A DNA stretch of 64,000 nt from Candidatus Falkowbacteria bacterium (GTDB taxonomy: Bacteria > Patescibacteriota > Patescibacteriia > Patescibacteriales > WJLG01): contig CAVVFV010000008.1 in NCBI GenBank assembly GCA_963747695.1, positions 203,592-267,591 of the forward strand, in the 5' to 3' direction. Under the pieces are notes generated by a model. It searched no databases and had not been told where the DNA came from. It was given only the letters and a program-made list of their open reading frames with translations. Both the position numbers and the translations under genes were made by a program. Positions 1 to 64,000 of the stretch are shown one piece after another (positions within the stretch are counted from its first letter, which is position 1; every line of letters starts with the position of its first letter).

Positions 1-336
1 CGTCCGGAAATATCGCTGCGCGAATTGATCCAATATGCCGCGCTGGTCAAGGATATTAATTTTCTCGGGCTGGAAAAAGGCAAAATCCCGATCGTCACCG
101 CTCATCAGGTCAAAGGGCTTGAATTCGATTATGTCTTCATCATCGGGATGAACGAATATATTTTCCCGATCAATAAATCCGATCTGGAAGAAGAAAAAAG
201 ATTATTTTATGTGGCGATGACTCGCGCCAAGAAAAAAATCTTTATTTCCTACAGCCAATATAATGACAACGGGTACACGGCGACGAAGAGCCGGTTTATA
301 GATTATATTGACAGCAAACATATAAATTTTGTCTAA
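1..336 (+). CDS. UvrD/PcrA/Rep-family (SF1) DNA helicase, C-terminal fragment; 5' end lies left of the window
   Basis: Frame open from base 1 to TAA 334-336; SF1 helicase C-terminal motifs VTAHQVKGLEFDYVFIIG and RLFYVAMTRAKKKIFISY. Confidence 0.75.
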   Translation, partial: RPEISLRELIQYAALVKDINFLGLEKGKIPIVTAHQVKGLEFDYVFIIGMNEYIFPINKSDLEEEKRLFYVAMTRAKKKIFISYSQYNDNGYTATKSRFIDYIDSKHINFV

Positions 337-514
337 CAATTAATTTTTAAATTTTTGTAATTTTTAAAAAAATCATAATTTTTAATTTTTAATCCGGCTG
401 CAAATGGTTTTAAAAATTAGAAATTAAGACCTTAAAATTTTTTAAAAATTATAAAATTAAAAATTTCATATTGTGCTATAATAAAATTTATAATTCATAA
501 TTAATAATTTATAA
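337..514. repeat. AT-only word-repeat spacer (aattttt / ataaatt words, partly palindromic)
   Basis: Read directly; related AT-only words recur at 4862-4965, 12901-12929, 24751-24786, 27988-28031, 47781-47815, 50261-50292. Confidence 0.5.
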
Positions 515-874
515 TTGAACATGACAAGTATCCAAGAAGTCTTCGACCGTATCCAAAAAACCAGAAAAGAGCAGAAAGAATTAAAAGCAATGTATCGCGA
601 CGCCTTGAATAATTCCGGCGCTTATCAGCGCTCGCTGGAAGAATTGAAGAAATTAAAAGATGAAAAGCGGAAATACGAAGAGGGGATTAAGAAAGAATTT
701 TCTTCCGAATTCGATAAGCTGGAGATCTTAAAGAACGAATTGATGAATGACGGCCAGCTGCTTTCGGATATGGTGGTTTCCCAAGTTGCCAAGGGCCAGA
801 AGATTGAGATTCAGGACGAGTTCGAAACAAAATATGAGCCGATTTTTTCGGTCAGATTTAAGAAAATCGGCTAA
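515..874 (+). CDS. hypothetical K/E-rich coiled-coil protein (119 aa)
   Basis: Intact ORF followed by hairpin terminator; no recognisable motif. Confidence 0.45.
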   Translation: MNMTSIQEVFDRIQKTRKEQKELKAMYRDALNNSGAYQRSLEELKKLKDEKRKYEEGIKKEFSSEFDKLEILKNELMNDGQLLSDMVVSQVAKGQKIEIQDEFETKYEPIFSVRFKKIG

Positions 875-893
875 GATAAAGTAAAATAATACC

Positions 894-920
894 AAAACCG
901 CCAGAACAGGGCGGTTTTGT
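894..920 (+). terminator. rho-independent terminator candidate
   Basis: aaaaccgcc / ggcggtttt stem (894-902 / 910-918) 20 nt after the stop. Confidence 0.5.
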
Positions 921-921
921 G

Positions 922-950
922 TTGACAAAATATCTAAAATATGATAAGGT
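922..950 (+). promoter_or_regulatory. sigma70-like promoter candidate
   Basis: TTGACA 922-927, 17-nt spacer, TAAGGT 945-950, upstream of 1025 gene. Confidence 0.4.
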
Positions 951-1024
951 AGCCTGATTTTGTACATTCACATAATCTAGATATTATAACCCATCTTGGC
1001 TCAAGTCGGGCCGCTGGAGGAGAA

Positions 1025-1984
1025 ATGAAAACCTTTATTCTCGTTTGCAACGTGTTATTGCCGGTTTCTCTTTTGGTCGGCCTGATGCTCTGGATTTTCA
1101 GGCCGCAAATCGAGAAAGAATTTACGCTGGCGGGAGGAAAAGTTTTGATGAGAATTCTGAAAGATGCGATGCAACCCCGGCCTGTTGCCAGTACGCCGCA
1201 GGAGGACTCGCTGAAATTCCCGGTCAGGCAGATGTCTTTTGAGAACGATAATATTTTCGGAGAATATTCGGCCGCGGCAACACCGATCTGCCAGCCGGTG
1301 GTTTATCAGACCACGCCTGTCCCGGTTGCGGAAAAGGTTGCGGTGGTCAAGAAGACTGTCACCAAAAAGGGCAAGGCTCTGGGAATTCAGTTAAGAACGC
1401 CCAAGCTCGACCCTAAGACGGAAGAGCAGATTCAAACATCGGTTGACGCGGGAATTGCCAGGCTGCCGTTCATCATTGAGCACTTTGGCAAAATCGTGGA
1501 AGACACCTGCTCCCAGAAGGCGATTGATCCTGATTTGGAGTTCGCCAAGATCGCCGTTGAATCCCGCGGCTACATTAATGCGGTCAGCGATTCCGGGGCG
1601 ATGAGTCTGGAACAGTTGATGCTTAAAACCGGCCGGCACTTGTTGGCCTTGCGCGGAATTTACGTCAATGACGAAGAAGTGCTGAAAGTGATGCTGCGCG
1701 ATCCTTACCTGAATATTTCGCTGGGGACGGATCATTTTCTTATCAGTATGCAGTTGTTCAACGATCCGGTGAAAGCTCTGGTCGGCTATGAGGCCGGAGA
1801 CGATCACGTCTTGAGTCAAATCAGGAAATTCGGCGGAGACGTGGAAGTTCCGTACTATCGCAAGATTTACGGCATCTATGTTTGGCTTAAAGAGCATCCG
1901 GAGCTTAGACAAAATCGGGGATTGCCGATCGATCTCCGGATGAGAGCGCCAAGAGAGGCCATCCAAATGGCCGAAGTTCGCTAA
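1025..1984 (+). CDS. membrane-anchored protein with SLT-like lytic transglycosylase domain
   Basis: N-terminal TM helix; AKIAVESRGYINAVSDSGAMSLEQLM resembles the E-S...GLMQ core of SLT domains; GGAGGA SD upstream. Confidence 0.5.
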   Translation: MKTFILVCNVLLPVSLLVGLMLWIFRPQIEKEFTLAGGKVLMRILKDAMQPRPVASTPQEDSLKFPVRQMSFENDNIFGEYSAAATPICQPVVYQTTPVPVAEKVAVVKKTVTKKGKALGIQLRTPKLDPKTEEQIQTSVDAGIARLPFIIEHFGKIVEDTCSQKAIDPDLEFAKIAVESRGYINAVSDSGAMSLEQLMLKTGRHLLALRGIYVNDEEVLKVMLRDPYLNISLGTDHFLISMQLFNDPVKALVGYEAGDDHVLSQIRKFGGDVEVPYYRKIYGIYVWLKEHPELRQNRGLPIDLRMRAPREAIQMAEVR

Positions 1985-1990
1985 AAGTAC

Positions 1991-2022
1991 GCCCTGTTTA
2001 CTAACGTAAACGGGGCTTTTTT
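1991..2022 (+). terminator. rho-independent terminator
   Basis: ccctgtttac / gtaaacgggg stem followed by T6 (2017-2022). Confidence 0.7.
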
Positions 2023-2037
2023 GTTGTCTGTTTAGTA

Positions 2038-2066
2038 TTGACTTATTGTCAAAAATATGCTATTAT
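2038..2066 (+). promoter_or_regulatory. sigma70-like promoter candidate
   Basis: TTGACT 2038-2043, 17-nt spacer, TATTAT 2061-2066. Confidence 0.5.
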
Positions 2067-2134
2067 ATAGATACGATAAACAGTGTTCTTTCCCAATGAA
2101 ATAAGCCAAAAATACCCAAACGAGAGGATAAAAA

Positions 2135-2767
2135 ATGAAAGCTCTATTCATTATTATCGTGTTAGCCATCGCCTTCGTGGCAGTATTTGCGCCACGGGAA
2201 AGCGGAACAGCAATTTGTACCGCATTCGTTAATGCCAAACCCGTCGCCGTGAAAGTGGCAGATGCTATCGGCGGTTTAACCCAGGAAATTTTGATCGCAC
2301 TCAAAAAAGCCGGACAGCAGAAAAATTTTAATGCCGACTCGATCGTGACGCAAAGCGGTTATGCTAAAGTGGCAAAAACCGTCCAGGCCAAATGGGGAAG
2401 ATACATCGATTCAATCGCCCTCTGTTACGGAATACCTGCCAAACTGGTGATTGCCAAAATCTCTTATGAATCTCTGGGCAAACCTGACACAGTGGGCAAA
2501 GCCGGAGAAATCGGTCTGACGCAGATGAAGCCGACGACAGCCGCGCCGCTTGGTTATTCCCGGCAAGACCTTTTCAACCCGAGGAAGAACATCAAGGCGT
2601 TCTGCCAGTATTTTTCCGGCCTTAAGGCTAAAAGAGGAACTGACGCCGATGCGATCGTCGCTTACACTTGGGGCGATAGCGCTTATCAAAAAGCGATTAA
2701 TCTCGCCGGATGCGCCGAAAACGTCCATTGCTACGAAATCGTAGCCGCAATTCAAAAAACCTTGTAA
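2135..2767 (+). CDS. exported lytic transglycosylase (SLT domain)
   Basis: N-terminal hydrophobic anchor; ISYESLGKPDTVGKAGEIGLTQMKP = catalytic E-S ... GLTQ(M) SLT signature. Confidence 0.65.
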   Translation: MKALFIIIVLAIAFVAVFAPRESGTAICTAFVNAKPVAVKVADAIGGLTQEILIALKKAGQQKNFNADSIVTQSGYAKVAKTVQAKWGRYIDSIALCYGIPAKLVIAKISYESLGKPDTVGKAGEIGLTQMKPTTAAPLGYSRQDLFNPRKNIKAFCQYFSGLKAKRGTDADAIVAYTWGDSAYQKAINLAGCAENVHCYEIVAAIQKTL

Positions 2768-2770
2768 CCC

Positions 2771-2815
2771 ATACCCTTTGTTCACAATCGTGAGCAAAGG
2801 GTATTATTTTATTTA
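2771..2815 (+). terminator. rho-independent terminator
   Basis: ataccctttgttcac / gtgagcaaagggtat stem, T-rich tail. Confidence 0.7.
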
Positions 2816-2996
2816 TTAAAAGATGAGAATGAAGAAGTAAAAATTTATTTAAGCGGTCGGAAAGGCGAAGAGCTGATTTTAAGCAAGCAATTTTTTTCTT
2901 GCCAAAAGCCTATTATTAGTCTATTATATAAATGAAAAATGAAAATTTTTAACTATAAAATATTTTTTCATTTTGAGATTTTATTTTTTCATTCCT

Positions 2997-4862
2997 ATGA
3001 TAACCGCCCAAGAATTACGCCAAAAATATTTCCAATTTTTTCAGTCCAAGGGGCATAAATTGATTCCTTCGGCTTCTTTGCTTCCGGAAAATGATCCAAC
3101 TGTTTTATTCAATACCGCCGGTATGCAGCCGCTGGTTCCTTATCTGCTGGGCGAAACGCACCCGGAAGGCAAGCGGCTGGTTGACGCGCAGAAATGTTTG
3201 CGTACCGACGATATCGAAGAAGTCGGCGATACCACTCACCATACTTTTTTTGAAATGCTCGGCAATTGGTCGCTGGGCGATTATTTCAAGCAAGAAGCGA
3301 TCAATTGGAGTTGGGAATTTCTAACCGATCCGGCTTGGCTCGGATTGGATAAGAATCGCTTGGCCTGTTCGGTTTTTGCCGGCGATGCTGATGCCTCGTT
3401 CGACGCGGAAGCTCATGAAATTTGGAAAAAACTGGGGATGGATGAAAAACGGATCGCCCGACTGCCCAAAAAAAATAATTGGTGGGGGCCGGCCGGAGTT
3501 ACCGGACCCTGCGGCCCGTGTTCGGAAATGTTTTATTGGGTGGGAGATCCGAACCAGGTGCCCGCCGGCTTCAATGATGATAATCCGCTTTGGGTGGAAA
3601 TCTGGAACGATGTTTTTATGCAGTATAATAGGATAAACCGCGGCACTATCCCGCTTAGCGGGACCGCCCATCCGAATGAAAACAATAAAGGAGATTTCAC
3701 TTTTGAGCCGCTAAAACAAAACAATGTCGACACCGGCATGGGTTTGGAAAGAACGTTGGCCACTTTGAACGGGCTGGCTGATAATTATTTAACCGACGTT
3801 TGGACAGGCTTGATCGGCAAGATCGAAGAATTATCAGGTAAAAAATATTTCGAATCTGATGTGATTAAACGTCTAATGAGGATTGTCGCCGATCATATCA
3901 AAGCGGCGACTTTTATCATCGGCGATGAAAAAGGCGTTACCCCTTCAAATACCGGTGCCGGCTATATCGTCCGCCGGCTATTGCGGCGCGCCATAATTCA
4001 CGGCTATCGCTTGGGCATTAAGAAAGGCGGTTATTGGGTTTATCAGATCGCTGAAGTTGTGATCGGAATTTATCGTGAAGCTTATCCGGAATTAGCGAAG
4101 AATCAGGAATATATCAAGAAGAATATCGAAGCCGAGGAAGGGAAATTTGAAAAAACTTTGGAAAACGGGCTTAAAGAATTCAATGAACAATGCGATACTT
4201 TATTGTGCCGGATCGATGCCAATGCCGATTTGCACGTGACCATGCCGGGGGAAGTGGTCTTCAAGCTTTTTGCGACTTACGGTTTTCCCGTCGAGTTGAT
4301 CCGCGAGATCGCCCGGGAGAGAAAAATTGTCATTGACGAAGCGGGCTTCGCGGAAGAATTCAAAAAACACCAGGACCTTTCCCGCACCGCCGCCGCCGGA
4401 ATGTTCAAAGGCGGTTTGGCCGATGCTTCGGAAGAAACGAAAAAACTGCATACGGCCGCGCATCTTTTGCTGGCGGTTTTGCGGAAAGTTTTGGGCGACC
4501 AGATCTTCCAGAAGGGAAGCAACATCACTCCCGAACGTTTGCGATTTGATTTTTCTCATCCGGCTAAAATGACTCCGGAACAAATTGCCGAAGTGGAGCG
4601 ATTGGTCAATGAAGCGATCCAAAAAGATCTGCCGATCATCTGCGAAGAAAAACCTCTGGCGGAAGCGAAGGCCGAAGGCGCGATGGGAGTTTTCGAATCC
4701 AAATACGGCGAGAAAGTCAAAGTTTACAAAATGGGTGAAGTGTCGCAGGAGATTTGCGGTGGCCCGCATGCCTCACATACCGGAGAACTTGGCCATTTCA
4801 AGATTATTAAAGAAGAGAGTTCAAGTTCCGGAGTTAGGAGGATTAAGGCGGTTTTGGAGTGA
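2997..4862 (+). CDS. alaS: alanine--tRNA ligase, short form ending right after the editing domain
   Basis: FFQSKGHKLIPSASL, FNTAGMQP, WGPAGVTGPCGPCSEMF, editing-site HTAAHLL and CGGPH; ATG 2997 preferred over TTG 2973. Confidence 0.9.
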   Translation: MITAQELRQKYFQFFQSKGHKLIPSASLLPENDPTVLFNTAGMQPLVPYLLGETHPEGKRLVDAQKCLRTDDIEEVGDTTHHTFFEMLGNWSLGDYFKQEAINWSWEFLTDPAWLGLDKNRLACSVFAGDADASFDAEAHEIWKKLGMDEKRIARLPKKNNWWGPAGVTGPCGPCSEMFYWVGDPNQVPAGFNDDNPLWVEIWNDVFMQYNRINRGTIPLSGTAHPNENNKGDFTFEPLKQNNVDTGMGLERTLATLNGLADNYLTDVWTGLIGKIEELSGKKYFESDVIKRLMRIVADHIKAATFIIGDEKGVTPSNTGAGYIVRRLLRRAIIHGYRLGIKKGGYWVYQIAEVVIGIYREAYPELAKNQEYIKKNIEAEEGKFEKTLENGLKEFNEQCDTLLCRIDANADLHVTMPGEVVFKLFATYGFPVELIREIARERKIVIDEAGFAEEFKKHQDLSRTAAAGMFKGGLADASEETKKLHTAAHLLLAVLRKVLGDQIFQKGSNITPERLRFDFSHPAKMTPEQIAEVERLVNEAIQKDLPIICEEKPLAEAKAEGAMGVFESKYGEKVKVYKMGEVSQEICGGPHASHTGELGHFKIIKEESSSSGVRRIKAVLE

Positions 4863-4965
4863 AATTATAAATTATAAATTATTAATTATAAATCATCCCT
4901 TTTTTAATTTTATATTTAATATTCGCCAAAATAATTTATAATTTATAATTTATAATTAATAATTA
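4862..4965. repeat. AT-only word palindrome (ataaatt words)
   Basis: Left arm aaattataaattataaattattaattataaat, right arm ataatttataatttataatttataattaataatt. Confidence 0.6.
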
Positions 4966-4974
4966 CCGTTCCTC

Positions 4975-5003
4975 TTGACATTTCCCACGTTTACCTATAC
5001 AAT
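4975..5003 (+). promoter_or_regulatory. near-consensus sigma70 promoter ahead of infA-rpmJ-rpsM...
   Basis: TTGACA 4975-4980, 17-nt spacer, TACAAT 4998-5003. Confidence 0.55.
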
Positions 5004-5062
5004 TTCTTTATAAATCAGTAACAAGATTTACCAATTGTTTTGTTTGGTAATTTTTTTTGTTA

Positions 5063-5302
5063 ATGCAAGAAGAAAAAAATCAAACTATTAATTCCAAAGA
5101 TTTTCTGGAAATGGATGGGGAGGTGACGGAATTAATGCCCGCGGGAACTTTCCGCGTCGTTTTTTCCAACGGCCATGAAATTTTGGCCCATCTTTCCGGT
5201 AAGATGCGGATGAACAAGATCCGTCTCTCGGTCGGCGATCGCGTCAAAGTGCAGATGAGCCCGTACGACCTCACGAAGGGGAGAATCACTTTCCGGTTGT
5301 AA
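5063..5302 (+). CDS. infA: translation initiation factor IF-1
   Basis: S1-fold IF-1 core [60 protein letters not shown]; ATG 5063 (TTG 5057 also possible). Confidence 0.9.
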
Positions 5303-5370
5303 TAAATTTTGAAAACAGTAAATTTTTTAGTGCATGTTTCATGTTCAATGTTTCATGCTCCATGAATATT

Positions 5371-5484
5371 ATGAAGGTCAGAGCAAGCGTAAAACCAATT
5401 TGTAAGGATTGCAAGGTTGTCCGCCGCAAAGGTAAGGTTTGTGTTATCTGCAAGAACCCCAAGCATAAACAAAGACAAGGATAA
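5371..5484 (+). CDS. rpmJ: 50S ribosomal protein L36 (37 aa; too short for the ORF track)
   Basis: Own translation [37 protein letters not shown] with zinc-ribbon C/H pattern; canonical position between infA and rpsM. Confidence 0.9.
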
Positions 5485-5487
5485 ATA

Positions 5488-5576
5488 TTAGTTAATTGGT
5501 TAATTAGTTGATTAGGTACTCAGGAAGTACTTATCAGCAAGCCAACTAATTAACTAATTAACTAATCGACTAATAA
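5488..5576. repeat. word palindrome, taattag words
   Basis: ttagttaattggttaattagttgattag ... ccaactaattaactaattaactaatcgactaa; same word family at 39379-39531. Confidence 0.6.
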
Positions 5577-5584
5577 ACTATTCT

Positions 5585-5980
5585 ATGGCTCAAGCTAGAA
5601 TCGCCGGCGTCAATATTCCCACGGAAAAAAAGGTAAAAATTTCTTTAACCTATATTTTTGGCATTGGTTATTCCCGCGCCCTGGAAGTGCTGGAAGCGGC
5701 TAAGCTGGATCCGGAAAAGCGAGTCAGGGATCTGACCGAGGCGGAAGTCAATAAGTTGAGAGAAATCGTGGAAAAGAAATTCATGGTTGAAGGTGATTTG
5801 AAAAGAGAGATCATCGGCAATATCAAGCGGATGAAAGAGATCGGCTGCTATCGCGGCGTCCGCCATATCAAGGGCTTGCCGGTTCGCGGCCAGACCACCA
5901 AGAGAAACAGCCGCACGGTCCGCGGCAATGTCCGCAAGACCATGGGTTCCGGACGAAAACCTTCGGCTCAAAAAACATAA
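5585..5980 (+). CDS. rpsM: 30S ribosomal protein S13
   Basis: ARIAGVNIP...[13 protein letters not shown]...[24 protein letters not shown]. Confidence 0.95.
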
Positions 5981-5984
5981 AATT

Positions 5985-6050
5985 TATACGAATTACGAAT
6001 CCGGACGAAATATACGAATTCGTATATTCGTAATAATTCGTAGTTCGTAG
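5985..6050. repeat. word palindrome, cgaatac/acgaatt words (B-like)
   Basis: Perfect core tatacgaattcgtata flanked by acgaat / attcgt words. Confidence 0.55.
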
Positions 6051-6083
6051 AGCATCAGTTTTTAATAAGAAATATTTTAACAT

Positions 6084-6692
6084 ATGCCAGAGAATAAAAA
6101 GGAAGAAAAAACGGAGGAGATAAAAAAAGAAATCGTTTCGCCCGAAGTGAAAATCGCCGAGCCGGTTTTGGCTGACGAAAAAGGCTTTGACGAGCTGGAA
6201 GATGAAGTCGAGGTTTCCCATAAGAAAGAAGGGGATGTGACCGAAGAATTGCCTGATGAAATCAAGAAAAAATTGGAGGCCAGAAAAGAGGAAAAAAGCG
6301 CCAAGAAACCGATGAAAAAGAAAAAAAAGCGGGCCAAAGTCAGAGTCGAAATCGGAAAACTCTATGTTAAAGCCAGTTATAATAACACCATCGTTACCGC
6401 CACCGATCTGAATGGCAATGTCATCGCTTGGGCTTCCGCCGGAATGGCCGGATTCAAAGGTCCGAAGAAAGCGACCTCTTATGCCGCGCAGATCATCACT
6501 AAGATCGTTTTGATGAAAGCGAAAGACGAATACGGCATGCGCGAGGCGAGCGTTTTCGTCAAAGGCATCGGCACCGGCCGCGAAGCCGCGATCAGAGCCG
6601 TCAACGCCAATGGCATCAATGTCACCTCGATCAAGGATATCACCCCGATTCCGCACAATGGCTGCCGCCCGAAAAAACCGAGAAGAGTATAA
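6084..6692 (+). CDS. rpsK: 30S ribosomal protein S11 with ~84-aa K/E-rich N-terminal extension
   Basis: Core GKLYVKASYNNTIVTATDLNGNVIAWASAG...PIPHNGCRPKKPRR; 202 aa. Confidence 0.9.
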   Translation: MPENKKEEKTEEIKKEIVSPEVKIAEPVLADEKGFDELEDEVEVSHKKEGDVTEELPDEIKKKLEARKEEKSAKKPMKKKKKRAKVRVEIGKLYVKASYNNTIVTATDLNGNVIAWASAGMAGFKGPKKATSYAAQIITKIVLMKAKDEYGMREASVFVKGIGTGREAAIRAVNANGINVTSIKDITPIPHNGCRPKKPRRV

Positions 6693-6751
6693 AATTTATT
6701 TGATAGCGGGAGAAAATTTTTTCTTATTAAAAAAGTTTAGTGCTAATCGAA

Positions 6752-6846
6752 ATTGTTATATTGTCATATTGTTATGTTGCTGCGCAACGTTCTGAACAGC
6801 TGAACAATATGTAACAATATAACAATATAACAGTATAGCAATATAG
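6752..6846. repeat. A-family word palindrome (caatata words)
   Basis: attgttatattgtcatattgttatgttgctgcgcaacg ... aacaatatgtaacaatataacaatataacagtatagcaatatag; ends 5 nt before rpsD ATG. Confidence 0.7.
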
Positions 6847-6851
6847 TTTTT

Positions 6852-7484
6852 ATGAAAAATATCGATCCAAAATGTAAACAATGCCGGCGCATCGGAGAAA
6901 AACTATTCTTCAAAGGCGAACGCTGCCTTTCCGCTAAATGCGGCCTGACTCGCCGGAATTTTATTCCCGGTTTTCACGGTCCCAAAGCCAAAGGCGCGCC
7001 GCGTCGCTCGGATTACGGCATGCAGCTGATCGAAAAGCAGAAAGCCAAGAAACAATATCTCTTGAATGAGAAGCAATTCCGGATCCTGTTCGAAATTGCC
7101 GCCAAGAAGAGAGGTAACACTGAAGAGCTTTTGCTCCAGCTTTTGGAATTGCGTTTGGATAATGTGGTTTACCGCTCTGGCATCGGCGCTTCGCGCTCTG
7201 AATCCAGACAGTTGGTTAATCATGGCCATTTTACCGTCAACGGCAAGAAAGTCACCATCCCTTCATATAAGGTTAAGCAAGGCGACATTATCAAACTGAA
7301 AGATAAGAGCAAGCGCAGCAAGAAATTCGCCAATCTGGAAGCGAAGATTAAGAAAGGCGAAGTTCCGGGCTGGCTCAATGTCAATGCCGAAGATTTTTCG
7401 GTCAAGGTCCTGCATCAGCCGGCGGCCAAGGATATCCGCGTCAACTTCACTCCGCAAATTATCGTTGAATTCTATTCCAGATAA
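6852..7484 (+). CDS. rpsD: 30S ribosomal protein S4
   Basis: CKQCRRIGEKLFFKGERC zinc-ribbon start, LDNVVYRSGIGASRSESRQLVNHGHFTVNGKKV S4 domain. Confidence 0.95.
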   Translation: MKNIDPKCKQCRRIGEKLFFKGERCLSAKCGLTRRNFIPGFHGPKAKGAPRRSDYGMQLIEKQKAKKQYLLNEKQFRILFEIAAKKRGNTEELLLQLLELRLDNVVYRSGIGASRSESRQLVNHGHFTVNGKKVTIPSYKVKQGDIIKLKDKSKRSKKFANLEAKIKKGEVPGWLNVNAEDFSVKVLHQPAAKDIRVNFTPQIIVEFYSR

Positions 7485-7534
7485 TAAGATTATTATTGAA
7501 GATAAAAATAATTATTACAACTAGAGAGTTCGTT

Positions 7535-7709
7535 AAATCCGAAGCACAAAATCCGAAATCCGAAACAAATCCCAAATCCTAAATTTAAAATCCGAAACAG
7601 CCGGAGTCCAGAAATTTATATCCCTTTTTTTGATAGTAACTTGTTTTGAATTTTGTGCTTAGAATTTTGAATTTGTTTAGGATTTCGTGCTTAGAATTTC
7701 GGATTTTAA
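7535..7709. repeat. word palindrome, aaatccgaa / cacaaaat words
   Basis: Left arm aaatccgaagcacaaaatccgaaatccgaaacaaatcc..., right arm ...ggatttcgtgcttagaatttcggattt. Confidence 0.65.
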
Positions 7710-7786
7710 AGATAATTACAATTAAGAAGTTATTTGTTAATTCAATCTTTATCAAAATACAAAATAAAAATTAATAATAAATATTT

Positions 7787-8599
7787 ATGGAATCAATCGC
7801 CAAGCCAAACAAAATAGAATTCCTTAAAGGTGAAAAGACTCACGAGATGATCGTTCACATCGAGCCTTTTTATCCCGGCTATGGTATGACCATCGGCAAT
7901 TCGCTGCGCCGCGTTTTGCTTTCTTCTTTGTTGGGAACTGCGGTCGTGGGCGTCAAGATCAACGGCGCCAGCCATGAATTCACCACTTTGCCTTACGTCA
8001 AGGAAGATATTTTGGAAATCATCATGAATTTGAAGCAATTGAAGCTGGCGATGTTCGAAGAGGATGAAATAAAATTAGAATTGGACGTGCACGGCAAGAA
8101 GGAAGTCAAGGCCGGCGATATCAAGAAAGACAGCCGGGTGGAAATAGTGAATCCTGATTTGGTCATTGCCAATATTACCGATATGGCTGGTTCATTATCG
8201 ATGGAGATTACGGTCGGCAAAGGCCGCGGCTATCGTCCGGTGGAAAGTATTGAAAAGAAGAATGGCGAAGTCGGTTTCATCGAAACTGATGCCTTCTTTT
8301 CCCCGGTTTTGGCTGTCGGTTTGAAAGTCGAAAATGTCCGCGTCGGCAAAATGACCAACTGGGACAAATTGATCATCGATATCACCACTGACGGGACGAT
8401 TTCCCCGGAAAAGGCTTTTAAAGATTCGGTTCGGGTTTTGCAAGAGCAGGTTAGCGCTCTGGTCGGCGAAGAAGCGCCGGCGCTGGCCGAAGAAGCCAAG
8501 GCGGAAGAGTCAGTCGAGGAAGCTGAAAAAGATTCCGCGGCAGCCGAAAAGAAAACCAAGAAAGAAAAGAAACCCAAGAAAGAAAAGAAAGCTAAATAA
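7787..8599 (+). CDS. rpoA: RNA polymerase alpha subunit, N-terminal domain only, with K/E/A low-complexity tail
   Basis: PFYPGYGMTIGNSLRRVLLSSLLG and downstream NTD; 270 aa; last ~45 aa are EEAKAEESVEEAEK...KKEKKPKKEKKAK. Confidence 0.85.
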   Translation: MESIAKPNKIEFLKGEKTHEMIVHIEPFYPGYGMTIGNSLRRVLLSSLLGTAVVGVKINGASHEFTTLPYVKEDILEIIMNLKQLKLAMFEEDEIKLELDVHGKKEVKAGDIKKDSRVEIVNPDLVIANITDMAGSLSMEITVGKGRGYRPVESIEKKNGEVGFIETDAFFSPVLAVGLKVENVRVGKMTNWDKLIIDITTDGTISPEKAFKDSVRVLQEQVSALVGEEAPALAEEAKAEESVEEAEKDSAAAEKKTKKEKKPKKEKKAK

Positions 8600-8648
8600 T
8601 ATTGTTTTAAAAACAGGGATTAGATACGAAATAAATGTTGAAGTAGAA

Positions 8649-8700
8649 AATTCGCGTTTTTCGCGGCATTCGCATTCATTCGTAGATTCGCATCATATAT
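8649..8700. repeat. B'-family half element
   Basis: aattcgcgtttttcgcggcattcgcattcattcgtagattcgcatcatatat runs into rplQ ATG; near-identical copy at 37033-37089. Confidence 0.65.
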
Positions 8701-9051
8701 ATGAGACACCGCAATAAGAATAAAATTTTGGATAGAAAAAGAGGCCCGCGCGCCGCGCTTTTGAAGGGATTAGCTTCCAGCGTTTTGATATACGAAAAAG
8801 TCGAAACCACGGAAGCCAAGGCGAAAGTCGTCAGATCTCAAGTTGAGAAAATGATCACTTTGGCCAAAAACAACGATTTGGCCTCGACGAAGAAATTGAT
8901 TTCCTCCTTGCCGCAAAAGATGGCGGTTTTGAAATCGATCGAAGTTTTGCGCGAAAGATATAAAGACAGAACCGGCGGTTACACCAGAATCATTAAATTA
9001 AATTCTCGCCCCGGCGATGGCGCCAAGATGGTACAACTCGAGTTAGTCTAA
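8701..9051 (+). CDS. rplQ: 50S ribosomal protein L17
   Basis: MRHRNKNKILDRKRGPRAALLKGLASSVL... GGYTRIIKLNSRPGDGAKMV. Confidence 0.9.
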   Translation: MRHRNKNKILDRKRGPRAALLKGLASSVLIYEKVETTEAKAKVVRSQVEKMITLAKNNDLASTKKLISSLPQKMAVLKSIEVLRERYKDRTGGYTRIIKLNSRPGDGAKMVQLELV

Positions 9052-9068
9052 AAGATAAATTTGGTTAT

Positions 9069-9186
9069 ATAATACGAATACCACGAATTATACGCGAATA
9101 CTACGAACGGCAAACGGAAACGAATAATTCGTTAAATAGTTCGCGGTATCGCGAAAAATTAGTAGTATTCGCATCATGATATTTAT
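9069..9186. repeat. B-family ~120-bp palindromic element
   Basis: aatacgaataccacgaatt...cgcgaatactacgaa ... ttcgcggtatcgcgaaaaattagtagtattcgcatcat; homologous to 34863-34980 and 51541-51659. Confidence 0.75.
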
Positions 9187-9534
9187 ATGGAAAGAAAGTT
9201 ACACATAATTGACGCGGAAGGAAAAGCGATCGGCCGTCTGGCTACTCAGATTGCCACGATTTTACGCGGCAAAAATAAAGTTTCTTATCGTCCTCATCTG
9301 GACGAGGGCGATTGCGTCCAAGTGATCAATGCCGATAAGGTCAAGATCACCGGCAAGAAATTGCAACAGAAGAAATATTATCGCGTTTCCCAATATCCGG
9401 GCGGTCTTAAGGAAACCAGCTTGGAAGAATTGATGGCCAAAAAACCCGGCGAGGCTTTGAAAAAAGCGGTCAAGCAGATGCTGCCGAACACCAAATTGCG
9501 CCCGGGAATGTTAAAAAGATTGATTATTAAGTAA
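9187..9534 (+). CDS. rplM: 50S ribosomal protein L13 (short, 115 aa)
   Basis: IIDAEGKAIGRLATQIATILRGKNK...GGLKE...AVKQMLPNTKL. Confidence 0.9.
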   Translation: MERKLHIIDAEGKAIGRLATQIATILRGKNKVSYRPHLDEGDCVQVINADKVKITGKKLQQKKYYRVSQYPGGLKETSLEELMAKKPGEALKKAVKQMLPNTKLRPGMLKRLIIK

Positions 9535-9610
9535 ATTTTGATAAATTCTATAATCCAAATCTAAAAAAATTCGTGGATTTGGATGAATTTGTAGATTAGG
9601 ATTATATTTT

Positions 9611-10099
9611 ATGCCTACGAAAAAGACAACCAAGAAGTCCGAAGCGGCTGCTCCTAATGTTGCTCCGCATAAAGAAGTCGCGGAAGTTAAGGAAGAAATC
9701 TCTTCGACTAAAGGAAAATATATCAAGGCCATCGGCCGCCGCAAGACCGCCTCGGCTCAGGTTCGCGTTTATCTTACCGGTAAAGGTGAAATTATTGTTA
9801 ACGGCAAACCGGTGGAGAAATATTTTGATGAAGACCGCGCCGCCATCTGCGTTCAGCCTTTAAAATTGACCGGTGTTGGCAAGGATGTGGATATTTCCGT
9901 CTTGTGCAAAGGCGGCGGAGTCAACTCCCAAGCCGAAGCGATGCGCCATGGTCTGGCCCGCGTCCTGATCCTTTTGGATCCGGAATTGAACGGGGCGATC
10001 CGCGCCAAAGGCTGGATGACCCGCGACTCCCGCAAGGTGGAAAGAAAGAAACCTGGTCTTAAGAAAGCCAGAAGAGCTCCGCAATGGAGCAAGCGCTAA
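9611..10099 (+). CDS. rpsI: 30S ribosomal protein S9 with ~30-aa N-terminal extension
   Basis: AIGRRKTASAQVRVY...GGGVNSQAEAMRHGLARVL...DSRKVERKKPGLKKARRAPQWSKR. Confidence 0.9.
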   Translation: MPTKKTTKKSEAAAPNVAPHKEVAEVKEEISSTKGKYIKAIGRRKTASAQVRVYLTGKGEIIVNGKPVEKYFDEDRAAICVQPLKLTGVGKDVDISVLCKGGGVNSQAEAMRHGLARVLILLDPELNGAIRAKGWMTRDSRKVERKKPGLKKARRAPQWSKR

Positions 10100-10122
10100 T
10101 CCTATACTTAGTTTACGTATTC

Positions 10123-10153
10123 AAAAACAGCGGGTTTTATCCCGCTGTTTTTT
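10123..10153 (+). terminator. rho-independent terminator after rpsI
   Basis: aaaaacagcggg / cccgctgttttt stem, T-run 10148-10153. Confidence 0.8.
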
Positions 10154-10155
10154 GT

Positions 10156-10163
10156 GCTATAAT
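10156..10163 (+). promoter_or_regulatory. extended -10 box (TGcTATAAT) 10 nt before ATG 10174: near-leaderless transcript
   Basis: tgctataat read at 10155-10163; no room for an SD. Confidence 0.4.
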
Positions 10164-10173
10164 ATAACCACCT

Positions 10174-10899
10174 ATGGATACTTTAGATGAAGAGGCATTC
10201 AGGTTTGTAAAAAAGAATAAAAAAGAAATAATTAAAAAGTTTGCTAGCACAGACCTTTATCTGGAAAACGACGAACCGTCTTTTTATTTTATGGCAGGAT
10301 GTCCTGGTGCCGGAAAGACCGAATTTTGCAAAGGATTTATCCAGATATTGTCAGAGCAGGGTCTTTCGAGTAAGGGAATTTTACGAATTGACCCCGATGA
10401 TATTAGGGAGATTTTTAGAGATAGAGGATATAACGGAGTAAATTCCGATTTATTTAAAAGATCGTGTGTTAAGGCGGTAGAAATTCTTTATGACACCGCA
10501 ATATCTAGAAAATTAAATACCATCTTTGACGGAACTTTTCATAACCTCGAAAGTTCCTCAAGGAATATAAGCAGGGCAATTGATGTTGGGGCAAATGTAA
10601 GCATTTTTTATATTTATCAAGATCCAATCATTGCTTGGGAATTTTCAAAAATCAGAGAAAGAAAAGAAGGCAGGATTGTGCCAAAGAAATTTTTTATTGA
10701 AGCTTTTTTTAAGTCAAAAGATAATGTTAATAATATTAAGCAATTATACGGAAATAAGGTGGTGGTCACTTTGATTAATAAAAAAGCCAATAATATTAAT
10801 TTTGAATCAAAGTTTAATATTGATAAGATTGACAATTATCTTAAAGTAAGCTATACTCCCGAAGACTTGGAACAAGTCATTAAGGAAATAAATATATGA
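10174..10899 (+). CDS. zeta-toxin/AAA_33-type P-loop kinase
   Basis: Walker A FYFMAGCPGAGKTEF, then RIDPDDIRE and FDGTF blocks typical of zeta-like kinases. Confidence 0.65.
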   Translation: MDTLDEEAFRFVKKNKKEIIKKFASTDLYLENDEPSFYFMAGCPGAGKTEFCKGFIQILSEQGLSSKGILRIDPDDIREIFRDRGYNGVNSDLFKRSCVKAVEILYDTAISRKLNTIFDGTFHNLESSSRNISRAIDVGANVSIFYIYQDPIIAWEFSKIRERKEGRIVPKKFFIEAFFKSKDNVNNIKQLYGNKVVVTLINKKANNINFESKFNIDKIDNYLKVSYTPEDLEQVIKEINI

Positions 10900-11066
10900 T
10901 ATTTTTTAGAAAAAAAGCTAAAGACATAAACTTTTCCAGCCTAAAGGCCGGGGAAAAGGTAAAAATAATCAAGAGGGCTGTCGAGGTTTCGAACCGGGAG
11001 CAACTCGATGTGATAAGAAAATACGGTGATACTCAGGCTACCCGCGGTTTTTGTGATTGTAAATAA
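10896..11066 (+). CDS. 56-aa ORF translationally coupled (ATGA overlap) to the zeta-like kinase
   Basis: Own translation MIFFRKKAKDINFSSLKAGEKVKIIKRAVEVSNREQLDVIRKYGDTQATRGFCDCK; followed by a terminator. Confidence 0.4.
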   Translation: MIFFRKKAKDINFSSLKAGEKVKIIKRAVEVSNREQLDVIRKYGDTQATRGFCDCK

Positions 11067-11090
11067 TTTTTTTTTGAGATTATAAAATAG

Positions 11091-11119
11091 AAACGCTACC
11101 CTCGGGGAAGCGTTTTTTG
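11091..11119 (+). terminator. rho-independent terminator
   Basis: aaacgctaccc / ggggaagcgttt imperfect stem + T6. Confidence 0.6.
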
Positions 11120-11126
11120 TTTGGGA

Positions 11127-11155
11127 TTGACAATGTTACTTTAAAAGCGTAATTT
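11127..11155 (+). promoter_or_regulatory. sigma70-like promoter candidate
   Basis: TTGACA 11127-11132, 17-nt spacer, TAATTT 11150-11155. Confidence 0.5.
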
Positions 11156-11193
11156 GGAGCTACCAACGAACATTCAAATTTTAAGGGAGGAAA

Positions 11194-11844
11194 ATGGATA
11201 CTGAGACAAACAAAAGAATGTGTGACCTGATCGGTCGAGAGGCGTTTGCCATTATGGGCAAAATGCTCACGCAGGAGAAGCTTGATGAGTGGCCGGAAAA
11301 TGATTCCGCCGATTCATATTTGATGGAAATAAAAATGCTCCGCCAGCGTCTGCTGCAGAGTTTTTTCTTCAACAGTTTCCCTGCCATCGTCGATTACCGC
11401 GCCGAATTGAAAGATTTCATCCGGCCGCCGGCTTTCCAGGTCAATACGTCGAGTATCGTGTTTGAGCGTTTTGAAAAGATCATCGAGCAGAAGAAAGGGG
11501 TTGAATTCGGTTTTTTCTTTTTGCCTTACGAACTGCGCACGGATAATGTTATCACCGAAATGAGAAAAAGGAATTTGCGGCCGGCTAATCTGCAGGAACT
11601 TTTATACTTCTCCCGAAAATACGTCCGCTTGCTCAAATTCTTTGAATTAAGCAGTCCGTCGGCCAATTATCAAATAAGAGACTATGTTTTTTTTGCCCGG
11701 ACCAAGTATGGCTCGCCGTTTACCGAGGGAGGAAAACCCTATGTCGAAGTCGGAGCCTTTTCCCATTATAGAGAACCTAAAGAAAAGATCATTTGGTATC
11801 CGGACGTTCAGGTAATCCTCGGCGTCTATCGGTCGGTTGCCTGA
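11194..11844 (+). CDS. hypothetical cytoplasmic protein (216 aa)
   Basis: Intact ORF, strong SD aagggagg, own terminator; no motif recognised. Confidence 0.5.
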   Translation: MDTETNKRMCDLIGREAFAIMGKMLTQEKLDEWPENDSADSYLMEIKMLRQRLLQSFFFNSFPAIVDYRAELKDFIRPPAFQVNTSSIVFERFEKIIEQKKGVEFGFFFLPYELRTDNVITEMRKRNLRPANLQELLYFSRKYVRLLKFFELSSPSANYQIRDYVFFARTKYGSPFTEGGKPYVEVGAFSHYREPKEKIIWYPDVQVILGVYRSVA

Positions 11845-11860
11845 TTCATTTTTTCCATCC

Positions 11861-11890
11861 GACAGTCCCTGCAAAGGACTGTCTTTTTTT
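11861..11890 (+). terminator. rho-independent terminator
   Basis: gacagtcc / ggactgtc stem + T7. Confidence 0.85.
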
Positions 11891-11936
11891 GGTAAATTAT
11901 TCCCGCGGCCGAGCCCTGGGCGACACCGCCGGTTGA

Positions 11937-11964
11937 TTGACATTTTCATATTTTGTGTTATATT
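11937..11964 (+). promoter_or_regulatory. sigma70-like promoter candidate
   Basis: TTGACA 11937-11942, 16-nt spacer, TATATT 11959-11964. Confidence 0.45.
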
Positions 11965-12013
11965 CAATGGTTCTCTGTGGTTCGTTCTTTTCATCAAAAG
12001 GGAGGATTAATTC

Positions 12014-12811
12014 ATGCGCAGTCTGATATTTTTGCCCGTAATTTTGTCTTTCTCCATCTTCGGCGTTTTCGGCGATGGGGCGGGAAATAAATTCGGATTG
12101 AAAAAATGTTTTCAGGAGATCAGTCTGGTAAATCCGAGCGGGGATTACCTGTACTATCAGCTTAAATCCGGCTATCATAACCAGGTCGTTGCCCTGGATG
12201 GTTTCGGGATCACTCAGTCGATGCCGGAAAGAACAGCGCTGGTTTCCGAACTGGATATTTTTAAGAAATGGAGCCTGCGCAAATTTGATTATCTTCGCCC
12301 CAATCAGGTTGATGAGTTTTATCGTCGCGCTGATGAAATCGCTTTAAGCGTCAGTGGCAAGCAGATTCCCGAATTTGACCGACGTGAGGCACTGATGATT
12401 TTAGTCAAAGTATTGCGACGGCAGTTGGTAGATTTTCCGGATAGCAACCGGACGGAAGTGAAAAGCTTGATCGGCAATCTGACAGTATCCGAATATTTCC
12501 TATCCGGCGCGAGTCGAGTGCAATATTATTGCGTTTACGTTGCTTGGTCGGCGGTGTTAATCTTTGACCATTGGAAAAAGATCAATCCGAATTTAGCCGG
12601 CGTCGATTTGTTCGAGTTTTCGATCGATCATCCGGCTCATTCGCTGAATTTGATAACCGAGCAGACTGCCGCCGGGACTAAACTGTATTTTGTGGATTTT
12701 CTCCGCGACCAATTTTGGGATTGTGGCCGTAGTTTTATAGCATCAGATCCCGACGTTTGGTCTCAAATTGAAATGCGCGACGGAATGATCGACCGCGCTT
12801 TTTCAGAGTAA
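12014..12811 (+). CDS. hypothetical exported protein (265 aa)
   Basis: Signal-like N-terminus MRSLIFLPVILSFSIFGVFG; SD gggagg; own terminator. Confidence 0.5.
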   Translation: MRSLIFLPVILSFSIFGVFGDGAGNKFGLKKCFQEISLVNPSGDYLYYQLKSGYHNQVVALDGFGITQSMPERTALVSELDIFKKWSLRKFDYLRPNQVDEFYRRADEIALSVSGKQIPEFDRREALMILVKVLRRQLVDFPDSNRTEVKSLIGNLTVSEYFLSGASRVQYYCVYVAWSAVLIFDHWKKINPNLAGVDLFEFSIDHPAHSLNLITEQTAAGTKLYFVDFLRDQFWDCGRSFIASDPDVWSQIEMRDGMIDRAFSE

Positions 12812-12820
12812 TACCTTAGC

Positions 12821-12854
12821 GGCAGAGTCTTTCACCAAGACTCTGCCTTTTTTT
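12821..12854 (+). terminator. rho-independent terminator
   Basis: ggcagagtct / agactctgcc stem + T7; stem is the same ggcagagtc word used at 26751-26953 and 63124-63217. Confidence 0.85.
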
Positions 12855-12929
12855 AACTCTTTCAATTTTCGTAAATTTTTGCTAAAGTTATAGAATAATA
12901 CAATTTTTAATTTTTAACTTTTAATTGAC

Positions 12930-13736
12930 GTGATCGGTGTCTTTGATTCCGGCGTTGGTGGTTTGACCGTCTTAAAATCGTTGCTGAAGCAGCTGCCTAA
13001 TTATGATTATATCTATTTAGGCGATAATGCCCGCACGCCCTACGGAAATAAAACCAAAGAGGAAGTCTATGAATATACCCGTCAGGCGGTTGATTTTTTG
13101 TTTAAGCAAGGCTGCGATCTGATCATCGTCGCTTGTAATACGGCATCGGCTTTGGCCTTAAGAAAAATCCAGCAAGAATATCTGCCCAAAAAATATCCTG
13201 GTAAGAAGATTCTCGGCGTGGTCCGGCCGATGGCCGAGGCGATCGCCAAGAATCATCACACCAAAAAAATCGGCATCATCGGCACCAAGGCGACGATCAA
13301 ATCAAAAATTTACCCCAAAGAAATCAAGGCGCTTAATAATAAATTGAAAATTTATTGCCAGAGCGCGCCGCTGCTCGTGCCTTTGATCGAGTCCGGGTGG
13401 GACGATCCCCGAGAAGTTAAGGAAACAATTGAGAAATATTTGAAACCGTTGAAAAAGGCCAAGATTGACTTATTGGTTTTGGGATGTACTCATTATCCAT
13501 ACCTAGAAAAGCAGATTTGCCAGACAATGGGCAAGGGCTGTAAGATTTATAATTCAGGGGAGATCGTGGCTAAAAGTTTGAAGGATTACTTGAAGAGGCA
13601 CAAGGAATTGGCGATAATCCATCACGTGAAGCCCAGAATAATTTTTTATACCACCGGCGGAGTCGGGATGTTCAAGCTATTGGGTGATCGGTTTTTGGGA
13701 AGAAAGATTGAAAATATACAGAGAATAAAGTTATAA
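12930..13736 (+). CDS. murI: glutamate racemase
   Basis: IGVFDSGVGGLTVL, IVACNTASA, LGCTHYP catalytic-cysteine motifs; GTG start. Confidence 0.9.
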   Translation: MIGVFDSGVGGLTVLKSLLKQLPNYDYIYLGDNARTPYGNKTKEEVYEYTRQAVDFLFKQGCDLIIVACNTASALALRKIQQEYLPKKYPGKKILGVVRPMAEAIAKNHHTKKIGIIGTKATIKSKIYPKEIKALNNKLKIYCQSAPLLVPLIESGWDDPREVKETIEKYLKPLKKAKIDLLVLGCTHYPYLEKQICQTMGKGCKIYNSGEIVAKSLKDYLKRHKELAIIHHVKPRIIFYTTGGVGMFKLLGDRFLGRKIENIQRIKL

Positions 13737-13831
13737 TATTCAATATCAAATAATAAATAACCAAAAAATATTTAAATATTAAAATATTATATTATTGTTT
13801 TGAGTATTGGATATTGGTTATTTGATATTTG
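13737..13831. repeat. word palindrome, aataaataacc / atattaaa words
   Basis: caaataataaataaccaa ... ttggttatttgatatttg; sister copy 38871-38965. Confidence 0.65.
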
Positions 13832-13854
13832 TCGACTGAACCCAAAAAATAATT

Positions 13855-14946
13855 ATGGAGAATTTACTGAAGAGAATCGAAAATTTGAAGAAGCGCCTGG
13901 CGGATGTCTGGCAGGTTTTGCAATTGGAAAAAGCCAAGGCAGAATTGACGGAGAAGCGGGGGATTATGGAAGAGGAAGGATTTTGGAATGACCAGGAGCA
14001 GGCGGTGAAAGTGAGCAAGGAAGCGGAAGATCTGGATAAGGAAGTTAAAAGATGGGAAAAGATCAAGAATGAGATCGAGGAATTTTTGGAGCTGATCAAT
14101 GAAGCGATCAAAGAAAAGGATAATGAATTGGAAAAAGATATTGATAAGAATCTGGCTGATCTGGAAAAAAGATTTGAAGAAATGGAATTTTTTGCCTTAT
14201 TCTCGGGGAAATATGACCGCGACAATGCGATCCTATCTATTCATGCCGGAACCGGCGGAGTGGACGCGCAGGATTGGGCGCAGATTTTGGAACGGATGTA
14301 TCTGCGTTTTGCCGAGCGGATGGATTTCCGCGCTGAAATAATCGACCGCACGGTCGGCAACGAAGCCGGCATCAAGAGCGTTTCGATCAAGATCGACGGG
14401 CTTTGGGCTTATGGCCATTTGAAATCCGAATCAGGAGTACATCGCCTGGTGCGCATTTCGCCGTTTGATGCGGAAAAGATGCGTCAGACTTCTTTTGCTT
14501 TGGTCGATGTGGTGCCGGAATTTCCTGAAGCTGAAGAAATTGAAATCAAGGAGGATGAGATAAAATTTGAAACTTACCGTTCATCCGGCGCGGGCGGACA
14601 GAATGTCAATAAAGTTTCCACCGCCGTCCGCTTGATCCATATTCCTACGGGGATAACGGTTCAATGCCAGACCCAGCGTTCGCAATATCAGAATCGCGAG
14701 CTGGCGATGAAATTGCTAAAATCAAAATTGATGCAGCTTAGATTAGAAGAGCAGGCCAAAGAAAAAAAAGAAGTCCGCGGCGAAGTGCAGCGGGCCGATT
14801 GGGGCAAACAGATCCGTTCGTATGTGATGCAGCCGTATCAGATGGTCAAGGATCACCGCACCGAATATGAAACTTCGGATATCAAAAGCGTTTTGGACGG
14901 CGAGATCGACGGCTTTATTGAAGCATATTTGAAGAGTAAGAAGTAG
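13855..14946 (+). CDS. prfB: peptide chain release factor 2, uninterrupted ORF
   Basis: RF2-specific SPF ([15 protein letters not shown]) and GGQ ([11 protein letters not shown]); no internal frameshift site. Confidence 0.9.
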
Positions 14947-14961
14947 AAGTATTTCGTCATG

Positions 14962-15088
14962 TTTGTCATCCTGAGGCCTCTGGCTGAAGGATCTGATGCT
15001 TCCTGCGATAGAAATAGTTTGATATAAAATAATGCATGTGCGTTTCATGGAAGGATCGGATCCTTCGCGCGGCGCTCAGGATGACAAA
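14962..15088. repeat. long-range palindromic spacer element
   Basis: tttgtcatcctgag (14962-14975) pairs with ctcaggatgacaaa (15075-15088); inner palindrome ggaaggatcggatccttc. Confidence 0.6.
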
Positions 15089-15093
15089 AAAAG

Positions 15094-16620
15094 ATGAAGA
15101 GGAGGGTCGTTATTTTTGTTGCCTGCTGGTTTCTGGCCGGCGGCATAGTTTTAGCTTCGTTTTTGCCGAAAGACTGGATGTACTTCGGCCTTTATTATTT
15201 TAGCGCCCTAATATTTTTCTTGGTTCTTGCGGCCTGGTTTTGGCGAAAGAAGAATGCGCGTGCCATTTTAATTTGGGCGGCTTTTTTATTTTTCGGTATT
15301 TGGCGATTTGCCGTCAGTTTGCCGGTCGATTCGTCGGATAAGATTTGGTTTTACAACGGCCATAAAATCGAATTCATCGGCGTGGTGGCCGGCGAACCGG
15401 CGGCGCGAGGCAAGAATCAAGAGTTGGAAATGAAAAGTTTGGCAACGGCCCCCCTCCTTTTTAAGGAGGGGTCTGGGGGTGGTTCGGAACGAATAGTTGA
15501 AGGGAAAGTTTTAGTGATGGCAGCGCTTTATCCGCAATATGATTACGGCGAAGTTTTGCGAATCACCTGCAAATTGAAGCGGCCGCAAAATTTTGACGGT
15601 TTCGATTACGAAAAATATCTGGCAGCGCAGGGAATCTATTCGACCTGCAGTTTTCCGCAGATTGAAATTCTGCCCGATAAATTTTTGTCGCCGCCGGTCT
15701 TGGCGGAGAAAAAAAGCTTATCGCGTTTTAGCTGGCTGTGGGGTGGAATTTTTTATGTCCGGGAAAAATTAAGCGCCACAATCGACAGCGGTCTGACCGA
15801 ACCCGAGGCCGGCCTGCTCAAAGCTTTTTTGTTGAACGATCCGACCGTGCCTGACGATTTGAACATTTCTTTCCGCCAGAGCGGCTTGGCGCATATCGTC
15901 GCGATTTCCGGCTCGCACATCTCGGAGCTGATCGGCATCATTTTTTTCTGCCTGTTGTTTTTCGGTTTGAACCGTCGCCATGCTTTCTGGTTCTGCGTGC
16001 CGGTGATAATTTTTTACGTGGCGATGATCGGCGCTCCGGCTTCGGCTCTGCGAGCGGGGATAATGGGATTTTTAGTTTTATTGGCAATGTATTTGGGGCG
16101 CTTGGCGCGATTGGATTATACTTTAGCGCTGGCCGCAGCCGGCATGCTGTTAATTAATCCGCTGCTGGTGATCGCTGATGCCGGATTTCAGTTATCCTTC
16201 TTGGCGGTTTTGGGAATGATCTATCTTTATCCGGTTTTTGATCAATGGCTTGCGAGGTTTTACGAAAACAAAAATTCAACCACCCCCAGACCCCTCCTTG
16301 GAAAGGAGGGGAGTTTGCCGCAACGCGTCATTAAAATAATTTGCCAGACGGCCGCGCTGACGATCGCCGCCCAGGTTTTTACCGCGCCGATTTTGATTTT
16401 TGGGTTTCACCAAATTTCCCTGGTTGCGCCGATTGCCAACTTGTTCGCGCTTTGGTCCGCGCCGTTCATTATGATTTCCGCCTTCATTGCCATGACCGTA
16501 TCGGCAATAATGCCAGCCGGCGCGGTCTATTTTTTCCTGCCCACTGATATTTTAGTTAAATATCTTATCGCCGTAGCGCAAATTTCCGCCAGCTTGCCGT
16601 TCGCTTATTGGAAATTTTAG
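15094..16620 (+). CDS. comEC: ComEC/Rec2-family DNA internalisation channel (no metallo-beta-lactamase domain)
   Basis: Polytopic; competence-domain block FRQSGLAHIVAISGSHIS; carries two in-frame hairpin elements. Confidence 0.8.
   Translation: MKRRVVIFVACWFLAGGIVLASFLPKDWMYFGLYYFSALIFFLVLAAWFWRKKNARAILIWAAFLFFGIWRFAVSLPVDSSDKIWFYNGHKIEFIGVVAGEPAARGKNQELEMKSLATAPLLFKEGSGGGSERIVEGKVLVMAALYPQYDYGEVLRITCKLKRPQNFDGFDYEKYLAAQGIYSTCSFPQIEILPDKFLSPPVLAEKKSLSRFSWLWGGIFYVREKLSATIDSGLTEPEAGLLKAFLLNDPTVPDDLNISFRQSGLAHIVAISGSHISELIGIIFFCLLFFGLNRRHAFWFCVPVIIFYVAMIGAPASALRAGIMGFLVLLAMYLGRLARLDYTLALAAAGMLLINPLLVIADAGFQLSFLAVLGMIYLYPVFDQWLARFYENKNSTTPRPLLGKEGSLPQRVIKIICQTAALTIAAQVFTAPILIFGFHQISLVAPIANLFALWSAPFIMISAFIAMTVSAIMPAGAVYFFLPTDILVKYLIAVAQISASLPFAYWKF
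15451..15484 (-). repeat. K-family GC-rich hairpin element inside comEC (inverted copy)
   Basis: cccctcctttttaaggaggggtctgggggtggtt; its reverse complement differs from 16278-16311 at 2 loop bases only. Confidence 0.85.
16278..16311 (+). repeat. K-family GC-rich hairpin element inside comEC
   Basis: aaccacccccagacccctccttggaaaggagggg; encodes TTPRPLLGKEGS in frame. Confidence 0.85.
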
Positions 16621-16678
16621 CCGAGTCTTGTCAATAGGAAATTTTTGACGAAAAAGGTATAATTTTAGTAGCAAGCAA

Positions 16679-16735
16679 TATGTAGTACGCAGTACGGTCT
16701 AAACCCATACTTCATACTACATACCCCATACTACA
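16679..16735. repeat. word palindrome, gtagtac/catact words
   Basis: atgtagtacgcagtacgg ... ccatacttcatactacat, ends at the GTG start 16738. Confidence 0.5.
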
Positions 16736-16737
16736 AA

Positions 16738-18198
16738 GTGCCAAAGTTCCGTGTCGAATTAAGAATAGCCTGGATAACCGCGCTGGCCGTGGCGGTTTTT
16801 GTGTTGGCTTGGCTCGCGATAATTCCGTCAGGGAAAATATCCTACGCGACAAATTTCAAGGGGTTTAATGATTTCATCAGCCAGCTGACGCCAAAGGAAA
16901 GGATCAGTGCCGAACCAGACGGCACGCAAGATATTATCGGCGACCCGGGATATTTTTCTTTGCGCACGCCTCGCCCGTTCAATCAGGCGAAGGTCACGGT
17001 GAAATTTCAAGCCAGTCCCGATTTGCCGATCGTCGAGGCCGGCGTTTCCACCGACGGCCGGACTTGGCAATACGATCTGCAGCCGCTTTATAATGCCAAG
17101 CTGGAAGAGCTGATGAAAAGTTGGAACGTGATTAGCGACGGCGGGACCATCCTGCTGCAGCGGACTAAACAATTCGACTCAATCGCCGATTTTTTAACCA
17201 ATCCGCCGCCGGATGATCAGATTGCTTTGTCCGATTATAATCTGAAAACTGATTATTTATTGCCAGGTTACCAGCCGCAACGCGCGACCTCGACGATGTG
17301 CCGACCGCTGGTCGGCGCTTATCAATTTTACACTTACGTCAAAAACGAAAATTTGTTCGATGATTTTATCTTCCAGGACTTAAATAAAATTTCCGGCGCC
17401 AATCCGATCGACGTCTACGTTTATTATCGCGATAAATTGATCGACAGCGAATTTTTAGCCGATGACGGCGTGATCGACGGCAATAGCGAACAAAAACCTT
17501 GGCGGCATCTGCGGTTGAATTTGGCCAACTTGCCCGAAGGAGTTTATAAAGTCGATGTGCGCGTCAACGGCGATATTGTGACCAGGTCGATCACCACCGG
17601 ACAAAGCAAGATGGCCTTCATTAATAATCTGCCTTTAGCCGACACGCCCGAAGTTTCTTGCGGTTTGAATTTTTTTACCGATGGACAAACCTTGTCAGTG
17701 CAGACTTCTCATCCGGCTGATCTGGGCAAAATAAATATCATTAAGAGTGGAACCTCGTCTTCGAGTGAGGAGCTGGATGTCAATCAGGCTTACCAGATCT
17801 TTAGCGCGAACGATTTGCCGCCCTCCGGCAGCCGGATAATTTTAACCGACGGCGGCCTCTCGCTCTCCACTGACGGACTTTTTTCGCTCTCGGCCGAGCA
17901 AATGGTTGATCCGCGTTTGAAAGTCGTTGATGCCAATTTCGACGCCGACCGCGAGGGAGTGGATTATATTTTAGCCAAATACACGCCGCCGGTGAGACGA
18001 GGGGATTGGCTCGTGGCACAGGCGAATTTTGATCTTACCGGCGCCTTTCGGCTGTGGAATAAATATTATTTTCTGATTTCCGCGCCCGGCCTTTCCGCCA
18101 CCGATCAGCTTAATGACCAGGTGCGGATCAAGGAAATCAAAGTTGATTTGACCGGCACTTCGCTTTGGGAAAAATTAAGTAAGCTAATGAAAAGATGA
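16738..18198 (+). CDS. N-terminally anchored extracytoplasmic protein of unknown function (486 aa)
   Basis: Single N-terminal TM helix; stop overlaps next ATG (ATGA at 18195-18198). Confidence 0.55.
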   Translation: MPKFRVELRIAWITALAVAVFVLAWLAIIPSGKISYATNFKGFNDFISQLTPKERISAEPDGTQDIIGDPGYFSLRTPRPFNQAKVTVKFQASPDLPIVEAGVSTDGRTWQYDLQPLYNAKLEELMKSWNVISDGGTILLQRTKQFDSIADFLTNPPPDDQIALSDYNLKTDYLLPGYQPQRATSTMCRPLVGAYQFYTYVKNENLFDDFIFQDLNKISGANPIDVYVYYRDKLIDSEFLADDGVIDGNSEQKPWRHLRLNLANLPEGVYKVDVRVNGDIVTRSITTGQSKMAFINNLPLADTPEVSCGLNFFTDGQTLSVQTSHPADLGKINIIKSGTSSSSEELDVNQAYQIFSANDLPPSGSRIILTDGGLSLSTDGLFSLSAEQMVDPRLKVVDANFDADREGVDYILAKYTPPVRRGDWLVAQANFDLTGAFRLWNKYYFLISAPGLSATDQLNDQVRIKEIKVDLTGTSLWEKLSKLMKR

Positions 18199-19892
18199 AA
18201 ATAATCAATTGGTTGAAAAAAAAGGAAAATTTCGTGCCGATAATTTTGTTTATCCTGGCGGTTTTGCCGTTTATTCCGAATACGCGGGATTTTTTCTTGT
18301 CGGATGATTGGGATTTTTTGACGCAAGTCGCCAACCCTCATCAACCGCTCTGGCATTATCTTTTTACGAATTATGTCGGCACGAATAGTGGCGGATCGTA
18401 TCGTCCGCTGACGATTTATTTCTGGCTGTTCATCCATCATTTCTGGCAGTTGAATTATTTTTGGTATCATCTGGCGCAGCTACTATTGCACGCCGCCGAC
18501 GCCGTCTTACTTTACCTGGTCGTTCTAAATTTCATCTGGCCGGAAAAGCAAACCGATCGCTTCGTTTTGGCGGCCGCCAGTTCGGCCGTTTTCATCCTCT
18601 TGCCGAATCACGCGGAAGCCGTGGCCTGGATCGCCGCCGTCTGCGATCCGCTTTGCGCCTTTTTCTATTTGGCGAGTCTGCTTGGCCTGCTTTTCTGTTT
18701 AAGATATTTTCGCGCCAGATTTTGGCTTTACGCGGCTTCGCTGCTTTTCTTTCTGGCGGCGCTTTTTAGCAAAGAAATGGCGATGTCGCTGCCGTTTATA
18801 ATTTTATTTTTCTCGGCTTACCGTCTCTGGCAAAAACGTGATAAGGCGGTAATGATTTTATTCACGCTGCCGTACTTTCTGATCTTAGCCGGCTACTTTT
18901 GGTTACGCTATCGGGCGATCGGTTTGTTTTTCGGCTATTACGGCGAAGAACATTTGCATTTCGGATTGACCAAAACTTTAGCCGTTTACGGCGATATCGT
19001 CTCCAGTTTCGTTTTAAGCGATTATTGGCGCACGATTTTTTCGCTCTGGTTGAATGATCATCTCGCTGCGATTTTTATAATTTTTGCTTTATTTTTGGCT
19101 GGGCTCGGTTTTTTAACCTGGAAAAAAAAGTGGTCAGTTTGGCCGTGGCTTGTTTTCGCGTCGCTCGCCATCAGCCTGGTGCCGGTCGCGGATTTCGGAG
19201 TTAATCTTACCAAAACCTATTTTAGCGAAGAGGGAGAGCGTTACGGTTATCTGCCTTCGCTTTTCGCGGCCATTTTGATCGCCCTGGCGTTTATCGCGGT
19301 ATGGAAAAAAATTCAAAATAAATTATCGCTGCGAGTTGTTTTTATTATTCTAATTATGGCCATTGCCGCGGGGTTGGGCGGGCAATTGCTTGCGAAAAAT
19401 CAGCGGTATGAGGTGGCCGGTCTGGTGGCGCAAAAAGCGCTCGCGAACGCCGTGGCGCAAATGAAGCAAGGCGATTACGTTGGGGCGTTATTTTTCGGGT
19501 TGCCGGATAATTTCCATGGCGCGCCGATTTTCCGCAACGGCTGGCAGGAAGCGATCGCTTTTTATCTGCCGAAGCCGCCGATAATTTTATCGCCCTTCAA
19601 CCGGACGGCTTATCAACCCGCCGGGCAATTCGCGGTGACGAGATATAACAGCGGCGATTTTGATTATTATGATATCAATGCCGCCAAATCGATCATTGCC
19701 AAGCCGAATTTTTCCTCCGCCGATTATGCCACGCTTTTAAATAATTATATTTTTGAACCGGGAGGGAGCAACGACCGTTATTTCGGCAATCGGCTTTCGA
19801 TTTCGCTCTCCCGGAGCTTGGCGGCCAATCCCGGGATCGGTTTATTTTTTTGGAACGGCGCAAGCTGGACCGTGATGGCCGGTCAGCCGTAA
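18195..19892 (+). CDS. polytopic GT-C-like (PMT/ArnT-type) membrane glycosyltransferase
   Basis: More than 10 hydrophobic spans; first-loop acidic motif FFLSDDWDFL ... SYRPLT. Confidence 0.6.
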   Translation: MKIINWLKKKENFVPIILFILAVLPFIPNTRDFFLSDDWDFLTQVANPHQPLWHYLFTNYVGTNSGGSYRPLTIYFWLFIHHFWQLNYFWYHLAQLLLHAADAVLLYLVVLNFIWPEKQTDRFVLAAASSAVFILLPNHAEAVAWIAAVCDPLCAFFYLASLLGLLFCLRYFRARFWLYAASLLFFLAALFSKEMAMSLPFIILFFSAYRLWQKRDKAVMILFTLPYFLILAGYFWLRYRAIGLFFGYYGEEHLHFGLTKTLAVYGDIVSSFVLSDYWRTIFSLWLNDHLAAIFIIFALFLAGLGFLTWKKKWSVWPWLVFASLAISLVPVADFGVNLTKTYFSEEGERYGYLPSLFAAILIALAFIAVWKKIQNKLSLRVVFIILIMAIAAGLGGQLLAKNQRYEVAGLVAQKALANAVAQMKQGDYVGALFFGLPDNFHGAPIFRNGWQEAIAFYLPKPPIILSPFNRTAYQPAGQFAVTRYNSGDFDYYDINAAKSIIAKPNFSSADYATLLNNYIFEPGGSNDRYFGNRLSISLSRSLAANPGIGLFFWNGASWTVMAGQP

Positions 19893-19897
19893 AAAAT

Positions 19898-21595
19898 ATG
19901 CTCGAACTATCAATGGCGACAATCAAAATTCTCGCGTGGTCCAAAGTAATCTTGGCTTTGTTTCTGATCGGCGGAATCTGGCTGATCTATAGTAAAAAAA
20001 TCAAAGCGGCGTATTTCTTGTGGCTAATCGGCGCGGCGGTCGTTGTTTTTTACGCCGTGATGAGCTGGAAATTGCAAAAGATGTTCTGGGGCGATAACGG
20101 CGACGAGGTATTTGTTTTTTCTTTTTTGACCAAGGCGATGTCGGCGCATCCATTCGGTGATTTCTTTTATGCCCATCTGCCGGCTTTTTATCCGCCCTTA
20201 TATTTCTGGGTCGTCGGCTGGGCGGCGAGATTCGTCACTCCTTCCGGGATCACGGCCGCCAAGATCGGCGCAGCGGCAGTACTCGCGGTTTGGTTTTTCG
20301 GCGTCTATTATTTGCAAAAAATTTATTGGCGAAAAAAAACCAATCAGGTCGAGATCATTTCTTCGCCGTGGTTTTGGCTGGCCTTACCGGCCGTGGCTTT
20401 TTTGGCCAATGACTTCAATGATCTCATCTTCAAACCCTATGAAGCTATTTCCGCGATTTTGCTGGTCGTCTGGCTGGGAATGCTGGCCAATGAACTGGAA
20501 GAAAGATGGGATTGGAAAAAATATTTACTGTTCGGCTTGAGCGGCGGGCTATTATTTTTGACTTATTATTTCTGGTGGTTCTTCGTCGTCTTGTCTCTTC
20601 TCGCTTGGATAATCTTAAGCCAAAATAAAATTTTTACGGCGGCGAGAATTGTTCTTACCGGCGCGATAATTTTTTTGGTTAGCCTGCCTTATACCTTGCC
20701 CTTGGCAATTACCTACGCCCGCCTGGGAATCGAAAATTGGCAAGCCAGCTATTTTTATTACAGCCGTTTCGTGACCTATGTGCCATTTTTAAATTTTAGT
20801 CTGGCCGGAGCATTGTTCCTGATCGGCCTGGCCGGATTGATAATCTATCGCCGCAATAATTTCGTCAGGATCAACTTGTTCTTGTTCTTGTCCTGTTATG
20901 CTTATCAATTTTTGAATATTGTGTTATTTTTAGTGAGCGGCAAATCCTATCAAGCGGAAAAAGCTTTTCCCTATCTGGCCACCGTCTCTTTGGCGGTCGG
21001 CGCGGCGTATTTATTAGTGGACGCGGGGCGCCGATTTTCCGGCAAGAAATATTTTCGCGAAGCCGCGGCGATCGTCTTGGTGGTCATCGCGATCAGCCTG
21101 CCCTTCGGTTCTTTTATCGATAGTCCGGTGGTGCTGCAGAATTTGGAGACTGATCAGCAGGGGAATTCGGCGCAATACCTCTCCGCCAAGATCAAACAAA
21201 CTGTACCTGATTATGCCACGCGTACTTGGCTCTCTTCCGGAATTCCCGAGATCAACGCCTATTTGCCGCTGGCATATTATTGGTATTCCAACCCCAGTTA
21301 TTCTAATCCGGCGGTTCATTGGTCGGTCCGTTTCAGCCAGATAAAAAAAATGACCGAGGCTAAATCGGCTGACGAATTCCAAGCCGATCTTAACGGGCTC
21401 GGAGCGGATAAGTTCGATACGCTATTGCTTTATCAGGATAAAAATTCGCAGAGTTACCCGCTGTTCTATTGGCAGGACAATTATCCCAATGCCGGCAAAC
21501 AGGAACAGCTTAATTTGAATCCCGCCTTGATCAGCGATAAATATTGGCAAAAAGTCTTTGACGATGGCGAATGGCGGATATTTTTAGCCAAGTAA
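19898..21595 (+). CDS. polytopic GT-C-like membrane protein
   Basis: Many TM spans; first loop MFWGDNGDEVF; ATG 19898 preferred over the upstream TTG 19850, which overlaps the previous gene. Confidence 0.5.
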   Translation: MLELSMATIKILAWSKVILALFLIGGIWLIYSKKIKAAYFLWLIGAAVVVFYAVMSWKLQKMFWGDNGDEVFVFSFLTKAMSAHPFGDFFYAHLPAFYPPLYFWVVGWAARFVTPSGITAAKIGAAAVLAVWFFGVYYLQKIYWRKKTNQVEIISSPWFWLALPAVAFLANDFNDLIFKPYEAISAILLVVWLGMLANELEERWDWKKYLLFGLSGGLLFLTYYFWWFFVVLSLLAWIILSQNKIFTAARIVLTGAIIFLVSLPYTLPLAITYARLGIENWQASYFYYSRFVTYVPFLNFSLAGALFLIGLAGLIIYRRNNFVRINLFLFLSCYAYQFLNIVLFLVSGKSYQAEKAFPYLATVSLAVGAAYLLVDAGRRFSGKKYFREAAAIVLVVIAISLPFGSFIDSPVVLQNLETDQQGNSAQYLSAKIKQTVPDYATRTWLSSGIPEINAYLPLAYYWYSNPSYSNPAVHWSVRFSQIKKMTEAKSADEFQADLNGLGADKFDTLLLYQDKNSQSYPLFYWQDNYPNAGKQEQLNLNPALISDKYWQKVFDDGEWRIFLAK

Positions 21596-21605
21596 ATTTA
21601 TTTAT

Positions 21606-21785
21606 ATGAAGATGAGAATTATTATTGAAGAATTATTCTGCTTTATCGGCTCAGCCATGATTGTTTTTTTTGGCATGGAGTTGTTATGGCCCCGGATCGT
21701 TTTGGCCTACTTCAATTATACTTGGCTGATTTTGGTTTGGCTCTTGGCCGGGATTATTCTGTTGTTTCTGCCGCGAGAGGAATGA
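21606..21785 (+). CDS. possible 59-aa two-helix membrane peptide
   Basis: Own translation MKMRIIIEELFCFIGSAMIVFFGMELLWPRIVLAYFNYTWLILVWLLAGIILLFLPREE; below ORF-track cutoff. Confidence 0.3.
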   Translation: MKMRIIIEELFCFIGSAMIVFFGMELLWPRIVLAYFNYTWLILVWLLAGIILLFLPREE

Positions 21786-21810
21786 AACTGTGATTGATAT
21801 TCAAGTTGCT

Positions 21811-21852
21811 AAAAAATACCTCCGAAAATCCGGAGGTATTTTATTTTTTTTT
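21811..21852. terminator. bidirectional terminator between convergent genes
   Basis: A-run, aatacctccg / cggaggtatt stem, T-run. Confidence 0.8.
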
Positions 21853-23316
21853 CAATTCATATTCATTCACGGATCCGTTCCAATATAGCAGGGCATCGCC
21901 GGTTGACAGATCGATCTTTTCCCCGGCCGCGGGAAAAAATATTTCGTTCTGATCCATCTTGCCGATGATGATCGCCGCGCCGTAAAGATGGGCATTGTTG
22001 CTGGTAAAAGGATGATCCCACTGGATGTATAATTTTTGCGGAGCAAGATTTTTTACTTCGGTCATCGCCGTCACCAGCGACCGGCCGGTTTGATAAACAT
22101 AAGGGTAATCGCGATTGACGACTTGGAATAAGTAAACGGTTTGCCAAGCGGTCAGAATGACAATGATTACCGCCGTAACGCCGAACCAGCGGCGGGAATT
22201 TTTTACGGCGAAATAATAATCAACGATTGCCGCCAAGATTAGGATCATCCCAAAGCGGGGGAGATAAGTGTAGCGGGAGGCGAGCGGGTCCCACCAATTC
22301 ACCACGGCGAGCATGATCGTCGGCGCGACGGTAATGATAATCCATAAAAATCCGTAGCGGACTAAAGGCAGTTTTCGGTATGCGTAAAAAATCGCGGCGA
22401 TAAACAGGAAACAGGCAAGAATCAGCCAGCCGACCGCCAAATGATGCAAGAGTGGCGTGAGTTCAGAGAGCGGGATAAAAAGATCGGTGATAACGATCGG
22501 CAGCCGGGCAATGGTGTGCCAGGAAAAAGCGAAAGTGCCGCTCGCGATATCGGCGCTTTGTTTTTGCCAGATAAATTGCTGCCAGCCGTAAAGCAAAAAT
22601 AAAAAAATTATCGCCGACCAATAAATCAAATGCGCTTTGGTAAAAATTTTATTAACATTTTTTTTCCAGAAAACCAATAAAATGGCGAAAAGCAGAAGCG
22701 GAAAGATCGCGGCGATTTCTTTGCTGCCGATCGCCAAGAGCGCGGCCAAAAAAGAAATGAGCAAATAAATTTTTCTGCCGCCGTTCAAAAAGACTAGATA
22801 GGAAGCGATGCCGGCAAAAATAAATAAGGTGGCGATCGAATGCATATTGGCGCCGACCCAGACTAAAGGCTCGAAGGCCGTGCCGGCCCAGACGAATAAT
22901 AGTCCTGTTATTGCCGCGGTCAACCGCGAACGGGATAATTGCCAGGCGATCAAAGCGGCGAAGAGCGAATTAACGAGATGCACCAGAAGATCAAAAGTAA
23001 AATAAGCCGGCGAATAAAAACCGAAGATTTTCCCCATCACGGTGTAAAAGAGATTCAGCACCGGCGAATAAAAACTGGACATCCGGAAAGTGAGAATGTT
23101 ATAAAGATTCAGATTGATCCGGGCGCCGTGCCAGAGCCAGGTAAAATCATCCGAGAAGAAATAGGCGTGAAAAATCGTCCAGCCGAATAAGCATGCGGCG
23201 GCCACAGCGTAAAGCAAAGTCAAGGCCAGCCAAAATTTGGCCGTCGGCGATTTGCCGCCATTTTCCGAAGCAAGGTTGGCTGAAGATGAATTTGCTGACA
23301 TAATTTGATTATACAA
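21841..23316 (-). CDS. polytopic GT-C-like (PMT/ArnT-type) membrane glycosyltransferase
   Basis: Many TM spans; first-loop YFFSDDFTWLWHG ... SFYSPV motif paralogous to 18195 and 31349 genes. Confidence 0.6.
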   Translation of the reverse strand: MYNQIMSANSSSANLASENGGKSPTAKFWLALTLLYAVAAACLFGWTIFHAYFFSDDFTWLWHGARINLNLYNILTFRMSSFYSPVLNLFYTVMGKIFGFYSPAYFTFDLLVHLVNSLFAALIAWQLSRSRLTAAITGLLFVWAGTAFEPLVWVGANMHSIATLFIFAGIASYLVFLNGGRKIYLLISFLAALLAIGSKEIAAIFPLLLFAILLVFWKKNVNKIFTKAHLIYWSAIIFLFLLYGWQQFIWQKQSADIASGTFAFSWHTIARLPIVITDLFIPLSELTPLLHHLAVGWLILACFLFIAAIFYAYRKLPLVRYGFLWIIITVAPTIMLAVVNWWDPLASRYTYLPRFGMILILAAIVDYYFAVKNSRRWFGVTAVIIVILTAWQTVYLFQVVNRDYPYVYQTGRSLVTAMTEVKNLAPQKLYIQWDHPFTSNNAHLYGAAIIIGKMDQNEIFFPAAGEKIDLSTGDALLYWNGSVNEYELKKK

Positions 23317-23441
23317 TTTTAACTAATTTAAAGCAAAATTCGGGATTATTCAGCTACATTAATCATTATTGCCCCCAGGGCATATTATTGGTATAATTTA
23401 ATTAATATTAAATCGAAAAATAGAGGAGGATCATCAAATCT

Positions 23442-24425
23442 ATGAATAATTTTGAAAATCAGGCCGTCAGGCGTAATGAATCTTCGAGCCAGAATGAAAC
23501 CGAAGACAGTGCGGATGATAAAAAGATTAAAGATACTCCGGAAGATCTGCGTTATAAATTAGGCCGGATGATGGCCGACATTGCCAAAAAGGGCAATGAA
23601 CAGTTTGGCGGCGAGCCGATCTTGAATAATGATGCCAGTATAAATATGGTCCAGTGGGAAACGGGCAATGGCGGACCGCATTCTCGAAAAGATCGAAAAA
23701 CCGATCGCGATGTGGTAAACGACCATTTGTTGCTTTATAGCGGGCTTGCAAAAATGGAAGAAGGGCCGAAAAGAGATGCGGCGGTTGCCGAATGGGCACA
23801 GAGGAGAGAAATGAGCCTGGCGGCCATGATGGAGAGGGCGATCGCGGCAGTCTGCGATAAAATTGTCGGCGATAAATTCATCATCGTTCTGCCAGCCATC
23901 TACGATGATATCGTCAACGGAATCGACAATATGATGGTCAACAAAGAAACCGGCGATGTGGTTTGCGCTTTCGATGAAGTTAGAGAGTACGAAGGTCTTC
24001 ACCATGGCGAAGCCGGCCACGAAGAAGGCGTTTTAAGAAAAGTCAATGCGCATGAATGGGGGGACAAGACGAGGAAGGAGAAAAAAGAAGAAAAAATTAT
24101 CAATCGCGCCGAGCGGGGCGGGGCGGTAATCAGATATGGTTTCGGCAAGGAAGGCGGCAAATTGGTCAAAAAGAAAATAACCGGCGTGCCGCTGTTTTAT
24201 GTTTCTTTGACCGAGACCGAATCGAAAAGGCTTTTGAATGGGATGGATTATGATTCTGATCAACCCAGCGCCGTTGAATTGGAAATTTTCGATAAGCTGA
24301 TCACGTCATTTGAAAAGCAAGCGGCAGATATAAAAAAAGCCAGGATTAATTCGGACGTCGCGCGTAATCTAGCTAATTTTGAAAAATCATTGGCAGTAAT
24401 GAAAGAATTGCGGAAAAGATTTTAA
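23442..24425 (+). CDS. hypothetical soluble protein (327 aa)
   Basis: Intact ORF, SD gaggagg; no motif recognised. Confidence 0.5.
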   Translation: MNNFENQAVRRNESSSQNETEDSADDKKIKDTPEDLRYKLGRMMADIAKKGNEQFGGEPILNNDASINMVQWETGNGGPHSRKDRKTDRDVVNDHLLLYSGLAKMEEGPKRDAAVAEWAQRREMSLAAMMERAIAAVCDKIVGDKFIIVLPAIYDDIVNGIDNMMVNKETGDVVCAFDEVREYEGLHHGEAGHEEGVLRKVNAHEWGDKTRKEKKEEKIINRAERGGAVIRYGFGKEGGKLVKKKITGVPLFYVSLTETESKRLLNGMDYDSDQPSAVELEIFDKLITSFEKQAADIKKARINSDVARNLANFEKSLAVMKELRKRF

Positions 24426-24737
24426 AAAATTCACCTCTCGAGAGGGGTGGACTCGCGTCGCGCGAGGACGGGGTGTGTTACTGCAGGTTATTAAGGTCAA
24501 AAACATTTGCTACTTTTTTTAAAAAAAGTAGCACAAAAAACTGCTCGCAGGAGAAATTTTGGGACGCTCCGCTATCCCGCCGAGGCGGGACTAGCAAAAT
24601 TTCAAACTTGCTCGCTAGACGCTCGCTCAGACAGTGAAATTTTGCACGGCTTCTACGCTGCGTGATTACGGAAATTTTCCAATGCGCGCTACAAAGAAGT
24701 AAATTAATTTTGATAAATAAAAAAAGCGCCCGAACTC
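24424..24737 (+). repeat. J-repeat copy A (~0.3 kb structured direct repeat)
   Basis: Starts in the stop codon of the upstream gene; shares long blocks with 30721-31075 (tttgcYacttttttt aaaaaaagtRgc, ctccgctatcccgcc, aattttgcacggcttc, cgtgattacggaaattttccaatgcgcgctacaa). Confidence 0.85.
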
Positions 24738-24795
24738 AGAATAGATTAGTATAATTTTTAATTTTTAATCCGTAATTTTTAATTGAATTAAAACT

Positions 24796-26733
24796 ATGCC
24801 AAAAAAAGCAGCAAAAAAGGCCAAAGTGGCGAACGCGGGAGGGGAATTAACTGATGTTCTTTTAGCGAGCAAAAAAATCTACAAGCCGTCGGCAGCGCTG
24901 GTAAAAGACGCGGTGGTGAAGGATTGGGAAAAGGCTCGCCGAGAAGCCGACAAAGATCCGCTCGCTTATTGGGAAGAAGCGGCGAAAGACTTGGTTTGGT
25001 TCAAGCCCTGGACGCAAGTTTTGGACAAATCCCAGAAGCCGTTTTTCAAATGGTTCACCGGCGGCCAGACAAATTTAGCTTATAATGCGATTGACCGCTG
25101 GCTGAATACGCCGAAGGAAGACAAGGTAGCGATCATGGGCGAAGATGAGACCGGCCGGGCTCGCGCCTTCACTTATAAAGAAGTTTCCCGCGAAGTAAAT
25201 AAAATCGTTAATGGGCTGAAAGGCCTTGGCGTGAAAAAGGGTGATCGCATCGCCATCTATATGCCAAATATTCCGGAGATCGCTTTCGCGATGCTGGCCT
25301 GTGCCAAGCTCGGCGCGATGCACTCGGTGGTTTATGCCGGATATTCGGCTGCCGCTTTGAGCAACCGCATCCAAGACGCGCAGGCGAAAGTCGTTTTCAC
25401 TGCCGACGGTTCCTGGCGCCGCGGTAAAGCCATCAACCTGAAAGCCGTGGTCGATGAAGCCATCCAAACTTGTCCCTCCGTGGAAAAAGTTATCGTTACC
25501 AAAAATAATAATCAGGAAGTTCCGTTCAATCCGACTAAGGATATCTGGCTGGCTGATTTTATCAAGGACCAATCCACCGAAGCGAAATGCGAAGCGATGG
25601 AAGCGGAAGACCCGGCGTTTGTTCTGTACACTTCGGGAACAACTTCAAAGCCGAAAGGTGTGGTGCATGTTCACGGCGGCTATCCGGTCGGCGTGTTGCG
25701 CACGATGAAATGGATTTGGGACATCAAGGATTCCGATATTTTTTGGTGTACGGCCGATCCGGGCTGGATCACCGGCCATTCTTATATTATCTACGGGCCG
25801 CTTTTGGCCGGCGTAACGACTTTGATGTATGAAGGCACGCCGGATTTTCCCGAACAGGACCATATCTGGAGCATGGTGGAAAAATATAAAGTAACGATCC
25901 TCTATACCGCGCCGACTTTGATTCGCGCGATGATGAGTTTGGGCGATGAATTGCCGGACAAGCACGAGATGCCGACTTTGCGCCTCTTGGGTTCAGTGGG
26001 CGAGCCGATCAATCCTAAGGCTTGGACATGGTATTTTAAACATATCGGCAAAAGCAAACGACCGGTGCTGGATACCTGGTGGCAGACGGAAACCGGCTGC
26101 AATATGATTTCGCCTTTGCCGGTGACGCCGCTCAAAGCGGGTTCCGCGACTAAGCCGTTTCCGGGAATCCAAGCTGATATTTTGGATATGAAGGGCAAAA
26201 AAGTTCCGGCCGGAAAGGGCGGCTATCTGGTGATCAAAACTCCCTGGCCTTCAATGATCCGCACGGTGTTCAACGCGCCGGAAAGATATCTGAAAACTTA
26301 TTGGCACGATATCAAAGGCGTCTTCTTTACCGGCGATATCGGTTTCAAAGACAAGGACGGTTATTTCTTCATTCAGGGCCGCACTGACGATATGTTGAAA
26401 ATTGCCGGTCATAGAATAGGCACCGCCGAAGTTGAATCAGCTTTTGTTTCCCATCCGGCCGTGGCCGAATGCGGTGTGATCGGCGTGCCTGACGAAATCA
26501 AAGGTGAAGTCATCAAGGCGTTCTGTATTCTGAAAAAAGGAATCATCGGCGATGATAAATTGAAAGAAGAATTGAAGATGCATGTGCGCCATACGATCGG
26601 TCCGGTCGCGGTTATGAAAGACGTCGCCTTTGTTGACTCTTTGCCGAAAACCAGAAGCGGCAAGATAATGCGCCGCATCTTGAAAGCCAAAGAGCTTGGC
26701 CTGCCGTTAGGCGACACTAGTGCGCTGATATAG
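24796..26733 (+). CDS. acs: acetyl-CoA synthetase (AMP-forming)
   Basis: YTSGTTSKPKGV, WWQTETG, FFTGDIGFKDKDGYFFIQGRTDD, C-terminal SLPKTRSGKIMRRIL with the regulatory lysine. Confidence 0.95.
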   Translation: MPKKAAKKAKVANAGGELTDVLLASKKIYKPSAALVKDAVVKDWEKARREADKDPLAYWEEAAKDLVWFKPWTQVLDKSQKPFFKWFTGGQTNLAYNAIDRWLNTPKEDKVAIMGEDETGRARAFTYKEVSREVNKIVNGLKGLGVKKGDRIAIYMPNIPEIAFAMLACAKLGAMHSVVYAGYSAAALSNRIQDAQAKVVFTADGSWRRGKAINLKAVVDEAIQTCPSVEKVIVTKNNNQEVPFNPTKDIWLADFIKDQSTEAKCEAMEAEDPAFVLYTSGTTSKPKGVVHVHGGYPVGVLRTMKWIWDIKDSDIFWCTADPGWITGHSYIIYGPLLAGVTTLMYEGTPDFPEQDHIWSMVEKYKVTILYTAPTLIRAMMSLGDELPDKHEMPTLRLLGSVGEPINPKAWTWYFKHIGKSKRPVLDTWWQTETGCNMISPLPVTPLKAGSATKPFPGIQADILDMKGKKVPAGKGGYLVIKTPWPSMIRTVFNAPERYLKTYWHDIKGVFFTGDIGFKDKDGYFFIQGRTDDMLKIAGHRIGTAEVESAFVSHPAVAECGVIGVPDEIKGEVIKAFCILKKGIIGDDKLKEELKMHVRHTIGPVAVMKDVAFVDSLPKTRSGKIMRRILKAKELGLPLGDTSALI

Positions 26734-26750
26734 CTCATAACACATAACAC

Positions 26751-26953
26751 TTTGGCTATGGCAGAGTCTCCGCCTCGGGACTCTGCCCGGTCGGATCGCG
26801 GCAGAGTCCGCTGACGCGAGACTCTGCCGAAGCCAATATGGGGAGGGAATATCGATTTTATGTTTGGTTCCGTCGCAGTCTCCCGTAAGGGGACTGCGAC
26901 GCAGGCGAATCAATTTTCGCCGCAGTCCGAGGCGAGACTGCGGCAAGACCAAA
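26751..26953. repeat. GC-rich nested hairpin array (two units of outer stem + two hairpins)
   Basis: ttggct[ggcagagtc..gactctgcc][ggcagagtc..gactctgcc]agccaa, then tttggt[cgcagtc..gactgcg][ccgcagtc..gactgcgg]accaaa. Confidence 0.75.
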
Positions 26954-26979
26954 GATTTTGGCGATGATACGATAATTTT

Positions 26980-27534
26980 ATGAAGCGAGTTTATATAATT
27001 CATGGCTGGGAAGCAAATCCGGAGAGCAATTGGTTTCCTTGGTTAAAGAAAGAATTAGCAAAAAAAGGTTTTCAGGCGGAAATTCCCGAAATGCCGAATT
27101 CGGCGCACCCTGTTTGTGAAGATTGGGTTAATTATCTGAAAAAAATCGTTGGCAAGGTTGATGAAGACACTTTCTTCGTCGGCCACAGTTTGGGCCCGAT
27201 CGCGATTATGCGATTTTTGGAAACCTTGCCGGCTCGCGAGAAAGCCGGCGGCGTGATTATGGTTGCGGGTTTTTCCGAATCCTTGGGAATCCCGGAAACA
27301 GAGAGTTTTTTCCAGCAGCCGCTTGATTATGCTAAGCTTAAAAGTTCGGCCAAAAAATTTGAAGTTATCAATTCGGACAATGATCCTTATGTGCCGATAA
27401 ATAGAGGGGAGATTTTACGAGACAAACTTGGCGCAGAGCTAACTATTATGCATGGTCATGGTCATCTCAATGCCGGCAACGGATTTTTCGAACTGCCGAT
27501 CGTTTTGGAAAAGATATTATTATTGAGTAAATAA
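26980..27534 (+). CDS. YdeN/RBBP9-type alpha/beta serine hydrolase
   Basis: 184 aa; IIHGWEANPESNWFPWL start and nucleophile elbow GHSLG. Confidence 0.65.
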   Translation: MKRVYIIHGWEANPESNWFPWLKKELAKKGFQAEIPEMPNSAHPVCEDWVNYLKKIVGKVDEDTFFVGHSLGPIAIMRFLETLPAREKAGGVIMVAGFSESLGIPETESFFQQPLDYAKLKSSAKKFEVINSDNDPYVPINRGEILRDKLGAELTIMHGHGHLNAGNGFFELPIVLEKILLLSK

Positions 27535-27636
27535 TTGGAAATTTACATGACAATTTTTACTAATTTTATAGCAAAATAACAAAAACTTTCCAAGTATTTG
27601 TTTGGTGCCAAATTAATAGTTTATTAGAAAATTCAT

Positions 27637-27987
27637 ATGAGGAAGCCTTTCAAAAAACATTTAAAAACAATCCCAGTCGAAGAAGCTCACGAGGGAAGTG
27701 GAAAAAGGCAACTTATTTTATCGAAAAATGATGCGGTATCAGAACATTTTCAAGCCATGACAAAAGGTTTTCTCAAGGCAGGCTCAATGTTTGATTGGCA
27801 TTTTCATGAAAATATTGATGAATTTTTCCTGGTACTAAAAGGTGAAGGATTTATTGAGTTTAAAGGTGGAGAAAAATTCGAATATTCTCCTGATGACCTC
27901 GTCTATATCCCAGATGGAATAGAACATAAAATTAAAGCCACTGGAAAAGAAGAAAGCGAATTTTTCTTTATTAGACTTAATAATTAA
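27637..27987 (+). CDS. cupin-domain protein
   Basis: 116 aa; cupin motifs WHFHENIDEFFLVLKGEG and YIPDGIEHKI. Confidence 0.6.
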   Translation: MRKPFKKHLKTIPVEEAHEGSGKRQLILSKNDAVSEHFQAMTKGFLKAGSMFDWHFHENIDEFFLVLKGEGFIEFKGGEKFEYSPDDLVYIPDGIEHKIKATGKEESEFFFIRLNN

Positions 27988-28031
27988 AATATTAAATTTG
28001 TAATTAATAATTTGTAATTTGTAATTATTCC

Positions 28032-30722
28032 ATGGAAACCGCCTATCCCTTAAGTGAAAGAAAATTAGATAAGATTTTTAATCCGAAGACGATTGCCGTC
28101 ATCGGCGCTTCCGACCGCGAAGGCGGCGTGGGCAACGCGCTGATGAAGAATCTGATCGGCAATAATTTCGGCGGCATCGTTTATCCGGTTAATCCGGCGC
28201 GCGAGAGCGTGGCAGGCATCAAAGCTTACCCGAAAGTTTCCGACATTCCCGATAAAATCGATTTGGCGATCATCGCCACTCCGGCGCCTACCGTTACCGC
28301 CATCGTCGAGGAATGCGGCCAGGCCGGAGTTTCCGGAATAATTATTATTTCCTCGGGGTTTGACGAGATCGGCGCCAAGGGCCATAAGATGAGCGAGGAA
28401 ATTTTGTCGACCGCCCGCGAATATGGGATGCGCATCATCGGCCCGAACTGCCTGGGATTTATCCGGCCGTCGATTCATTTGAACGCCAGCTTTGCCAACA
28501 AGATGGCCTTGCCCGGTCATATCGCTTTCATTTCTCAGTCTGGCGCGCTCTGCACGGCCATTCTTGACTGGTCGTTGAAAAATAACGTCGGCTTTTCGCA
28601 ATTCGTTTCCATCGGTTCCAACATCGATATTTCTTTCCATGATCTGATTGATTATTTCGGCGACGATCCGGAAACGGACAGTATTTTGATTTATATGGAA
28701 TCGCTGACCGAGGCGCGGAAATTCATGTCAGCTGCCCGCGCTTTTTCCCGGAAAAAACCGATCGTGGTTTTGAAAGTCGGGCGCACCGAAGCCGGTTCCC
28801 AGGCGGCTAAGTCGCATACCGGCGCGATCACCGGCAACGATTCCGTTTATGACGCGGCTTTCGAGCGCGCGGGAATAATCCGCGTTGATGGCGCTTTGGA
28901 TTTGTTCCACGTGGCCAAGATGCTGGCGATGCAGCAACGTCCGGCGGATAACCGTGTCGCGGTCATTACCAATGCCGGCGGTCCGGGCGCGATTGCCGCC
29001 GACTGGCTGGCTATGAAAGGCGGACGCTTGGCCCAATTATCCCATACCACCGTGGCCGAGCTGAAAAAATTCTTGCCGGCTGCCGCTTCCACAGTCAATC
29101 CGGTGGATATTTTGGGTGATGCCGATCAGCATCGTTACCGGCAAGCGGTGGAATTATGTCTGGCTGATCCGAACGTTGACGCGGCTTTGGTTATTCTGAC
29201 GCCGCAGGAGATGACCAGCCCGACCGATGTCGCCCGACAGATCGTTTCGATAAAAAATAAAACCGGCAAAACTATGTTCGCTTCCTGGATGGGCGGCGAT
29301 GACGTTGCCGAAGGGCGGGTGATTTTGGAAAAAGGGCACATCCCGATTTACCGCACTCCGGAGGAAGCAGTGGATATTTTTATGTATGTTGACAGTTATC
29401 GCCGGCGTTTGGAATTCTTGAAGGAAACTCCGGGGTCGGTGCCTCATGCTTTTCAGCCGAAGACAGAAAAGAATCGTGAGCTGATTGAAAAAGTTATTGC
29501 CGATCATCGCACTGTGATGACCGAAGCCGAAGCCAAGGAAATGATCGCCAATTATGGAATTCCGGTCGCCAAGAACGGTACAGCCAATTCGGCTACTGAA
29601 GCCGGAGCAATCGCTTTCCAGATCGGCTTCCCGGTAGTGATGAAAATTCTCTCGCCGGATATTTTGCATAAAACCGATATCGGCGGCGTGAAGTTGAATA
29701 TCAGTTCGCGCTCCGAAGCGGAAGCGGCCTATCATGAAATTCTGGCCGGCGCGAAAAAAGGCGCACCGAAAGCTAAGATTGATGGCGTCTTTGTCGAGGC
29801 AATGACCAAAAAACGTTATGAGCTGCTGATCGGCTGCAAGAAGGATGAAATTTTCGGCCCGGCGATCGTCTTCGGCATGGGCGGCGTAGCCGTCGAAGTC
29901 TTCCGCGACACGGCGGTCGGCTTGCCGCCTTTGAATATGTCTCTGGCTTTGAAGATGATCCAGGAAACCAAAATTTATAAATTACTGGCAGGCTATCGGG
30001 GCATACCGGGCGTGGATATTGAAGCGATCCAATTCTTGCTTTATAAATTCGCTTATCTGGTCGCTGATTTTCCCGAGATCAAAGAATTGGATATCAATCC
30101 GTTCGCGGTCGATGAGAACGGCGGCGTGGTTTTGGACGCCAAAGTTATTTTGGATGAAAAAGTTTTGGGCGTCAAACATAAGCCCTACGCGCATTTGGTA
30201 ATTTCCCCTTATCCCAAAGAGCTGGAAAAAAATATTGTTTTGAAAAATAAGAAAAAAGTTTTGTTGCGCCCGATCCGTCCGGAAGATGAAAAATTAGAGC
30301 AGGAAATGATCGATAATTTTTCCGCTCGCACCATGCGTGATCGTTTTTTGGGGAGAGTGGCTAAGGTCAATTTGGAGATGCTGCGCGGCTTCACCCAGAT
30401 CGATTATGACCGTGAGATCGCCCTGGTCGGCGTGTTGACGGAGCGCGGCCGGGTGCGTTTTATCGGCGTGGTCAGATTGATCGCCGATCCTTACAATGAA
30501 TCGGCTAGCATGGCGATCGCTATTGCCGATCCCTGGCAAGCGCTTGGTTTAGGCGGCGAGATGGTCGATTATATTTTGGATATCGCCCGCGTCCGCGGCT
30601 TGAAAAAAGTCTGGGCCGAATTTTTTCCATCCAACGAGCGGATGAAAAAGATTTTGACTAAACGGAATTTTACCCTCAAGGAGCGCGGCAAGACGATGAT
30701 CGGGGAATTGGAACTTGGATAA
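28032..30722 (+). CDS. Pat-like protein: ADP-forming acetyl-CoA synthetase (alpha+beta) fused to a C-terminal GNAT acetyltransferase
   Basis: CoA-binding IAVIGASDREGGVG, phosphohistidine loop AAKSHTGAITG, ATP-grasp region, GNAT tail LRPIRPEDE...; 896 aa. Confidence 0.85.
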   Translation: METAYPLSERKLDKIFNPKTIAVIGASDREGGVGNALMKNLIGNNFGGIVYPVNPARESVAGIKAYPKVSDIPDKIDLAIIATPAPTVTAIVEECGQAGVSGIIIISSGFDEIGAKGHKMSEEILSTAREYGMRIIGPNCLGFIRPSIHLNASFANKMALPGHIAFISQSGALCTAILDWSLKNNVGFSQFVSIGSNIDISFHDLIDYFGDDPETDSILIYMESLTEARKFMSAARAFSRKKPIVVLKVGRTEAGSQAAKSHTGAITGNDSVYDAAFERAGIIRVDGALDLFHVAKMLAMQQRPADNRVAVITNAGGPGAIAADWLAMKGGRLAQLSHTTVAELKKFLPAAASTVNPVDILGDADQHRYRQAVELCLADPNVDAALVILTPQEMTSPTDVARQIVSIKNKTGKTMFASWMGGDDVAEGRVILEKGHIPIYRTPEEAVDIFMYVDSYRRRLEFLKETPGSVPHAFQPKTEKNRELIEKVIADHRTVMTEAEAKEMIANYGIPVAKNGTANSATEAGAIAFQIGFPVVMKILSPDILHKTDIGGVKLNISSRSEAEAAYHEILAGAKKGAPKAKIDGVFVEAMTKKRYELLIGCKKDEIFGPAIVFGMGGVAVEVFRDTAVGLPPLNMSLALKMIQETKIYKLLAGYRGIPGVDIEAIQFLLYKFAYLVADFPEIKELDINPFAVDENGGVVLDAKVILDEKVLGVKHKPYAHLVISPYPKELEKNIVLKNKKKVLLRPIRPEDEKLEQEMIDNFSARTMRDRFLGRVAKVNLEMLRGFTQIDYDREIALVGVLTERGRVRFIGVVRLIADPYNESASMAIAIADPWQALGLGGEMVDYILDIARVRGLKKVWAEFFPSNERMKKILTKRNFTLKERGKTMIGELELG

Positions 30723-31075
30723 AAAATTCCCCTCTTGGGAGGGGTGCCGAGCCCGGCGAATAGGTGCGGGTTTATTCCCGACATTATTTCAAATATCTTT
30801 GCCACTTTTTTTAAAAAAAGTGGCGCAAAAAATCGCGCGCTGGACAAATTTCCTATCACTCCGCTATCCCGCCAATGCGGGACTAGCAAAATTGCTATAC
30901 TTGTCCCGCTTTTATTAATAATATTATAATAAGGAGGCGGGACTTCGAACAACGCAATTTTGCACGGCTTCCCTGTCCCGCCAGCGGCGGTGATACGCTT
31001 CGTGATTACGGAAATTTTCCAATGCGCGCTACAAGGAAATTTATTATTTTGACAAATAAAAAAGCGCCGGAACTC
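30721..31075 (+). repeat. J-repeat copy B
   Basis: Starts in the stop codon of the Pat-like gene; collinear with 24424-24737, with one extra inner hairpin gtcccgc...gcgggac. Confidence 0.85.
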
Positions 31076-31115
31076 GAGGTGAGTTCGGCGGCGCTTGCGG
31101 ATGAGTATGATGCCG

Positions 31116-31271
31116 TTATTTTTTCGGCGTTGCGGCTGGTTCCTGTGGAAGTGGTGGCAAGCGTTTCAATATTTCAGCCGTATTTTTCCTGACACCTTCA
31201 AGGTTCAACAGTATACACATCAACATGAGAATAACGGCGATAAAAAGGATATTTAAAACTATTGGGTTCAT
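31116..31271 (-). CDS. possible 51-aa single-pass membrane peptide
   Basis: MNPIVLNILFIAVILMLMCILL... from internal ATG of ORF 31116-31346. Confidence 0.3.
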   Translation of the reverse strand: MNPIVLNILFIAVILMLMCILLNLEGVRKNTAEILKRLPPLPQEPAATPKK

Positions 31272-31348
31272 AAAACCTTCCAGAAGAATGTGAAAGTGCA
31301 AGATTTGATATATTAATATAATATCATATTTAACTAATTTTGTCAATA

Positions 31349-33001
31349 ATGTGGGAATCGATTAAGAAAAATAGGGAAATCGCGGTTTTTATCGCATTTT
31401 TAATCATCGGGTTGGCTGTTTACGCCAACTCTTTTGGCAACCAGTTTTTTTGGGATGATAATGACGAGATCGTTAATAATATTTACGTCCAGCATTTTGA
31501 TGTCAGCAAGATGTTTTCGCAGAGCATGATTTCCGGCGCCGGGCAAACCGATAATTATTACCGGCCGATCCTGCTTTTGTCGTACGCCGTGGATTATCAG
31601 CTTTGGGGAATGAATCCGTTCGGTTTCAATCTGATCGATGTGCTGCTGCACATCTTTAACGCGTGGCTGATTTTTATTTTATTATATTTCCTTTTGTCGT
31701 TGCGGCAAACCGCGTCCACTGAACCACCCTCCAACTCCTCCTTTGAGAGGAAGGGGGTTTGGCTGGCGTTTTTGCCGGCGCTGATTTTTTTGGTTCACCC
31801 GCTAAACACCGAAGCGGTCGATTATGTTTCCGGGCGAGCCGACGTCTTGTACGCTTTTTGGGCGCTTTTATCGCTTTTATTCTATTATTATTTTTTTCAA
31901 GCCAAAAACGTCAAGGGTAAGATCATCAACTATTCGGTCGCGGTGGTTTTTTTTATTTTTTCCCTGCTTACCAAAGAAACGGCTGTCGTGCTGCCGTTCC
32001 TGGCCGTGCTGATGGAGTTGGTTTTCCTGGCCAAGGGTGATTGGCGGACCAAAACGAAAACGGCCGCCAAAAATTCCTGGCCGTTTTTTTTGGTTTTAGC
32101 AGTTTATCTCCTGCTGCATTTGACGGTTTTTAATTTCAGCCATCTGGCCGGCGTTCCGATCGGTTGTCAGGGGGAATATTGCTCTTTCGGGATCGTTAAG
32201 CGGTTTTTGGTTTTCGGATCGGTGACCTTGAATTATTTTCAGATTTTATTCGTGCCGCTCGGTTTACATATGGAAAGGGCGGTGACGGAGTTCGGTTCGG
32301 TTTATTCCTGGAAAACTCTGGCGGCCTGGTTCGCCGTGCTGGTCTGGGCGGCGGTAGCGGTCATCTTTTGGAAAAAATCCCGGAGCATCGCCTTCGGATT
32401 ATTTTGGTTCTTCATCCTGCTGCTGCCGACTTCGGGAATCTTAGTCAGGATGAATTATCCGACCTACGAGCATTTTCTTTATCTGCCGATGATCGGATTT
32501 TGGCTGGCCCTCGGCGGCTTGATCTGCCTCGCCGCTGATAACCTTAAAAACGACCGGGTTTTACTCTTGGCGAAGATATTATTTTATGTTATGCTAAGCG
32601 CTTGTGTGGTTTTTTGGGGAATCCTGACGATCCGGCGCAACTTGATCTGGCATGATCCGATAACTTTCTACGAAAATAATTTAAAGTATTCGCCGCAGAG
32701 TTTTATCGAGCATACTAATCTGGGAATCGCTTACGATAATGCCGGACGACCAACCGAAGCGATAGCCCAATATCGCCAAGCGATTGGCATTGATGATGTT
32801 TATCCGCAAGTGCATTACGATCTGGCCAACGCTCTGGTGGGAGCGCAACAATACGACCAGGCGGAAAAGGAATATTTGCTCGCCATCGCCATGGATCCGG
32901 AATTTATTTTGCCTTACCGGAGTTTATATGATTTGTATAGTTATTTAGGGGAGAAGGATGAGGCAGGAGAAATTTTAAAAAAGATGCCCGGCAATAATTA
33001 A
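31349..33001 (+). CDS. GT-C-like membrane glycosyltransferase with C-terminal TPR repeats (TMTC/PMT_2-like)
   Basis: First loop FFWDDNDEI ... NYYRPILLLSY; about 11 TM spans; TPR tail YDNAGRPTEAIAQYRQAIGIDD...YDQAEKEYLLAIAMDP. Confidence 0.7.
   Translation: MWESIKKNREIAVFIAFLIIGLAVYANSFGNQFFWDDNDEIVNNIYVQHFDVSKMFSQSMISGAGQTDNYYRPILLLSYAVDYQLWGMNPFGFNLIDVLLHIFNAWLIFILLYFLLSLRQTASTEPPSNSSFERKGVWLAFLPALIFLVHPLNTEAVDYVSGRADVLYAFWALLSLLFYYYFFQAKNVKGKIINYSVAVVFFIFSLLTKETAVVLPFLAVLMELVFLAKGDWRTKTKTAAKNSWPFFLVLAVYLLLHLTVFNFSHLAGVPIGCQGEYCSFGIVKRFLVFGSVTLNYFQILFVPLGLHMERAVTEFGSVYSWKTLAAWFAVLVWAAVAVIFWKKSRSIAFGLFWFFILLLPTSGILVRMNYPTYEHFLYLPMIGFWLALGGLICLAADNLKNDRVLLLAKILFYVMLSACVVFWGILTIRRNLIWHDPITFYENNLKYSPQSFIEHTNLGIAYDNAGRPTEAIAQYRQAIGIDDVYPQVHYDLANALVGAQQYDQAEKEYLLAIAMDPEFILPYRSLYDLYSYLGEKDEAGEILKKMPGNN
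31722..31757 (+). repeat. diverged K-family element inside the TPR-glycosyltransferase
   Basis: aaccaccctccaactcctcctttgagaggaaggggg versus consensus aaccaccccNagNcccctccttNNaaaggagggg. Confidence 0.5.
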
Positions 33002-33093
33002 TTGCTATACTGTTATATTGCTATATTGTTAGGCAGCGAGAAAAATTTTTTTGCAAAATAACAATATGACAATATAGCAATATAACAATATGT
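33001..33093. repeat. A-family word palindrome
   Basis: attgctatactgttatattgctatattgtt ... aacaatatgacaatatagcaatataacaatatg; ends 4 nt before murJ ATG. Confidence 0.7.
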
Positions 33094-33097
33094 CAGC

Positions 33098-34771
33098 ATG
33101 ATTAAGAATTTTTTCAACAAACAGATTAATAGCATTACCGTGGCGGCGATCTTGGTCGCTTTGTCTTCGCTATTAAGCCGTTTGCTCGGAGTGTTTCGTG
33201 ATCATATTTTGGCGGGGCAGTTTGGCGCCGGTCCGACGCTCGATGCTTATTATGCCGCGTTCCGCGTTCCCGATCTGGTTTTCAATTTGCTGGTGCTCGG
33301 GGCGCTCTCGGCCGGTTTAATCCCGGTCTTTACCGGTTTGATCAAAGATTTTAAGGGTACGATGACCAACCTTTTCGGCTTGGAAAATACCGAGGCTTGG
33401 CGACTGATCAATAATATTCTGAATTTGATTCTAATCTCGATGGCCGTGCTTTCGGTGTTAGGAATAATTTTTGCCGACCCGATCATCAAAACGCTGATCG
33501 CTCCGGGATTCTCGCCGGCAATGCAGGCCAAGACCGCCGGCTTGAGTCGGATAATGTTCTTATCGCCGATCATCTTGGCCGTCTCCAGTATTTTCAGCGG
33601 CGTCTTGCAGACCTTCAAAAGATTTTTTATCTATTCGCTGGCGCCGATTATGTATAATGTCGGAATTATCTGCGGCGCCTTATTTTTAGTGCCGCTGTGG
33701 GGGATCTATGGTTTGGCCTGGGGCGTAGTTTTCGGCGCCTTGCTGCATATGTTCATCCAATTGCCGGCGGTTTTCACATTAGGTTACAAGTATCGCCCAT
33801 TCCTAAATCTGCGCGATGTCCATCTGCGGAAGATCCTGATGATGATGGTGCCGCGGACTTTGAGCCTGGCGGTTTCTCAATTGAATCTGGTGGTGATCAC
33901 TTTCATCGCTTCCGGGTTGGCTTCCGGCTCGCTGACGGTTTTCAATCTGGCCAATAATCTGCAATATTTTCCCATCGGCATTTTCGGCGTTTCTTTCGCC
34001 ATCGCCGCCTTTCCTTCGCTTTCTTCGGCCGCGGCTGATAATAAAAGATTGGTGCGGAATTTTTCTTGGACCATCAGGCAGATTTTATTTTTTATCGTGC
34101 CGTCGACTATTTTGCTTCTGGTCTTGCGGGCGCAGATCGTCCGCGTCATCCTCGGCTCCGGCCAATTCACTTGGCAGGACACGATGCTGACTTTCAACAC
34201 TTTGGGATTTTTCACCATCAGTCTTTTTGCTCAAGCGACCGCGCCTCTGCTGATCAGAGTCTTTTATGTCCGTGAAGATTCAACTACGCCATTCGTCATC
34301 GGAATAATTTCCGTGGCGGCGGAAAGGATAATCGCGCTCTATCTGGTGAACCGGATGGGCGTCGGCGGATTGGCCTTGGCTTTTTCGCTGGCCAATATTT
34401 TGAATTTTATACTCTTGTGGCTGATGCTCCATATTAAGCTGGGCGATCTGCTGGAAGGTAAGATCTTGGTTTCCGTCTTAAAATTTTCCGTGGCCGGATT
34501 GATCTGCGGTTTTATCGCCCAGGAAATGAAAGGTATCGTCTGGCCTTTTATCGATATGACTAGGTTCTTGGGTGTTTTAGTCCAAGGTTCGGCGGCCGGC
34601 CTTTGCGGTTTGCTTGTTTACGCCCTGTTCTGCTGGCTGCTTAGGAGCGAGGAAATGGCCAGCTTCATCTCCTCGGCCAAGAGCCGCCTTTTGCGGATTA
34701 TGGCGAAAAATCCGCCGGCCTTGCTCCAGTCGATCGACTCGATCGATGACGTGGATAAGAATAGTTTGTAA
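33098..34771 (+). CDS. murJ: lipid II flippase MurJ/MviN
   Basis: LLSRLLGVFRDHILAGQFGAGPTLDAYYAAFRVPDLVFNLLVLGALSAGLIP, 14-TM MOP architecture. Confidence 0.85.
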   Translation: MIKNFFNKQINSITVAAILVALSSLLSRLLGVFRDHILAGQFGAGPTLDAYYAAFRVPDLVFNLLVLGALSAGLIPVFTGLIKDFKGTMTNLFGLENTEAWRLINNILNLILISMAVLSVLGIIFADPIIKTLIAPGFSPAMQAKTAGLSRIMFLSPIILAVSSIFSGVLQTFKRFFIYSLAPIMYNVGIICGALFLVPLWGIYGLAWGVVFGALLHMFIQLPAVFTLGYKYRPFLNLRDVHLRKILMMMVPRTLSLAVSQLNLVVITFIASGLASGSLTVFNLANNLQYFPIGIFGVSFAIAAFPSLSSAAADNKRLVRNFSWTIRQILFFIVPSTILLLVLRAQIVRVILGSGQFTWQDTMLTFNTLGFFTISLFAQATAPLLIRVFYVREDSTTPFVIGIISVAAERIIALYLVNRMGVGGLALAFSLANILNFILLWLMLHIKLGDLLEGKILVSVLKFSVAGLICGFIAQEMKGIVWPFIDMTRFLGVLVQGSAAGLCGLLVYALFCWLLRSEEMASFISSAKSRLLRIMAKNPPALLQSIDSIDDVDKNSL

Positions 34772-34862
34772 AAATTACTAATCATCCATTAATAAAGGGC
34801 ATCTTGAAAAAGTGCCTTTTTTATTGATTGACCTTTAGTAAAAAAAACCGTAGTATAATAAT

Positions 34863-34980
34863 ATGATGCGAATACTACGAATTGTTCGCGAATACTACAA
34901 ATTAATTTAACGAATTAATATAGAATAATTCGATAAATAGTTCGCTGTATTCGCGAAAAATTTGTAGTATTCGCATTATG
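34863..34980. repeat. B-family ~120-bp palindromic element
   Basis: atgatgcgaatactacgaattgttcgcgaatactac ... gtattcgcgaaaaatttgtagtattcgcattat; 7 nt before lepA ATG. Confidence 0.8.
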
Positions 34981-34987
34981 TTTATTT

Positions 34988-36773
34988 ATGAAAAATATCA
35001 GAAACTTCTGTATTATCGCCCATATCGACCACGGCAAATCCACTTTTTCCGACCGGCTTTTAGAATTGACCGGTACGATCGAGAAGCGGAAAATGCGCGA
35101 ACAGTTTCTGGATAAATTGGATCTGGAGCGCGAGCGCGGCATCACCATCAAATTGAAACCCGTCACCATGCATTGGGAAGGGTATATTTTGAATCTTATT
35201 GACACGCCCGGGCACGTGGATTTTTCTTATGAAGTTTCCCGGTCGCTCGCGGCCGTCGAAGGTGCAATTCTCTTAATTGACGCCACGCAAGGGATCCAGG
35301 CCCAGACGCTCGCTAATTTATATCTCGCGATGAAAGAGGATCTGACCGTCATTCCGGTGATCAATAAGATCGATCTGCCGGCGGCCGATGTGCCGAAAGT
35401 GAAACAAGAAATAATCCATTTGATGGGCTGCAAGGATGAGGAGATTTTATTGGCTTCAGGAAAAACCGGCGAGGGCGTGGAAAAAGTTTTGCGGGAAGTG
35501 ATCGCCAAAGTTCCGGCCCCGGATCCGTCCCGCGAGGGGAATCCGACGCGGGCGCTGATTTTTGATTCCAATTACGACGAATATAAGGGCGTGGTGGCGC
35601 ATGTCCGGGTGATGGACGGCGCTTTCAAAAAAGGCGACAAGATAAAATTATATAACACTAAAACGGTCAGCGAAGTTTTGGACATTGGTATCTTTAATCC
35701 CGAATACCAACCGACCGGTGACTTGAGTACCGGCGAAGTCGGATATCTGGTTACCAGCTACAAAAATGTTACCGAGTGTGCGGTCGGCGATACGGTCACG
35801 ACCGTGGCGGACTTTGAGAAGATTGAACCGTTGAAAGGCTATGAAAAAGTCAACCCGATGGTTTTTGCCGGAGTTTTTCCTCGCGAGGGCGATGATTTTC
35901 AGGCACTGCGCGAAGCCATGGACCGCTTTAAGTTGAATGACGCCTCGCTTTCTTATGAACCGGAACATTCCGAAGCCTTGGGTTTTGGTTTTCGCTGCGG
36001 CTTCTTGGGATTATTGCATTTGGAAATTTTTCAGGAACGTCTTTCGAGAGAATTCAATCTGGACCTGATCGTTACCGTGCCGTCAGTAGCTTATAAAGTT
36101 TATAAACGGAATGGCGAGGAAGTGATCATCCGCACGCCGCAAAAATTGCCCAATCCGACCGAGATCGATCATGTTGAAGAGCCTTGGGTGGCCCTGGACG
36201 TGGTTGTGCCCAAAGAGTATATCGGCAAAGTTATGGAGTTGGCCGTGGATAAAAAAGGAATTTATAAAAATACCGAATATTTGGACGAGTCGAGAGTGAT
36301 TATGCATTATGATCTGCCGATGGCTTCGATCCTCACTGATTTTTATGATAAGATAAAAAGCGCCAGTTCCGGCTTTGCTTCGATCAATTACGATTTTTTG
36401 GATTATCGGCCGGCCAAAGTCGTCCGCCTGGATATCTTGGTAGCTGAAGAGCCGATTGAAGCATTATCGACGATCGTTTATGAAGATGATGCATTCCGTT
36501 CCGGACGCGCCGTAGTGGAAATTTTGAAAGATACTTTGTCGCGGCAGATGTTCGTCGTCAAATTGCAGGCGGCGGTGCAGGGGAAAGATCATCGCTTCGG
36601 AAAGATTGTCGGCTTTGCGCAAAGATGTTACCGCCAAATTATACGGCGGCGACGTTTCCCGCAAGCGCAAGCTTTTGGAAAAACAAAAAAAGGGCAAGAA
36701 GAAGATGATGGCCGCCGGGCGGGGATCGGTGGAGATACCACCGGAGACGTTCGTGAGGATATTAAAAAAATAA
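34988..36773 (+). CDS. lepA: elongation factor 4 (LepA); frame broken once near the 3' end as assembled
   Basis: G1 [10 protein letters not shown]3 DTPGHVDF. Conserved C-terminus [41 protein letters not shown]...[11 protein letters not shown] is in the +1 frame from the GGGG run 36580-36583 and stops at 36771-36773. The ORF-track tail to 36820 is out-of-frame read-through. Confidence 0.85.
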
Positions 36774-36780
36774 AAAAAAT

Positions 36781-36890
36781 AATCCGAACCCACAAAATAT
36801 CGCGAATACTACGAACATGATAACGAATTGATAAGTTCGGTTCGATAAAAGTTCGCAGTATTAGCGCATATAATTCGTAGTATTCGGATT
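36781..36890. repeat. B-family variant element
   Basis: aatccgaa...cgcgaatactacgaac ... ttcgtagtattcggatt. Confidence 0.6.
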
Positions 36891-36903
36891 ATATTATAAT
36901 AAT

Positions 36904-37008
36904 ATGATCAAGAGAAAAACAATAGTCAAAGTCGTTTGGATTTTCATCTCTTTCATGGTTATCTTTTCCATGGTCGCCTGGACCGTAGGAACTTCATTTA
37001 CGAGATAA
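36904..37008 (+). CDS. possible 34-aa membrane peptide
   Basis: Own translation MIKRKTIVKVVWIFISFMVIFSMVAWTVGTSFTR; sits between two B-family elements. Confidence 0.25.
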   Translation: MIKRKTIVKVVWIFISFMVIFSMVAWTVGTSFTR

Positions 37009-37032
37009 AATTTGCTGATGAGAATAAATTAT

Positions 37033-37089
37033 ATTCGATTCGCGGTTTTCGCGGCATTCGCATAAATTCGCAGATTCGCATCATATTTT
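37033..37089. repeat. B'-family half element
   Basis: attcgattcgcggttttcgcggcattcgcataaattcgcagattcgcatcatatttt runs into recJ ATG; twin of 8649-8700. Confidence 0.65.
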
Positions 37090-38870
37090 ATGAATAAGAT
37101 CTGGCAAATCGCGCCCAAAATCCGCGAAGGATTTTTCAAGAAATTTCCCGAATACGACCGGGTGATTTTGCAATTGCTGCATAACCGCGGTTTAAGAGAG
37201 AGCGAGGAGATGGATCTTTTTTTGCACGGACATTTTGAAAATAATTTCAGTCCCTTCTTATTCAATAAGATGGAAGAGGCGATCAATCTGACTATCACTC
37301 ATATCAAAGCGGGTGATAAGATTTGCATTTATGGCGATTACGATGCTGACGGTATGACCGCTTCGGCTCTCTTGGCTGAGGTGTTGGCGACTTTGCGCGC
37401 TGACTGTTTCGTTTATATTCCTGACCGCGGTAGCGAAGGATATGGCTTGCATCGGGAGGCGATCGACAAGGCGATAAAAAAAGGAGCGAAGCTTTTAATA
37501 ACCGTCGACGGCGGCATCCGCAATAAGGGCGAAGTCGAATACGCCCGAGCTCGCGGGCTGGAAACAATCATCACCGATCATCATACCCCGCCGGAGTCTT
37601 CAGCCAATCTGCCCGATTGTCTTGATCGTCAATCCGCACCTCAAAGGAGAAAAATATCCTTTTAAGTTCTTGGCCGGAGTCGGCGTGGCTTTCAAATTTT
37701 CCCAGGCCTTGGTGGAGCGGTCGAAATTGAACGCCGAGCAGAAAAAGAAAATTTTGGAAAAAACTTTGGACTTGGTGGCGATCGGCACCGTGGCCGATTG
37801 CGTCACTTTACTGGGAGAAAACCGGCTGCTTTTAAAAAAAGGACTGGAAATTTTAAACGAGACTAAAAGAGTCGGTTTGAAAGAATTGATGAAGGCGGCC
37901 AAGATCGAGGGCAGGCAGCTGGAGGCTTGGAATATCGGTTTTCAGATCGCGCCCCGGCTTAACGCTTCGAGTCGGATGGGTTCGGCCGGCAATGCCTACA
38001 ATCTGCTTTCGACCAAGGATAAGAATGAGGCGGAAAAAGAAGCGCAATTGCTGAACGATCGCAATCTGCGGCGGCAGAAGGAAACGGAAGAGATCGTCGC
38101 CGAGGTGGAGTTGCAGATCAAAAAGCAGTTCGAAGAAAAAATTATCATCGGCATCTGTCCGGAAAAAGCCAAGCCGTGGAACGAAGGGATCGTCGGTCTG
38201 GTAGCCGGCCGGATTGCCGAAAAATATTATAAGCCGACTTTGATCATTACTAAATCGGAAAAAGGGTTCAAGGGTTCTGGCCGTTCGATCGAAGAATTCA
38301 ATCTATTCAAAGCAATCGAAGAAGCCGGAGATTTGCTGGGCAATCACGGCGGGCATCCGATGGCCGTCGGTTTCAATGCCAGCGAGGCTAACCTTCATCT
38401 TTTCGCCGAAAAGATCAGAAAAATCGCCAAACGAGATTTGGGTCACTTGCAGCTCGAGCCGAAATTGAAGATCGACTGTGAAATCATCCTCGAGGATGCC
38501 AGCCGCGACTTTTTATCGCGAAGTCCAGAGATTGGCGCCGTTCGGCCAGCATAATCCCGAACCGAAATTTTTGAGTGAAAATATCCAGATTAAGGATATG
38601 ATGAAAATGGGGGCGAACGGCCAGCATATTAAATTCCGTTTTGGCCTGCCGATGGCTGCGGGCAGGCGGTCTGGGGGGATCGGCTTTAATCATGCCGAGG
38701 AATGGGCGGATTTCAAGATCGGTGATTTGGTCGACGCGGTTTATACTTTGGACGAGAATGAATTCAACGGCAATACCAGCCTGCAATTCAAATTGATCGA
38801 TCTGAAATTGCACGGCAGCGAGTTGATCAAGAAAGGACATTGGTCGGCGGAGACGGTATATATAGATTGA
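37090..38870 (+). CDS. recJ: single-stranded-DNA-specific exonuclease RecJ; two frame breaks as assembled
   Basis: DHH motifs IYGDYDADGMTAS, ITVDGG, ITDHHTP; DHHA1 GGHPMAVG. Track pieces 37090-37665, 37622-38554 and 38478-38870 join into ~590 aa if one nt is skipped at ~37621 and one T of T5 38510-38514. Confidence 0.85.
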
Positions 38871-38965
38871 AATATCCAATAATAAATAACCAATATTAAA
38901 AAAATATTAAAATATTTTAATATTAAAATATTTTTTGGATATTTTTTATTTGATATTTATTTGTT
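38871..38965. repeat. word palindrome, sister of 13737-13831
   Basis: aaatatccaataataaataaccaatattaaa ... ttggatattttttatttgatatttatttg. Confidence 0.65.
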
Positions 38966-39387
38966 ATGATTCAAAAAAAACAAAAACTTATTATTTATAC
39001 TGATGGCGGCGCGCGGGGAAATCCGGGTCCGGCGGCGATTGGCGCGGTTTTAAAGGACGAGAAAGGGGAGCTAGTCGCGGAAATTTCCGAGTATATCGGC
39101 GAGACCACTAATAATCAAGCCGAATATCGGGCGGTGGTTGCGGCCATGGAAAAAGCTAAGAAACTTGGCGCCGAGGAATTGCAATTTTTTTTGGACAGCG
39201 AATTAGTGGTTAAGCAGCTTAACCGCGAATACAAAGTCCGCGATAAAGAACTGGCGCCGTTTTTCATGAAAATATATAATGCCGCGATGGGATTTAAGAA
39301 AGTAACCTTCAAACATATTCGCCGGGAACTTAATGCGGAAGCGGAAGGTTGGTGAATGAAGCGCTGGATAATAAAAAAGTTAATTAG
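38966..39387 (+). CDS. rnhA: ribonuclease HI; 1-nt gap near the 3' end as assembled
   Basis: IYTDGGARGNPGPAAIG, TNNQAEYRA, DSELVV. Conserved EADRLVNEAL tail is readable only after a 1-nt deletion at ~39345, and then stops at TAG 39385-39387. Confidence 0.8.
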
Positions 39388-39531
39388 TCGATTGGTTAAT
39401 TAGTTAATTGGTTGTAAAATATTCAATTTCTCAATATAAAAAAACCGTCAGCCTGTATTGTGCCGATGGTTTTTTATATTGATAAATTATTAACTCTTAA
39501 ACTAATTAACCAATCGACTAGTCAACCAATC
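39379..39531. repeat. word palindrome (taattag words) enclosing a bidirectional terminator
   Basis: Arms gttaattagtcgattggttaattagttaattggttg / aactaattaaccaatcgactagtcaaccaatc; central hairpin aaaaaaaccgtcagc...gccgatggttttt (39438-39476). Confidence 0.65.
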
Positions 39532-40450
39532 ATATTTTTCGATATTCTTGTCCGCCAAGCTCTTGGATATATTCGATTTCTTTTTTCCCCTCCTCGCCTT
39601 TGAACAGATGCTTGAAGCGGGCCTGGATTTTCAGATATTCTTCGACTTTGATCGGAGTTTGAATTTTAGAAACGTTAACGAGCTGGCCGTCGACATATTC
39701 CAGAAGGGGATAAAGGCCGGTTTGCACTGCCAATTTTGCGACTTGCATCGCGTCGGAAGTTTTGATGCCAAAGCCGGGAATGCAGGGTGACATTATCTGG
39801 ATATATCCCGGTCCCTGGGTTTCAATGCCTTTTCTGACTTTGGCGGTAATATCCAAAGGGTAGCCGGCGGTGGATTGGGCGATATATTTTACGCCGTGCG
39901 CTAAGGCGATGGCGAGCATATCTTTTTTGCGTTGGGTTGAACCGATCGAGGCCGAACCGGCCGGAGTCGTCGTAGTGGAAGCGCCGGGCGGCGTGGCGCC
40001 GGAAGCCTGAACGCCGGTATTGGAATAAACTTCCGTATCGTAGCAAATATATAAAATATTTTCGCCCCTTTCCCACATCCCCGAAATCAAGCCAAAGCCG
40101 ATATCAAAAGTCGAGCCGTCGCCTCCCTGGACGATGACCTTGGTATTCCGTAGGTCCGCAATACTTTGCGGACCAGTCGGTTTGCCCGCAAGGTATTGCG
40201 GGCCTACGGATTTTATTTTGAAATTCAAAGCGGCTCGGATGCCGCTCGCGACCGCGGCGGGATTTTCGAACAAAGAATGGATCCAGGGAATTTTCCAGGC
40301 CGATTCCGGGTAAGGAGTGGTGGTCACTTCCAAACAGCCGGTGGCGTTGGCGATAATCACATCCGGGCCCATCGCCCGGGAAGCGGCTATGGCCGCGATC
40401 ATCTGCCCGCAGCCGGCGCAGGCGCGGTGGCCCGGAGCGATTAAGCACAT
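39530..40450 (-). CDS. porB: pyruvate/2-oxoacid:ferredoxin oxidoreductase, beta (TPP-binding) subunit
   Basis: APGHRACAGCG, QGGDGSTFDIGF, CYDTEVYSNTG; the start may lie further upstream (see findings). Confidence 0.85.
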   Translation of the reverse strand: MCLIAPGHRACAGCGQMIAAIAASRAMGPDVIIANATGCLEVTTTPYPESAWKIPWIHSLFENPAAVASGIRAALNFKIKSVGPQYLAGKPTGPQSIADLRNTKVIVQGGDGSTFDIGFGLISGMWERGENILYICYDTEVYSNTGVQASGATPPGASTTTTPAGSASIGSTQRKKDMLAIALAHGVKYIAQSTAGYPLDITAKVRKGIETQGPGYIQIMSPCIPGFGIKTSDAMQVAKLAVQTGLYPLLEYVDGQLVNVSKIQTPIKVEEYLKIQARFKHLFKGEEGKKEIEYIQELGGQEYRKI

Positions 40451-40510
40451 CGCCAGCCTTTTTTTTAGTTGAATCAGGAGATATTTTATTTTGCATAATT
40501 TAATTATGAA

Positions 40511-41901
40511 CTAAAATGTCGGTGATTTACCTGCCGCTAAGATGCCGAGAAAATCATTGTTGATGCATTTTACCACACAGGGTATCGCCGCTAGAATTAT
40601 AATTGGACCGTATATGCATCTCAGCACCTGCTGGTCGATACATTCATACTGGACATAGGCGACTCCTGTCGCTTTGGCTCCGTTAAGATCCGCGGCCAGT
40701 TTGTTAGATCTGTCCGAAGGCCGTTGGTGGCCGCCGTAGACGCAGGTTCCATTTCATGGCAGCTGCCGTTTGTGCGCGCCGGGAATAGGCGTGCCAGGCG
40801 CCGTGACCGTAAATCATTGTGAAAGAAGAGAATTGATCCATCAGATCCGATCACCCTGGCATTGAGCGGAATTGATATTCCAGGCGCTGCCGATAACGTT
40901 GAGGGCGGCGGGAGTTTGCAACGCTTCACAGTTGGTGCAGTTTCCGGCTTCCGTGGTACAGCAGCAAATTTGGCTGATGTCGGCAGGCTGACCGGCGCAC
41001 AAGCTGGCGACAGACGTTTTGAAAAGGTTATTGGGGCAAAGGGATTCCGCACCGAACATTCCTTGAGAGCCGGTAAGCAACGTCTGGGGAGTTTGCCAGG
41101 AGCAGTTGGCGCCAGAAGTGTCTTGCGCCTGCTGGTACCGGAGTTTGGATCGCGGTCGGTTGCAAATTTATCAGCGCCGGATTGACCTGATTAAGGATTA
41201 GATAAGAAGTTAGCACCAGCACCAAACCGGTAATGCTCGCGGTGATCATCGATTTGGCTTCGGTGACATTGGAAGCGTTGCCGCCGGCGGTAATCCACAT
41301 CAGTCCGCCGATCATCAGAACTACCGCAGCGACGATGCCCACAGCGCTGACGGCAAAGGTATAGATCAGTTTGATATAGTTAGCGATCGGCGCGGTGGAA
41401 TTGCCAAAAGTTATCTGCGTGTTCAAAGTGGCCTGACCGCCCGAAAAGGTCGGGATCGGCACCTGCAAAATGAGCGGGGGATACGCTTTAGTCGGAGCGG
41501 GAGCGGAGCAAGCAGCACTTGATGGGCCGGAATTAGTACTCCGCCTGCCAGGTGCAGTTAGGAGGCGTCCATGTTCCTTCGCCTCCGCTGGCGCAGGCAT
41601 CGCACGATGAGGCGCCGCAATCTGATGCATACGCTCCGCTGGCGGTGGTTTTGGCGCCGTCGTTATCGTCGGTGCAAGTGCAGACGCCGGTGGGTTCGCC
41701 AAGGTTCGACCATTGGCAGCCGGCTCTAGCATTGCAAGCTTCGGGCGTTTCTAATATAGCATCCGTACAGTGACCGCCTTCCTGGCCAGGTATCATTGAG
41801 CAGGCGGCTATGGCAAATCTAGCTGTATCCACGAACTGAAAAACAATTATCAAGACAAATGCAAATTTAATAAATTTTTTCATTTTAAAATTTTTAATCA
41901 T
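40511..41901 (-). pseudogene. cysteine-rich exported protein with T4SS-pilin-like two-helix domain, multiply disrupted as assembled
   Basis: Signal peptide MKKFIKFAFVLIIVFQF. Cys-rich N-domain (41533-41901). Two-TM block YIKLIYTFAVSAVGIVAAVVLMIGGLMWITAGGNASNVTEAKSMITASITGLVLVLTSYLILNQVNP (41163-41385). Second Cys-rich region and C-terminal TM. Needs +1 shifts at ~41540 and ~41120-41126, plus 3 in-frame TGA or further shifts. Confidence 0.6.
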
Positions 41902-41910
41902 AAAATTTAT

Positions 41911-42019
41911 ATTGTTATATTGTTGAGTTACAAAAAATTATTTCATTGAAATAAATTTTTTACTAAAAAGCTTAAAATCGTTGCGTAGCAATATAACAAT
42001 ATAGCAATATGACAATATT
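41911..42019. repeat. A-family word palindrome (left arm truncated)
   Basis: attgttatattgtt ... cgttgcgtagcaatataacaatatagcaatatgacaatat. Confidence 0.65.
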
Positions 42020-43228
42020 CTATTTTCCAATAAATTCAACTTCTTTTCCTTTTCTCACAGCTTTATTTATAATAGCTTTAATCATCCCCCGCGTGACGTC
42101 CCGTCCGCCCAGGCCGATGATGAAATTTTTGACTACGGCGTTGATTTTTCCCTGCACTGCCGCTTTAACCTCGATATATAGCGGGCCGGCATAGCCTAAA
42201 GAAACGGCTTTTTCCGCGACTAAAATATTTTTGGCGCCGACTTTTTTTAAGACATTAATGATCGCTTGCTCGGGAAATGGCCGGAAAGTCCGCAACTTCA
42301 AAACGCCGATGCTGCCGCTGGAACCGAAGATGCCGCCGGCCGATCTTTTTTCATCGATCACTTCCTTAATCGTACCGACCACCGAACCCATGGCAACGAT
42401 CACGGTTTTTGCGCGCTCTGAACCGTAATACTCGATTAATCCATTATCAAATTTCAAATTTCTAATTTCCAATTTCGAACTGGTTATCGGAATAGTTTTA
42501 TTATATTTTTCATATTCGGATTTTATTACCTCTAAAGATAAGACGAGATCATCGTGCAGTTCTTGGCGGATTTCCAGATAATCAACCGGAGTAGCGAAAG
42601 CGCCGAACGTCCGCGGATTGGCCGGATCCAGATATGTTCCCGTCTTGGGCTTATAGTCGGGTAAGAATTTTTTGATATCTTTTTCCGAAGGAATACTCAC
42701 TTCTTCGTAAGAATGGGTTAAGACAAAACCGTCGACATTGACCATTACTGGCAAATGTAATTTTTCCGCAATTTTGTAAGCCAAAATATGCTGGGTGACG
42801 GCTTCCTGATGATTTTCGGCAAACAATAAGATCCAGCCGGCATCGCGGATGGTCATCACGTCTTGCGCGTCGTTCCAGATGTTGATTGGCGCGGACACGG
42901 CGCGGTTAGCGCAGGTGATCACGACCGGCAAGCGCATTCCGGCGATGTTGAAGATCACCTCGGTCATCAAAAGCAAGCCTTGCGAACTGGTGGCTGAATA
43001 GGCGCGGACGCCGGTCGCGGCAGCGCCCAAGATTATGGAAGCGGCGGCAAATTCGCTCTCGGCCCGGACATATTCGTAATCAGCCTCGCCGTCAGCTTTG
43101 AAGCGCGCCAAATCTTCCATGATGTGCGTCTGCGGCGTAATCGGATAAGCGGAGACGACCGCGGGCTTGATATTTTTTATGGTTAAGGCAATTGCTCGCG
43201 AGCCTTCGAGGATTTGAGGTTTATTCAT
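42020..43228 (-). CDS. porA: pyruvate/2-oxoacid:ferredoxin oxidoreductase, alpha subunit
   Basis: GSRAIALTIKNIKPAVVSAYPITPQT, RAESEFAAASIILGAAATGVRAYSATSSQGL. Confidence 0.9.
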   Translation of the reverse strand: MNKPQILEGSRAIALTIKNIKPAVVSAYPITPQTHIMEDLARFKADGEADYEYVRAESEFAAASIILGAAATGVRAYSATSSQGLLLMTEVIFNIAGMRLPVVITCANRAVSAPINIWNDAQDVMTIRDAGWILLFAENHQEAVTQHILAYKIAEKLHLPVMVNVDGFVLTHSYEEVSIPSEKDIKKFLPDYKPKTGTYLDPANPRTFGAFATPVDYLEIRQELHDDLVLSLEVIKSEYEKYNKTIPITSSKLEIRNLKFDNGLIEYYGSERAKTVIVAMGSVVGTIKEVIDEKRSAGGIFGSSGSIGVLKLRTFRPFPEQAIINVLKKVGAKNILVAEKAVSLGYAGPLYIEVKAAVQGKINAVVKNFIIGLGGRDVTRGMIKAIINKAVRKGKEVEFIGK

Positions 43229-43328
43229 ATATTGCTATATTGTCATATTGTTATATTGTAGCGCTACGTTTTTACAACTTTTCTACATTTTCTCGTTGCG
43301 TAGCAATATAACAATATAGCAATATGAC
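43229..43328. repeat. A-family word palindrome (intercistronic porD-porA)
   Basis: atattgctatattgtcatattgttatattgtagcgc ... cgttgcgtagcaatataacaatatagcaatatgac. Confidence 0.75.
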
Positions 43329-43330
43329 AT

Positions 43331-43597
43331 TTACTTCTTTTCCAGTTCCATCTTAATCACCTTGACCGGGCACTCGGAGGCGCAGACGCCGCAGCCTTTA
43401 CAGAAATCGTAATCGGTTTGCGGCTTGGGTTTGCTTTCCGGCTGATCAACCATCTTGATGCAGTTTTCCGGACAGACGCGGGCGCAGGTGGCGCAGGAAA
43501 TACAATGCTCCAGATCGGTCTTCGGGCGGAAAGTGCGCCAACCGCCCGTATGGTTGGTAATGGTTGAACCTGGTTGAACAGTAATATCGATAGACAT
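43331..43597 (-). CDS. porD: pyruvate:ferredoxin oxidoreductase delta subunit (2x[4Fe-4S] ferredoxin)
   Basis: CISCATCARVCP and CKGCGVCASECP cluster motifs; 88 aa. Confidence 0.85.
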   Translation of the reverse strand: MSIDITVQPGSTITNHTGGWRTFRPKTDLEHCISCATCARVCPENCIKMVDQPESKPKPQTDYDFCKGCGVCASECPVKVIKMELEKK

Positions 43598-43620
43598 ATT
43601 TTATTGGGAATAAATATTTG

Positions 43621-43694
43621 TAATGATTAATGATAGATGATAAATGATAAATTTTGATTAATTTTTTAATCTATCATTAATCATTTATCATTTA
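43621..43694. repeat. word palindrome, tgataaatga words (intercistronic porG-porD)
   Basis: taatgattaatgatagatgataaatgataaa ... taatctatcattaatcatttatcattt. Confidence 0.65.
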
Positions 43695-44254
43695 GTATCG
43701 TACGCTTTTTCGATAGCGGTAATATTTTTTTGGACTATCTCTTCTCCCTTTTCCTCGAACTTCTCGCGGATCGCTTCTTTCAGTCCGTTGATGCTGACTA
43801 AATCTATCGCTTTGGCCAGTACGCCGAGGATGGTGGTGTTGGCCAGATTGCGGCCCAAAATTTCCATGGCGATTTTCGAGGCGTCGACCGCGTAAATATC
43901 GGCGAGCGAAACCGGTTCTTTTTTTGCGCCAAAGGTCAGCTTAAGCTCGGCGGCCGGCTGGGTGGTATTGACTATCACTTTGACGCCCTTGCCACAGTCG
44001 CTGGTCATATCGACTAAACCGATCAAAGTCGGGTCAAGGATGATCAGAATATCCGGGTGATAAACTTGTTCGCGGTTGCGGATGAATTTGTCATCGATGC
44101 GGGCGAAGGCTTGGATCGGCGCGCCGGTCCGTTCCACGCCGAAAGAAGGGAAGGCCTGCGCTTGGTGGCCGTCGGCATAAGCCGCGATGGCGATTAATTC
44201 GGCGGCGGTGACGACTCCTTGTCCGCCCCGGCCGTGTAATCTGATCTGTTTCAT
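43688..44254 (-). CDS. porG: pyruvate:ferredoxin oxidoreductase gamma subunit
   Basis: IRLHGRGGQGVVTAAELIAIAA ... FPSFGVERTGAPI. Confidence 0.9.
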   Translation of the reverse strand: MKQIRLHGRGGQGVVTAAELIAIAAYADGHQAQAFPSFGVERTGAPIQAFARIDDKFIRNREQVYHPDILIILDPTLIGLVDMTSDCGKGVKVIVNTTQPAAELKLTFGAKKEPVSLADIYAVDASKIAMEILGRNLANTTILGVLAKAIDLVSINGLKEAIREKFEEKGEEIVQKNITAIEKAYDTK

Positions 44255-44260
44255 ATTAAA

Positions 44261-44360
44261 ATATTGTCAGATTGCTATATTGTTATATTGTTGTGAGACG
44301 CAAATTAACGGTTAATTTTTTTTCGTTGCGCGACAATATAACAATATGTCAATATAGCAA
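44261..44360. repeat. A-family word palindrome
   Basis: atattgtcagattgctatattgttatattgttg ... cgttgcgcgacaatataacaatatgtcaatatagcaat. Confidence 0.75.
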
Positions 44361-44369
44361 TTCGATTGG

Positions 44370-44993
44370 TTATTTCAAAAACTGCTGAATTATCTGTTCG
44401 AATTTATCTTCCGGGATCTCTCCCTCGATCTTGTAACCGTTGATGAAGAAAGTCGGCGTCCCGATCACTCCCAGGGACTGGCCGTCAGCATAATCGGCCC
44501 TGATGGCGTTCAAATATTTTTGGCTGGTGAAACAATTGGTAAAAACAGTTCGATTGGCGCCGACGGAAACCGCCAGGTCGGGCAGAGAAGATGTCTCAAA
44601 CTGCCCTTGCAGCGCGAACAATTTGTCATGCATCGCCCAAAATAGTCCCTGTTCGCCGGCGCATCTCGCGGCCAGCGCCAGATCAAGCGAATTGTCATGC
44701 AAAGGGAAATCCTTAAAGATAAGCTTAACTGAATTTTTATATTTAACGCTGATTTCTCTGACGGCGGTATAGTCCTCCTGACAGTAGGGGCAGGCGAAAT
44801 CGGAAAATTCAACGACAGTGACTTTGGGCGTGCTGGTGCCGAAAGAATAATCGGCCGGGCGGTCGGTCACGACGAATTTTGGCGTTGATTGGACCGGACG
44901 ATGCGGGGTGGCGAAATGCGCCACCAGCGCTCCGACCAGAATTATTGCCGCGAAAACGATGACCGTGATGGTTTTTTTGTTCATTTTATTCAT
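44370..44993 (-). CDS. membrane-anchored DsbA-family thiol:disulfide oxidoreductase
   Basis: N-terminal TM; thioredoxin-fold active site FACPYC; GTPTFFING. Confidence 0.8.
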   Translation of the reverse strand: MNKMNKKTITVIVFAAIILVGALVAHFATPHRPVQSTPKFVVTDRPADYSFGTSTPKVTVVEFSDFACPYCQEDYTAVREISVKYKNSVKLIFKDFPLHDNSLDLALAARCAGEQGLFWAMHDKLFALQGQFETSSLPDLAVSVGANRTVFTNCFTSQKYLNAIRADYADGQSLGVIGTPTFFINGYKIEGEIPEDKFEQIIQQFLK

Positions 44994-45206
44994 TGCGGGC
45001 GCTTGGAAAATAAACTATAATATAATTGCTTTTATTATACCATATTATATCTGTATGGCGATAGCTAATCATGATTATTTAGAAGTCCAAGCTTTAAAGA
45101 AAGCCGCCCTGCGCGAGAAGAAGAAAAAGCCGAAGATGAAAGTCAGTGGCGCAAGTGTTAAACATTTACAACGGTTAATTAACGGTAAGTGATTTTTATA
45201 ATTAAA

Positions 45207-45276
45207 ATTGTTATATTGCTAAATTGTCATATTGTTGTGATCTGACTTAGCAATATAACAATATGGCAATATAACA
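45207..45276. repeat. A-family word palindrome
   Basis: attgttatattgctaaattgtcatattgttg ... ttagcaatataacaatatggcaatataacaATG (abuts xth start). Confidence 0.7.
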
Positions 45277-46095
45277 ATGAAATTAATATCTTGGAACGTC
45301 AACGGCATCAGGGCCGCGGTTAAAAAAGGCTTTGTCGATTTTTTGCAAAACGAAAGGCCGGATATCTTGTGTTTGCAGGAAATCAAGATTTCCGATTCAG
45401 CTAAGCGCGAAGAAGTTTTTGATTTTGCCGGTTACCAGGAATTTTGGCATTCGGCCGTCAAGCCGGGGTATGCCGGGACGATGACCTTAGTTAGGGATAA
45501 TTTAATCAGTGAAACGGCCGTAACACACCCCGTCTCGCGAGGCGCGAGCCACCCCTCTCGAGAGGGGAATAAATTTATCGGGCTCGTGGAATTTCCCGAT
45601 GATCCGGAAGGCCGGGTGCAGATTTTGGAATTCGAGAAATTTTATTTGTGCAACATCTATTTTGTCAACGCCCAGCGCGGTTTGACCAGGCTGAAACATA
45701 AAATGGAATGGGAGGATCGCCTGTTGAAGTTCTTGAAAAAATTGGATAAGAAAAAATCGCTGGTCATTTGCGGCGATTATAATGTCGCTCACGAGGAAAT
45801 CGATATCGCCCGTCCCAAAGAGAATAAAAAAAATGCCGGTTTCACCCCGGAGGAGCGGGCCTGGATGACTAAATTTCTTAAAGCCGGTTTCGTCGACGTC
45901 TTCCGTAACCAGCATCCGGACAAGATCCAATATAGTTGGTGGACTTTTTATGCCAATGCCCGGGCCCGCAACATCGGCTGGCGCATTGACTATTTTTGCG
46001 TTTCAGCGTATCTTGTTAAGTCAGTCAAAAGTTCTTTTATAATGGATCAAGTCCAGGGATCGGACCATTGTCCGGTCGGCGTCATTTTAAAATAA
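45277..46095 (+). CDS. xth: exodeoxyribonuclease III with a 17-codon repeat-element insertion
   Basis: SWNVNGIRA, LCLQEIK, EGRV, CGDYNVAH, WRIDYF, GSDHCPV. Confidence 0.9.
   Translation: MKLISWNVNGIRAAVKKGFVDFLQNERPDILCLQEIKISDSAKREEVFDFAGYQEFWHSAVKPGYAGTMTLVRDNLISETAVTHPVSRGASHPSREGNKFIGLVEFPDDPEGRVQILEFEKFYLCNIYFVNAQRGLTRLKHKMEWEDRLLKFLKKLDKKKSLVICGDYNVAHEEIDIARPKENKKNAGFTPEERAWMTKFLKAGFVDVFRNQHPDKIQYSWWTFYANARARNIGWRIDYFCVSAYLVKSVKSSFIMDQVQGSDHCPVGVILK
45520..45570 (+). repeat. K'-type GC-rich element inserted in frame in xth
   Basis: gtaacacaccccgtctcgcgaggcgcgagccacccctctcgagaggggaat; nearly the reverse complement of intergenic 24430-24481. Confidence 0.85.
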
Positions 46096-46296
46096 GCGCC
46101 GGCCTTGTCGGAAGTCTTGGCAGAAAACAAGGATTTGGAAAGGGGAGGGTATGAAGAACTTTTTTTCCAGCAGCTTATGTCTTTTAGCTTTTGCAGGTAT
46201 GCTATTTTTGTCGATCTTTTCGAAGAAAGCCGGAGAGATGCTGGAGGACATTTTTCTGGATATTTTGGCGGTTGCCGATTGGGAAAATTAGGAGGG

Positions 46297-46473
46297 ATGA
46301 TGGAAAACAAAAAAAGCTCAGTTTCACCGGCCATTTTTTTCGGCGCAATCAGTGTTCTTGTCCGAGTCTTGTTTTACGGCTCAATTCTGGGATCGCTCGT
46401 TCTGCTGGAAATTTTGGTTATTAATCCGATCAAAAACATGTTTCAACGGGTATTTTTCGGGAAAAGCGGCTAA
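46297..46473 (+). CDS. possible 58-aa membrane peptide
   Basis: ATG 46297 behind SD aggaggg; MMENKKSSVSPAIFFGAISVLVRVLFYGSILGSLVLLEILVI; hairpin over the stop. Confidence 0.4.
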   Translation: MMENKKSSVSPAIFFGAISVLVRVLFYGSILGSLVLLEILVINPIKNMFQRVFFGKSG

Positions 46474-46498
46474 TTGGCGGCCGCTTTTATATTTGCTA

Positions 46499-46527
46499 TT
46501 GACTTTTTAACATATTTGTTATATAAT
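46499..46527 (+). promoter_or_regulatory. consensus-like sigma70 promoter
   Basis: TTGACT 46499-46504, 17-nt spacer, TATAAT 46522-46527. Confidence 0.55.
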
Positions 46528-46578
46528 ATAATTTAGCTCATTGTTAATATTCCATAATCTTTACCGAAAGGACATTCC

Positions 46579-46839
46579 GTGAAAAAAATGAAGCAAAGGA
46601 TCGACAGGCTGACCGCGAAGATTACCGACAAGATTGGCGTAAAAACCATGGCCATCTTACTCGTCAATGCAATCTTTGCCTCCGCCTGGTTGGTCTGCCA
46701 GAATGATCTCTCGAAATACGGAGTCAGCGCCTATGCTGTGGCCAGCGTTTTGGCCTTGGCCATCGCGGCGCTTCCAGCCATGGACAACATCACGCTTGAT
46801 GATCTGGTCCTGACGCCTCCCGAGATTACGGAAAAATAA
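46579..46839 (+). CDS. hypothetical two-helix membrane protein (86 aa)
   Basis: GTG start (ATG 46588 alternative); followed by a terminator. Confidence 0.45.
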   Translation: MKKMKQRIDRLTAKITDKIGVKTMAILLVNAIFASAWLVCQNDLSKYGVSAYAVASVLALAIAALPAMDNITLDDLVLTPPEITEK

Positions 46840-46859
46840 GTTCAAAAACATCTCAAACG

Positions 46860-46892
46860 AAGGCGGCTGATAAATTTATCGGTCGCCTTTTT
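46860..46892 (+). terminator. rho-independent terminator
   Basis: aggcggctgata / tatcggtcgcct stem + T5. Confidence 0.65.
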
Positions 46893-46958
46893 CATTTGCA
46901 ATTTGCCGATTTTTCAGCTAAAATGATAAGTGAATAATCTAGTATTCGGTATTTTTTT

Positions 46959-49811
<2,853 letters not shown>

Positions 49812-49822
49812 TTATCAAAGAA

Positions 49823-50263
49823 ATGGCAGCTAAAAAGGATTATTCAGTCGCGAGCGTAATTGCAATTTATTTTTTACTCTCCAGCCTGCTGATTTGGTTC
49901 TTCCGCCATTTTCTTTATGCCTTGATATCTTTACCTTCGGCAAGTTTCGTTTTCGACGAACGATCTATCTATTATTTGTATTATCTTGCGGTAATTATTG
50001 CGGTTTTAGCGAGTTGTCCGCTCGGTTGCCGGATCGCGGCCGCTTTAGTGAAGAATAAATATAAAAAAGAGGCCGGTGGAAAAATCGTCCTCGTTTCCGC
50101 GGCGCTTTATATCGTTTTAACTTTAGGCGTCTTGATAAATAATTCATTGAAGCGGGGGAAAATCGACCTGGATTTCTTCTTTGGCGTCGCAGTCTTTGTC
50201 GTTATGAATGTTTTATATTATTTTTTTACCAGATTATACATCGGCCGAAATTTTTTAAAATAA
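49823..50263 (+). CDS. hypothetical four-helix membrane protein (146 aa)
   Basis: Intact ORF 11 nt after leuS; hydrophobic spans. Confidence 0.5.
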   Translation: MAAKKDYSVASVIAIYFLLSSLLIWFFRHFLYALISLPSASFVFDERSIYYLYYLAVIIAVLASCPLGCRIAAALVKNKYKKEAGGKIVLVSAALYIVLTLGVLINNSLKRGKIDLDFFFGVAVFVVMNVLYYFFTRLYIGRNFLK

Positions 50264-50298
50264 ATTTTTAATTTTGCATTTTTAATTTTTGATTGATT

Positions 50299-51537
50299 AT
50301 GTTCCGTTCCATCAATCTTAAAGGCCGGCTGTCCGGCGGTTTGGTTGCCATTTATTCCTCGCGGATGATTTTGAATATCGGCTCTTCGCTGATGGGTCTC
50401 TTTCTGCCGATTTTTTTATTTCAGGTTTTCGGTTCCAAGTTGAGCTATACGCTGATTTATTTTCTCATCTATTACTCTTCTTATTTTTTCTTGGTGGCTG
50501 TGGGCGCCAAATTTTCGCTCAATCGAGCCGGGATAAAATGGGCCATCATCATCAGTACGATCTTCGGCGCCGTTTACTTCGTCATCCTTTATTTCATCAC
50601 CGGTCCGCGGGGGATGATCGAAACGGCGGCCGGGATGAATCACACCAGCGTTTTGATCTTTTTGGGCATTTCGATTATGTTCACGGCGCTGCAGGATCTG
50701 ACCTATTGGGTTCCGGTGCATACCGAGATGTCCAAGTTCACCGATCGAGCGAACCGCGCTAAACAATTATCCTTTCTCGAGTCGAGTTCGATCGCCTTCA
50801 ATGCGATCGGCCCGCTTTTTGCCGGCTGGATTTTGTTGACTTCCGGCTACAATATCCTCTTTGCCATCACGGTTTTTATTACTATCCTTTCGATCGTGCC
50901 GCTGTTCTATCTGCCTCCGACTGAAGAAAGGTTCAGCTGGACTTACCGGGAGACCTGGAAAGAATTATTTTCCAAAAAAAGGCAGAAAGCCGTCCTGGCC
51001 TTTATGGGCGATGGCGCCGAGAATGTCGTTTCCGGCATCGTCTGGCCGATTTTTATCTGGGAAATCCTCAAGGGAAATTATTTTTCGGTTGGCGCGATTT
51101 CGTCCCTGATAGTTTTATCGACGATTATTTTGGAATTGCTGGTCGGCAAATACGCCGACTCGGCGCGGCGCGGCAAAATTCTGCACTGGGGAACGGTTCT
51201 CTATGCCCTGGGCTGGCTGATTAAGATTTTTATCGACACGGCTTTCCAGATTTTCATCGTCAGCACTTATCATAACCTGGTCCGCCTTTTTACCCGCACG
51301 CCGTTCGACACCTTGCTTTATGAGCACGCCGCCGACCAGGGGCATTATGTCGATGAATATACCGTGATCCATGAAATGGCCTTGATGATCGGCCGGATCC
51401 TGATCATCCTGCTGATCTTGATTCTGGTGCCGCTGTTCGGGATCGGCACGACTTTTATTTTGGCGGCTATCGCGACCCTGTTAATGAATTTTTTGGTCGA
51501 CGAAAAAACCGTTCAGGAAATCAAAGCGAGAATATAA
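50299..51537 (+). CDS. MFS-type transporter
   Basis: About 12 hydrophobic spans in 6+6 arrangement with a central charged loop; ATG 50299 preferred over TTG 50293. Confidence 0.6.
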   Translation: MFRSINLKGRLSGGLVAIYSSRMILNIGSSLMGLFLPIFLFQVFGSKLSYTLIYFLIYYSSYFFLVAVGAKFSLNRAGIKWAIIISTIFGAVYFVILYFITGPRGMIETAAGMNHTSVLIFLGISIMFTALQDLTYWVPVHTEMSKFTDRANRAKQLSFLESSSIAFNAIGPLFAGWILLTSGYNILFAITVFITILSIVPLFYLPPTEERFSWTYRETWKELFSKKRQKAVLAFMGDGAENVVSGIVWPIFIWEILKGNYFSVGAISSLIVLSTIILELLVGKYADSARRGKILHWGTVLYALGWLIKIFIDTAFQIFIVSTYHNLVRLFTRTPFDTLLYEHAADQGHYVDEYTVIHEMALMIGRILIILLILILVPLFGIGTTFILAAIATLLMNFLVDEKTVQEIKARI

Positions 51538-51540
51538 ACT

Positions 51541-51659
51541 TGATGCGAATACTACAAATTTTGCGCGAATACCGCGAATAAATTAACGAATTATCTAAAA
51601 ATAATTCGCTAAATAGTTCGTAGTATTCGCGAACAATTCGTAGGTTCGCATCATATTTT
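51541..51659. repeat. B-family ~120-bp palindromic element
   Basis: tgatgcgaatactacaaattttgcgcgaataccgcgaat ... ttcgtagtattcgcgaacaattcgtaggttcgcatcatatttt runs into rsmA ATG. Confidence 0.8.
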
Positions 51660-52508
51660 ATGGATTTATTGGAAAGGACAAAGGAGATTTGTAAACTTTA
51701 TGATATCTGGCCTTCGCGCTCCAAGGGACAGAATTTTTTAGTTTCCGAAAGCGTCTATGATAAAATCGTCGCCGCAGCCGGTTTAACCAAGGATGATACG
51801 GTTTTGGAAGTCGGCCCGGGTTTGGGATTCCTGACCGCCGAATTGGCAAAGGCTGCCAAGCAAGTGATCGCTGTCGAGCTTGACGATAAACTCGCTGCTT
51901 ATTTAAAAGATGCTTTACAAGCCAATGAGGTTGATAATGTCGAGGTGGTTAACGAAAATATTTTGGATTTAGATTTTAAAAATATACGAAATACGAAATA
52001 CGAAATACGAAATACTAATTTTAAGATCGTTGCCAACCTTCCTTATAATATAACCTCGGTTTTTCTTAGAAAATTTCTCTCCAATGAGCCGCGTCCGGAA
52101 TCGATGGTTTTGCTGCTGCAGAAAGAAGTGGCCGAGCGCATTTGCGCCCAGCCCGGCGATATGTCTTTGTTGGCTCTGTCGGTGCAATTTTATGCTGAGC
52201 CGGAAATCATCGATTTTGTGCCGAATCATGATTTTTGGCCGGCGCCGAAAGTGGACTCAGCTATCATTAAGATAAAAGTTAAGAGAGAAGAGAGAAGAGA
52301 TGCTGACGAGAAGGATTTCTTCCGTTTGGCGAAGTTCGGGTTTTCGGCACGGCGCAAGATGCTCAAGAATAATCTGGCCGGCGGCTTGCATATCAAGCCA
52401 GCCGAGGCGGAAGCGATCTTGGTCAAAGCCGGTTTTAATCCCAAGATCAGGGCGGAAGATTTAGGGGTCGGGGATTGGGAAAGGATTATCAAATTGTTAT
52501 ATTGTTAA
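51660..52508 (+). CDS. rsmA: 16S rRNA (adenine1518/1519-N6)-dimethyltransferase
   Basis: SKGQNFL, VLEVGPGLGFLT (SAM motif I), ANLPYNITS. Confidence 0.9.
   Translation: MDLLERTKEICKLYDIWPSRSKGQNFLVSESVYDKIVAAAGLTKDDTVLEVGPGLGFLTAELAKAAKQVIAVELDDKLAAYLKDALQANEVDNVEVVNENILDLDFKNIRNTKYEIRNTNFKIVANLPYNITSVFLRKFLSNEPRPESMVLLLQKEVAERICAQPGDMSLLALSVQFYAEPEIIDFVPNHDFWPAPKVDSAIIKIKVKREERRDADEKDFFRLAKFGFSARRKMLKNNLAGGLHIKPAEAEAILVKAGFNPKIRAEDLGVGDWERIIKLLYC
51984..52015 (+). repeat. tandem heptanucleotide repeat (atacgaa x4.6) inside rsmA
   Basis: atacgaaatacgaaatacgaaatacgaaatac read directly; encodes IRNTKYEIRNT. Confidence 0.9.
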
Positions 52509-52580
52509 ATTGCTATATTGTTGCGCAACGAGATATTTTTTTCGTAGCACAACAATATAACAATATAGCAGTATAGCAAT
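52493..52580. repeat. A-family word palindrome overlapping the rsmA 3' end
   Basis: attgttatattgttaaattgctatattgttgcgcaacg ... cgtagcacaacaatataacaatatagcagtatagcaat; the last rsmA codons (LLYC-stop) lie in the left arm. Confidence 0.7.
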
Positions 52581-52650
52581 AAGATGATTATTGTTTTTTT
52601 TCGCCTAAATATGTTATAATTATGGACAAAGAAGATAAGCGGACTTTCGC

Positions 52651-53262
52651 ATGGCCGAGACGAAGAAAAACCTTGATAAAAAACAAAAGTTGGCTTTAGC
52701 CGGGTTGGCTGTTTTTGGTTTTATTCTGGTCGTAATCTGGCTTTTCCAATTGAACAGCGAGATTGTCGGGCCGCTCGCGGTCAATTTTTCCCCTGCTAAT
52801 ACGGCCGCGACCGCGGCTCAAACCGCCGAGGATAAATTAAAAAGCCAGGATACTGACGGTGATGGTTTATCGGATTGGGATGAAATAAATGTTTACCACA
52901 CCTCGCCTTACTTGGCGGATTCGGACAGCGACGGTATTCCCGACGGCGTGGAAGTTGCCAACGGCACTGATCCGAATTGTCCCCAGGGAAAAGATTGCGC
53001 TAATTTGGCGCCGATTGAAGCTTCGGGAACCAGCCCGGTTATCGGTCTGATCGGTGATAATACTTCGGCGGCAAGTTCGAGTCTGTCGGCCGCCAGTTCG
53101 ACGGCAATGATAAATTTGCTGACCGGCGCGACCGATGCCGCCACTTTAAGGAAGATTTTATTGCAGGCGGGAATGGACAAGGCTTCGCTTGATCAGATTA
53201 GTGATGAAGATTTGATCCAAAATTATCAACAGTTACTGGCCTCGAGCACCCCGGCGCAATAA
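52651..53262 (+). CDS. membrane-anchored protein with thrombospondin-type-3-like calcium-binding repeats
   Basis: N-terminal TM; DTDGDGLSDWDE and DSDSDGIPDGVE DxDxDG repeats; S/A-rich tail. Confidence 0.65.
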   Translation: MAETKKNLDKKQKLALAGLAVFGFILVVIWLFQLNSEIVGPLAVNFSPANTAATAAQTAEDKLKSQDTDGDGLSDWDEINVYHTSPYLADSDSDGIPDGVEVANGTDPNCPQGKDCANLAPIEASGTSPVIGLIGDNTSAASSSLSAASSTAMINLLTGATDAATLRKILLQAGMDKASLDQISDEDLIQNYQQLLASSTPAQ

Positions 53263-53298
53263 TCAACTCGGATTACATTCAATATATTATTTTAAATT

Positions 53299-56200
53299 AT
53301 GCGTTTTCAAACCGATCCAACCAAACAGGGAAAAAGAGGAAAGTTGGTGAAGATTTTGGCAGCCGTTTTTTTGGTTTTTTTCATCTCCTCATCCTTCGTG
53401 TTTATGGCGCCGCAGCCGGCCCGAGCTGATTTACCCGTCGTTGACCTTTTGGGCAACGCCATTTCCACCGGCAAGACCATTTGGGATAAAATTCAGAACG
53501 TTTTGAAAGTTCTTCTGGTCAAGGTGGCAGGTACGGCCGTTGAAACGGCTCTCTCGCATACTTTGCAAACGATCGCCTATGATGAAGCGACCTATTTGGG
53601 AACCGGCGGTACCGGGCAGAAACCGCTTTGGCAGACCGGTAATGTCGAAACTATCATGTCGAATGTCGGTCAAGACGCCGCCGGCAGCTTTATTTCCAGC
53701 TTGGATAAACAGTTCGGCGTCAACCTTTGTTCGCCGGATATTTCCGTAAAATTATCAATCGGCTTAGGTCTGGTCGGAGCGGTCAGACCGCCCGCGCCGG
53801 ATTGCACCTGGAGCCAATTATCATCGAACTGGGACGCGGCGATCAAGAAATATTCCTCTTTGAACGGCCAGGGTTTTTTGAAAGAATTCGCCCAGTCGTT
53901 CGACGTTACCGGCGGCAAGACCGATCTTTCCGCCGCTTTTTCCGTGCAGCAAGGGATGTGGGCGGCGCAAGGTCAGGCCTCTTTCAACCAGCAATTGCAG
54001 ATGACTGCCGGTTCGGCCGGGCTGATGCTTGATAATCGCAATATCGCCGGAACAGTCCAAGGAGTACCGGGGAAATCTCAGAAAGATTTTGATACTACTA
54101 TGGCGGCGCAAAAAGCCGCGCTGATGAAAACGACCGGAAGCGATCTCTCCGATCTGGTTTCGATTTTTGTCAACCAGCTGACGATCACGGGCATGCAGAC
54201 GATTATGAAAAAATTCACCCAGTCCCTGAATCAGCCGGCGGCGCAGTCGAGCATCACCAATCCTTATGCCGCGCCTCAATCCGGCGGACTTGCCGCCGCG
54301 CAAGGCGTTTTGCACAAGATAATCGAACCTTCCTTTAATACCAAAGCGGATTATGATATCTTGCAGCAATTGTCAGTTTGCAATGTCGGAGTCTTGGGCG
54401 GCGTCGGCCCGACCGATTGCGTGATTGATGATAATTTCAGCCAAGCGATCTCCAATAAGGAAACCGTTGGGGAAGCTTTTGCCAACGATACCAAACCTTT
54501 CGGATTTATCGCCCCCGGAATCGAACCTTCCTATACGCAAGGCTATCCTTACCGTTCAATGTCCATCTTGCGCAAATATCGGATCATTCCGGTTGGCTGG
54601 GAATTGGCGGCCCAATACATTAATACTCATTTTTCCGATCCCGAGGTTGCCAATCATAATAAATTGCAAGATTTGATCGCCTGCTACGACCCCAACGATC
54701 TCTATCCCGGTTTTTACGCCGATTGGTGCCGCGGTTTGATTGATCCGACTTGGGTGTTGAAAGCGCCGCAGAATTATTGCACCAAAGAAGGCTATGGCCC
54801 GCAGATCTTGAGCGCGCAATCGGTTTCCGGCGGCGTGGACGGCAATGGCAATCCTTTGCAGTCGCAGCTTCAAGTGGTCCGCTCTGATTCCTATTGCGGG
54901 GATGAGCAATCCTGCATCAAGGAAAACGACGACGGCTCATGCTATAAATTCGGCTACTGCACCGAAGACAAGCGGCTGTGGAAATTCGGCACTGCCGGTT
55001 CCTGCGACGCGCAATATAACACTTGCCAGACTTTCACCAACGCGGCGAGCGGCGCGCAGGTTTCTTATTTGAAAAATACTTTGCAATATTGCAGCCAGAC
55101 CAATGCCGGCTGCCAGCAATACGCGATCGCTTCCGCCGACGGTTATTCTTCCTCAACCGATACGCTGGATTGGACGAAAAGTTCGGATTCGGTTTTCCTT
55201 AACGCCCAGGCGCATACTTGCGATCAAAGCAATGAAGGCTGCCATGAATTTATGCGCATCGCTCCGGGGCTGGGCACTAACCTGGTGATCAATTCCAATT
55301 TTGTCAATGATACCGAAAATAATCCGCCGGCTCATTGGTCGTCGGATTCAGCCTCGGCGGTGACAGTCACTTCCAACTATCCGGCCGGCCAGACCGGTTT
55401 GGTCGCCGCGGTAAATTCCAATTCGCAAGAGGCTTTTTATTCCAAGGATTGGTCGGTCGCTGTGACTAATTTTGTTTCCGCCTTCCCGGAAGGTTTCGTG
55501 ATGGAGCCGGAAGTTTCTTATACTTTGAGCGCTGAAGTTTATTTGCAAAGCGGCAGCAGCGTGACGATCGGCATCGGCCGGGAGGGGAGCACCTGGAAAG
55601 AAGTCAACACGACGGCCGCCGGCTGGCAGCCGCTTTCTGTTACGCTTCTCAACAATAGCGATATCCTTGCCAATGAAATAAGGATTTATGGCTCAGGCAG
55701 CAGTGCTTCTTTCTATGTTACTGATATAAAATTTGAAGTCGGCGCAGCGGCAACGGCGTTCAGCACTTATTACAGCAACAATCTGGTTAATGAAAAGTTT
55801 ATGCCGGCTTATTTGCAAGATGCCTGCTATACCGACGCGGAGCACGGCGATTTCAGTTTGCGCGATAGCGCGCCCCCGATTTGCAATAATTTCGCGCGTG
55901 AGTGCAATCGGGACGAAGCCGGCTGCGATTCTTTCACCAACAATGATAACCCGGGCCTGGCGATTCCAGCCGCCATTACTGATGTCGATGCCTGCCCGCA
56001 AGTGTGCGACGGCTACAATACTTTTATCCAGAGCGAAAATAATTTTTCTTCCGCCCATGTTAAATATTTCATCCCGAGTACCGCTCAGACTTGTTCGGCG
56101 GCAGCCTCAGGCTGCCGCGAATTCACCAATCTCGCTTCCAGCACGGCCGGCGGCGAGCAGAAAGAGTATTATTCTTATCTGCGCCAATGCGTCAAGCCGA

Positions 56201-58020
56201 CCGATCCGGGCATTACCTGCGGCGATTATTATGCTTGGGAAGGCAGCGGCACCGGCGGCCAGCAATTGGTCAAATACAATTTGGAAGTGAGCGCTAATGG
56301 CACAGGACCCCAGGTGACCAGCCCTGACTCGGCTCTGTGCAGTCCGCTGGTTTACGGCTACAACCCTTTCAATCCGGCGGCTAATGCCGATTGCCGGCAA
56401 TTCTATGATAATGCGGGCCACATCTCTTATCATCTTTATTCCCGCACTGTTTCCTGCAGCAGCGCTTGCTCGAATTATCGCCTGACTCAAAAAGATACGC
56501 TTGATAATGTTGCTGATTCCGGCACCTGCGCGACCGCCGGCGGCAATTGGGATGACGCGGCGCAAGCCTGCTATGCCTGCAAAAATGGCGGCGTTTGGGA
56601 TGCCAATCAAGGCGCTTGCGTCTATCAGGCGCTCAAGACCGAGAGCACTGCTTGTTCCGCCGCTGACAACGGCTGTTCGGAGTATAACGGCAACGGCGGC
56701 GCCAATACCGAGACGATGTTTTTCGATGATTTCGAAGCAGGAACGACCGACGGCTGGGGCGGCCACCAAGCCGGCATCGATACTGCCGCTTATGTCGCCG
56801 GCACTCATTCTTTCCAATTCAGCAATTCCATGGAAAAGAATATCGGCACGACCACGGTCACCCAAGGCTCGTCTTACGTTCTGACCTTCCTCGCCAAGAC
56901 CGATAATACCGACGTCGAACTGGGAGCCGAGATTAATAATCAAACTGATCCGGCTTTGGCTTTTGATAAATCAGTGGTGGTTAAGGCCGGCGAATGGCGG
57001 ATTTACAGTTTGAGCCTGCCGGTTGTCAATCAGTCGATTACCGACGGCGAGACTTTGACCATCAAAACCATTACCGGTTCTGATCAGATTTATATCGATA
57101 ATATCCAACTGGTAAAAATATCCGACCGTTATTACCTGGTCGATGGTTCCTGGAATACTCCGGCTTCTTGTGATCAGGATACCAACCACAATCCTTATCC
57201 GTTGTTCGCTCTGGGTTGCGCCTCGTATAATGATCATCTGGGCGTTACCAAATATCTGCACAGCTTCGATCGGATCTGCCAGCCTTCGGCGGTCGGCTGC
57301 GAGGCGATCATCGATACGCAAAATACCGCTTCAGCCGATGCGGATGTTTCGCACGGCGCGACCACGACCGTGCCGGCCGACCGGATGATCTACGCCCGCT
57401 ATGACCAAAGCCTGCTCTGCGACAAGACCGACCAAGGCTGCGAACGGCTTGGTTTGAAAACTTCTTATGGCGGCGAAGCCACTTATCAGGATAGTTATTT
57501 ATTGAATAACGCTGATAATTACGGTTTCATCCTTTGCGGCCAGGGAGGAGTCGGCTGCGATCTGTATAATTATACTTCGGGCAATACGGCGGCCGCGGCG
57601 CAAACTTATTTCAAAGATCCGGGCAATCAGGTTTGCGAATGGCGCCAGTCGTCGGCAGTCGCTTCCAACAACGGTTGGGGCTGGTATAAGAAAAAAGTGA
57701 CGCGCTGCAACGGCACGGATAATATCTGCGCCTCGAACGCGGACTGTTCGGCCGGAACCTGTATTTTGGAAACGGCCGACACTCCGTGTCCGACCGATAA
57801 ATTAAAAACCATCGGCGCGGGAGGCTTAGGCAACGAAGTATATCAACCAGGGAGCGATGGGCAATATCAATGGGCTGGGCTTTGTCCGGACGATCAGTCA
57901 AGCTGCACGGAATATATCGATCCGGTCAGCAGTTTTTCCGGTAACGTTGTGGCCAACGCCGACTTCAGCCAGAATATCGGCAATCAGCCGAATGCGGCTG
58001 ATAACTGGGATAATAAATAA
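53299..58020 (+). CDS. giant cysteine-rich surface protein, segment 1 (1573 aa)
   Basis: Signal/anchor KILAAVFLVFFISSSFVFMAPQPARA; many Cys; jelly-roll/CBM-like modules ending FYVTDIKFEV (55282-55740) and IYIDNIQLVKI (56719-57120). Confidence 0.75.
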   Translation: MRFQTDPTKQGKRGKLVKILAAVFLVFFISSSFVFMAPQPARADLPVVDLLGNAISTGKTIWDKIQNVLKVLLVKVAGTAVETALSHTLQTIAYDEATYLGTGGTGQKPLWQTGNVETIMSNVGQDAAGSFISSLDKQFGVNLCSPDISVKLSIGLGLVGAVRPPAPDCTWSQLSSNWDAAIKKYSSLNGQGFLKEFAQSFDVTGGKTDLSAAFSVQQGMWAAQGQASFNQQLQMTAGSAGLMLDNRNIAGTVQGVPGKSQKDFDTTMAAQKAALMKTTGSDLSDLVSIFVNQLTITGMQTIMKKFTQSLNQPAAQSSITNPYAAPQSGGLAAAQGVLHKIIEPSFNTKADYDILQQLSVCNVGVLGGVGPTDCVIDDNFSQAISNKETVGEAFANDTKPFGFIAPGIEPSYTQGYPYRSMSILRKYRIIPVGWELAAQYINTHFSDPEVANHNKLQDLIACYDPNDLYPGFYADWCRGLIDPTWVLKAPQNYCTKEGYGPQILSAQSVSGGVDGNGNPLQSQLQVVRSDSYCGDEQSCIKENDDGSCYKFGYCTEDKRLWKFGTAGSCDAQYNTCQTFTNAASGAQVSYLKNTLQYCSQTNAGCQQYAIASADGYSSSTDTLDWTKSSDSVFLNAQAHTCDQSNEGCHEFMRIAPGLGTNLVINSNFVNDTENNPPAHWSSDSASAVTVTSNYPAGQTGLVAAVNSNSQEAFYSKDWSVAVTNFVSAFPEGFVMEPEVSYTLSAEVYLQSGSSVTIGIGREGSTWKEVNTTAAGWQPLSVTLLNNSDILANEIRIYGSGSSASFYVTDIKFEVGAAATAFSTYYSNNLVNEKFMPAYLQDACYTDAEHGDFSLRDSAPPICNNFARECNRDEAGCDSFTNNDNPGLAIPAAITDVDACPQVCDGYNTFIQSENNFSSAHVKYFIPSTAQTCSAAASGCREFTNLASSTAGGEQKEYYSYLRQCVKPTDPGITCGDYYAWEGSGTGGQQLVKYNLEVSANGTGPQVTSPDSALCSPLVYGYNPFNPAANADCRQFYDNAGHISYHLYSRTVSCSSACSNYRLTQKDTLDNVADSGTCATAGGNWDDAAQACYACKNGGVWDANQGACVYQALKTESTACSAADNGCSEYNGNGGANTETMFFDDFEAGTTDGWGGHQAGIDTAAYVAGTHSFQFSNSMEKNIGTTTVTQGSSYVLTFLAKTDNTDVELGAEINNQTDPALAFDKSVVVKAGEWRIYSLSLPVVNQSITDGETLTIKTITGSDQIYIDNIQLVKISDRYYLVDGSWNTPASCDQDTNHNPYPLFALGCASYNDHLGVTKYLHSFDRICQPSAVGCEAIIDTQNTASADADVSHGATTTVPADRMIYARYDQSLLCDKTDQGCERLGLKTSYGGEATYQDSYLLNNADNYGFILCGQGGVGCDLYNYTSGNTAAAAQTYFKDPGNQVCEWRQSSAVASNNGWGWYKKKVTRCNGTDNICASNADCSAGTCILETADTPCPTDKLKTIGAGGLGNEVYQPGSDGQYQWAGLCPDDQSSCTEYIDPVSSFSGNVVANADFSQNIGNQPNAADNWDNK

Positions 58021-58321
58021 AACTGCAAAATATAAATTTGGAAGGCGGAACTTTGTATGTTTTGACGGTGCAAGGAAACAATACTGCGCACTTGAATTTT
58101 AGCAATGGCACGCCCTTCCACGTGCTTCAGGCGGATAATTCATTCGCTCCGGCCACCAATAATATTCAGGTCGGCCCTGATTCCAGTATTCTTTTCTATA
58201 CCGATAACACGATCCAGCAAATCAAAGTACAGCTAATGCGGCGGCTCGCGCCAACGGCAACAATCAGAGTACGATTATTTTAAGGAAAGCCATTGTCAAT
58301 TATCATCTGGCTGACGGATGA
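58017..58321 (+). other. linker segment of the giant gene readable only by frame hopping (1 -> 0 -> 2 -> 0)
   Basis: Frame 0 gives KLQNINLEGGTLYVLTVQGNNTAHLNF...; frame 2 gives NAAARANGNNQSTIILRKAIVNYHLAD; both match the composition of the flanking protein. Confidence 0.5.
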
Positions 58322-61300
58322 TAATGGAGTCGATAAGAGCTCCTGCTCTCAGGGGGCCAATCCTTCGGCCGGCTGCGTTTATTTCAATGAAAGAAGCGTC
58401 TTGACCGGCACGGGCGGCTTCGAACCCTTGGCCAACAACATCGATCCTTGGAAAGATTATGGCATTCTCAATATCAATGCCGCGAGTTCGTTCAATCTGG
58501 CCAACGGTCCCTTGCCGATCAAAGTCAATCCGGATCGCGACTGCGCCCAGTGGCTCGCCTGCAAGAGTTATGTTCAGGATGCCAATACTAACAATAAAGT
58601 CTGTTTCGATATTGCCAATTGCAACCGCCTGGATGATTCCGGCAATTGCGCCAACTTCACGGTCCTGACCGACAACCAGCTCGGCAACCGCATTTTTCCT
58701 ACCTCGACCGCGGAAAATCTTGATACGATCAAGAATCTGACCGGCTATGTCCGGGTGGGTTATCCGACCGTCACTGCCTTTTCCGATTTGCGGAACATCC
58801 CGAGCGATCTGCTTAACCCCGGCGCCATGTCTCAAATCGGCAAGAATCTGATCGTGCCCAACGGCGATTTTGAATTAGCCATCGTCACTTCGACGCCGAT
58901 TAATGCCGGCGTGAACTGGATCGGTGACCCGTCCAATTGGACGCCTTACGGCGGCGGCATCGGCTGGACGCGGGATACGGCTGATTCGATGTTCGCGGTA
59001 ATTTCCGATCCGCAGACCGCGCAAAATTACGGTTTCTATACCGACCGGTCCAAAAGCGCCGATACTTATCCGATGATCGGCAAATCTTTCTTGCGCTATA
59101 ATGCCACCACTCCGGACGGCAGCTCGGATAATTTCCCTGTCTCGGACGTGATCAATGTCCAGCCCGGCCAGGATTATTATCTTAGTTTTTACGTCGATAC
59201 TTTCGGATTGAAAGACAATGATCCGAACAATAAAGCGGTCTATGCCGACATCAGAGTTCTTGATAGCAGCGGCGATGTGATCAGTTCGGTCCAGCAAGGC
59301 TATCAGGACGGCTGGGAATTGAAAACTCAAAAATTCACCGTCCCCAAAACCTCCAAAACTATCAAACTGCTTTTGGCGGCGACCGCCAATTCTTCCGGCA
59401 ATGTTTATGTCGACGATTTCGAGATCACGCCGGTGCTTTTGGCGCGCCAGGCTTCCAGCTATGTTGATTCATCAATCGGCAACGGCGGCCAGTCGGCGAA
59501 TATCCCCAACCTGTTTGACCGCCAGACCTGCCGGCTTTTCCCGCAGGAAAATTCTTTGTCCTGCGAATACACCGACGACGCTGGAATACTCCAGAAAGGC
59601 GACCGCGGCTATTGTCTGCAATATGATCACGCCCCAGGCGATCCGAACGCCTGCATCCTATGGTGGCCAATCGACCAAGTCAAAGGCGCCGGCATCCAGG
59701 CCAACCAAGCCGTCGGTTATGACGGCCGCTCGCCGCTGTATTACTGCACCAAGTCTCTCTTTACTAATTTATCCTATGCGCCAAGCGATTTGACTTTCGT
59801 TAATAGCGCCAGTTTTGTCTATAGCATTAACGGCAGCAATAACGGTGTTGGCGGTAATTCTTTATCGGGCGCCTTCGATGCCGATCCGAGCTGCAGTATT
59901 CTTGGCGAACTTTTTGGCAGTATTACCAGTATATTTACCGGCATCCCAAATCTTGCCGACGTTTTTAGTGCGAGCGGTTTTGACGGCGTTGATGTTAATA
60001 AGGGTCAGACATATGGCACGTTGGGCAACAGCACTCCTATGGTGCTGAACTATGGCACCAATGTTATCCAAGTTACTCTAAGTCACGAAAATGCCGGGGA
60101 TTGCAGCAAGCATAATCCTAACCTGTTTGATCTTTCGGGGAAATATCATTATTTAGATGGCGATCAAACGATAACTAAAAGTTTTGATTTTGCGCAGATG
60201 TACCAGGATTTGATGGTGAATGGGAGCACGAATAGTTGTAGCGATGATCCTTCAAAACCAATCTCCGGTTGTAAACAGGTCCAAACTTATTCTGACGGCA
60301 GCACCTTCCAGGCTCATTTTGGTTGTGGCGTCCGAGACGACAAAGATAGTGATGGTAATAGGGTAGGCGATGATAGTGTAAAAGTCTCTAATAATTTGAT
60401 TGATTATACTTATTGTAATCAAGACAAAGGTAGCGGAAACATAATTTTAACTTACACCTTTAATATTTCCAATAGTCCGGCTTGTGCCCAAGTAGCCCAA
60501 GTGGTTGATGCGAGCGGACGGAATGACGCCTGGACCGAAAGAGTCAGACAAGGGAGCTCTTATGATGAGGCTACTTGCAATAAAAATATGCCGACTTCGT
60601 TCTTCTTTTCACAGTACAATAGCAATCCGCCAATTTTTGCTTTTGCCTCGCCCAGTAGTAATCCAATATTCAGTGGTCAAACTGTTTCAACTAAACCAGC
60701 CGGCAGTCCGACCGGCAACATCTGCGCATCGACTGCCACCACTTCGCCGTTCGGCTCGGCCAATCCTCCGGCGGGAAATATAATTTTCTTGAGTGATCCT
60801 TCGCATTGGAAAAATCCTTTGCCTTACTGGTCAAGCACCACGGCGCTTAGCGCGCTTCAAGGTTCAATGGGCCAGCTTTATGCCAAGAATGATTTGAGCA
60901 ATCTTTTTGCCCAAAGCCTGGGCGTTTGGGATTGGTCGACCACGACCAACTCATATCTGCATGCCCCCGACGCGGAAGGCTGGACGGCGACGACGATCAG
61001 ATGCGACAACAATGTCCGGCCGGCCTGCTCGGCGACGACCAATTGCAATTGCGCCGTGGCGCCGACGGTTGCCAATCTTGATTTGAATGGCGCCGGCTCG
61101 GCCTATCTTTACGGGCGGGGATTTGTCAATCTGACATTCAATTCCACGGTCGACCCGGAGCAGGCGCCGCTCGCTTCTTATTCGATCGATTGGGGCGACG
61201 GCACCTCTTCAGTCCTTGATGTTTCCGGCGCCGATATGAACGCCCGTCCGCCCGGCACATCGCCGCATTCGGTCTATCACGCTTATGACTATTACGATCT

Positions 61301-61663
61301 CCTGAATAAATATAATAAAGGCGAAAATGACGGTGACGGCTACCGCACCCTGCCGACGTTATTCTGTGATGATACGAAATGCACCGTCAAGCCGCGAGTA
61401 AAAATAGTTGATAACTGGGGTTGGTGTTCGGAAGGAATAAATGGCAAATCTTGTCCGGTTATCAATATCACTGATCCGATTAATGGTGCGGGGTATTGTA
61501 TGAATTCAGCGGGAGATTACTATAGAACCGGTTCAGCGTTGCTGGAGCGATAACACCACGGGAATTACATCCCGGTAAAACCTGCACTGCTAATCCGTCC
61601 TATCCTTATTGTGATGATGGCTGGTATGAATCAGGCGGGCAGATAGTCATCTACAAACAATAA
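58293..61663 (+). CDS. giant cysteine-rich surface protein, segment 2, with the true C-terminus in the -1 frame after ~61532
   Basis: CBM-like module ending VYVDDFEITPV (58848-59435); PKD-like YSIDWGDGTS...HAYDY (~61075-61300); tail SVAGAITPRELHPGKTCTANPSYPYCDDGWYESGGQIVIYKQ ends TAA 61661-61663. Confidence 0.7.
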
Positions 61664-61725
61664 AAATAAAACCATAATTGATATTATGGCTTTTATTGAA
61701 TATTAGCCGAAATATTAATATTTTA

Positions 61726-61754
61726 TTGACCTTGGGATGAAAATATGCTATTAT
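61726..61754 (+). promoter_or_regulatory. sigma70-like promoter with extended -10
   Basis: TTGACC 61726-61731, 17-nt spacer ending TGc, TATTAT 61749-61754. Confidence 0.5.
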
Positions 61755-61842
61755 TATGACAGCAATTTATACCCCAAAAAGGTATAAAACGCACCTTGAA
61801 AAGTGAGAAGGAAAAAAAGTTTCAATTTAAAAAGGGAGGAAA

Positions 61843-63011
61843 ATGAAAAAGTATTAGTCACTCTGTTGTTGCTGGTCGCTTTCGCGGCCACGTCGTCGGC
61901 GATTGATTTATCAACCTGGCATGTTTTGAATATTCCGGGCACGGGCAGTTTGGGCGGCTCATACATTAAGAAAACCCAGATGGCACGGCATAATTGTCTG
62001 ACGCTGGAATGCTATCGATGCGTCGACCGGAAATTGCGCTAATCGGCAAAATTCCGGTTATGGGCGTTACGGTAAGGGACGTGGATTGGGACAGTCATAA
62101 AAATATTTGGGGTGCGACCAGCAATGGTTTGGTGCGTGTCGGTCTCAATGACACATCCACTTATCTGACCGCGGACGGAATGCCCAGCAATTATCCGTGC
62201 GAACGATCGAGTGCGATTCCGCTAATAATCGTTTAATCATCGGATCGACTGATAACGGTATGGCGATCATCAAACAGGACGCATCCGGCAAGCCCCTTTC
62301 GTTTCAGAATGTTTTTGCCGGGCAGGGTATCCAAAAAGTGGGAACCTATGTCCAGGAAATTTGGGGCGTAAACACGATGCGGGTTTATCATTATGATGGA
62401 TCGAACTGGATCACTTATGACACGGGCAGTTCAACTATCAGATTCCCGTTTGGCGCTTTTGTCGCCAAGAAACGGGAACGCCTATGTCGGAAGCGATAGT
62501 CGCGGTTAACGGTTATATCGCCGTTTTTGATCATCAATCCGGTTTGTGGAGCAAAATTATTCCTGACTCCGGCGTCACCCACGGCTCGACTATTCCCAGT
62601 CTCGTAGTGGACAACCAGAACGCGCTTTGGTTTACGTGTGCGAAATATCTGGTGCGGATTGATTTGACCACGATGAAAAACGAACGGATTCCGCTCGACG
62701 GCAGTGTTGTTCCTTGTCTGAATAACACGATCATGGGGTCAGTTGATCCTGTGCTCGGCCTTACCGACGATGGCAATCTGCTGATTGCGGCCTATGCTGC
62801 GATCGTCGAAGTTAAAAGCTCTAATGCTGTCCTATGGCATCCGACGCTTGCGCCGAAAGTCGCCCGCGGCAGTTTCCAGATCATCGGTCAGATCAACCCC
62901 TTGGGCCGAATGATCAAATCCTTCTCACCGAATTCGGTTTCCGGAGTCAGCTTTACGCTGATCCGGACAGCCGAAGGAATGAAGGCGGTCAAAACGCTTA
63001 TCGCTCGATAA
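61843..63011 (+). pseudogene. exported beta-propeller-like repeat protein, at least 4 frame breaks as assembled
   Basis: ATG 61843 behind SD agggagg; signal peptide MKK-VLVTLLLLVAFAATSSA needs one more A in A5 61846-61850; track pieces 61803-62042, 61994-62236, 62197-62499 and 62484-63011 concatenate; NIWGATSNGLVRV-type blades. Confidence 0.6.
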
Positions 63012-63030
63012 GCCTCCGCCAAATTGTACG

Positions 63031-63067
63031 GAGCCCAGACACATCGTGTCCGGGCTCTCTTTTTTTA
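63031..63067 (+). terminator. rho-independent terminator
   Basis: gagcccagacac / gtgtccgggctc stem + T-run. Confidence 0.8.
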
Positions 63068-63123
63068 CATAGAACATGGATCATGGAGCATAGAGCAAGG
63101 ATCAAGGATCATCAAACAACCGG

Positions 63124-63217
63124 TTTGGCTATGGCAGAGTCTCTCGCTTCGGGGACTCTGCCGGATTTGGCGAGTTCGGCGGTATAGTCCGCTTCGCGAG
63201 ACTCTGCCGAGGCCAAA
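63124..63217. repeat. GC-rich nested hairpin unit, homologous to 26751-26836
   Basis: tttggctatggcagagtctc..ggactctgcc ... gactctgccgaggccaaa; flanked by word arms catagaacatgg... (63068-63112) / ...ctatgttctatg (63235-63264). Confidence 0.75.
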
Positions 63218-63384
63218 AAGCATTTTTTTTGTCACGTTCTATGCTCTTTGCTCTATGTTCTATGCCCTTTTTCCCTATTCATTTTTTTTATCGATTATGT
63301 TATAATTAGGGCAGTAAAATGTGCAGGTAACTACCCGTTTTTTTTGGTATTTATCGCGCCATTTTTCCGATTTTTTTATCTTCG

Positions 63385-63449
63385 GTAGGAACGCAATACT
63401 TTGCGTTCCGCCGATCGAACCGATTGAACGCGAAGTATCGCGTTCCTAC
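63385..63449. repeat. double-hairpin palindrome (ggaacgc words)
   Basis: gtaggaacgcaatactttgcgttcc ... gaacgcgaagtatcgcgttcctac. Confidence 0.6.
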
Positions 63450-63468
63450 GCATTGAACAAGTAATCGC

Positions 63469-64000
63469 ATGGCCAATAATAATTTAGAATTACCGAATCA
63501 GCGGACGCTGGCGCCCGATCAAGAATCGGCCGCCGCCCGACGATTGGCGCGGGAAAGATTGGGTGCAGCAGCCGGACCCGAAGGAGGAAATAGAGTGGGC
63601 GCTGCCGAAGCTTTGAAGAGGGTCGCGGGAAATGAGAACCAAACTCAAGCGATAACCGGCGGCGTAAGTCTTGGGTTAGATTTAAGACGGCAAATAAATG
63701 AGACTAATTTTGATAGCGGAACTTTTCACGTTGTCTTGCTGTTATCGATCATTAAAGATTTGGCCAATATCTTGACCTTGGGAACATTCGGGACACTGCT
63801 GAATTTTGCGGTTACGCCGGCGCTCTTCATTATTTTTTTTATGCGCGGCTCGCTGATTGCCAGAACCTTGATCAAATGGTTTGTTTGGCCGATGGTCGTT
63901 GAATTCATTCCGTTTTTAGATTTTTTTCCAATGTATGTCGTAATGACCCTCTTGCTTAAATATAAGATGGACAAGAAAAGAAAGGAATTGCAGCAACAGT
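63469..64000 (+). CDS. hypothetical membrane protein, 5' fragment running off the right edge (absent from ORF track)
   Basis: Own translation MANNNLELPNQRTLAPDQES...FHVVLLLSIIKDLANILTLGTFGTLLNFAVTPALFIIFFM... has no stop through 64000. Confidence 0.5.
   Translation, partial: MANNNLELPNQRTLAPDQESAAARRLARERLGAAAGPEGGNRVGAAEALKRVAGNENQTQAITGGVSLGLDLRRQINETNFDSGTFHVVLLLSIIKDLANILTLGTFGTLLNFAVTPALFIIFFMRGSLIARTLIKWFVWPMVVEFIPFLDFFPMYVVMTLLLKYKMDKKRKELQQQ

Follow-up and report, generated by a model that had tools for sequence, protein, structure and literature searches.

Long hairpins occupy about half of the intergenic gaps in a Candidatus Falkowbacteria-like CPR genome, and in many of them the arms consist of three to five tandem words of 7–8 bases. 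We lean, with modest confidence, towards regarding these word palindromes as ORF-less (miniature) members of several families within one IVS-like class of foldback insertion elements. If this is true, the hairpins found in the stretch analysed here (64 kb; the window) would be gene-less copies of a widespread insertion element that in its full form includes the little-understood '23S rRNA intervening-sequence' gene.

Results

Among the 46 intergenic spacers of at least 40 nt in the window, 21 carried an inverted repeat with z > 5.5 and five further ones, terminators excluded, scored between 3.5 and 5.5; the preliminary description, which had assigned a word palindrome to nearly every spacer, was thus too broad. 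The 46 spacers comprised ∼17 with word palindromes of arm period 7 or 8, six with family B, three to five with GC-rich palindromes, three with only an unpaired array, ∼10 with only a canonical terminator and five that were empty. Imperfect long hairpins were present at all ten loci that had been listed as word-built, but two of these, gtcatcctgag (14962-15088) and ggaacgc (63385-63449), contain no tandem words, being palindromes, GC-rich or nested, that belong to other families.

RNA folding z-scores against dinucleotide shuffles ranged from −3.6 to about −11 for nine of the 12 folded elements, stood at −9.0 for the ggaacgc element, and were weaker for the elements at 38871 (−2.4) and 7535 (−1.8, folded as a 146-nt cut piece). 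Tandem periodicity of the arms was significant (shuffle p ≤ 0.01) in six cases, namely ataaatt (period 7), taattag at both of its sites (8), gtagtac (7), family A (8), aaatccgaa (7, weak) and tgataaatga, whose true unit is the 7-nt AATGATA. The supposed tandem 11-mer aataaataacc is instead a dispersed family with two copies.

The pattern exceeds chance and reaches beyond the window. In the non-coding DNA of the window and 80 related loci, tandem arrays numbered 125 for period 7 and 61 for period 8, as compared with 16, 37 and 14 for periods 6, 9 and 10, and the sharp peak at 7 and 8 was seen across ∼2 Mb of related and metagenomic DNA. A reverse-complement partner lay within 200 nt of 82 of 186 arrays, versus 10 of 186 shuffled arrays. 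Pairs of arrays sharing a word were predominantly inverted when less than 100 nt apart (64 inverted versus 7 direct) and not when separated by at least 250 nt (64 versus 88); arrays rarely exceeded five units. One architecture is common to all the distinct words, of which the window has at least 10, the set of 80 related loci 103 and a set of 120 metagenomic contigs 206, in support of the earlier claim that no single mobile element is responsible. The original observation is real, if overstated.

All 20 genes of the PF05635 ('23S rRNA intervening-sequence protein') family with readable flanks sit between inverted word arrays, within operon spacers (e.g. murE-mraY, a type IV secretion operon and the por operon) and in the same orientation as their neighbours. 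PF05635/TIGR02436 is the four-helix-bundle family of 23S rRNA intervening sequences, related to the DGR protein Avd. Such arrays flanked eight of eight PF05635 ORFs in loci fetched beforehand, eight of eight homologues picked only by protein similarity and contig size, and three of three independent homologues of a second clade; clade A had first been reached through a search with its word, the later homologue sample being independent of the flanks. In four of 19 scored cases the flanking inverted repeats were at or barely above the best shuffle, and the claim there rests on the clade-specific word. A full-length member measures ∼450–480 bp and consists of a left array of three to five tandem 7–8-nt words, the PF05635 gene and the inverted complementary array.

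The word tracks the clade of the protein, ATTGYTAW, TTAATTAG and AATTTYC belonging to one clade each. Clade A genes (62–86% identical) are flanked by three to eight ATTGYYAW words and none of the others, clade T genes by three to six TWATTAG words and clade F genes by four to 10 AATTTYC words, the latter two with at most one ATTGYYAW. Of the at least 10 words of the window, only two, family A and 'taattag', have so far been matched to PF05635 clades; no PF05635 gene lies within the 64 kb themselves. L205 and L202 have identical arms in their orthologous TraC-VirB4 spacers, with the PF05635 gene as the centre in L205 and a GC-rich palindrome in L202. The por operon spacers hold family A palindromes in the window and PF05635 genes in a related contig, among them the porD-porA spacer (family A at 43229..43325). 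The GC tip of family A has no recognizable derivation from a PF05635 ORF.

Seven copies of family A, built of ATTGYTAT 8-mers, occur in the window. On the plus strand they lie at 6745..6849 (rpsK-rpsD spacer, tip GCGCAACG, ending 2 nt before the ATG), 33001..33091 (taking up the whole gap after the stop codon except the last 7 nt ahead of the murJ ATG; folding z −7.3), 45207..45278 (without the GC tip, ending on the start codon of an exonuclease-family gene) and 52485..52588; on the minus strand at 41907..42018 (after porA, the tip oriented relative to transcription as in the plus-strand copies), 43229..43325 and 44263..44361 (upstream of porG). The tip GCGCAACGA is kept in six of the seven copies, and with respect to transcription its position is always 5′, in the three beside plus-strand genes as in the three beside minus-strand genes. 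Three consecutive family A words were absent from all loci of the 80 relatives, and the family appears, from its copies, to have proliferated within the source genome.

The 'taattag' word TTAATTAG forms two palindromes, 5486..5578 (+; rpmJ-rpsM spacer; folding z −7.3), whose 8-mers are those flanking clade T genes elsewhere, and 39374..39539 (no strand assigned; folding z −11.1), which lies between convergent genes, overlaps both gene ends with its arms and has a canonical bidirectional terminator at its tip. The extension of arms into coding ends, as previously noted, holds for rsmA, whose last eight codons (IIKLLYC-stop, 52485-52508) are family A words and form the left arm of that copy, and also for rpmJ, within which the left arm at 5487 begins; the KKVN-stop tail ascribed to rnhA is seen, on a reading of the sequence, once a frameshift at a GCGGAA repeat is repaired.

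Word palindromes with 7-nt units, all on the plus strand except the AATGATA element, were found at 346..463 (TAATTTT/AAAAATT; arms 346-393 and 416-463; z 9.6), 4862..4965 (AAATTAT; z 11.4; folding z −4.4), 7535..7709 (degenerate AAATCCG; z 9.8), 16665..16737 (GTAGTAC/GTAGTAT; ending at the next start codon; folding z −4.3), 43622..43694 (AATGATA, minus strand; porG-porD spacer; folding z −4.7) and 63075..63265 (CATGGAT/CATAGAG, the centre being a GC-rich double hairpin that belongs to the GGCAGAGTC family). The element at 346..463 lies downstream of a uvrD-like gene and has an orthologous copy in L002, that at 4862..4965 starts from the stop codon of alaS and has the infA promoter after it, and the region 63075..63265 had previously been called as ORFs. 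The 'aataaataacc' copies lie at 13742..13829 (+; loopless; folding z −3.6), at the exact centre of which the independent Logan contig L001 terminates, and 38878..38957 (+; folding z −2.4). A short AT-rich palindrome at 9549..9606 (+; rplM-rpsI spacer; z 6.4) lacks significant arm periodicity. Unpaired arrays include AATTTAT (485..516, +; 4.6 units, stopping at the next gene's start codon) and AATTTTT (12902..12926, +; just upstream of a start codon), with similar ones at 5333-5357, 24752-24784, 27995-28026, 47783-47814 and 50263-50294.

Family B is a complex 125-nt element with three full and about four partial copies, all on the plus strand. The full copies lie at 9066..9181 (rplQ-rplM spacer; z 9.7; orthologous copy in L002), 34857..34986 (z 21.2) and 51534..51661 (exactly from the MFS gene stop codon to the rsmA ATG; z 11.5; folding z −8.7). 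The second of these follows a canonical terminator and a TTGACC-17-TATAAT promoter, and therefore constitutes the entire 5′ leader of lepA. A further copy together with a right half spans 36799..37089, its left arm lying in the lepA coding end (36799-36889); the right half (37038-37089) adjoins the following ATG. Another right half with TTCGCR words (8650..8700) ends in GCATCATATAT beside the rplQ ATG, and a short family-B-like palindrome with TACGAAT words occupies 5987..6049 (rpsM-rpsK spacer; z 3.8). The words are hence only partly 'locus-specific', given the seven copies of family A, those of family B, and the two copies each of taattag and aataaataacc in 64 kb. The gtcatcctgag palindrome, GTCATCCTGAG...CTCAGGATGAC (14962..15088, +; folding z −7.5), is a member of another element family and similar in style to the element GTCATTGCGAG...CTCGCAATGAC of L202; the nested GGAACGC... 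palindrome lies at 63385..63449 (+).

In five ribosomal-protein operon spacers of ∼80 genomes, hairpin-free spacers had a median length of 21 nt (n = 340), and hairpin-bearing ones a median of 115 nt (n = 29), of which only 21 nt lay outside the hairpin. The hairpins are thus discrete additions to ancestral spacers of ∼20 nt. The rpsD-rpoA spacer with the element at 7535..7709 measures 302 nt, whereas its median length among relatives is 45 nt. The elements examined showed no target-site duplication, the sequences compared no filled-versus-empty polymorphism at short evolutionary distance, and those searched no known transposase.

The comparison of orthologous spacers that had been proposed shows hairpins of the window and of the closest relative, L002, to differ both in unit number and in word bases; the L002 orthologue of 16665..16737, for example, has another unit number and another seventh base in its words. 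A base change may be common to all words of one arm and absent from the other. Both observations, together with the heptamer arrays in coding linkers and the AATTATA unit gained by leuS, speak for a generative process acting on whole words, as had been suggested. The hairpin-templated repair offered as its mechanism received no direct support, since homogenization within an arm outpaces correction between arms and, in both orthologues of one conserved element, the arms are offset from each other by a word.

Discussion

The PF05635 units between clade-specific inverted words lead us to read the palindromes as ORF-less members of element families, and the same words beside the same clade, the oriented tip and the swapped centre to read the many words as so many families within a single class of element. 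Copies in the window have their centre reduced to a short tip, in other cases a terminator or a GC-rich hairpin element fills it, and slippage then reshapes the arms by gain and loss of whole words. A cognate protein or a structure-specific host enzyme may recognize the arrays and thereby spread the units. In operon mRNA the paired arrays would form an AU-rich stem of 25–40 bp, looping the insertion out and leaving ∼20 nt from the upstream stop to the downstream start, as in hairpin-free relatives. By analogy with rRNA IVSs, RNase III probably cleaves this stem, and the insertion would therefore be near-harmless and free to accumulate.

The proposal that a generative mechanism acted rather than the spread of a mobile element is thus supported in part, its exclusion of such spread failing, and the data are best read as neither one mobile element nor purely local generation. 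The latter, i.e. 7–8-nt slippage and intrastrand (hairpin-templated) template switching in each spacer with nothing moving, is unlikely. According to PMC4692102, citing Mrazek 2007, heptamer tandem repeats are over-represented in some bacteria and are ascribed to polymerase slippage. The variable word number and one-arm base changes of orthologous hairpins, the unpaired arrays, the arrays in coding linkers, the additional AATTATA unit that disrupts leuS and the several words that are single-copy in the window would all fit such a process, as would the splitting of recJ into three ORFs in the source genome. The recJ product suppresses such rearrangements in E. coli. Local generation, however, leaves unexplained the identical words that accompany one protein clade across phyla at sites that are not orthologous, the oriented non-word tip shared by family A, the three copies of so complex an element as family B and the constant arms with a swapped centre, and the one-word register offset speaks against efficient hairpin-templated correction. 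That the hairpins are host-selected intercistronic mRNA stabilizers, processing sites or attenuators, with the words a by-product and PF05635 genes passengers, seems to us quite unlikely; REP/BIME in E. coli and the RNase III sites of phage T7 early mRNA would be analogues. It would account for hairpins in the transcribed spacers of a ribosomal-protein operon with a canonical terminator at its end, for right arms ending 0–9 nt from the start codon in ∼12 of 20 cases, for the orientation of family A with transcription, for the word palindromes separating tRNA genes in L003 and for inverted arrays bracketing whole genes (L061 rpmJ-rpsM, L002 infA-rpmJ, L132). Yet the distribution is patchy, about half of the related genomes having no word hairpin and orthologous spacers of 1–25 nt, and a similar hairpin is retained in L002 in only three of the comparable spacers. 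Shine-Dalgarno use shows no difference, and stem mismatches on the sense strand are not biased towards G-U (76, versus 95 A-C), hence giving no sequence evidence of selection on an RNA stem.

It is very improbable that the arrays are sites at which a general protein binding single-stranded nucleic acid, such as S1 or a cold-shock protein, tunes translation initiation, as proposed for the TAACTGA heptamer repeats of Beggiatoaceae (PMC4679880). Unpaired arrays do end at or a few nucleotides from start codons, most genes lack a Shine-Dalgarno sequence, and CspB binds one heptamer per protein according to that paper; but more than 100 different words speak against one binding specificity, the overwhelming majority of close pairs are inverted, so that the single strand would be concealed, and left arms adjoin stop codons rather than start codons. 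Scarcely credible, finally, is a reading as plain intrinsic terminators or as artefacts of assembly, for instance foldback chimeras. For alaS the hairpin at 4862-4965 is the sole terminator candidate, that at 39374-39539 carries a tip terminator, and breaks of independent contigs fall inside palindromes. Canonical terminators, each with a T tract after a GC-rich stem, nevertheless exist separately in the genome, whereas most word hairpins are AT-rich, without a T tract and within operons; they are also imperfect and looped, recovered identically across 6.1 kb by an independent Logan assembly, and present in many MAGs of different studies.

Several known systems resemble the elements that we favour as ORF-less insertions. 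The heptamer repeats of cyanobacteria (STRR), Xanthomonas and Nostoc (GGGAATC) and Beggiatoaceae (TAACTGA) are likewise tandem, mainly intergenic, often beside start codons, variable in length between close relatives and occasionally paired in inverted orientation (PMC4692102, PMC4679880). Those genomes, however, have one or few words, whereas the present arrays have more than 100, a period of 8 as prominent as that of 7, close pairs inverted at ∼9:1, rarely more than five units and a link to a specific gene family. REP/BIME, REPINs (with RAYT transposases) and MITEs are also multi-copy extragenic palindromes within operons, some overlapping gene ends and amplified in particular lineages as are families A and B. 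In contrast, the present elements have no conserved REP head, their arms are internally tandem-repetitive and their centres interchangeable, and neither a RAYT or IS transposase nor a target-site duplication was found here. Drosophila Foldback (FB) transposons have long terminal inverted repeats made of short tandem subrepeats around a variable or absent centre, with copies that do and do not contain a coding centre. The likeness is architectural only (inverted arms of tandem subrepeats, variable centre), FB being eukaryotic, kilobase-sized and with an implicated transposase.

The closest parallel is that with the IVSs of bacterial 23S and 16S rRNA (Salmonella, Leptospira, Coxiella and CPR). 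Unlike these, the present elements sit in mRNA spacers between protein genes and not in an rRNA helix, RNase III excision is a property of IVSs and here a conjecture, and the bounding repeats are arrays of tandem 7–8-nt words that co-vary with the protein clade, an arrangement of which we found no description in the literature. The rRNA IVSs are bounded by a stem, may contain an S23p ORF, undergo RNase III cleavage and occur sporadically, with mobility suspected (PMC4990558), and CPR rRNA genes contain 23S_rRNA_IVP ORFs as well as short insertions that lack an ORF, at IVS sites already known (bioRxiv 10.1101/2024.02.27.582315). Both systems thus share an extended stem-loop bounded by inverted repeats, an optional ORF of the same family (S23p, PF05635) in the loop beside ORF-less forms of ∼100 nt, and sporadic insertion, suspected to be selfish or mobile, into a transcribed essential unit (PMC4990558; 10.1101/2024.02.27.582315).

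Hairpins in the spacers of the window

Forty-six spacers of the window, each of at least 40 nt, were subjected to a gapped inverted-repeat search against shuffled sequences. An inverted repeat with z > 5.5 was present in 21 of them and one with z between 3.5 and 5.5 in seven, two of the latter being plain terminators. When the spacers were sorted by type, ~17 held word palindromes (hairpins with arms of tandem 7–8 nt words and the complementary words on the other arm), six held family B hairpins and three to five GC-rich palindromes, while three contained an unpaired array only, ~10 a canonical terminator only and five were empty. The statement of the preliminary description that nearly every spacer is a word palindrome is therefore too strong; the architecture itself had been correctly recognized, and at least 10 distinct words share it within 64 kb.

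RNA folding compared with dinucleotide shuffles gave z-values of −3.6 to −11 for the loci originally listed, with weaker values for the hairpins at 38871 (−2.4) and 7535 (−1.8, folded in truncated form). A period of 7 was significant in the arms built of AAATTAT, GTAGTAC, AATGATA and AAATCCG, and a period of 8 in those built of TTAATTAG and of the family A word ATTGYTAT. No significant arm periodicity was found for the gtcatcctgag and ggaacgc hairpins, the GGCAGAGTC hairpins and family B. All ten examples first listed were confirmed as hairpins, two of them (gtcatcctgag and ggaacgc) being of another kind. A long complementary stem bounds each element, in the window as well as in ORF-bearing units elsewhere. 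Hairpin frequency did not differ between co-directional, convergent and divergent spacers, the numbers being too small for such a comparison. In a wobble test for RNA-level selection, stem mismatches read on the sense strand comprised 76 G-U and 95 A-C pairs, a lack of bias that gives no support for selection on the RNA stem.

Families A and B and GC-rich hairpins

Family A, a palindrome of 8 nt ATTGYTAT words, has seven copies in the window, six of which keep the non-word tip GCGCAACGA. With respect to transcription, the tip is on the 5′ side in every one of the six, three copies being next to plus-strand and three next to minus-strand genes. The 80 loci of relatives contained no run of three consecutive A words. 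By eye, the tip showed no similarity to the ends of the PF05635 ORF considered below. A promoter function of the A words was rejected, as they gave only weak 9/12 matches. Family B, a complex hairpin of ~125 nt, is represented by three full copies, by several right halves that end ...GCATCATAT beside an ATG, and by an ortholog in L002, the locus of the closest relative.

Two non-coding blocks of ~330 nt (24426–24760 and 30723–31065) are 80% identical and contain several GC-rich hairpins each, such as CCTCTCGAGAGGGG and CCCGCC...GGCGGG. One is located upstream of an acs-like gene and the other downstream of an acetate-CoA ligase gene, and neither matched an Rfam family. The GC-rich paired-hairpin family, composed of GGCAGAGTC...GACTCTGCC and GTCGCAGTC...GACTGCGAC, recurs at 26752–26960, at 63120–63225 and in the rpsK-rpsD spacer of a related locus (L023). 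Members of this family are at times nested in the centre of a word palindrome.

Word arrays in related genomes

Tandem Repeats Finder was run on the window and on 80 loci around rpoA of relatives, comprising 137 kb of non-coding sequence. Non-coding arrays of period 7 (125) and period 8 (61) outnumbered those of periods 6, 9 and 10 (16, 37 and 14, respectively), and 103 distinct words occurred across the 81 loci. A reverse-complement partner was found within 200 nt for 82 of 186 arrays, against 10 for shuffled arrays. Arrays of the same word less than 100 nt apart were inverted in 64 pairs and direct in seven, whereas at distances of at least 250 nt the corresponding numbers were 64 and 88. 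About half of the 81 loci are devoid of 7/8 nt arrays, and the occupied spacers vary by genome; the trait is thus patchy. Arrays of either period rarely exceed five units. Over all loci, copy number falls sharply beyond this value (from 46 to 12 for period 7 and from 38 to 15 for period 8), and, the drop being at the same number of units for both periods, the limit is on unit number and not on length in nucleotides.

The hairpins represent sequence added to short spacers. In ribosomal-protein operons the spacer medians of relatives range from 11 to 45 nt, compared with 76–302 nt in the window. Over five spacers in ~80 genomes, those free of hairpins have a median length of 21 nt (n = 340) and those bearing one a median of 115 nt, of which 21 nt lie outside the hairpin (n = 29). 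The same spacer holds different words in different genomes, and the same word is found in several different spacers.

A metagenome scan with two and a half A words as the query returned at least 120 contigs, on which about one-third of the A arrays were paired and 206 other 7/8 nt words were present. Among the related loci, word palindromes of TTCGAAW and GTGCGAA words separate three tRNA genes in L003 (523–1227). Whole ordinary genes were also seen bracketed by inverted word arrays, namely a comF-like gene, a membrane protein gene, rpmJ-rpsM and infA-rpmJ, at L132 51–1058, L128 1535–2550, L061 3113–3782 and L002 7440–8020. The terminal repeat in L132 is compound, ~70 nt long and built of two different words.

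Word turnover and arrays in coding sequence

Turnover of the elements proceeds by whole words, as is evident from the hairpin downstream of comEC, for which L002 has an orthologous copy. At the seventh position of the word, both L002 arms have A; in the window this base is C in both left-arm words and T in all four right-arm words, and unit number differs as well. Homogenization within an arm is thus faster than matching between arms. An independent Logan contig (L001) is identical to window positions 7677–13785 over 6.1 kb and is thus uninformative on turnover. Both of its ends fall within palindromes, the start in the right arm of that at 7535 and the end exactly at the centre of that at 13742–13829. 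Such elements break short-read assemblies.

Coding linkers also hold heptamer arrays, including a perfect ATACGAA array of 4.6 units in a variable linker of rsmA (51984–52015, NIRNTKYEIRNTN); further heptamer arrays within coding sequence are at 42447–42476, 47686–47712, 49283–49309 and 52281–52300. The leuS gene is present as two ORFs (47640–47900), being disrupted by a surplus AATTATA unit in combination with a T5 run: a conserved 13-residue segment is out of frame between the T5 run, which is one T short, and the array, and removal of one heptamer with addition of one T restores LeuRS with a linker of the expected length. An exact look-up of the truncated N-terminal product, made to test the frameshift, returned no record. 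Either the gene was disrupted recently or the assembly contains two errors at this point. Likewise, recJ (37090–38870) was called as three overlapping ORFs carrying the DHH, DHHA1 and RecJ_OB domains, which implies two frameshifts. Rearrangements at tandem repeats and quasipalindromes rise in Escherichia coli upon loss of RecJ-type exonucleases, and the split recJ could be relevant to repeat rearrangement, if it is real. The rnhA frame ends early at a TGA (39330–39385), and another frame runs on, after a GCGGAA tandem repeat, to ...RLVNEALDNKKVN-stop, a tail typical of RNase HI, with the restored stop falling within the first TTAATTAG word.

Gene content of the window

The window belongs to a CPR/Patescibacteria genome close to Candidatus Falkowbacteria. 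The best match of RpoA to a species representative was 82% identical (L002), other matches being mostly from Falkowbacteria MAGs. Pfam annotation identified alaS, infA and rpmJ, followed by the operon rpsM-rpsK-rpsD-rpoA-rplQ-rplM-rpsI, and in addition prfA, comEC, acs, murJ, lepA, recJ (as three ORFs), rnhA, a por operon on the minus strand, the split leuS and rsmA. Neither transposase, RAYT (Y1 HUH) nor Nop-domain/Tas-like genes were found among the window ORFs, and scanning the window for tRNA genes and Rfam families revealed no tRNA gene, rRNA or other Rfam match. A 46-codon ORF (MAIANHDYLEVQALKK..., 45052–45192) without Pfam match occupies part of a divergent spacer, a short distance upstream of one of the family A copies. 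A Shine-Dalgarno sequence is recognizable in only ~10 of 60 window genes, mostly first genes after promoters, and the remainder have AT-rich sequence directly 5′ of the start codon. As most genes are without one anyway, its use after hairpins did not differ from that in other genes.

PF05635 genes between inverted word arrays

In the rpoA-rplQ spacer of a related locus (L013), a gene of the PF05635 family (TIGR02436, 23S_rRNA_IVP or S23p), known from 23S rRNA intervening sequences (IVSs), is placed between inverted TTAATTAG arrays. A local HMM search of all loci fetched to that point revealed eight PF05635 ORFs, every one flanked by inverted word arrays; none was found in the window itself. 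The clade flanked by A words has more than 5000 homologues, 70–80% identical, with Parcubacteria, Pacebacteria, Andersenbacteria and Bacteroidota among the named hosts. Eight of these were selected solely on protein similarity and contig size, and inverted arrays flanked all eight, each between co-oriented operon genes, at sites including murE-mraY and, with three copies, a single type IV secretion operon. For a second clade, TTAATTAG-type flanks were found in three of three independent contexts, and a fourth context, known by gene position only, is in the por operon spacers, which in the window carry family A palindromes. The association of PF05635 with inverted word arrays is complete in our sample, and the genes are co-oriented with their host operons.

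Protein clade and word covary in a near block-diagonal manner. The flanks of the nine clade A genes contain three to eight ATTGYYAW words and neither TWATTAG nor AATTTYC; those of the four clade T genes contain three to six TWATTAG, at most one ATTGYYAW and no AATTTYC; and those of the three clade F genes contain 4–10 AATTTYC, at most one ATTGYYAW and no TWATTAG. The centre of the element is modular: of two loci with an orthologous TraC-VirB4 spacer, L205 carries the arms and the gene, and in L202 these arms enclose a GC-rich palindrome. No target-site duplication was visible in this comparison, and the analysis revealed neither a mobility mechanism nor a target duplication. A PDB sequence search with a clade A protein gave no match.

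Discussion

The repeat system described here is real, lineage-patchy and abundant. The best description is that of several IVS-like foldback element families with arms formed by arrays of 7–8 nt words; most members in the window are devoid of an ORF. The dichotomy drawn in the preliminary description, local generation as opposed to spread of a mobile element, is wrong. The ORF-less palindromes of the window may derive from ORF-bearing units or be mobilized like them, and the arrays might be recognized by the protein or by a structure-specific enzyme. The stem of rRNA IVSs is cut by RNase III (PMC4990558), and similar cleavage of the RNA stem could make insertions between genes tolerable. Considerably more speculative, and in our judgement rather doubtful, is the proposal that each PF05635 protein recognizes the array specific to its clade, with at most five tandem words, and thereby drives spread, RNA excision or both; the elements would then constitute a new transposase-less class of 'intercistronic IVS', common in CPR and Bacteroidota, with the word palindromes of the window as miniature non-autonomous derivatives. 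PF05635/TIGR02436 four-helix-bundle proteins are reported to form homopentamers.

The pairing of protein and word is concrete and testable, and the four-helix-bundle gene between gmk and nadD of Flavobacterium columnare, with flanks of ~35 nt (PMC5524665), may serve as a cultured model. Where rRNA IVSs and their S23p/four-helix-bundle ORFs come from and what they do has been an open question since about 1990 (PMC4990558). In the present sample, genes of this family are always bracketed by clade-specific inverted word arrays in operon spacers, co-oriented, across CPR and Bacteroidota, and gene-less copies can occupy at least one-third of all spacers in a small genome. Such elements would explain why ribosomal-protein operon spacers in some CPR genomes are 5–10 times as long as those of relatives. 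They also affect MAG annotation, as palindrome centres break assemblies and spurious ORF calls arise.

Searches of open-access literature revealed no report of PF05635 genes with tandem-word terminal repeats, nor of such elements in mRNA spacers of CPR. Intrinsic terminators were excluded, as canonical ones, with a GC-rich stem and a T tract at the end of a transcription unit, form a separate set and the word hairpins are AT-rich and inside operons, with the exception of that at 39374–39539, which encloses a terminator. TIGR-Tas arrays, which consist of ~36 nt tandem units with two spacers and an adjoining Nop-domain Tas gene, were likewise excluded, since the units here measure 7–8 nt and occur dispersed, and the window ORFs include no Tas-like gene. 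REP/BIME-REPIN sequences are short conserved palindromic units of high copy number with an associated RAYT transposase. Families A and B are multi-copy within 64 kb, and no RAYT is present among the window ORFs. MITEs have a target-site duplication and a related autonomous IS with the same terminal repeats; the partner that would be 'autonomous' here carries PF05635 and not a known transposase. With neither a transposase nor a target duplication found, membership in the REP or MITE classes is unsupported. Heptamer LSSR/STRR repeats are alike in their 7 nt tandem units and mainly intergenic location, but comprise one or few genome-specific words, in contrast to the present system, in which at least 10 occur in 64 kb and the 81 loci together contain 103. 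Although rRNA IVSs are defined by their location in a 23S or 16S rRNA helix, and all copies here lie between protein-coding genes, they are the closest in kind, with the same gene family, boundaries that pair into a stem, ORF-less forms, a sporadic distribution and, in relatives and metagenomic contigs, the S23p/PF05635 ORF in the loop.

Follow-up and report, generated by a model that had tools for sequence, protein, structure and literature searches.

A dispersed palindromic repeat in the stop-start spacers of Falkowbacteria-related CPR bacteria

Palindromic elements and their neighbouring genes

The stretch of DNA analysed here, hereafter the window, comprises 64,000 nucleotides of a Candidatus Falkowbacteria bacterium and carries copies of a dispersed, non-coding, imperfect palindrome of ~120-135 bp, which we call B. 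A preliminary description had placed full copies before rplM, lepA and rsmA. Searching the window with an nhmmer profile built from full B copies recovered all three, and the sequence reads and the profile agree that these ~120-bp palindromes are real and lie where they had been located. The first (9063..9182, no strand assigned, as for all palindromic copies; E ~1e-24 to 1e-27) fills the spacer between the rplQ stop at 9051 and the rplM ATG at 9187, the second (34860..34982; E ~1e-33) lies in the 5' UTR of lepA (ATG 34988), and the third (51538..51659; E ~1e-32) is found between the stop of an ORF at 50293-51537 and the rsmA ATG (51660).

The profile also recovered one diverged and two arm-only copies, corresponding to the half or variant copies described earlier at 36781-36890, 8649-8700 and 37033-37089. 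The diverged copy (36778..36896, no strand assigned; E ~1e-17) has a left arm formed by the last ~13 codons of lepA (stop 36820) and a right end 11 nt before a conserved 34-aa ORF (36904-37008). Both arm-only copies are on the forward strand; one (8649..8700; E=1e-5), composed of direct TTCGC repeats, ends 4 nt before the rplQ ATG (8701), and the other (37030..37089, match 37030-37088; E=9e-7) ends 5 nt before the ATG of a recJ-like gene (37090). A further supposed variant at 5985-6050 was missed by the profile; it is a separate hairpin of CGAAT units with a related motif (5987..6049, no strand assigned), which occupies the rpsM|rpsK spacer and stops 34 nt short of the rpsK ATG. An array of TAACTAAT before rpsM resembles short-unit repeats found next to start codons.

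Pfam searches confirmed rplQ, rplM, lepA, rsmA, rpoA, rpsM and rpsK, and assigned the recJ-like gene as a DHH/DHHA1 gene. The window also encodes ComEC. The right end of B had been described as lying close to the ATG, and we measured gaps of 4-11 nt between the ...CATYAT end and the ATG at six starts (rplM 9, lepA 8, rsmA 5, rplQ 4, recJ-like 5 and the ORF at 36904 11 nt).

Transcription and translation signals

Canonical promoters are clear elsewhere in the window and conserved between species. A strong sigma70-type promoter on the forward strand before infA (TTGACA-17-TACAAT, 4975..5003) is kept in two relatives (L016, L017) and probably drives infA-rpmJ-rpsM-rpsK-rpsD-rpoA-rplQ-rplM-rpsI, which would make both the 8649 and the 9063 copy of B intercistronic. 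Upstream of lepA, the forward strand carries the murJ terminator, GGGCATCTTGAAAAAGTGCC followed by a T-run, and then the lepA promoter (34797..34856, with TTGACC-17-TAGTAT at 34828-34856), whose consensus TTGACC-17-TAnTAT is conserved in five relatives. As this promoter lies directly upstream of the left end, B forms essentially the whole 5' UTR of lepA. The proposal that the element supplies the whole 5' UTR is thus supported for lepA, with its own promoter at the left end. In general, B must be carried in transcripts, either in a leader or between cistrons.

No GGAGG or GAGG motif was found upstream of the six B-adjacent starts, confirming the reported lack of SD sequences, although this is the genomic norm, since only ~5 of 45 ATG genes in the window have one. 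An element-supplied ribosome site is without support, as the AU-rich sequence preceding the ATG looks like the native spacer of empty sites. No intrinsic terminator was called at the B elements, whereas canonical ones occur elsewhere in the window (e.g. 34797-34822); B stems are long and AU-rich, and U-rich runs follow only some of their ends.

Anatomy and folding of the B family

In each B arm, a 20-nt unit (GCGAATACTACGAAYTnTTy) with the core TTCGCGAA, itself a local palindrome, is repeated ~2.5 times; the arm consists of 20-nt tandem units and not of a single REP hairpin. GTAG recurs within the arms (GTAGTATTCGC twice per arm). The ends are unlike each other, one reading ...TTCGCATCATG and the other ...TTCGCATTATATA(C)CC. 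Terminal inverted repeats are present, and among paralogs, whose identity averages 78%, conservation reaches at least 90% in the outer ~36 nt of either arm. Small GC-rich palindromes are nested inside some copies. Part of an apparent ~13-nt "tail" at the ATTATATA end is native spacer, judging from an empty site in L065. A conserved upstream ORF in the left arm was rejected, because ATG-initiated frames stop at varied places and the rplM copy has no left-arm ATG.

The full copies at lepA and rsmA fold far better than shuffled sequences (z=-10.6 and -10.3), the sense strand of the rplM copy less so (z=-2.9), and the diverged copy is intermediate (z=-5.5). The arm-only copies fold no better than shuffles (z=+0.45 for 8649..8700, -0.78 for 37030..37089) and therefore form no long hairpin. 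The earlier view that the 3' arm would be sequestered in a long hairpin if the full element is transcribed agrees with the predicted pairing in full copies. Predicted folds for lepA and rsmA keep the AUG and the ~6-9 preceding nt free of pairing; in the weak sense-strand fold of the rplM copy, pairing extends nearly to the AUG. The B stem shows essentially no covariation (1 of 32 pairs compensatory among 28 paralogs), because the paired columns are mostly invariant. Nor did arm mismatches on the sense strand favour G.U over A.C (56 vs 72 in B, 84 vs 102 in all families). Selection on a sense-strand RNA thus gains no support from the arm mismatches, nor from the fixed ones, which are not phased on one strand.

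Distribution and genomic context

We found 14 B loci in GTDB genomes and 47 in metagenomes; the profile yielded 48 unique full copies from the window and its Falkowbacteria-related relatives. In a census of these copies, with genes called by simple ORF rules, 35 of the 48 had the layout stop|B|start, and the median distances to the ATG (17 nt) and to the stop codon (19 nt) were indistinguishable (Mann-Whitney p=1.0). The special relation to start codons that had been proposed is not borne out by these distances; copies lie before starts and after stops by position, not by design. B elements are strictly extragenic, and either end can face a gene. Both orientations relative to the downstream gene occur, at random, which leaves a directional function without support. 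Unrelated genes follow B in relatives (recR, a GT4 glycosyltransferase, POR-gamma, RNase H, atpF, SpoU and others), and several relatives lack B at the orthologous rplQ|rplM and lepA-leader sites, which leaves a housekeeping or gene-specific role without support. A regulon reading was rejected because downstream genes differ between genomes.

B is one among many periodic-arm hairpin families that occupy stop-start spacers in the window. We surveyed these by inverted-repeat alignment, an automated catalogue based on MFE having been dropped as too noisy. About 11% of the window is intergenic, much of it consisting of long hairpin repeat families, and among its spacers of 45 nt or more between co-directional genes, 21 of 38 contain a strong inverted repeat.

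The flanks of 18 copies aligned at fixed anchors showed no consistent direct repeat or target-site duplication. A possible 5-bp duplication, ATTTT, was seen only at rplM|rpsI, in a different hairpin family. We identified no transposase or RAYT, a crude HUH-motif regex gave 0 matches over 399 kb of sampled sequence, and no IS was seen in the window or in B loci. Rfam gave 0 matches in the window at gathering score; sub-threshold matches were only to generic miRNA-precursor hairpins, on both strands. A phage origin was rejected, as viral contigs contained no match.

Orthologous sites and conservation in situ

The rplQ|rplM site is empty in four relatives (L017, L065, L066 and the P0011 contig), where the spacer measures 7-23 nt; in a fifth contig, assessed by spacer length, it measures 82 nt. 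Similarly, four relatives (L067-L070) have a lepA leader of ~10-50 nt without B. Other copies are shared. The rplM copy has an ortholog in L016 (93% identical) and the lepA copy one in L031 (92% identical), again with a promoter directly upstream of B; the rsmA ortholog in L023 has an upstream B copy of a different form. At still other sites, spacers with B here hold other hairpin families in relatives, which makes the families interchangeable: the site upstream of rplQ has a different hairpin in L016 and is a 31-nt spacer in L017, and that upstream of the recJ-like gene carries a hairpin of CATGTA units in L010. The rpsM|rpsK hairpin is ~91% identical to that of L016 by eye (62/68), with 76% computed for the whole spacer. 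At alaS|infA, five species retain a sister hairpin in which 10 of 30 pairs are compensatory.

The two orthologous pairs match at 126/136 and 117/127 positions, while four-fold-site identity in the flanking genes is 0.61 and 0.60 (binomial p ~1e-16 to 1e-17); this comparison consists of one unbiased ortholog pair (rplM) and one obtained from a pattern search (lepA). Some copies evolve six- to seven-fold slower than synonymous sites, and the loop, which lies outside the repeats, is likewise conserved in orthologs. Identities of 92-93% against ~60% at four-fold sites imply constraint in situ, with an orientation-independent cause. Concerted homogenisation was rejected as the source of this likeness because, in the same comparison, paralogs in the window are far less alike (73-84%) than orthologs (91-92%). 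A recent recombination tract was set aside, although not fully, as the identity peak coincides with the element and falls to 0.68 just upstream. Such strong conservation in situ is unexpected, and would not be predicted for a repeat that is purely selfish and decaying.

A probable REPIN/MITE-like insertion repeat

Our preferred reading, to which we give a probability of roughly 0.6, is that B is a REPIN/MITE-like insertion repeat of a Falkowbacteria-related CPR (Patescibacteria) lineage that lands in short spacers. It inserted into very short (~5-30 nt), AU-rich, SD-less spacers between a stop codon or -10 box and the next start, and a surviving copy therefore ends a few nt from an ATG, with its other side near a stop codon or promoter. 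Its RNA would be part of the mRNA, as the whole 5' UTR of lepA or as an intercistronic spacer in operons such as rplQ-rplM, and full copies are predicted to fold as a ~50-bp hairpin. B would bring neither promoter nor ribosome-binding site, the AU-rich tract before the ATG presumably being the native initiation region of an SD-poor genome. Fixed copies have probably acquired an orientation-independent role, most likely one of two: that of a 5' or intercistronic stem-loop with an effect on how the mRNA is processed or how stable it is, or that of a protein-binding site array.

Mycobacterial MIRU, which Supply et al. in 1997 are said to have described, reportedly are intercistronic operon repeats with ends touching the flanking stop and start codons, and direct tandem repeats carrying small ORFs that overlap the neighbouring genes. 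B shares the intercistronic position in operons and the ends at stop and start, but it is palindromic and has no conserved ORF.

As described in the sources cited, the RAYT-mobilised REP/REPIN elements of Pseudomonas and Enterobacteria are extragenic, high-copy, non-coding repeats with inverted modules forming a ~100-nt hairpin, without target-site duplication and with long persistence and vertical inheritance (PMC3337134, PMC3116915, bioRxiv 10.1101/2022.05.22.493013). B resembles them in being extragenic and present in many copies, in its two inverted hairpin-forming modules, in long persistence by vertical descent and in the absence of a target-site duplication. It differs in the 20-nt sub-repeats of its arms and its asymmetric ends, and in that no RAYT gene was found for it in the 399 kb sampled. 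Its host, moreover, is a CPR bacterium with tiny spacers, and copies therefore abut start and stop codons. Individual REPs are short and imperfectly palindromic, with a conserved GT[AG]G at the head, to which the GTAG of the B arms may correspond; their cognate RAYT (Y1/HUH transposase) is a single-copy gene with the repeats at its flanks.

Correia (CREE, Neisseria) and ERIC-type MITEs are characterised in the reports cited as palindromes of ~100-160 bp beside genes, co-transcribed as hairpins, which can change the expression of adjacent genes and vary in presence between related genomes (PMC2649163; PMC2229807, PMC10969869). They share with B this size and gene-adjacent position, terminal inverted repeats and variable presence between relatives. 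CREE, however, have promoters at their ends, an IHF site and a duplicated TA target, and are RNase III substrates, whereas for B neither a promoter-like end nor a duplication was found. The TAACTGA direct repeats of Beggiatoaceae and cyanobacteria lie a few nt upstream of start codons (MacGregor 2015, PMC4679880), at genes where a canonical SD is rare, within ribosomal-protein operons and before genes without a functional theme. They resemble the arm-only B copies and the TAACTAAT array, but are simple tandem heptamers without dyad symmetry, whereas B forms a defined palindrome of ~120 bp and has a consensus along its full length.

Alternative explanations

A rather unlikely alternative is that B acts as DNA, offering phased, inverted 20-bp putative binding sites, 2.5 per arm, with TTCGCGAA cores, the sequence being kept by selection or molecular drive; the partner might be a regulator or nucleoid protein, a protein derived from a transposase, or one involved in uptake or recombination. 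The at least 90% conservation of the outer ~36 nt of the arms, with mirrored variable positions that lack covariation, would fit such a role, as would the strand-neutral mismatches, the random orientation relative to genes, the conservation of whole elements in orthologs far above synonymous sites, and the ComEC encoded in the window. Yet no candidate protein was found, copies that are arm-only or interrupted by nested insertions nevertheless persist, and the non-repeat loop is also conserved in orthologs; the strictly extragenic placement fits insertion tolerance equally well.

That B is possibly a promoter, as the preliminary description had it, seems very doubtful. The right arm and the AU-rich tract would then be a promoter/5' UTR cassette, for instance with CATCAT serving as a -10 box at 4-9 nt from the ATG and yielding leaderless or near-leaderless mRNAs; were the left arm transcribed, the cassette would be tied up in a hairpin. 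CATYAT does retain A2 and T6 of the -10 hexamer, arm-only copies before rplQ and recJ retain exactly this end, and the distance from TTCGC to the ATG clusters at ~10 nt for tail-less ends facing starts; short-leader transcripts are also plausible here, as at least one gene, that at 10174, has TATAAT only 10 nt before its ATG. However, sigma70-type scans called no site in any B right arm, with match counts not above those of shuffles, and the best hand-made -35/-10 combination reached ~7/12 matches, below the scanner threshold. Canonical TTGACA-17-TATAAT promoters are used and conserved in the clade, one of them upstream of the lepA copy. Further, the CATYAT end is as near to stop codons as to starts (median 9 vs 10 nt), either end may face a gene, and relatives express the same genes without B.

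Finally, it is highly improbable that B and its sister hairpins are selected, RNA-level gene punctuation, in which the stem would bring the stop next to the AUG for SD-independent re-initiation or coupling, or an RNase III-type processing or stabilising site would segment the operon mRNA: the elements do span almost exactly from stop to start (residual gaps ~0-20 nt on each side), inverted repeats are frequent in co-directional spacers (21/38), the alaS|infA hairpin has compensatory pairs (10/30) in the five species that keep it, and the lepA and rsmA AUGs are predicted to be unpaired, together with the ~6-9 nt before them, but in relatives the same operon lacks hairpins and has spacers of 5-40 nt, B lacks both compensatory changes and a sense-strand G.U bias, arm-only copies are unable to form the stem, and the lepA copy follows a promoter and not a stop codon.

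Implications

CPR bacteria (Patescibacteria) have small, tightly packed genomes whose expression signals are almost unstudied. Here, SD-less ribosomal-protein, lepA and rsmA genes stay expressed despite the insertion of hairpin repeats into spacers of only 5-30 nt. Should the constraint on B not be functional, the repeat would still be a useful marker in strain typing, in annotating start codons and in examining how initiation without an SD copes with a 50-bp stem that lies 5-9 nt before the AUG. If it does reflect function, it would point to an RNA- or DNA-level system new for this uncultured phylum. One tentative and, in our estimate, unlikely form of such a system is a selected, lineage-specific punctuation layer in Falkowbacteria-like CPR, in which B and the sister periodic-arm hairpin families would be constrained modules placed exactly between stop and start, either with a dedicated protein binding them or RNA-processed. 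If true, the role of this layer would be to organise either transcription units or translation independent of an SD, and its modules would be replaced over time and not decay.

Structure of B elements in the window

The B elements are palindromic repeats of about 120 bp, and a profile made from the full copies recovered all six copies in the window, with E-values from ~1e-33 for full to ~1e-5 for arm-only copies. According to sequence reading and profile, full, imperfect palindromes of ~120 bp lie upstream of rplM (9063–9182), lepA (34860–34982) and rsmA (51538–51659), a diverged copy lies upstream of a 34-residue ORF (36778–36896), and right-arm-only copies precede rplQ (8649–8700) and a recJ-like gene (37030–37089). 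The gap between the element and the next ATG is 4–11 nt in every window copy, and the preliminary description of ~120-bp palindromes fused to start codons is confirmed. Its assignment of the hairpin at 5985–6050 to B as a half or variant copy is not, since the profile search of the window did not recover it; this hairpin is a separate element built of CGAAT units. Pfam matches identified the flanking genes as rpoA, rplQ, rplM, murJ, lepA, a recJ-like gene (DHH/DHHA1), rsmA, rpsM and rpsK.

The diverged copy ends just upstream of the ATG at 36904, which opens a membrane micro-ORF. This hydrophobic 34-residue ORF (MIKRKTIVKVVWIFISFMVIFSMVAWTVGTSFTR, 36904–37008), located between lepA and recJ, is conserved in the related sequence L010, and a 36-residue gene is called at the matching position in L069. 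The left arm of the same copy (36781–36820) encodes the final ~13 codons of lepA; all LepA homologues align over just 87% of the query, so that in this clade the tail at the C-terminus is unusually variable. The recJ-like gene is frameshifted (37590–37665), yielding ORFs at 37090–37665 and 37622–38554. In relatives, a single ORF of ~590 residues makes up each ortholog, and the split may reflect a pseudogene, recoding or an error in sequencing.

The B consensus is a near-perfect palindrome, in each arm of which a 20-nt unit, GCGAATACTACGAAYTnTTy, whose core is TTCGCGAA, is repeated ~2.5 times. Conservation across copies is at least 90% in the outer ~36 nt of either arm; the inner part and the loop are variable. 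The two ends are unlike: ...TTCGCATCATG at one and, at the other, ...TTCGCATTATATA, after which (C)CC and a stretch rich in A/T usually come. Compared with shuffled sequences, full copies fold much better (z ~−10 for those at lepA and rsmA), whereas arm-only copies show no such advantage, so that the proposed sequestration of the 3' arm in a long hairpin is predicted for full copies only. In the predicted folds of the lepA and rsmA copies, the AUG and the preceding ~6–9 nt are unpaired; the rplM copy has a weak predicted fold on the sense strand, with pairing that almost reaches the AUG.

Distribution and genomic context

We searched GTDB genomes, metagenomes and viral contigs with an exact 22-base pattern. 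This yielded 14 loci in GTDB genomes, 13 of them in one MAG and one in a Falkowbacteria MAG, 47 loci in metagenomes and none in viral contigs. The MAG with 13 loci is labelled 'Candidatus Nanoarchaeia archaeon', but its SSU rRNA (L014 3252–4232, DATJQC010000010.1) is bacterial and its coding DNA ~80% identical to the window; it is probably a CPR bacterium under a wrong label. The host of the window itself is a CPR bacterium; homologues of its L13 and LepA carry the labels Patescibacteria or Falkowbacteria, and part of the window is 100% identical to a Logan contig. The contig from which the window comes measures 331.6 kb.

Removal of duplicates left 48 unique full copies, 35 of which lie between a stop and a start codon, five between two stops and two between two starts. 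The TTCGC anchor has a median distance of 17 nt to an ATG and 19 nt to a stop (Mann-Whitney p=1.0; 48 copies). The tail-less end lies ~10 nt from the codon it faces, start or stop, and the other end ~22–25 nt, and either end may face the downstream gene. Genes downstream of B in relatives include recR, a glycosyltransferase, POR-gamma, RNase H, atpF and a SpoU methylase; none is B-preceded in the window. The closeness of B to starts is thus genuine without being specific, as stop distances are equal, both orientations occur and the downstream genes are unrelated; B fills the whole spacer, and the special relation to starts suggested in the preliminary description is not borne out.

B is one of many AT-rich long-hairpin families that occupy the intergenic spacers of the window, and among the 38 co-directional spacers that measure 45 nt or more, 21 contain a strong inverted repeat. 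The arms of the sister hairpins are made of 7–10-nt units, such as ATTGYTAT, AACTAATT, TAATTTA and AAATCCGA. An octamer array (TAACTAAT, 5544–5583) stops 3–4 nt before the rpsM ATG, resembling the TAACTGA heptamer arrays upstream of starts in Beggiatoaceae and cyanobacteria. A GC-rich intergenic block of ~230–270 nt is duplicated with 82–83% identity (24497–24723 and 30789–31063).

Promoters, leaders and SD motifs

The starts after B do lack an SD, as had been stated, yet only ~5 of the ~45 ATG genes in the window have one; the absence is therefore usual in this genome rather than a feature of B. The window also contains canonical terminators and TTGACA-17-TATAAT promoters, and the genes following them often have GGAGG.

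Nor does B appear to supply promoters, as had been considered possible: in sigma70-type scans, none of the gene-proximal arms had a site, and match counts did not exceed those in shuffled sequences. The sole relevant site is the promoter of lepA, which lies upstream of B. Since this promoter adjoins B, the claim that B forms the whole 5' UTR stands for lepA, and likewise for the related sequence L031. The copies before rplQ and rplM are most simply intercistronic: in the scanned region of 4.8–10.3 kb, the sole strong forward-strand promoter is at 4975–5003, before infA, and this applies equally to the hairpins between rpsM, rpsK, rpsD, rpoA, rplQ, rplM and rpsI.

Occupied and empty orthologous sites

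For the rplQ-rplM and lepA sites, relatives were fetched via their L13 or LepA proteins and are thus unbiased regarding B. The rplQ-rplM spacer contains B in the window (135 nt) and in L016 (136 nt). It measures 10 nt in L017 (TAA-ATATAATTTT-ATG), 23 nt in L065, ~7 nt in L066, 22 nt in the P0011 contig and, from the gene table alone, 82 nt in the P0020 contig. The lepA promoter, TTGACC-17-TAnTAT, is kept in all relatives compared. In the window and L031, B sits directly after its −10 box; in L067–L070, the −10 box is ~17–60 nt from the lepA ATG, implying leaders of ~10–50 nt, and these leaders contain no B. Empty sites are AU-rich and lack an SD, resembling the residual nucleotides between B and ATG. 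Neighboring spacers, such as rpoA-rplQ, rplM-rpsI, recJ-rnhA and three at 43–44 kb, carry hairpin families that differ between genomes.

No target-site duplication is evident at B. The hairpin before rpsI (9549–9606, …GGATTTGGATGAATTTGTAGATTAGGATTAT) and the rpsK-rpsD hairpins of L016 (7631–7759) and L017 (3986–4111) are members of one family. In the window, ATTTT borders the rpsI hairpin at either end, and the empty site of L017 reads TAA-ATTTT-ATG; the pair may represent a 5-bp target duplication.

Small GC-rich palindromes are nested within some B copies. A GC-rich palindrome (CCCCTCCTTGGAAAGGAGGGG plus flanks) occurs in frame within three ORFs, comEC and two others (16284–16319, 31728–31763, 49441–49476), reminiscent of the way Rickettsia palindromic elements insert inside genes; GC-rich palindromes related to it occur inside B copies of relatives and take up the rplM-rpsI spacer of L016. 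A tiny palindrome, CCTGCCTGCCGGCAGGCAGG, is nested in B copies and central in hairpins of the AATTTTGA family (L004 ~270–290; L009 ~1365–1385; L059 ~1385–1400; L007 ~560–580 and ~1965–1985), and behaves as a small mobile insert would.

Conservation of shared copies

Orthologous B copies are, unexpectedly, conserved far beyond neutral sites. The rplQ-rplM copies of the window and L016 are identical in 126 of 136 positions, against a 4-fold-site identity of 0.61 (n=510), and the lepA-leader copies of the window and L031 in 117 of 127, against 0.60 (n=140; binomial p ~1e-16 to 1e-17). The peak of identity falls on the element itself. The L031 copy was found by pattern search, which is biased toward conserved copies; the rplM pair alone is fully unbiased and has clearly copy-specific features. 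Homogenisation among copies can be rejected as the source of this similarity, as B paralogs are on average only 78% identical, and those within the window share 73–84% identity.

On the sense strand, G.U was not enriched among arm mismatches (56 vs 72 in B; 84 vs 102 over all families), and mismatches that are fixed showed no phasing on either strand. RNAalifold on 28 B copies gave 32 pairs, nearly all invariant and one compensatory; invariant pairs speak neither for nor against structure. In contrast, a sister hairpin after alaS (4863–4960), shared by five species (window, L016, L017, L065 and L066), has a conserved loop and 10 compensatory pairs out of 30. Its 7-nt units change together in the two arms (ATTATAA, ATTACAA, ATGCTAA, ATGATAA), and it probably represents a structure in terminator position whose evolution proceeds by slippage and palindrome correction.

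Relationship to known repeats and possible role

The closest systems are REPIN/RAYT elements, Correia and ERIC MITEs, TAACTGA repeats, which lie upstream of start codons (PMC4679880), and MIRUs, though membership of B in any of them is unproven. A crude HUH-motif search of 399 kb of sampled sequence revealed no RAYT, and B has no evident target duplication, no promoter-like site at its ends and no conserved ORF.

The best reading of B is a palindromic repeat of the REPIN/MITE-like kind that colonised very short spacers, both stop-start and promoter-start, in a CPR genome that is compact and poor in SDs. It would have inserted into tiny, AU-rich, SD-less spacers between a stop codon or −10 box and the next start, which would explain its location next to starts, the absence of an SD and the unrelated 'housekeeping' genes downstream; there it would contribute leader or intercistronic RNA but no promoter. 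That shared copies are so strongly conserved suggests an orientation-independent role for fixed copies, for which an mRNA stem-loop and a protein-binding array are the leading candidates.

Follow-up and report, generated by a model that had tools for sequence, protein, structure and literature searches.

Two short palindromic sequences lying in frame within the comEC gene of a Candidatus Falkowbacteria bacterium are proposed, with a probability of roughly 0.7, to be copies of a REP-like selfish hairpin repeat for which DUF559 proteins are the candidate partner nuclease. The repeat unit (type 1) comprises an unpaired 9-nt head, AACCACCCC, followed by a linker of 3-4 nt and a 9-bp hairpin with one C-rich and one G-rich arm. 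An initial annotation of the window, by which is meant the whole 64-kb stretch of DNA analysed, had likened the pair to the Rickettsia palindromic elements (RPEs), selfish sequences inserted in frame into protein genes, and both the alignment of orthologues and the counting of copies turned out in favour of that suggestion. Among the non-coding features of bacterial genomes, REP-type repeats rank with the most abundant, and of their classes the GTAG one alone is known to have an enzyme (RAYT); if DUF559 is reproducibly associated with such repeats, a very common, uncharacterised protein family would gain a testable function.

Two hairpin elements within comEC

The host ORF, with Pfam matches to DUF4131 and Competence (E 2e-24 and 2e-49), contains both elements with its reading frame unbroken, in agreement with the initial annotation.

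15094-16620, plus strand: host gene, ComEC/Rec2-family competence protein of 508 aa (DUF4131 and Competence)
15451-15484, minus strand: type-1 element copy 1, at ComEC site 1, residues 120-131 (PLLFKEGSGGGS)
16278-16311, plus strand: type-1 element copy 2, at ComEC site 2, residues 395-406 (STTPRPLLGKEG)

Copy 1 is built from the head AACCACCCC, the linker CAGA, and the 9-bp hairpin CCCCTCCTT/AAGGAGGGG. The positions and sequences first reported for this inverted 34-nt pair are exact; when one copy is reverse-complemented, 32 of 34 positions are equal and both mismatches fall in the loop. In dinucleotide-preserving shuffles, the chance expectation was 0.01 matches to the hairpin pattern and 0.00 to the head pattern, and the full 34-mer with up to 11 mismatches gave 0 matches in 30 shuffles. 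The predicted single-stranded DNA fold of each ComEC copy is a 9-bp hairpin at -9.5 to -9.7 kcal/mol, with z from -2.0 to -2.7.

The reading of both ComEC sites as insertions was upheld by orthologues sharing 70-77% identity with the window ComEC, from which the corresponding residues are missing. The site 1 residues are lacking in P0012, P0016, and P0021, and the site 2 insert in at least 11 orthologues (including P0014-17, P0019, P0021, and P0024), where the sequence of the empty site reads FYEGR--PAIIK. P0016 is doubly empty, with an insert at neither site. Subtraction of 33 nt at site 1 brings the window ComEC to the length of its counterpart in the relative L201, and the ComEC of both L201 and L202 carries an element of a second, compound kind (type 2, described below) at the codon position of site 2. 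In the AlphaFold model of ComEC (AF2), pLDDT falls below 50 over no long segment other than the two element peptides: residues 120-132 at site 1 are modelled as coil between OB-fold strands, and residues 395-406 at site 2 as coil between the helices H363-390 and H408-437.

The pair was also considered as the ends of a composite transposon, which was rejected on the grounds that the copies enclose the conserved ComEC core. Their geometry resembles that of the DUF559 cassettes discussed later, an orientation that has a 1 in 4 chance.

Further copies within the window

The motif is not confined to the pair first noticed. The 64 kb hold four type-1 and three type-2 copies against 0 expected, the additional ones being two of type 1 and three of type 2, one of which lies inside ExoIII.

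49436-49468, plus strand: type-1 copy 3, 33 nt, in the LeuRS anticodon-binding domain, in a frame unlike that of the ComEC copies, with a peptide of 12 letters
31722-31757, plus strand: type-1 copy 4, decayed, in a TPR-containing membrane protein (ORF 31340-33001), encoding EPPSNSSFERKG
45522-45569, plus strand: type-2 compound element, in frame in an exonuclease III-like ORF (45277-46095), encoding VTHPVSRGASHPSREGN
24430-24479, minus strand: type-2 compound element, intergenic
30727-30772, minus strand: type-2-like element, decayed, intergenic, just 3' of ORF 28032-30722

Copy 3 differs from the ComEC copies by one deleted base and one C>T change. The gap at its site is 8 residues against one distant solved LeuRS structure and 2 against another, an ambiguity that was resolved by close orthologues: P0121, which is the closest at 76% identity, is exactly 11 residues (33 nt) shorter at this site, as are about 48 others. 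At the same spot, LeuRS orthologue P0160 bears a type-2-like insert. The LeuRS gene of this assembly carries frameshifts. Copy 4 has seven mismatches and folds no better than shuffled sequences; its site is a 3-residue turn in most homologues and a type-2-like insert in P0361 (68% identity).

The type-2 element within the exonuclease gene has the layout AACACACCC-CGTC-hairpin 1 (CTCGCG/CGCGAG)-CCA-hairpin 2 (CCCCTC/GAGGGG)-AA, with a predicted fold of -12.1 kcal/mol (z -3.2). Compared with the solved ExoIII structures 8igi_A and 5cfe_A, the protein has about 18-21 inserted residues here. The intergenic element at 24430-24479 shares 72% identity over 99 nt with the first upstream copy in L201, and occupies the position at which this relative has four tandem copies and a DUF559 gene. 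A solo CRISPR repeat was rejected as an identity for the elements, given that the window copies are solitary and that the arrays found elsewhere (L022 and L201) have spacers of 8-17 nt, where those of CRISPR arrays are unique and about 30 nt long.

All five intragenic copies are thereby shown to be insertions relative to orthologues. All orthologues used were at most 79% identical, and no recent insertion event was therefore caught. The host loops tolerate extra residues; their length is hypervariable among orthologues of ComEC, LeuRS, and the TPR membrane protein, and the matching loops of orthologues have been struck by other members of the family.

Conservation at the DNA level

Inside genes, the four type-1 copies use four different combinations of orientation and frame, and their conservation is thus one of DNA rather than of peptide; copies that lie in unrelated genes and frames agree at 32/34 and 31/34 nt. 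A motif selected at the protein level was rejected on the same difference in frame, and a terminator was rejected on the intragenic location of copies and the lack of a T-run. On average, 4.3 of the 6 reading frames of an element are open. Since most frames are without stop codons, insertions that keep the frame and fall in tolerated loops spare the gene, and such inserts are read as Pro/Gly/Ser/Leu-rich loops predicted to be disordered.

Distribution across phyla

The initial annotation had envisaged an element special to this lineage, a view that has to be given up: the core AACCACCCC-NNN-CCCCTCCTT-loop-AAGGAGGGG, searched as a pattern with 23 specified bases, is present in at least 120 genome stretches from many phyla. 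The identical core occurs in cultured isolates (Pontibacter, Hymenobacter, and Pedobacter) and in many independent assemblies. Stem pair 9, which was not imposed by the search, is Watson-Crick in 97.8% and has seven compensatory variants, against a mean of 87.9% and a maximum of 91.8% in a permutation control. At stem pair 8, 148 of 151 copies have T-A, a degree of conservation exceeding the needs of structure alone. RNAalifold predicted no pairs from a MAFFT alignment of 53 elements, in which variable loops shift the register of the 3' arm, and Rfam returned nothing relevant to the element at E up to 10.

The head was also followed independently of the hairpin sequence. Of 253 CCACCCC heads, 103 precede a perfect hairpin 6 bp or more in length, against 3.2 in shuffled tails; these hairpins have 35 distinct arms, and the head AACCACCCC stays fixed even where the hairpin sequence varies. 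The type-1 linkers include CAGA, TAG, TAA, and CAA, the 3' ends are AG, AA, or GA, and the loops are 3-6 nt long. Inspection of the flanks of the 151 copies revealed no target-site duplication and no defined insertion footprint. Some copies form head-inward doublets with no gene between them (L007, L028, L063, and L066). Viral carriage was rejected, with only 11 matches in viral sequences (IMG/VR) and no clear DUF559 adjoining them.

Association with DUF559 endonuclease genes

The inverted element copies repeatedly bracket small Vsr-like PD-(D/E)XK endonuclease genes, the flanked ORFs matching Pfam DUF559 at E 1e-25 to 1e-32. When all ORFs of 120 element loci were clustered, DUF559 was the only family flanked by elements, and no transposase-like family recurred. 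Approached from the protein side, 36 of 80 metagenome DUF559 loci have an element within 150 nt, the remaining 44 having none under the detector used. Element density is 1.12/kb near DUF559 vs 0.084/kb elsewhere, a 13-fold local enrichment, and 47 of 56 flanking elements have the head pointing toward the gene.

In the syntenic Patescibacteria relatives L201 and L202, the DUF559 gene follows three to four tandem type-2 copies and ends within an inverted copy; in L202, the sequence directly 5' of its start codon is a 3' arm (AAGGAGGGGA). At a syntenic site, relatives of the window vary in whether they have the cassette. Elsewhere, cassettes are 87-98% identical in unrelated flanks, with the likeness stopping 15-30 nt beyond the hairpins, and a whole cassette lies in frame within MmeI-like genes (L018 and L023): the hairpin-bounded cassette is a discrete unit in unrelated contexts. 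The 64-kb window itself has no DUF559 gene, which counts against the model, and a search for a DUF559 remnant at 24430-24479 found none.

The association is not limited to Patescibacteria; it recurs at E. coli ycjD and in the Neisseria relatives of PDB 3HRL. The 3' end of ycjD, a DUF559 gene, is a head and hairpin followed by a dispersed repeat of like architecture, CCCCTCACCC-TAA-CCCTCTCCCC-AGA-GGGGCGAGGG, in which the head closes with CACCC, the linker is TAA, and the hairpin is of the C/G kind. This repeat is present in 5,426 of 5,426 E. coli genomes at a median of 16 copies. In Neisseria, CC(A/G)CCCCGTC-hairpin units flank the DUF559 gene. Both at L137 and at E. coli ycjD, 5'-truncated tandem copies of the DUF559 3' end together with the element are seen. 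No earlier description of a link between DUF559 and hairpin repeats was found in the searchable literature.

Proposed mechanism and alternative explanations

It is hypothesised that DUF559 would bind the head and hairpin, on either an extruded cruciform or single-stranded DNA, and nick there, whereupon repair or replication could copy the element to new sites. The logic would be that of REP/REPIN elements with the RAYT transposase, carried out by an enzyme of a different fold, and the window copies would be non-autonomous passengers of an enzyme whose gene lies in another part of the genome or was lost. To the step by which DUF559 recognises, nicks at, and thereby spreads the element, we would on its own give about even odds. 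The broader proposition, that DUF559 proteins (YcjD-like, of Vsr fold) may be the missing partner nucleases of tagged hairpin repeats throughout bacteria, including CGTC REPs, RPE-4/6, the ycjD-adjacent repeat, and the AACCACCCC elements, is put forward tentatively and falls a little short of an even chance.

The association of DUF559 with the elements fits equally well with DUF559 genes homing into pre-existing hairpins. In its full form, this alternative would make the hairpins landing pads that spread by some other route, a free-standing DUF559 homing gene targeting the head and hairpin and inserting between or beside copies. The Vsr/DUF559 clade already counts a group I intron homing endonuclease among its members (PMC3424549), and REPs are known to be targeted by insertion sequences (PMC1525189). 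The gene-less head-inward doublets resemble unoccupied sites, and the 5'-truncated tandem copies at L137 and ycjD fit repair-mediated copying. However, hundreds of gene-less copies, intragenic ones included, would be left without a mechanism of dispersal, and no second enzyme family recurs beside the elements; we consider the homing account unlikely, if worth taking seriously.

A signal beneficial to the host, either a ComEC-linked DNA uptake sequence or an RNA hairpin resembling a Shine-Dalgarno (SD) or anti-SD sequence that acts in translation or mRNA stability, is much harder to sustain. That comEC itself has two copies speaks for it, as do the 3' arm directly before the DUF559 start codon in L202 and the argument that REPs 3' of genes act as RNA elements (PMC3733652). 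The SD and anti-SD likeness pointed out in the initial annotation likewise speaks for it as a matter of sequence, the arms containing AAGGAGG and its complement; any function of this likeness is hypothetical. Against such a role stand the use of both orientations and of several reading frames by elements within ORFs, the absence of a T-run after the hairpin, the lack of an Rfam match, and the decay of copy 4. DNA uptake sequences occur about once per kb in Neisseria and Haemophilus, and the 7 copies per 64 kb found here are far under that density; on this count, and on a core shared by unrelated phyla, the uptake sequence was rejected, and a host signal of any kind appears highly improbable. 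The notion that the sequences are not insertions at all, being ancestral low-complexity loops that converged or an artefact of metagenome assembly, could draw on the hypervariable length of the host loops and the LeuRS frameshifts of this assembly, but it would have to accommodate near-identical DNA across unrelated genes and frames, residues precisely missing in orthologues, and the same core in cultured isolates and independent assemblies, and is scarcely credible.

Should the broader proposition on DUF559 be true, it would amount to a second REP-enzyme partnership, mechanistically apart from RAYT/REPIN and repeatedly adding short disordered loops to essential proteins. Although the genomes of Patescibacteria are tiny and leave next to no room between genes, they still harbour selfish repeats, which are parked in disordered loops of such essential proteins as ComEC, LeuRS, and ExoIII. 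Intragenic repeats of this kind make proteins vary in length and give rise to artefacts in annotation and alignment.

Comparison with known systems

Small dispersed repeats of cyanobacteria, reportedly described by Elhai et al. in 2008, are said to be nested, hairpin-forming, sometimes intragenic, and free of a transposase, and the GC clusters of yeast mitochondrial genes are likewise very small hairpin-forming mobile repeats; to our knowledge, neither has a nuclease partner. Unlike MITEs, which have terminal inverted repeats around a short core and a target-site duplication, the window copies are single hairpins, and the flanks of the 151 copies showed no duplication on inspection; gene-less doublets do occur in other genomes. 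The ycjD-adjacent repeat, which we take to be the 'Box C' dispersed repeat of E. coli, shares its architecture with the window element and differs in the sequences of head and stem. RPE-1, reportedly introduced by Ogata et al. in 2000 as palindromic selfish DNA inside protein genes, translated as extra surface peptides, is about 100-150 bp long and restricted to Rickettsia. The elements described here, at 33-50 nt and pan-bacterial, are set apart from RPE-1 on these descriptions; in common with RPEs, the window copies lie within ORFs, leave the frame intact, and fall in tolerated loops.

A unit of 33-36 nt with a 9-bp GC-rich stem-loop and a conserved unpaired tag places the element among REPs in the generic sense. 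The GTAG REPs and REPINs with their RAYT, a Y1 HUH enzyme, offer a clear parallel in that one small nuclease gene sits between inverted copies of tag and hairpin (PMC3116915, PMC2817692), and the elements here are similarly dispersed as singlets and doublets. They differ in the tag (GTAG next to the stem in 0 of 151 copies), in a PD-(D/E)XK DUF559 in place of a HUH tyrosine transposase, and in a core found in many phyla. A DUF559-bracketed cassette, which the window is without, is present in L201, L202, 36 of 80 metagenome loci, E. coli, and Neisseria.

Of the known systems, the window elements come closest, on the best reading, to REPs with a CGTC tag and to Rickettsia RPE-4/6. Di Nocera, De Gregorio and Rocco (2013) grouped R. 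conorii RPE-4 and RPE-6 with Neisseria dRS3 as CGTC-tagged REPs, a class explicitly left without an enzyme (PMC3733652). Like the elements here, CGTC REPs are about 30-50 nt long, consist of an unpaired tag and a GC hairpin, occur in several phyla, often form head-to-head dimers, and include intragenic copies in tRNA synthetase and DNA repair genes; a flanking DUF559 gene has not been described for them. Type 1 departs from this class in having no CGTC (or TGTC/CCTC) tag abutting the stem and no 3-nt CCA tail, and in a 9-bp stem starting with CCCC, where the CGTC REP stem of 8-9 bp starts with A-T and encloses a loop of 4-5 nt. The type-2 stems, of 6-7 bp, are GC-only and fused to a second hairpin, unlike those of CGTC REPs. 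Nevertheless, the type-2 elements of the window, L201, and L202, as well as the Neisseria DUF559 units, have ...CCCCGTC, which contains the CGTC tag of that class; in the window elements and the Neisseria units, the tag directly precedes the stem and a CCA tail comes after it. In type 2, this CCA lies between hairpins 1 and 2. With both the CGTC tag and the CCA tail of the RPE-4/RPE-6 class present in type 2, the analogy with RPEs drawn in the initial annotation is closer than that annotation recognised.

Inverted element copies in comEC

Two inverted copies of a GC-rich hairpin element had been described within comEC in the initial annotation. Both coordinates hold, the frame is unbroken, and the copies are mutual reverse complements bar 2 loop bases. 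They belong to type 1 (a 9-nt head, a 3-4-nt linker, and a C-rich/G-rich hairpin), and the motif is not unique to ComEC, as further type-1 copies and a related compound element, type 2, are present in the window.

Element copies in the window and the ComEC host gene
15094-16620: ComEC/Rec2 ORF, 508 aa (Pfam DUF4131, E 1.9e-24; Competence, E 2e-49)
15451-15484: type-1 copy 1, inside the ComEC ORF, cccctcctttttaaggaggggtctgggggtggtt; residues 120-131, PLLFKEGSGGGS
16278-16311: type-1 copy 2, inside the ComEC ORF, aaccacccccagacccctccttggaaaggagggg; residues 395-406, STTPRPLLGKEG
24430-24479: type-2, intergenic
30727-30772: type-2, decayed, intergenic
31722-31757: type-1, decayed, in a TPR-containing membrane protein, read as EPPSNSSFERKG
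45522-45569: type-2, inside an exonuclease III-like ORF (in frame), encoding VTHPVSRGASHPSREGN
49436-49468: type-1, 33 nt, in the C-terminal LeuRS ORF, read as 12 residues

Each ComEC copy folds as single-stranded DNA into a 9-bp hairpin (-9.5 to -9.7 kcal/mol). The chance expectation for the matches is 0.00-0.01 in shuffled sequence. Type 2 is arranged as AAC(A/C)CACCC-CGTC-hairpin-CCA, followed by a second hairpin, CCCCTC..GAGGGG. The four type-1 copies occupy four different orientation/frame combinations, from which it follows that the DNA, not the peptide, is conserved. On the other side of the copy 1 hairpin, the head-like AACGGCCCC (15444-15452, 2 mismatches) lends it a head-hairpin-head' look that is probably coincidental.

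Insertion into tolerated loops

An alignment of 29 Patescibacteria ComEC homologues (47-79% identity) revealed that the site-1 residues are missing from several close homologues (P0012, P0016, and P0021) and the site-2 residues from at least 11. The reading as in-frame palindromic insertions is thereby upheld, and the ComEC finding is genuine. The same loops in other homologues carry related peptides (LLLKEGxGVV; [VIT]THP...) which at the nucleotide level are type-1 or type-2 copies. Two syntenic Patescibacteria relatives of the window, L201 and L202, both have a type-2 element at site 2 that begins at the codon position where the window type-1 copy also begins; L202 holds three copies at site 1, one truncated, and removal of 33 nt from window site 1 gives the length of the L201 ComEC. 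The P0016 contig (JGI 3300075153), from the sole relative in which neither ComEC site carries an insert, bears an rve-family integrase gene directly upstream of ComEC (9104-9988 of the listed locus).

Exactly 11 residues of LeuRS are missing from about 48 orthologues in addition to the closest one (76% identity), and in one relative this position bears a type-2-like insert. Compared with solved structures, the ExoIII element corresponds to about 18-21 inserted residues, and most homologues of the TPR protein have a 3-residue turn at the insert position. In an AlphaFold2 model of ComEC (pTM 0.67), pLDDT falls below 50 over just two long stretches, residues 120-132 (a coil between OB-fold strands) and 395-406 (a coil between two long helices), which coincide exactly with the element-encoded peptides. 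The inserts are thus tolerated in disordered loops.

LeuRS displays further peculiarities. A GC-rich stretch in its N-terminal part (47030-47075), encoding 14 residues directly before a conserved 12-residue sequence, may be another decayed insert. As assembled, LeuRS has an in-frame TAG (47757-47759) in region 47738-47812, which joins ORFs 46959-47759 and 47877-49811, and about 57 nt give canonical LeuRS sequence (19 residues) only when read in a different frame. A T5 run marks the first shift, and the original frame resumes within an (AATTATA)x4 heptamer repeat; assembly error, pseudogene, or recoding could account for this. Numerous CPR homologues of LeuRS are present in the database as called fragments of 300-500 aa, located on long contigs. 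A NUDIX hydrolase domain (PF00293, E 1.8e-10) has been inserted into the editing (CP1) region (about 48099-48470, residues 75-198 of ORF 47877-49811).

Spread and consensus of the family

A pattern of 23 specified bases, AACCACCCC N3-4 CCCCTCC N5-9 GGAGGGG, occurs in at least 120 genome stretches, including Bacteroidota (Pontibacter, Hymenobacter, Pedobacter, Prevotella), Thiomargarita with tandem arrays, Acidobacteriota, Patescibacteria, Nitrospinota, Ignavibacteria, Armatimonadota, a cyanobacterium, and others. Judged by these matches, the type-1 family is pan-bacterial. Among the matches listed, the consensus is AACCACCCC-YNN-CCCCTCCTT-loop(3-6)-AAGGAGGGG-(A/G)(A/G), flanks are lineage-specific, close inverted pairs are frequent, and an average of 4.3 of the six reading frames are stop-free. 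Stem pairs 8 and 9 were left free by the pattern; in the same listed matches, pair 8 is T-A in 148/151, and at pair 9 Watson-Crick pairing is seen in 97.8% (permutation mean 87.9%, maximum 91.8%), alongside 7 compensatory variants. Insertion, multicopy status, DNA-level conservation, and maintenance of the hairpin are all established for the element, for which Rfam gave no match.

Tandem arrays of type 1 (period 41 nt; Thiomargarita sp., L022 7128-7324) and of type 2 (period 50 nt; L201 15998-16190) have spacers that are too short for CRISPR.

Association with DUF559 genes

When the ORFs of all 120 listed element loci were clustered, small ORFs with inverted element copies on their flanks emerged from unrelated genomes (L001, L046, L099 twice, L111, L008, and L117), and the entire element-ORF unit lies in frame within MmeI-like genes in L018 and L023. 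The small ORFs have DUF559 as their Pfam match (E 1e-25 to 1e-32). In an independent set of 80 metagenome loci chosen by DUF559 protein similarity alone, an element lies within 150 nt of the DUF559 gene in 36, with a density of 1.12/kb close to the gene versus 0.084/kb in the rest of these loci, and 47 of the 56 flanking elements point their head towards it. The cassette reads hairpin-GGGGTGGTT-about 40 nt-ATG...stop-AACCACCCC-hairpin. The head is retained where the hairpin sequence is wholly different (e.g., GTCAGCC/GGCTGAC), and 103 of 253 CCACCCC heads run into a perfect hairpin of 6 bp or more, versus 3.2 in shuffled tails. Cassettes are 87-98% identical in unrelated flanks, similarity stopping 15-30 nt beyond the hairpins.

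The DUF559 gene is absent from the 64-kb window. In L201 and L202 (ComEC 75-77% identical), it lies a few kb from ComEC, with 3-4 tandem type-2 copies in front and its end inside an inverted copy; at the syntenic position in the window, with a 327-aa ORF on one side and the gene for acetyl-CoA synthetase on the other, a single type-2 copy (24430-24479) remains, together with a conserved downstream motif but no DUF559 gene. The cassette at this site is a presence/absence polymorphism. Association with DUF559 is demonstrated, and the cassette is shown to be both discrete and polymorphic.

The DUF559-less intergenic region has an additional GC hairpin at 24571-24595, TCCCGCCGAGGCGGGA, which is similar to type-2 hairpin 1. 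In L023 (OY969811.1, from an uncultured cyanobacterium), the MmeI-like restriction/methyltransferase ORF at 281-3724 (1148 aa) holds at least six element-derived peptides, one of 21 residues, and an entire DUF559 cassette in one open frame; L018 and L178 have a similar in-frame cassette in a different gene.

E. coli K-12 ycjD, annotated as a DUF559 protein, ends in a decayed head and hairpin and is followed (L214 about 4180-4440, minus strand) by a 5'-truncated duplicate of its last ~45 nt plus the element. The metagenome locus L137 shares this signature in a 5'-truncated tandem copy, hinting that copying started from the right end. Farther downstream lies CCCCTCGCCCCTCTGGGGAGAGGG-TTA-GGGTGAGGGG, which reversed gives head, TAA linker, and C/G hairpin; it is a dispersed repeat in 5,426/5,426 complete E. 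coli genomes (median 16 places per genome) and seems to resemble 'Box C'. Among Neisseria, relatives of PDB 3HRL (E 1e-13 to the L201 protein) have AACCGCCCCGTC- and AGCCACCCC(G/A)TC-hairpin units on their flanks. Downstream of N. meningitidis carA (L215 940-2833), the DUF559 gene sits within about 1.5 kb of gene-free DNA composed of arrays of several hairpin repeat types; dRS3 (ATTCCC..GGGAAT) was not detected there.

Proposed mechanism

DUF559 has a Vsr-like PD-(D/E)XK fold and its clade includes a homing endonuclease (PMC3424549). We infer that DUF559 may recognise the head plus hairpin and nick there, that the element would then be copied to new sites through repair or replication, and that selection would retain only those intragenic insertions which leave the frame intact, contain no stop codon, and sit in a tolerated loop. 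The main rival, that DUF559 genes home into hairpins which are themselves spread by other means, is considered unlikely.

Comparison with known repeat families

The palindromic-element reading of the initial annotation stands, in a wider setting than was proposed: a pan-phylum tagged-hairpin family tied to DUF559 is of more interest than the comEC insertions as first described. Literature on DUF559/ycjD offers only a predicted Vsr-like nuclease, and no report of the repeat-DUF559 association was found in the literature searched, the coverage of which is incomplete, and an earlier description may exist.

Di Nocera et al. (PMC3733652) divide REPs into a GTAG and a CGTC superfamily. CGTC REPs, to which Rickettsia RPE-4/6 and Neisseria dRS3 belong, carry a CGTC tag along with a CCA tail, are found within genes including those for tRNA synthetases and DNA repair, and "apparently lack a dedicated transposase" (PMC3733652). 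Type 1 has neither tag nor tail and is therefore filed as REP-like rather than as a CGTC REP. Type 2 resembles the CGTC REPs in both tag and tail, but differs in its shorter GC-only stems and its extra second hairpin.

Follow-up and report, generated by a model that had tools for sequence, protein, structure and literature searches.

A dispersed family of hairpin-forming intergenic repeats in Patescibacteria, with two copies around acs and a Pat-like gene

In a stretch of 64,000 nucleotides from a Candidatus Falkowbacteria bacterium (contig CAVVFV010000008.1; the whole stretch analysed is called the window), a block of four genes, acs, a serine hydrolase, a cupin and a Pat-like gene, is flanked by two repeats, copy A (24424-24737) and copy B (30721-31075). 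The repeats, their components and the related features of the window are as follows.

24424-24484, plus strand: REP/RPE-like GC-rich module of ~55 nt, copy A, starting in the stop codon of a 327-aa gene
24497-24707, plus strand: core element of copy A (nhmmer family profile, E = 3.9e-56)
24509-24532, plus strand: H1 hairpin of copy A (GCTAC-T7A7-GTAGC)
24594-24645, plus strand: stem P5 in copy A, GCAAAATTTCA paired with TGAAATTTTGC, enclosing a variable apical hairpin
24708-24737, plus strand: private 3' tail of copy A (~30 nt), common only to copy B, with one half (the left) of a terminator hairpin at its end (AAAAAAAGCGCCCGAACTC)
30721-30785, plus strand: REP/RPE-like module of copy B, long form with a TTTATTCCCGACATTATT tail; its first bases lie in the stop codon of the Pat-like gene
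30789-31047, plus strand: core element of copy B, with type I arms (nhmmer family profile, E = 1.8e-61)
30801-30824, plus strand: H1 hairpin of copy B (GCCAC-T7A7-GTGGC)
31058-31094, minus strand: predicted intrinsic terminator of a small minus-strand gene, hairpin GCGCCGGAACTC-GAGGT-GAGTTCGGCGGCGC with a minus-strand T-run
31346-31318, minus strand: promoter-like TTGACA-17-TATTAT of the same small gene
45505-45570, minus strand: third copy of the module, an in-frame insertion of 66 nt, coding for 22 aa, in the ORF 45277-46095 (Exo_endo_phos)

A and B are collinear and about 80% identical (79% in the pairwise comparison of copies), and a BLAST comparison of their 5' parts gives an E of 3e-22, far above chance. 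Homology sets in with the last bases of the preceding stop codons (TAA at 24423-25 and 30720-22) and ends in ...GAACTC at 24737 and 31075. The first-pass annotation had described two collinear repeats of ~0.3 kb that begin inside stop codons and carry a series of hairpins, and its coordinates and sequences proved accurate. Besides the two H1 hairpins, this applies to tcccgc-cgag-gcggga at 24575-24590 in A and tcccgc-caat-gcggga at 30867-30882 in B, and to the gcaaaat...attttgc pairing that encloses a variable hairpin in both.

Each copy so delimited is a composite of three parts: the small module, a family core and a tail. The module at 24424-24484 reads, in order, AAAAAATTCACCTC-TCGA-GAGGGGTG, a GC hairpin and ACGGGGTGTGTTA. 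In the core of copy B there are two additional hairpins, at 30867-30882 and 30970-30992, and the apical hairpin is 40 nt long and AT-rich. The core of copy A is a chimera, with a 5' arm of type II (GCTCGC..GAAATTTTGG..GACGC) and a 3' arm of type I (GTGAT..GGAAATTTTCC..GCGCGC). The terminator at 31058-31094 is outside the repeat family. Its left half forms the end of copy B, it is intact within the window only after copy B, and the full hairpin also occurs at 12106-12145 of L027 and 11564-11602 of L028, two related contigs.

The family unit spans ~200 nt (~210-260 nt for the two cores in the window). It opens at the 5' end with the conserved hairpin H1 (GCCAC-T6-7/A6-7-GTGGC) and a 9-nt A-rich linker, continues into a long irregular hairpin with stems P1-P5, built from two arms of ~55 nt each, and closes with an AT-rich 3' tail. 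H1 and TCAAnATCTTT lie outside the left arm, and the tail (YAYAAGGAAATTTATT) outside the right arm. The P stems are interrupted by an 8x8 internal loop that is invariant in sequence, also across subtypes (yCCGCUAu / uACGCUgc). The apical hairpin, by comparison, is freely replaceable and variable in length.

Selection on this structure is supported: the stems have kept pairing. Over 15 aligned copies, 95.1% of cells are paired and 11 of 51 pairs show compensatory changes on both sides; none of 500 shuffles reaches the observed pairing and compensatory values, and slid controls pair at only 34-56%. The claim, made from A and B at first reading, that conserved stems reflect selection on structure is borne out by these figures. 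The third stem pair of H1 covaries (C:G in 12 copies, U:A in two, A:U in one). Three subtypes, I, II and III, differ in their arms in a fully compensatory manner, and P2 and P3 are swapped entirely between subtypes (GGAcAAATTTCC/GGAAATTTTCC versus GAAAAATTTTGG/CCAAAATTTTTC, and ATCAC/GTGAT versus GACGC/GCGTC). The P5 stem of copy A is likewise compensatory with respect to GCAAAATTGC/GCAATTTTGC, ..ATCGC/GCGAT.. and ..TCCC/GGGA.. of other copies.

How widely is the core distributed? Exactly two copies lie in the window; one genome scan and one metagenome scan together yielded 19 copies and one divergent copy on 15 Patescibacteria contigs. A single genome holds at least five, and a variant of ~100 nt was also seen. 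Core copies reside in intergenic DNA, usually right behind a stop codon and often fused to the smaller mobile module; among the copies examined, none was inside a gene. Their neighbours elsewhere are unrelated housekeeping genes, including MnmA, DeoC/FtsZ, Hsp20, Adk, Der and LytR. We found no coding capacity in the core and no transposase nearby, and no transposase-encoding autonomous relative in the window or at the other loci examined. The hairpin-forming core family is undescribed so far and has no match in Rfam: the Rfam 15 covariance models gave no match at gathering score over the whole window, and when thresholds were relaxed for copy A and for L003/L028, the matches over the element did not rise above chance.

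Patescibacteria have very small, tightly packed genomes, in which interspersed repeats have, to our knowledge, hardly been described. Both between and within these genomes, core copies come and go, become truncated and recombine. A copy lies 3' of hsp20 in L019 and L024 and is absent from the loci L036-L043, which are 87-90% identical. L005 and L022 carry fragments, and the L011b copy is, like window copy A, an arm chimera. In L014 and in copy 2 of L028, the small module sits between H1 and P1. The orthologous intergenic regions that could be compared (MurJ-LepA and downstream of hsp20) are non-homologous, with no readable target-site duplication, and they yielded no clean pair of a filled and an empty site. 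Turnover between close relatives, together with recombination inside genomes, makes the family a useful marker of genome dynamics in these uncultured bacteria.

The ~55-nt GC-rich module is a unit separate from the core. The copy at 24424-24484 is 89% identical to window positions 45517-45570 (minus strand), and the module occurs many times in related genomes, including 3' of the orthologous 327-aa gene in L027 and L028 and, in its long form, upstream of the core in L005, L021 and copy 1 of L028. Its in-frame insertions add 18-22 aa to proteins; that in the Exo_endo_phos ORF is missing from the ortholog in STD1_31 (L028). From the comparison of sequences the module can be taken as demonstrably mobile, since such insertions differ between orthologs. 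It matters on a second count as well: in six of six cases examined, DUF559 nuclease genes are bracketed by modules as inverted repeats, which points to a possible new nuclease-driven mobile element.

What kind of element is the core? A and B belong to a palindromic, non-coding repeat family that is dispersed in a Patescibacteria lineage. In kind it is closest to ERIC, REPIN or MITE, and the core itself is most likely a non-autonomous element of this sort. The ERIC (IRU) sequences of enterobacteria are non-coding, intergenic imperfect palindromes of ~127 bp that form a long imperfect hairpin. They are highly conserved between species while their positions differ, they have indel variants at fixed internal sites, and we know of no transposase for them. 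The core shares these traits: it is a non-coding imperfect palindrome confined to intergenic DNA, conserved across species at positions that are not, and varied by internal insertions and deletions. It differs from ERIC in having no sequence similarity, a length of ~200 nt, an additional upstream T7A7 hairpin, a host of another phylum and compensatory subtypes. As in a REPIN, its long hairpin is a doublet of inverted ~55-nt arms, dispersed in intergenic DNA near the 3' ends of genes. Like the Correia MITEs of Neisseria, it is small, non-autonomous, hairpin-forming and co-transcribed with neighbours, present or absent between relatives, and found both at full length and with internal deletions. 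The inverted arms (P1-P5) are, however, internal, with H1 and the AT-rich tail outside them, so the core departs from the classic MITE layout.

Resemblances of the module lie elsewhere. Modules in inverted orientation enclose a nuclease gene, much as REPs do with RAYT genes, but the enclosed gene encodes a DUF559 PD-(D/E)xK-type nuclease, and no gene is linked to the core; no RAYT (Y1_Tnp / Y1 HUH) was found among ~50 window ORFs and 20 flanking ORFs of other loci. The module, and not the core, also recalls the Rickettsia palindromic elements (RPE), being palindromic and inserted in frame with a gain of 18-22 aa, although sequence and host phylum differ and no core copy was seen within a gene.

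An enzyme acting in trans could drive the spread of the core by recognising its arms, either as a fold or as inverted repeats. Such recognition would explain why both the sequence and the pairing of the arms are conserved, and the mobilising enzyme, if it exists, would be new and worth finding. Within transcripts, the hairpins may additionally serve as 3' structure, as an exonuclease barrier or an aid to processing or termination. The only local signal at our locus is an exchange of sequence between A and B by gene conversion.

A more far-reaching version can be entertained tentatively. Here the core would represent a new class of structured element, and a dedicated protein would bind its covarying arms and invariant loop, be it in an RNA domain or in folded single-stranded DNA that serves as a substrate of transposition. 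It would travel with a REPtron-like unit of ~0.6 kb, a DUF559 PD-(D/E)xK nuclease gene between ~50-nt inverted GC-rich modules, built on a different nuclease fold. Single modules of this unit would disperse across the genomes of Patescibacteria and would insert in frame even into essential genes.

Could the core instead be a functional structured RNA kept by purifying selection? It would then be a small RNA that acts in trans from several copies, or else a 3'-UTR domain that acts in cis, with the invariant internal loop as its protein-binding site. We consider such an RNA unlikely, though several observations fit it. Compensatory changes occur in P1-P5 and H1 while unpaired bases are invariant, and apical hairpins vary in length in the manner of expansion segments. 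The core arms of L019 and L024 are 98-99% identical and the adjacent hsp20 gene 88%, with arm conservation far above that of the synonymous sites of hsp20; this high identity and the invariant loop also fit purifying selection on an RNA. Moreover, 12 of 16 copies point the same way as the upstream gene, often beginning 2-6 nt past its stop, and this bias in orientation counts against the mobile-element view. On the other side, four copies are antisense to both neighbours, and the copies in L004 and L018 come after the terminator that belongs to the upstream gene, a position that speaks against an obligatory role as RNA. No sigma-70-like promoter pointing into the element was found and there is no consistent terminator. 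Truncated and chimeric copies with a broken P1 or P3 persist, presence varies among very close relatives, and Rfam offers no match. The strand signal is contradictory: on the plus strand G:U pairs outnumber A.C mismatches (29 versus 12), yet the reverse strand is the better fold in 15 of 16 copies.

The same ambiguity of strand, together with the occurrence of copies in both orientations, would suit an element that acts at the DNA level, as a protein-binding or architectural site or a cruciform kept on both strands, for instance a nucleoid-protein or IHF-like site next to the T7A7 palindrome. H1 is a perfect palindrome with phased T- and A-runs in every copy, fragments included, and many copies carry 5' of it a WATCAANNNNTT-like string, which we take to resemble the IHF consensus. 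We nevertheless regard this reading as rather improbable: binding needs neither 55-nt arms with conserved mismatches nor compensatory evolution, the copy number is low, positions are not conserved and no candidate protein was found.

Three known systems were rejected. 6S RNA usually has a single gene of ~180 nt and folds into a closing stem, a large bubble in the centre and a terminal stem. The likeness of the core, with its 23-bp closing stem and 8x8 loop, is superficial; no 6S match was obtained at E<=10, and the copy number of at least five in one genome, the truncated copies and the ~100-nt variant speak against it. For template and variable repeats of a diversity-generating retroelement (DGR), no RT was found (the RVT_3 match at 38966-39355 is an RNase H), and the 110 mismatches between A and B are spread over all base types. 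Integron attC sites and CALINs are similarly imperfect palindromes with structure conserved above sequence, a variable centre and direct repeats that may flank genes, but none of the 15 aligned copies has the R'' (RYYYAAC) and R' (GTTRRRY) boxes on either strand, most copies are solitary, and instead of an array of single-gene cassettes the pair A and B encloses a four-gene block that is syntenic in relatives lacking the core repeat.

This leaves the proposal of the first-pass annotation that A and B delimit a cassette of acetate genes through recombination or mobility. Five related genomes retain the gene neighbourhood, three of them with both acs and Pat, and in four (L027, L031, L032, L034) the core is missing from it. 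The 327-aa gene, acs, serine hydrolase, Pat and TPR are preserved without the core repeat in L027, at 78% aa identity, and in L034, at 34% aa identity and with spacers of 17 and 85 nt; in L031 the flanking genes are the same, and an ACD-like CoA ligase stands where acs and Pat would be. In STD1_31 core copies occur at other positions, one between acs and Pat and one inverted between MurJ and LepA. By the standard that the annotation had set for itself, these observations refute the proposal. It is very improbable that A and B are attC-like or other boundaries of a 6-kb acs/Pat cassette, even though they are repeated directly at a distance of 6.3 kb, with functionally linked genes between them, and alone share a TCCCGCC-NNN-GCGGGA hairpin and the 30-nt tail, and even though L011 has two direct copies 2.2 kb apart and STD1_31 two copies in the acs/Pat neighbourhood: the gene order is ancestral and occurs without the core repeat in L027 and L034, STD1_31 has its copies both within the block and beyond it, and the block comprises four genes, of which acs has its own promoter-like TATAAT (24750-24755). 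Nor are A and B each other's closest relatives (B and L012 are 86% identical, A and L019 81%). As the annotation had noted, transposase and integrase are lacking; neither these nor an RT or RAYT appeared among the ~50 window ORFs scanned. The flanking of the four genes is incidental, and for annotation the lesson is that acs to Pat are ordinary chromosomal genes here, not an acquired cassette. The dispersed core repeat also breaks assemblies: two public contigs, L001 and L002, end within copy A or the adjoining module.

How many copies of the repeat does the window hold? Exactly two, copy A (24424-24737) and copy B (30721-31075), according to both a repeat search and a profile search. Reading and then aligning the two regions bore out their description in the first-pass annotation: the copies are collinear, homology begins in each of them at the very end of a TAA stop codon, and all three hairpin comparisons drawn between them are exact in sequence and position. 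Their identity is about 80%, with several indels. At the 3' side, homology ends at ...GAACTC. The similarity lies far beyond chance, since the 5' part alone yields a BLAST E value of 3e-22 and the two copies match the family profile with E = 4e-56 and 2e-61. Our gene calls agree with the earlier ones.

Copies A and B in their gene setting (window coordinates)
23442-24425, unknown 327-aa protein
24497-24707, family unit within copy A
24796-26733, acs
26980-27534, serine hydrolase
27637-27987, cupin
28032-30722, Pat-like CoA-ligase/ATP-grasp/GNAT protein
30789-31047, family unit within copy B
31058-31094, minus strand, terminator hairpin, complete only after copy B
3' of the Pat-like gene, in this order: TPR, MurJ, LepA

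The same sequence is interrupted here in two independent public assemblies, one of which ends at 24596, inside copy A (L001), the other at 24459, in the adjoining small module (L002). Such breaks are the usual sign of a repeat collapsing the assembly graph.

The limits of the unit were set by comparing copies in different contexts. It starts with TCAAnATCTTT and ends with YAYAAGGAAATTTATT about 20 nt past the last stem. The first ~65 nt of copies A and B (24424-24484 and 30721-30785) are thus a separate small module outside the unit, and their last ~30 nt are a private tail that ends in the left half of the terminator hairpin. This terminator, which also occurs upstream of acs in the related loci L027 and L028, belongs to a small minus-strand ORF. 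The latter, within ORF 31116-31346, is hydrophobic, unannotated and about 51 aa long from the first Met; its promoter-like site at 31346-31318 (TTGACA-17-TATTAT) is strong. Similar small minus-strand ORFs are present in L027 (12164-12379 and 19980-20207) and L028 (11617-11838). The unit itself consists of the H1 hairpin, an A-rich 9-nt linker and one long irregular hairpin, in that order.

Stems of the unit (P1-P5 in the commonest subtype)
H1: GCCAC, T x6-7, A x6-7, GTGGC
P1: 5' GCGCGC, 3' GCGCGC
P2: 5' UGGA-c-AAAUUUCC, 3' GGAAAUUU-UCCA
P3: 5' AUCAC, 3' GUGAU
P4: 5' GAAACC, 3' GGUUUC
P5: 5' GCAAAAUUGC, 3' GCAAUUUUGC

P3 and P4 are separated by an 8x8 internal loop in which the bases CCGCUA and ACGCU are invariant. 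The apical hairpin is unrelated in sequence and length among copies; L014 has none, and that of L021 measures ~110 nt. A search for sites in the copies gave no convincing internal promoter or terminator. A small ORF inside the element was rejected: a conserved ATG follows a GGAAA motif, yet a stop comes after 5-7 codons in most copies.

Copies occur well beyond the window. When species-representative genomes were scanned once with a 22-mer taken from the best-conserved block, three copies came up, all in one related MAG, Patescibacteria STD1_31 (JAQUPS01; GCA_028716485.1), and each on a different contig. A single metagenome scan, with a 20-mer, yielded 21 loci, of which 10 are true copies, 4 are chance matches in coding DNA and 7 are archaeal-type 16S rRNA. 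A family profile built from nine copies, which detects copies lacking the exact word, added a second copy in L011, two in L028 (another STD1_31 contig) and a divergent short one in L040. The family thus totals 19 copies plus the divergent one, on 15 contigs. Unrelated housekeeping genes flank them, namely MnmA, DeoC and FtsZ, a macro-domain protein, hemerythrin, a HAD hydrolase, a nucleotidyltransferase, LytR, Der, adenylate kinase, Hsp20, DUF1361 and RNHCP. Rfam and tRNA/tmRNA scans gave no match over the element, neither BLAST searches of phage and plasmid collections nor two viral-contig scans revealed a counterpart of it, and we found no literature dealing with Patescibacteria interspersed repeats or MITEs.

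The 16S rRNA matches arise from a 20-mer of the element, GGAAATTTTCCAATGCGCGC, that is identical to part of the 16S stretch CCTACGGGGTGCAGCAG...GGGAAATTTTCCAATGCGCGCAAGCG at seven metagenome loci (L006, L009, L010, L015, L017, L023 and L025). We judge this a coincidence rather than kinship, because the similarity does not extend, SSU models find no match on the element, and the same scan produced four further chance matches in coding DNA. A functional link to acetyl-CoA genes was rejected: two genomes have copies near acs/Pat and L005 has one after PFOR-beta, but the remaining copies sit beside unrelated genes, and none is present in four relatives that share the neighborhood.

Do the repeats delimit a mobile cassette? 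The first-pass annotation had likened the acs-to-Pat block to a cassette bounded by recombination or mobility sequences, and had proposed a comparison with related genomes. We compared the orthologous neighborhoods of five such genomes, reached via homologs of the 327-aa protein.

Orthologous neighborhoods (amino acid identity of the 327-aa protein homolog; gene order; core copies)
L027: 78%; 325-aa gene, cupin, DUF559, small ORF, acs, hydrolases, Pat, small ORF, TPR; none in 21 kb
L028 (STD1_31): 51%; 303-aa gene, DUF559, small ORF, acs, Pat, MurJ, LepA; two
L031: 48%; 301-aa gene, ACD-like CoA ligase (without acs/Pat), TPR, MurJ; none
L032: 43%; different neighborhood, without acs/Pat; none
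L034: 34%; 301-aa gene, acs, 385-aa gene, hydrolase, Pat, TPR, MurJ, with spacers 17 and 85 nt long at the two boundaries; none

The same genes are thus found without flanking repeats, an outcome that the first-pass annotation had itself named as refuting its view, and this synteny refutes the cassette reading. In STD1_31 the two copies occupy positions different from those in the window, one between acs and Pat and the other, inverted, between MurJ and LepA. Since gene order is kept in relatives that lack core copies or carry them elsewhere, the acs/Pat block is an old, syntenic part of the chromosome around which repeats are gained and lost. In L027, the 3'-terminal ~100 nt of the 325-aa gene and its module are duplicated on both sides of the cupin gene (10859-10992 versus 11400-11505), which suggests that this gene was inserted or moved to its site; in the window, unlike L027, the cupin gene lies between the hydrolase and Pat.

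Nor are A and B recent duplicates of each other: B is closer to copies from other genomes (86% identity to L012 and 85% to L003) than to A (79%), and A is a chimera with a 5' arm of the STD1_31 subtype and a P5 like that of L019. A TCCCGCC-NNN-GCGGGA hairpin and the 30-nt tail are private to A and B and absent from all other copies; gene conversion between the two in this genome explains this best.

The claim that variation between the copies preserves structure proved correct. RNAalifold recovers H1 and P1-P5. When pairs were counted on a fixed structure in 15 copies, standard pairs filled 95.1% of 758 cells and 11 of 51 pairs had changed on both sides; none of 500 shuffles reached the observed values on any measure, and sliding the 3' partners by 1-3 columns lowered pairing to 34-56%. 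The clearest evidence for selection on structure comes from compensatory subtypes. In L028, the STD1_31 subtype, P1 reads GCGAGC/GCUCGC, P2 GAAAAAUUUUGG/CCAAAAUUUUUC and P3 GACGC/GCGUC, and in the L040 copy P2 is GAAAAAUUUAC/GUAAAUUUUUC, while the internal loop and P4 are unchanged across all subtypes. The structure of the element is therefore under selection. A folded RNA, single-stranded DNA or an inverted pair of protein-binding sites would fit this covariation alike, and it cannot tell which.

Several candidates were dismissed. None of the copies checked has attC core sites; a diversity-generating retroelement is excluded, as A/B mismatches show no specificity for adenine and a reverse transcriptase is lacking; and the replication-strand bias of single-stranded DNA transposons is contradicted by element-strand GC skew (positive for 13 copies, negative for 6) and by two opposite copies 5 kb apart in L028. 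As the first-pass annotation had stated for transposases and integrases, none of about 50 window ORFs encodes one, nor a RAYT or DUF559 protein.

A functional RNA is the main rival, and a live one: 12 of 16 copies are co-directional with the upstream gene, and the internal loop is invariant. The strand evidence for such a putative RNA is contradictory. G:U pairs outnumber A.C mismatches by 29 to 12 on the plus strand as drawn, whereas the reverse strand folds better in 15 of 16 copies, by 5 kcal/mol on average, because the internal loop there becomes a run of G.A mismatches. L019 and L024 both carry a copy 3' of hsp20, with arms 98-99% identical against 88% for the hsp20 gene, and their similarity ends abruptly at the 3' end of the element; purifying selection could account for the conserved arms. 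At the hsp20 loci L036-L043, which encode proteins with 87-90% identity to the L019 one, no copy follows hsp20 and the downstream DNA is unrelated. Other copies are fragments (L005, L022) or arm chimeras with a broken P1 or P3 (copy A, L011b), those of L004 and L018 sit past the upstream gene's own terminator, and four are antisense to both neighbors. On these grounds the copies fit a spreading, decaying repeat better than an RNA gene. No comparable empty site for reading a target-site duplication was found among the loci compared.

We consider it moderately probable that the element is a non-autonomous interspersed palindromic element, closest in behavior to ERIC and REPIN elements. A putative trans-acting enzyme would recognize the arms, so that arm sequence and arm complementarity would both be conserved; in transcribed copies, the hairpins might act incidentally as 3' structures. 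The element represents a new family, unusual in its architecture, of a kind that is broadly known.

The small (CCCCTC) module, ~55 nt long and GC-rich, consists of ATTCCCCTC, 4-5 bases, GAGGGGTG, a GC hairpin and then ACGGGGTGGGTT. It forms tandem arrays in L027 and L028, and lies inverted inside the core copies of L014 and L028 (copy 2). A third window copy falls within a gene:
45505-45570, minus strand, small module inside ORF 45277-46095
This copy is a 66-nt in-frame insertion adding 22 aa (NLISETAVTHPVSRGASHPSRE) to an Exo_endo_phos (exonuclease III-like) gene. The STD1_31 ortholog (L005 677-1495) lacks it and has an 18-aa insertion of its own elsewhere. Judging from these differing insertions, the module is clearly mobile, and in inserting in frame into genes it behaves like Rickettsia palindromic elements.

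Each of the six nuclease genes of the DUF559 type (PF04480) that were examined, from five genomes, is bracketed by inverted small modules, with forward modules upstream of the gene and reversed modules overlapping its 3' end.

DUF559 units (~0.6 kb, inverted ends ~50 nt)
L027 11455-12105
L028 10907-11573
L018 6245-6814
L036 14110-14742
L039 2261-2788
L039 13800-14570

This layout resembles a REPtron (or IS), but the nuclease fold, PD-(D/E)xK, differs from that of REPtrons. We found no literature linking DUF559 to repeats; the DUF559/module unit deserves a study of its own.

Other long inverted repeats, made of tandem 8-nt units and belonging to at least three families (ATATTGYT, CGAATACTA and AATTAGTT types), are plentiful between the genes of the window; they may be terminator-like long hairpins or binding-site arrays.

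Inverted repeats of 8-nt units
First group: 6745-6849, 33000-33102, 41910-42029, 43222-43344, 44262-44374, 45206-45291, 52485-52593
Second group: 9058-9178, 34852-34982, 36801-36893, 51529-51665
Third group: 5486-5575, 39374-39539

Leucyl-tRNA synthetase is found in two ORFs (46959-47759 and 47877-49811), the second with an embedded NUDIX domain, and a RecJ-like DHH/DHHA1 protein in two overlapping ones (37090-37665 and 37622-38554); frameshifts, genuine splits or errors of assembly may underlie both cases. The bacterial class A RNase P RNA of STD1_31 (L003 456-1011) spans 556 nt against a 367-position model, and so has large insertions.
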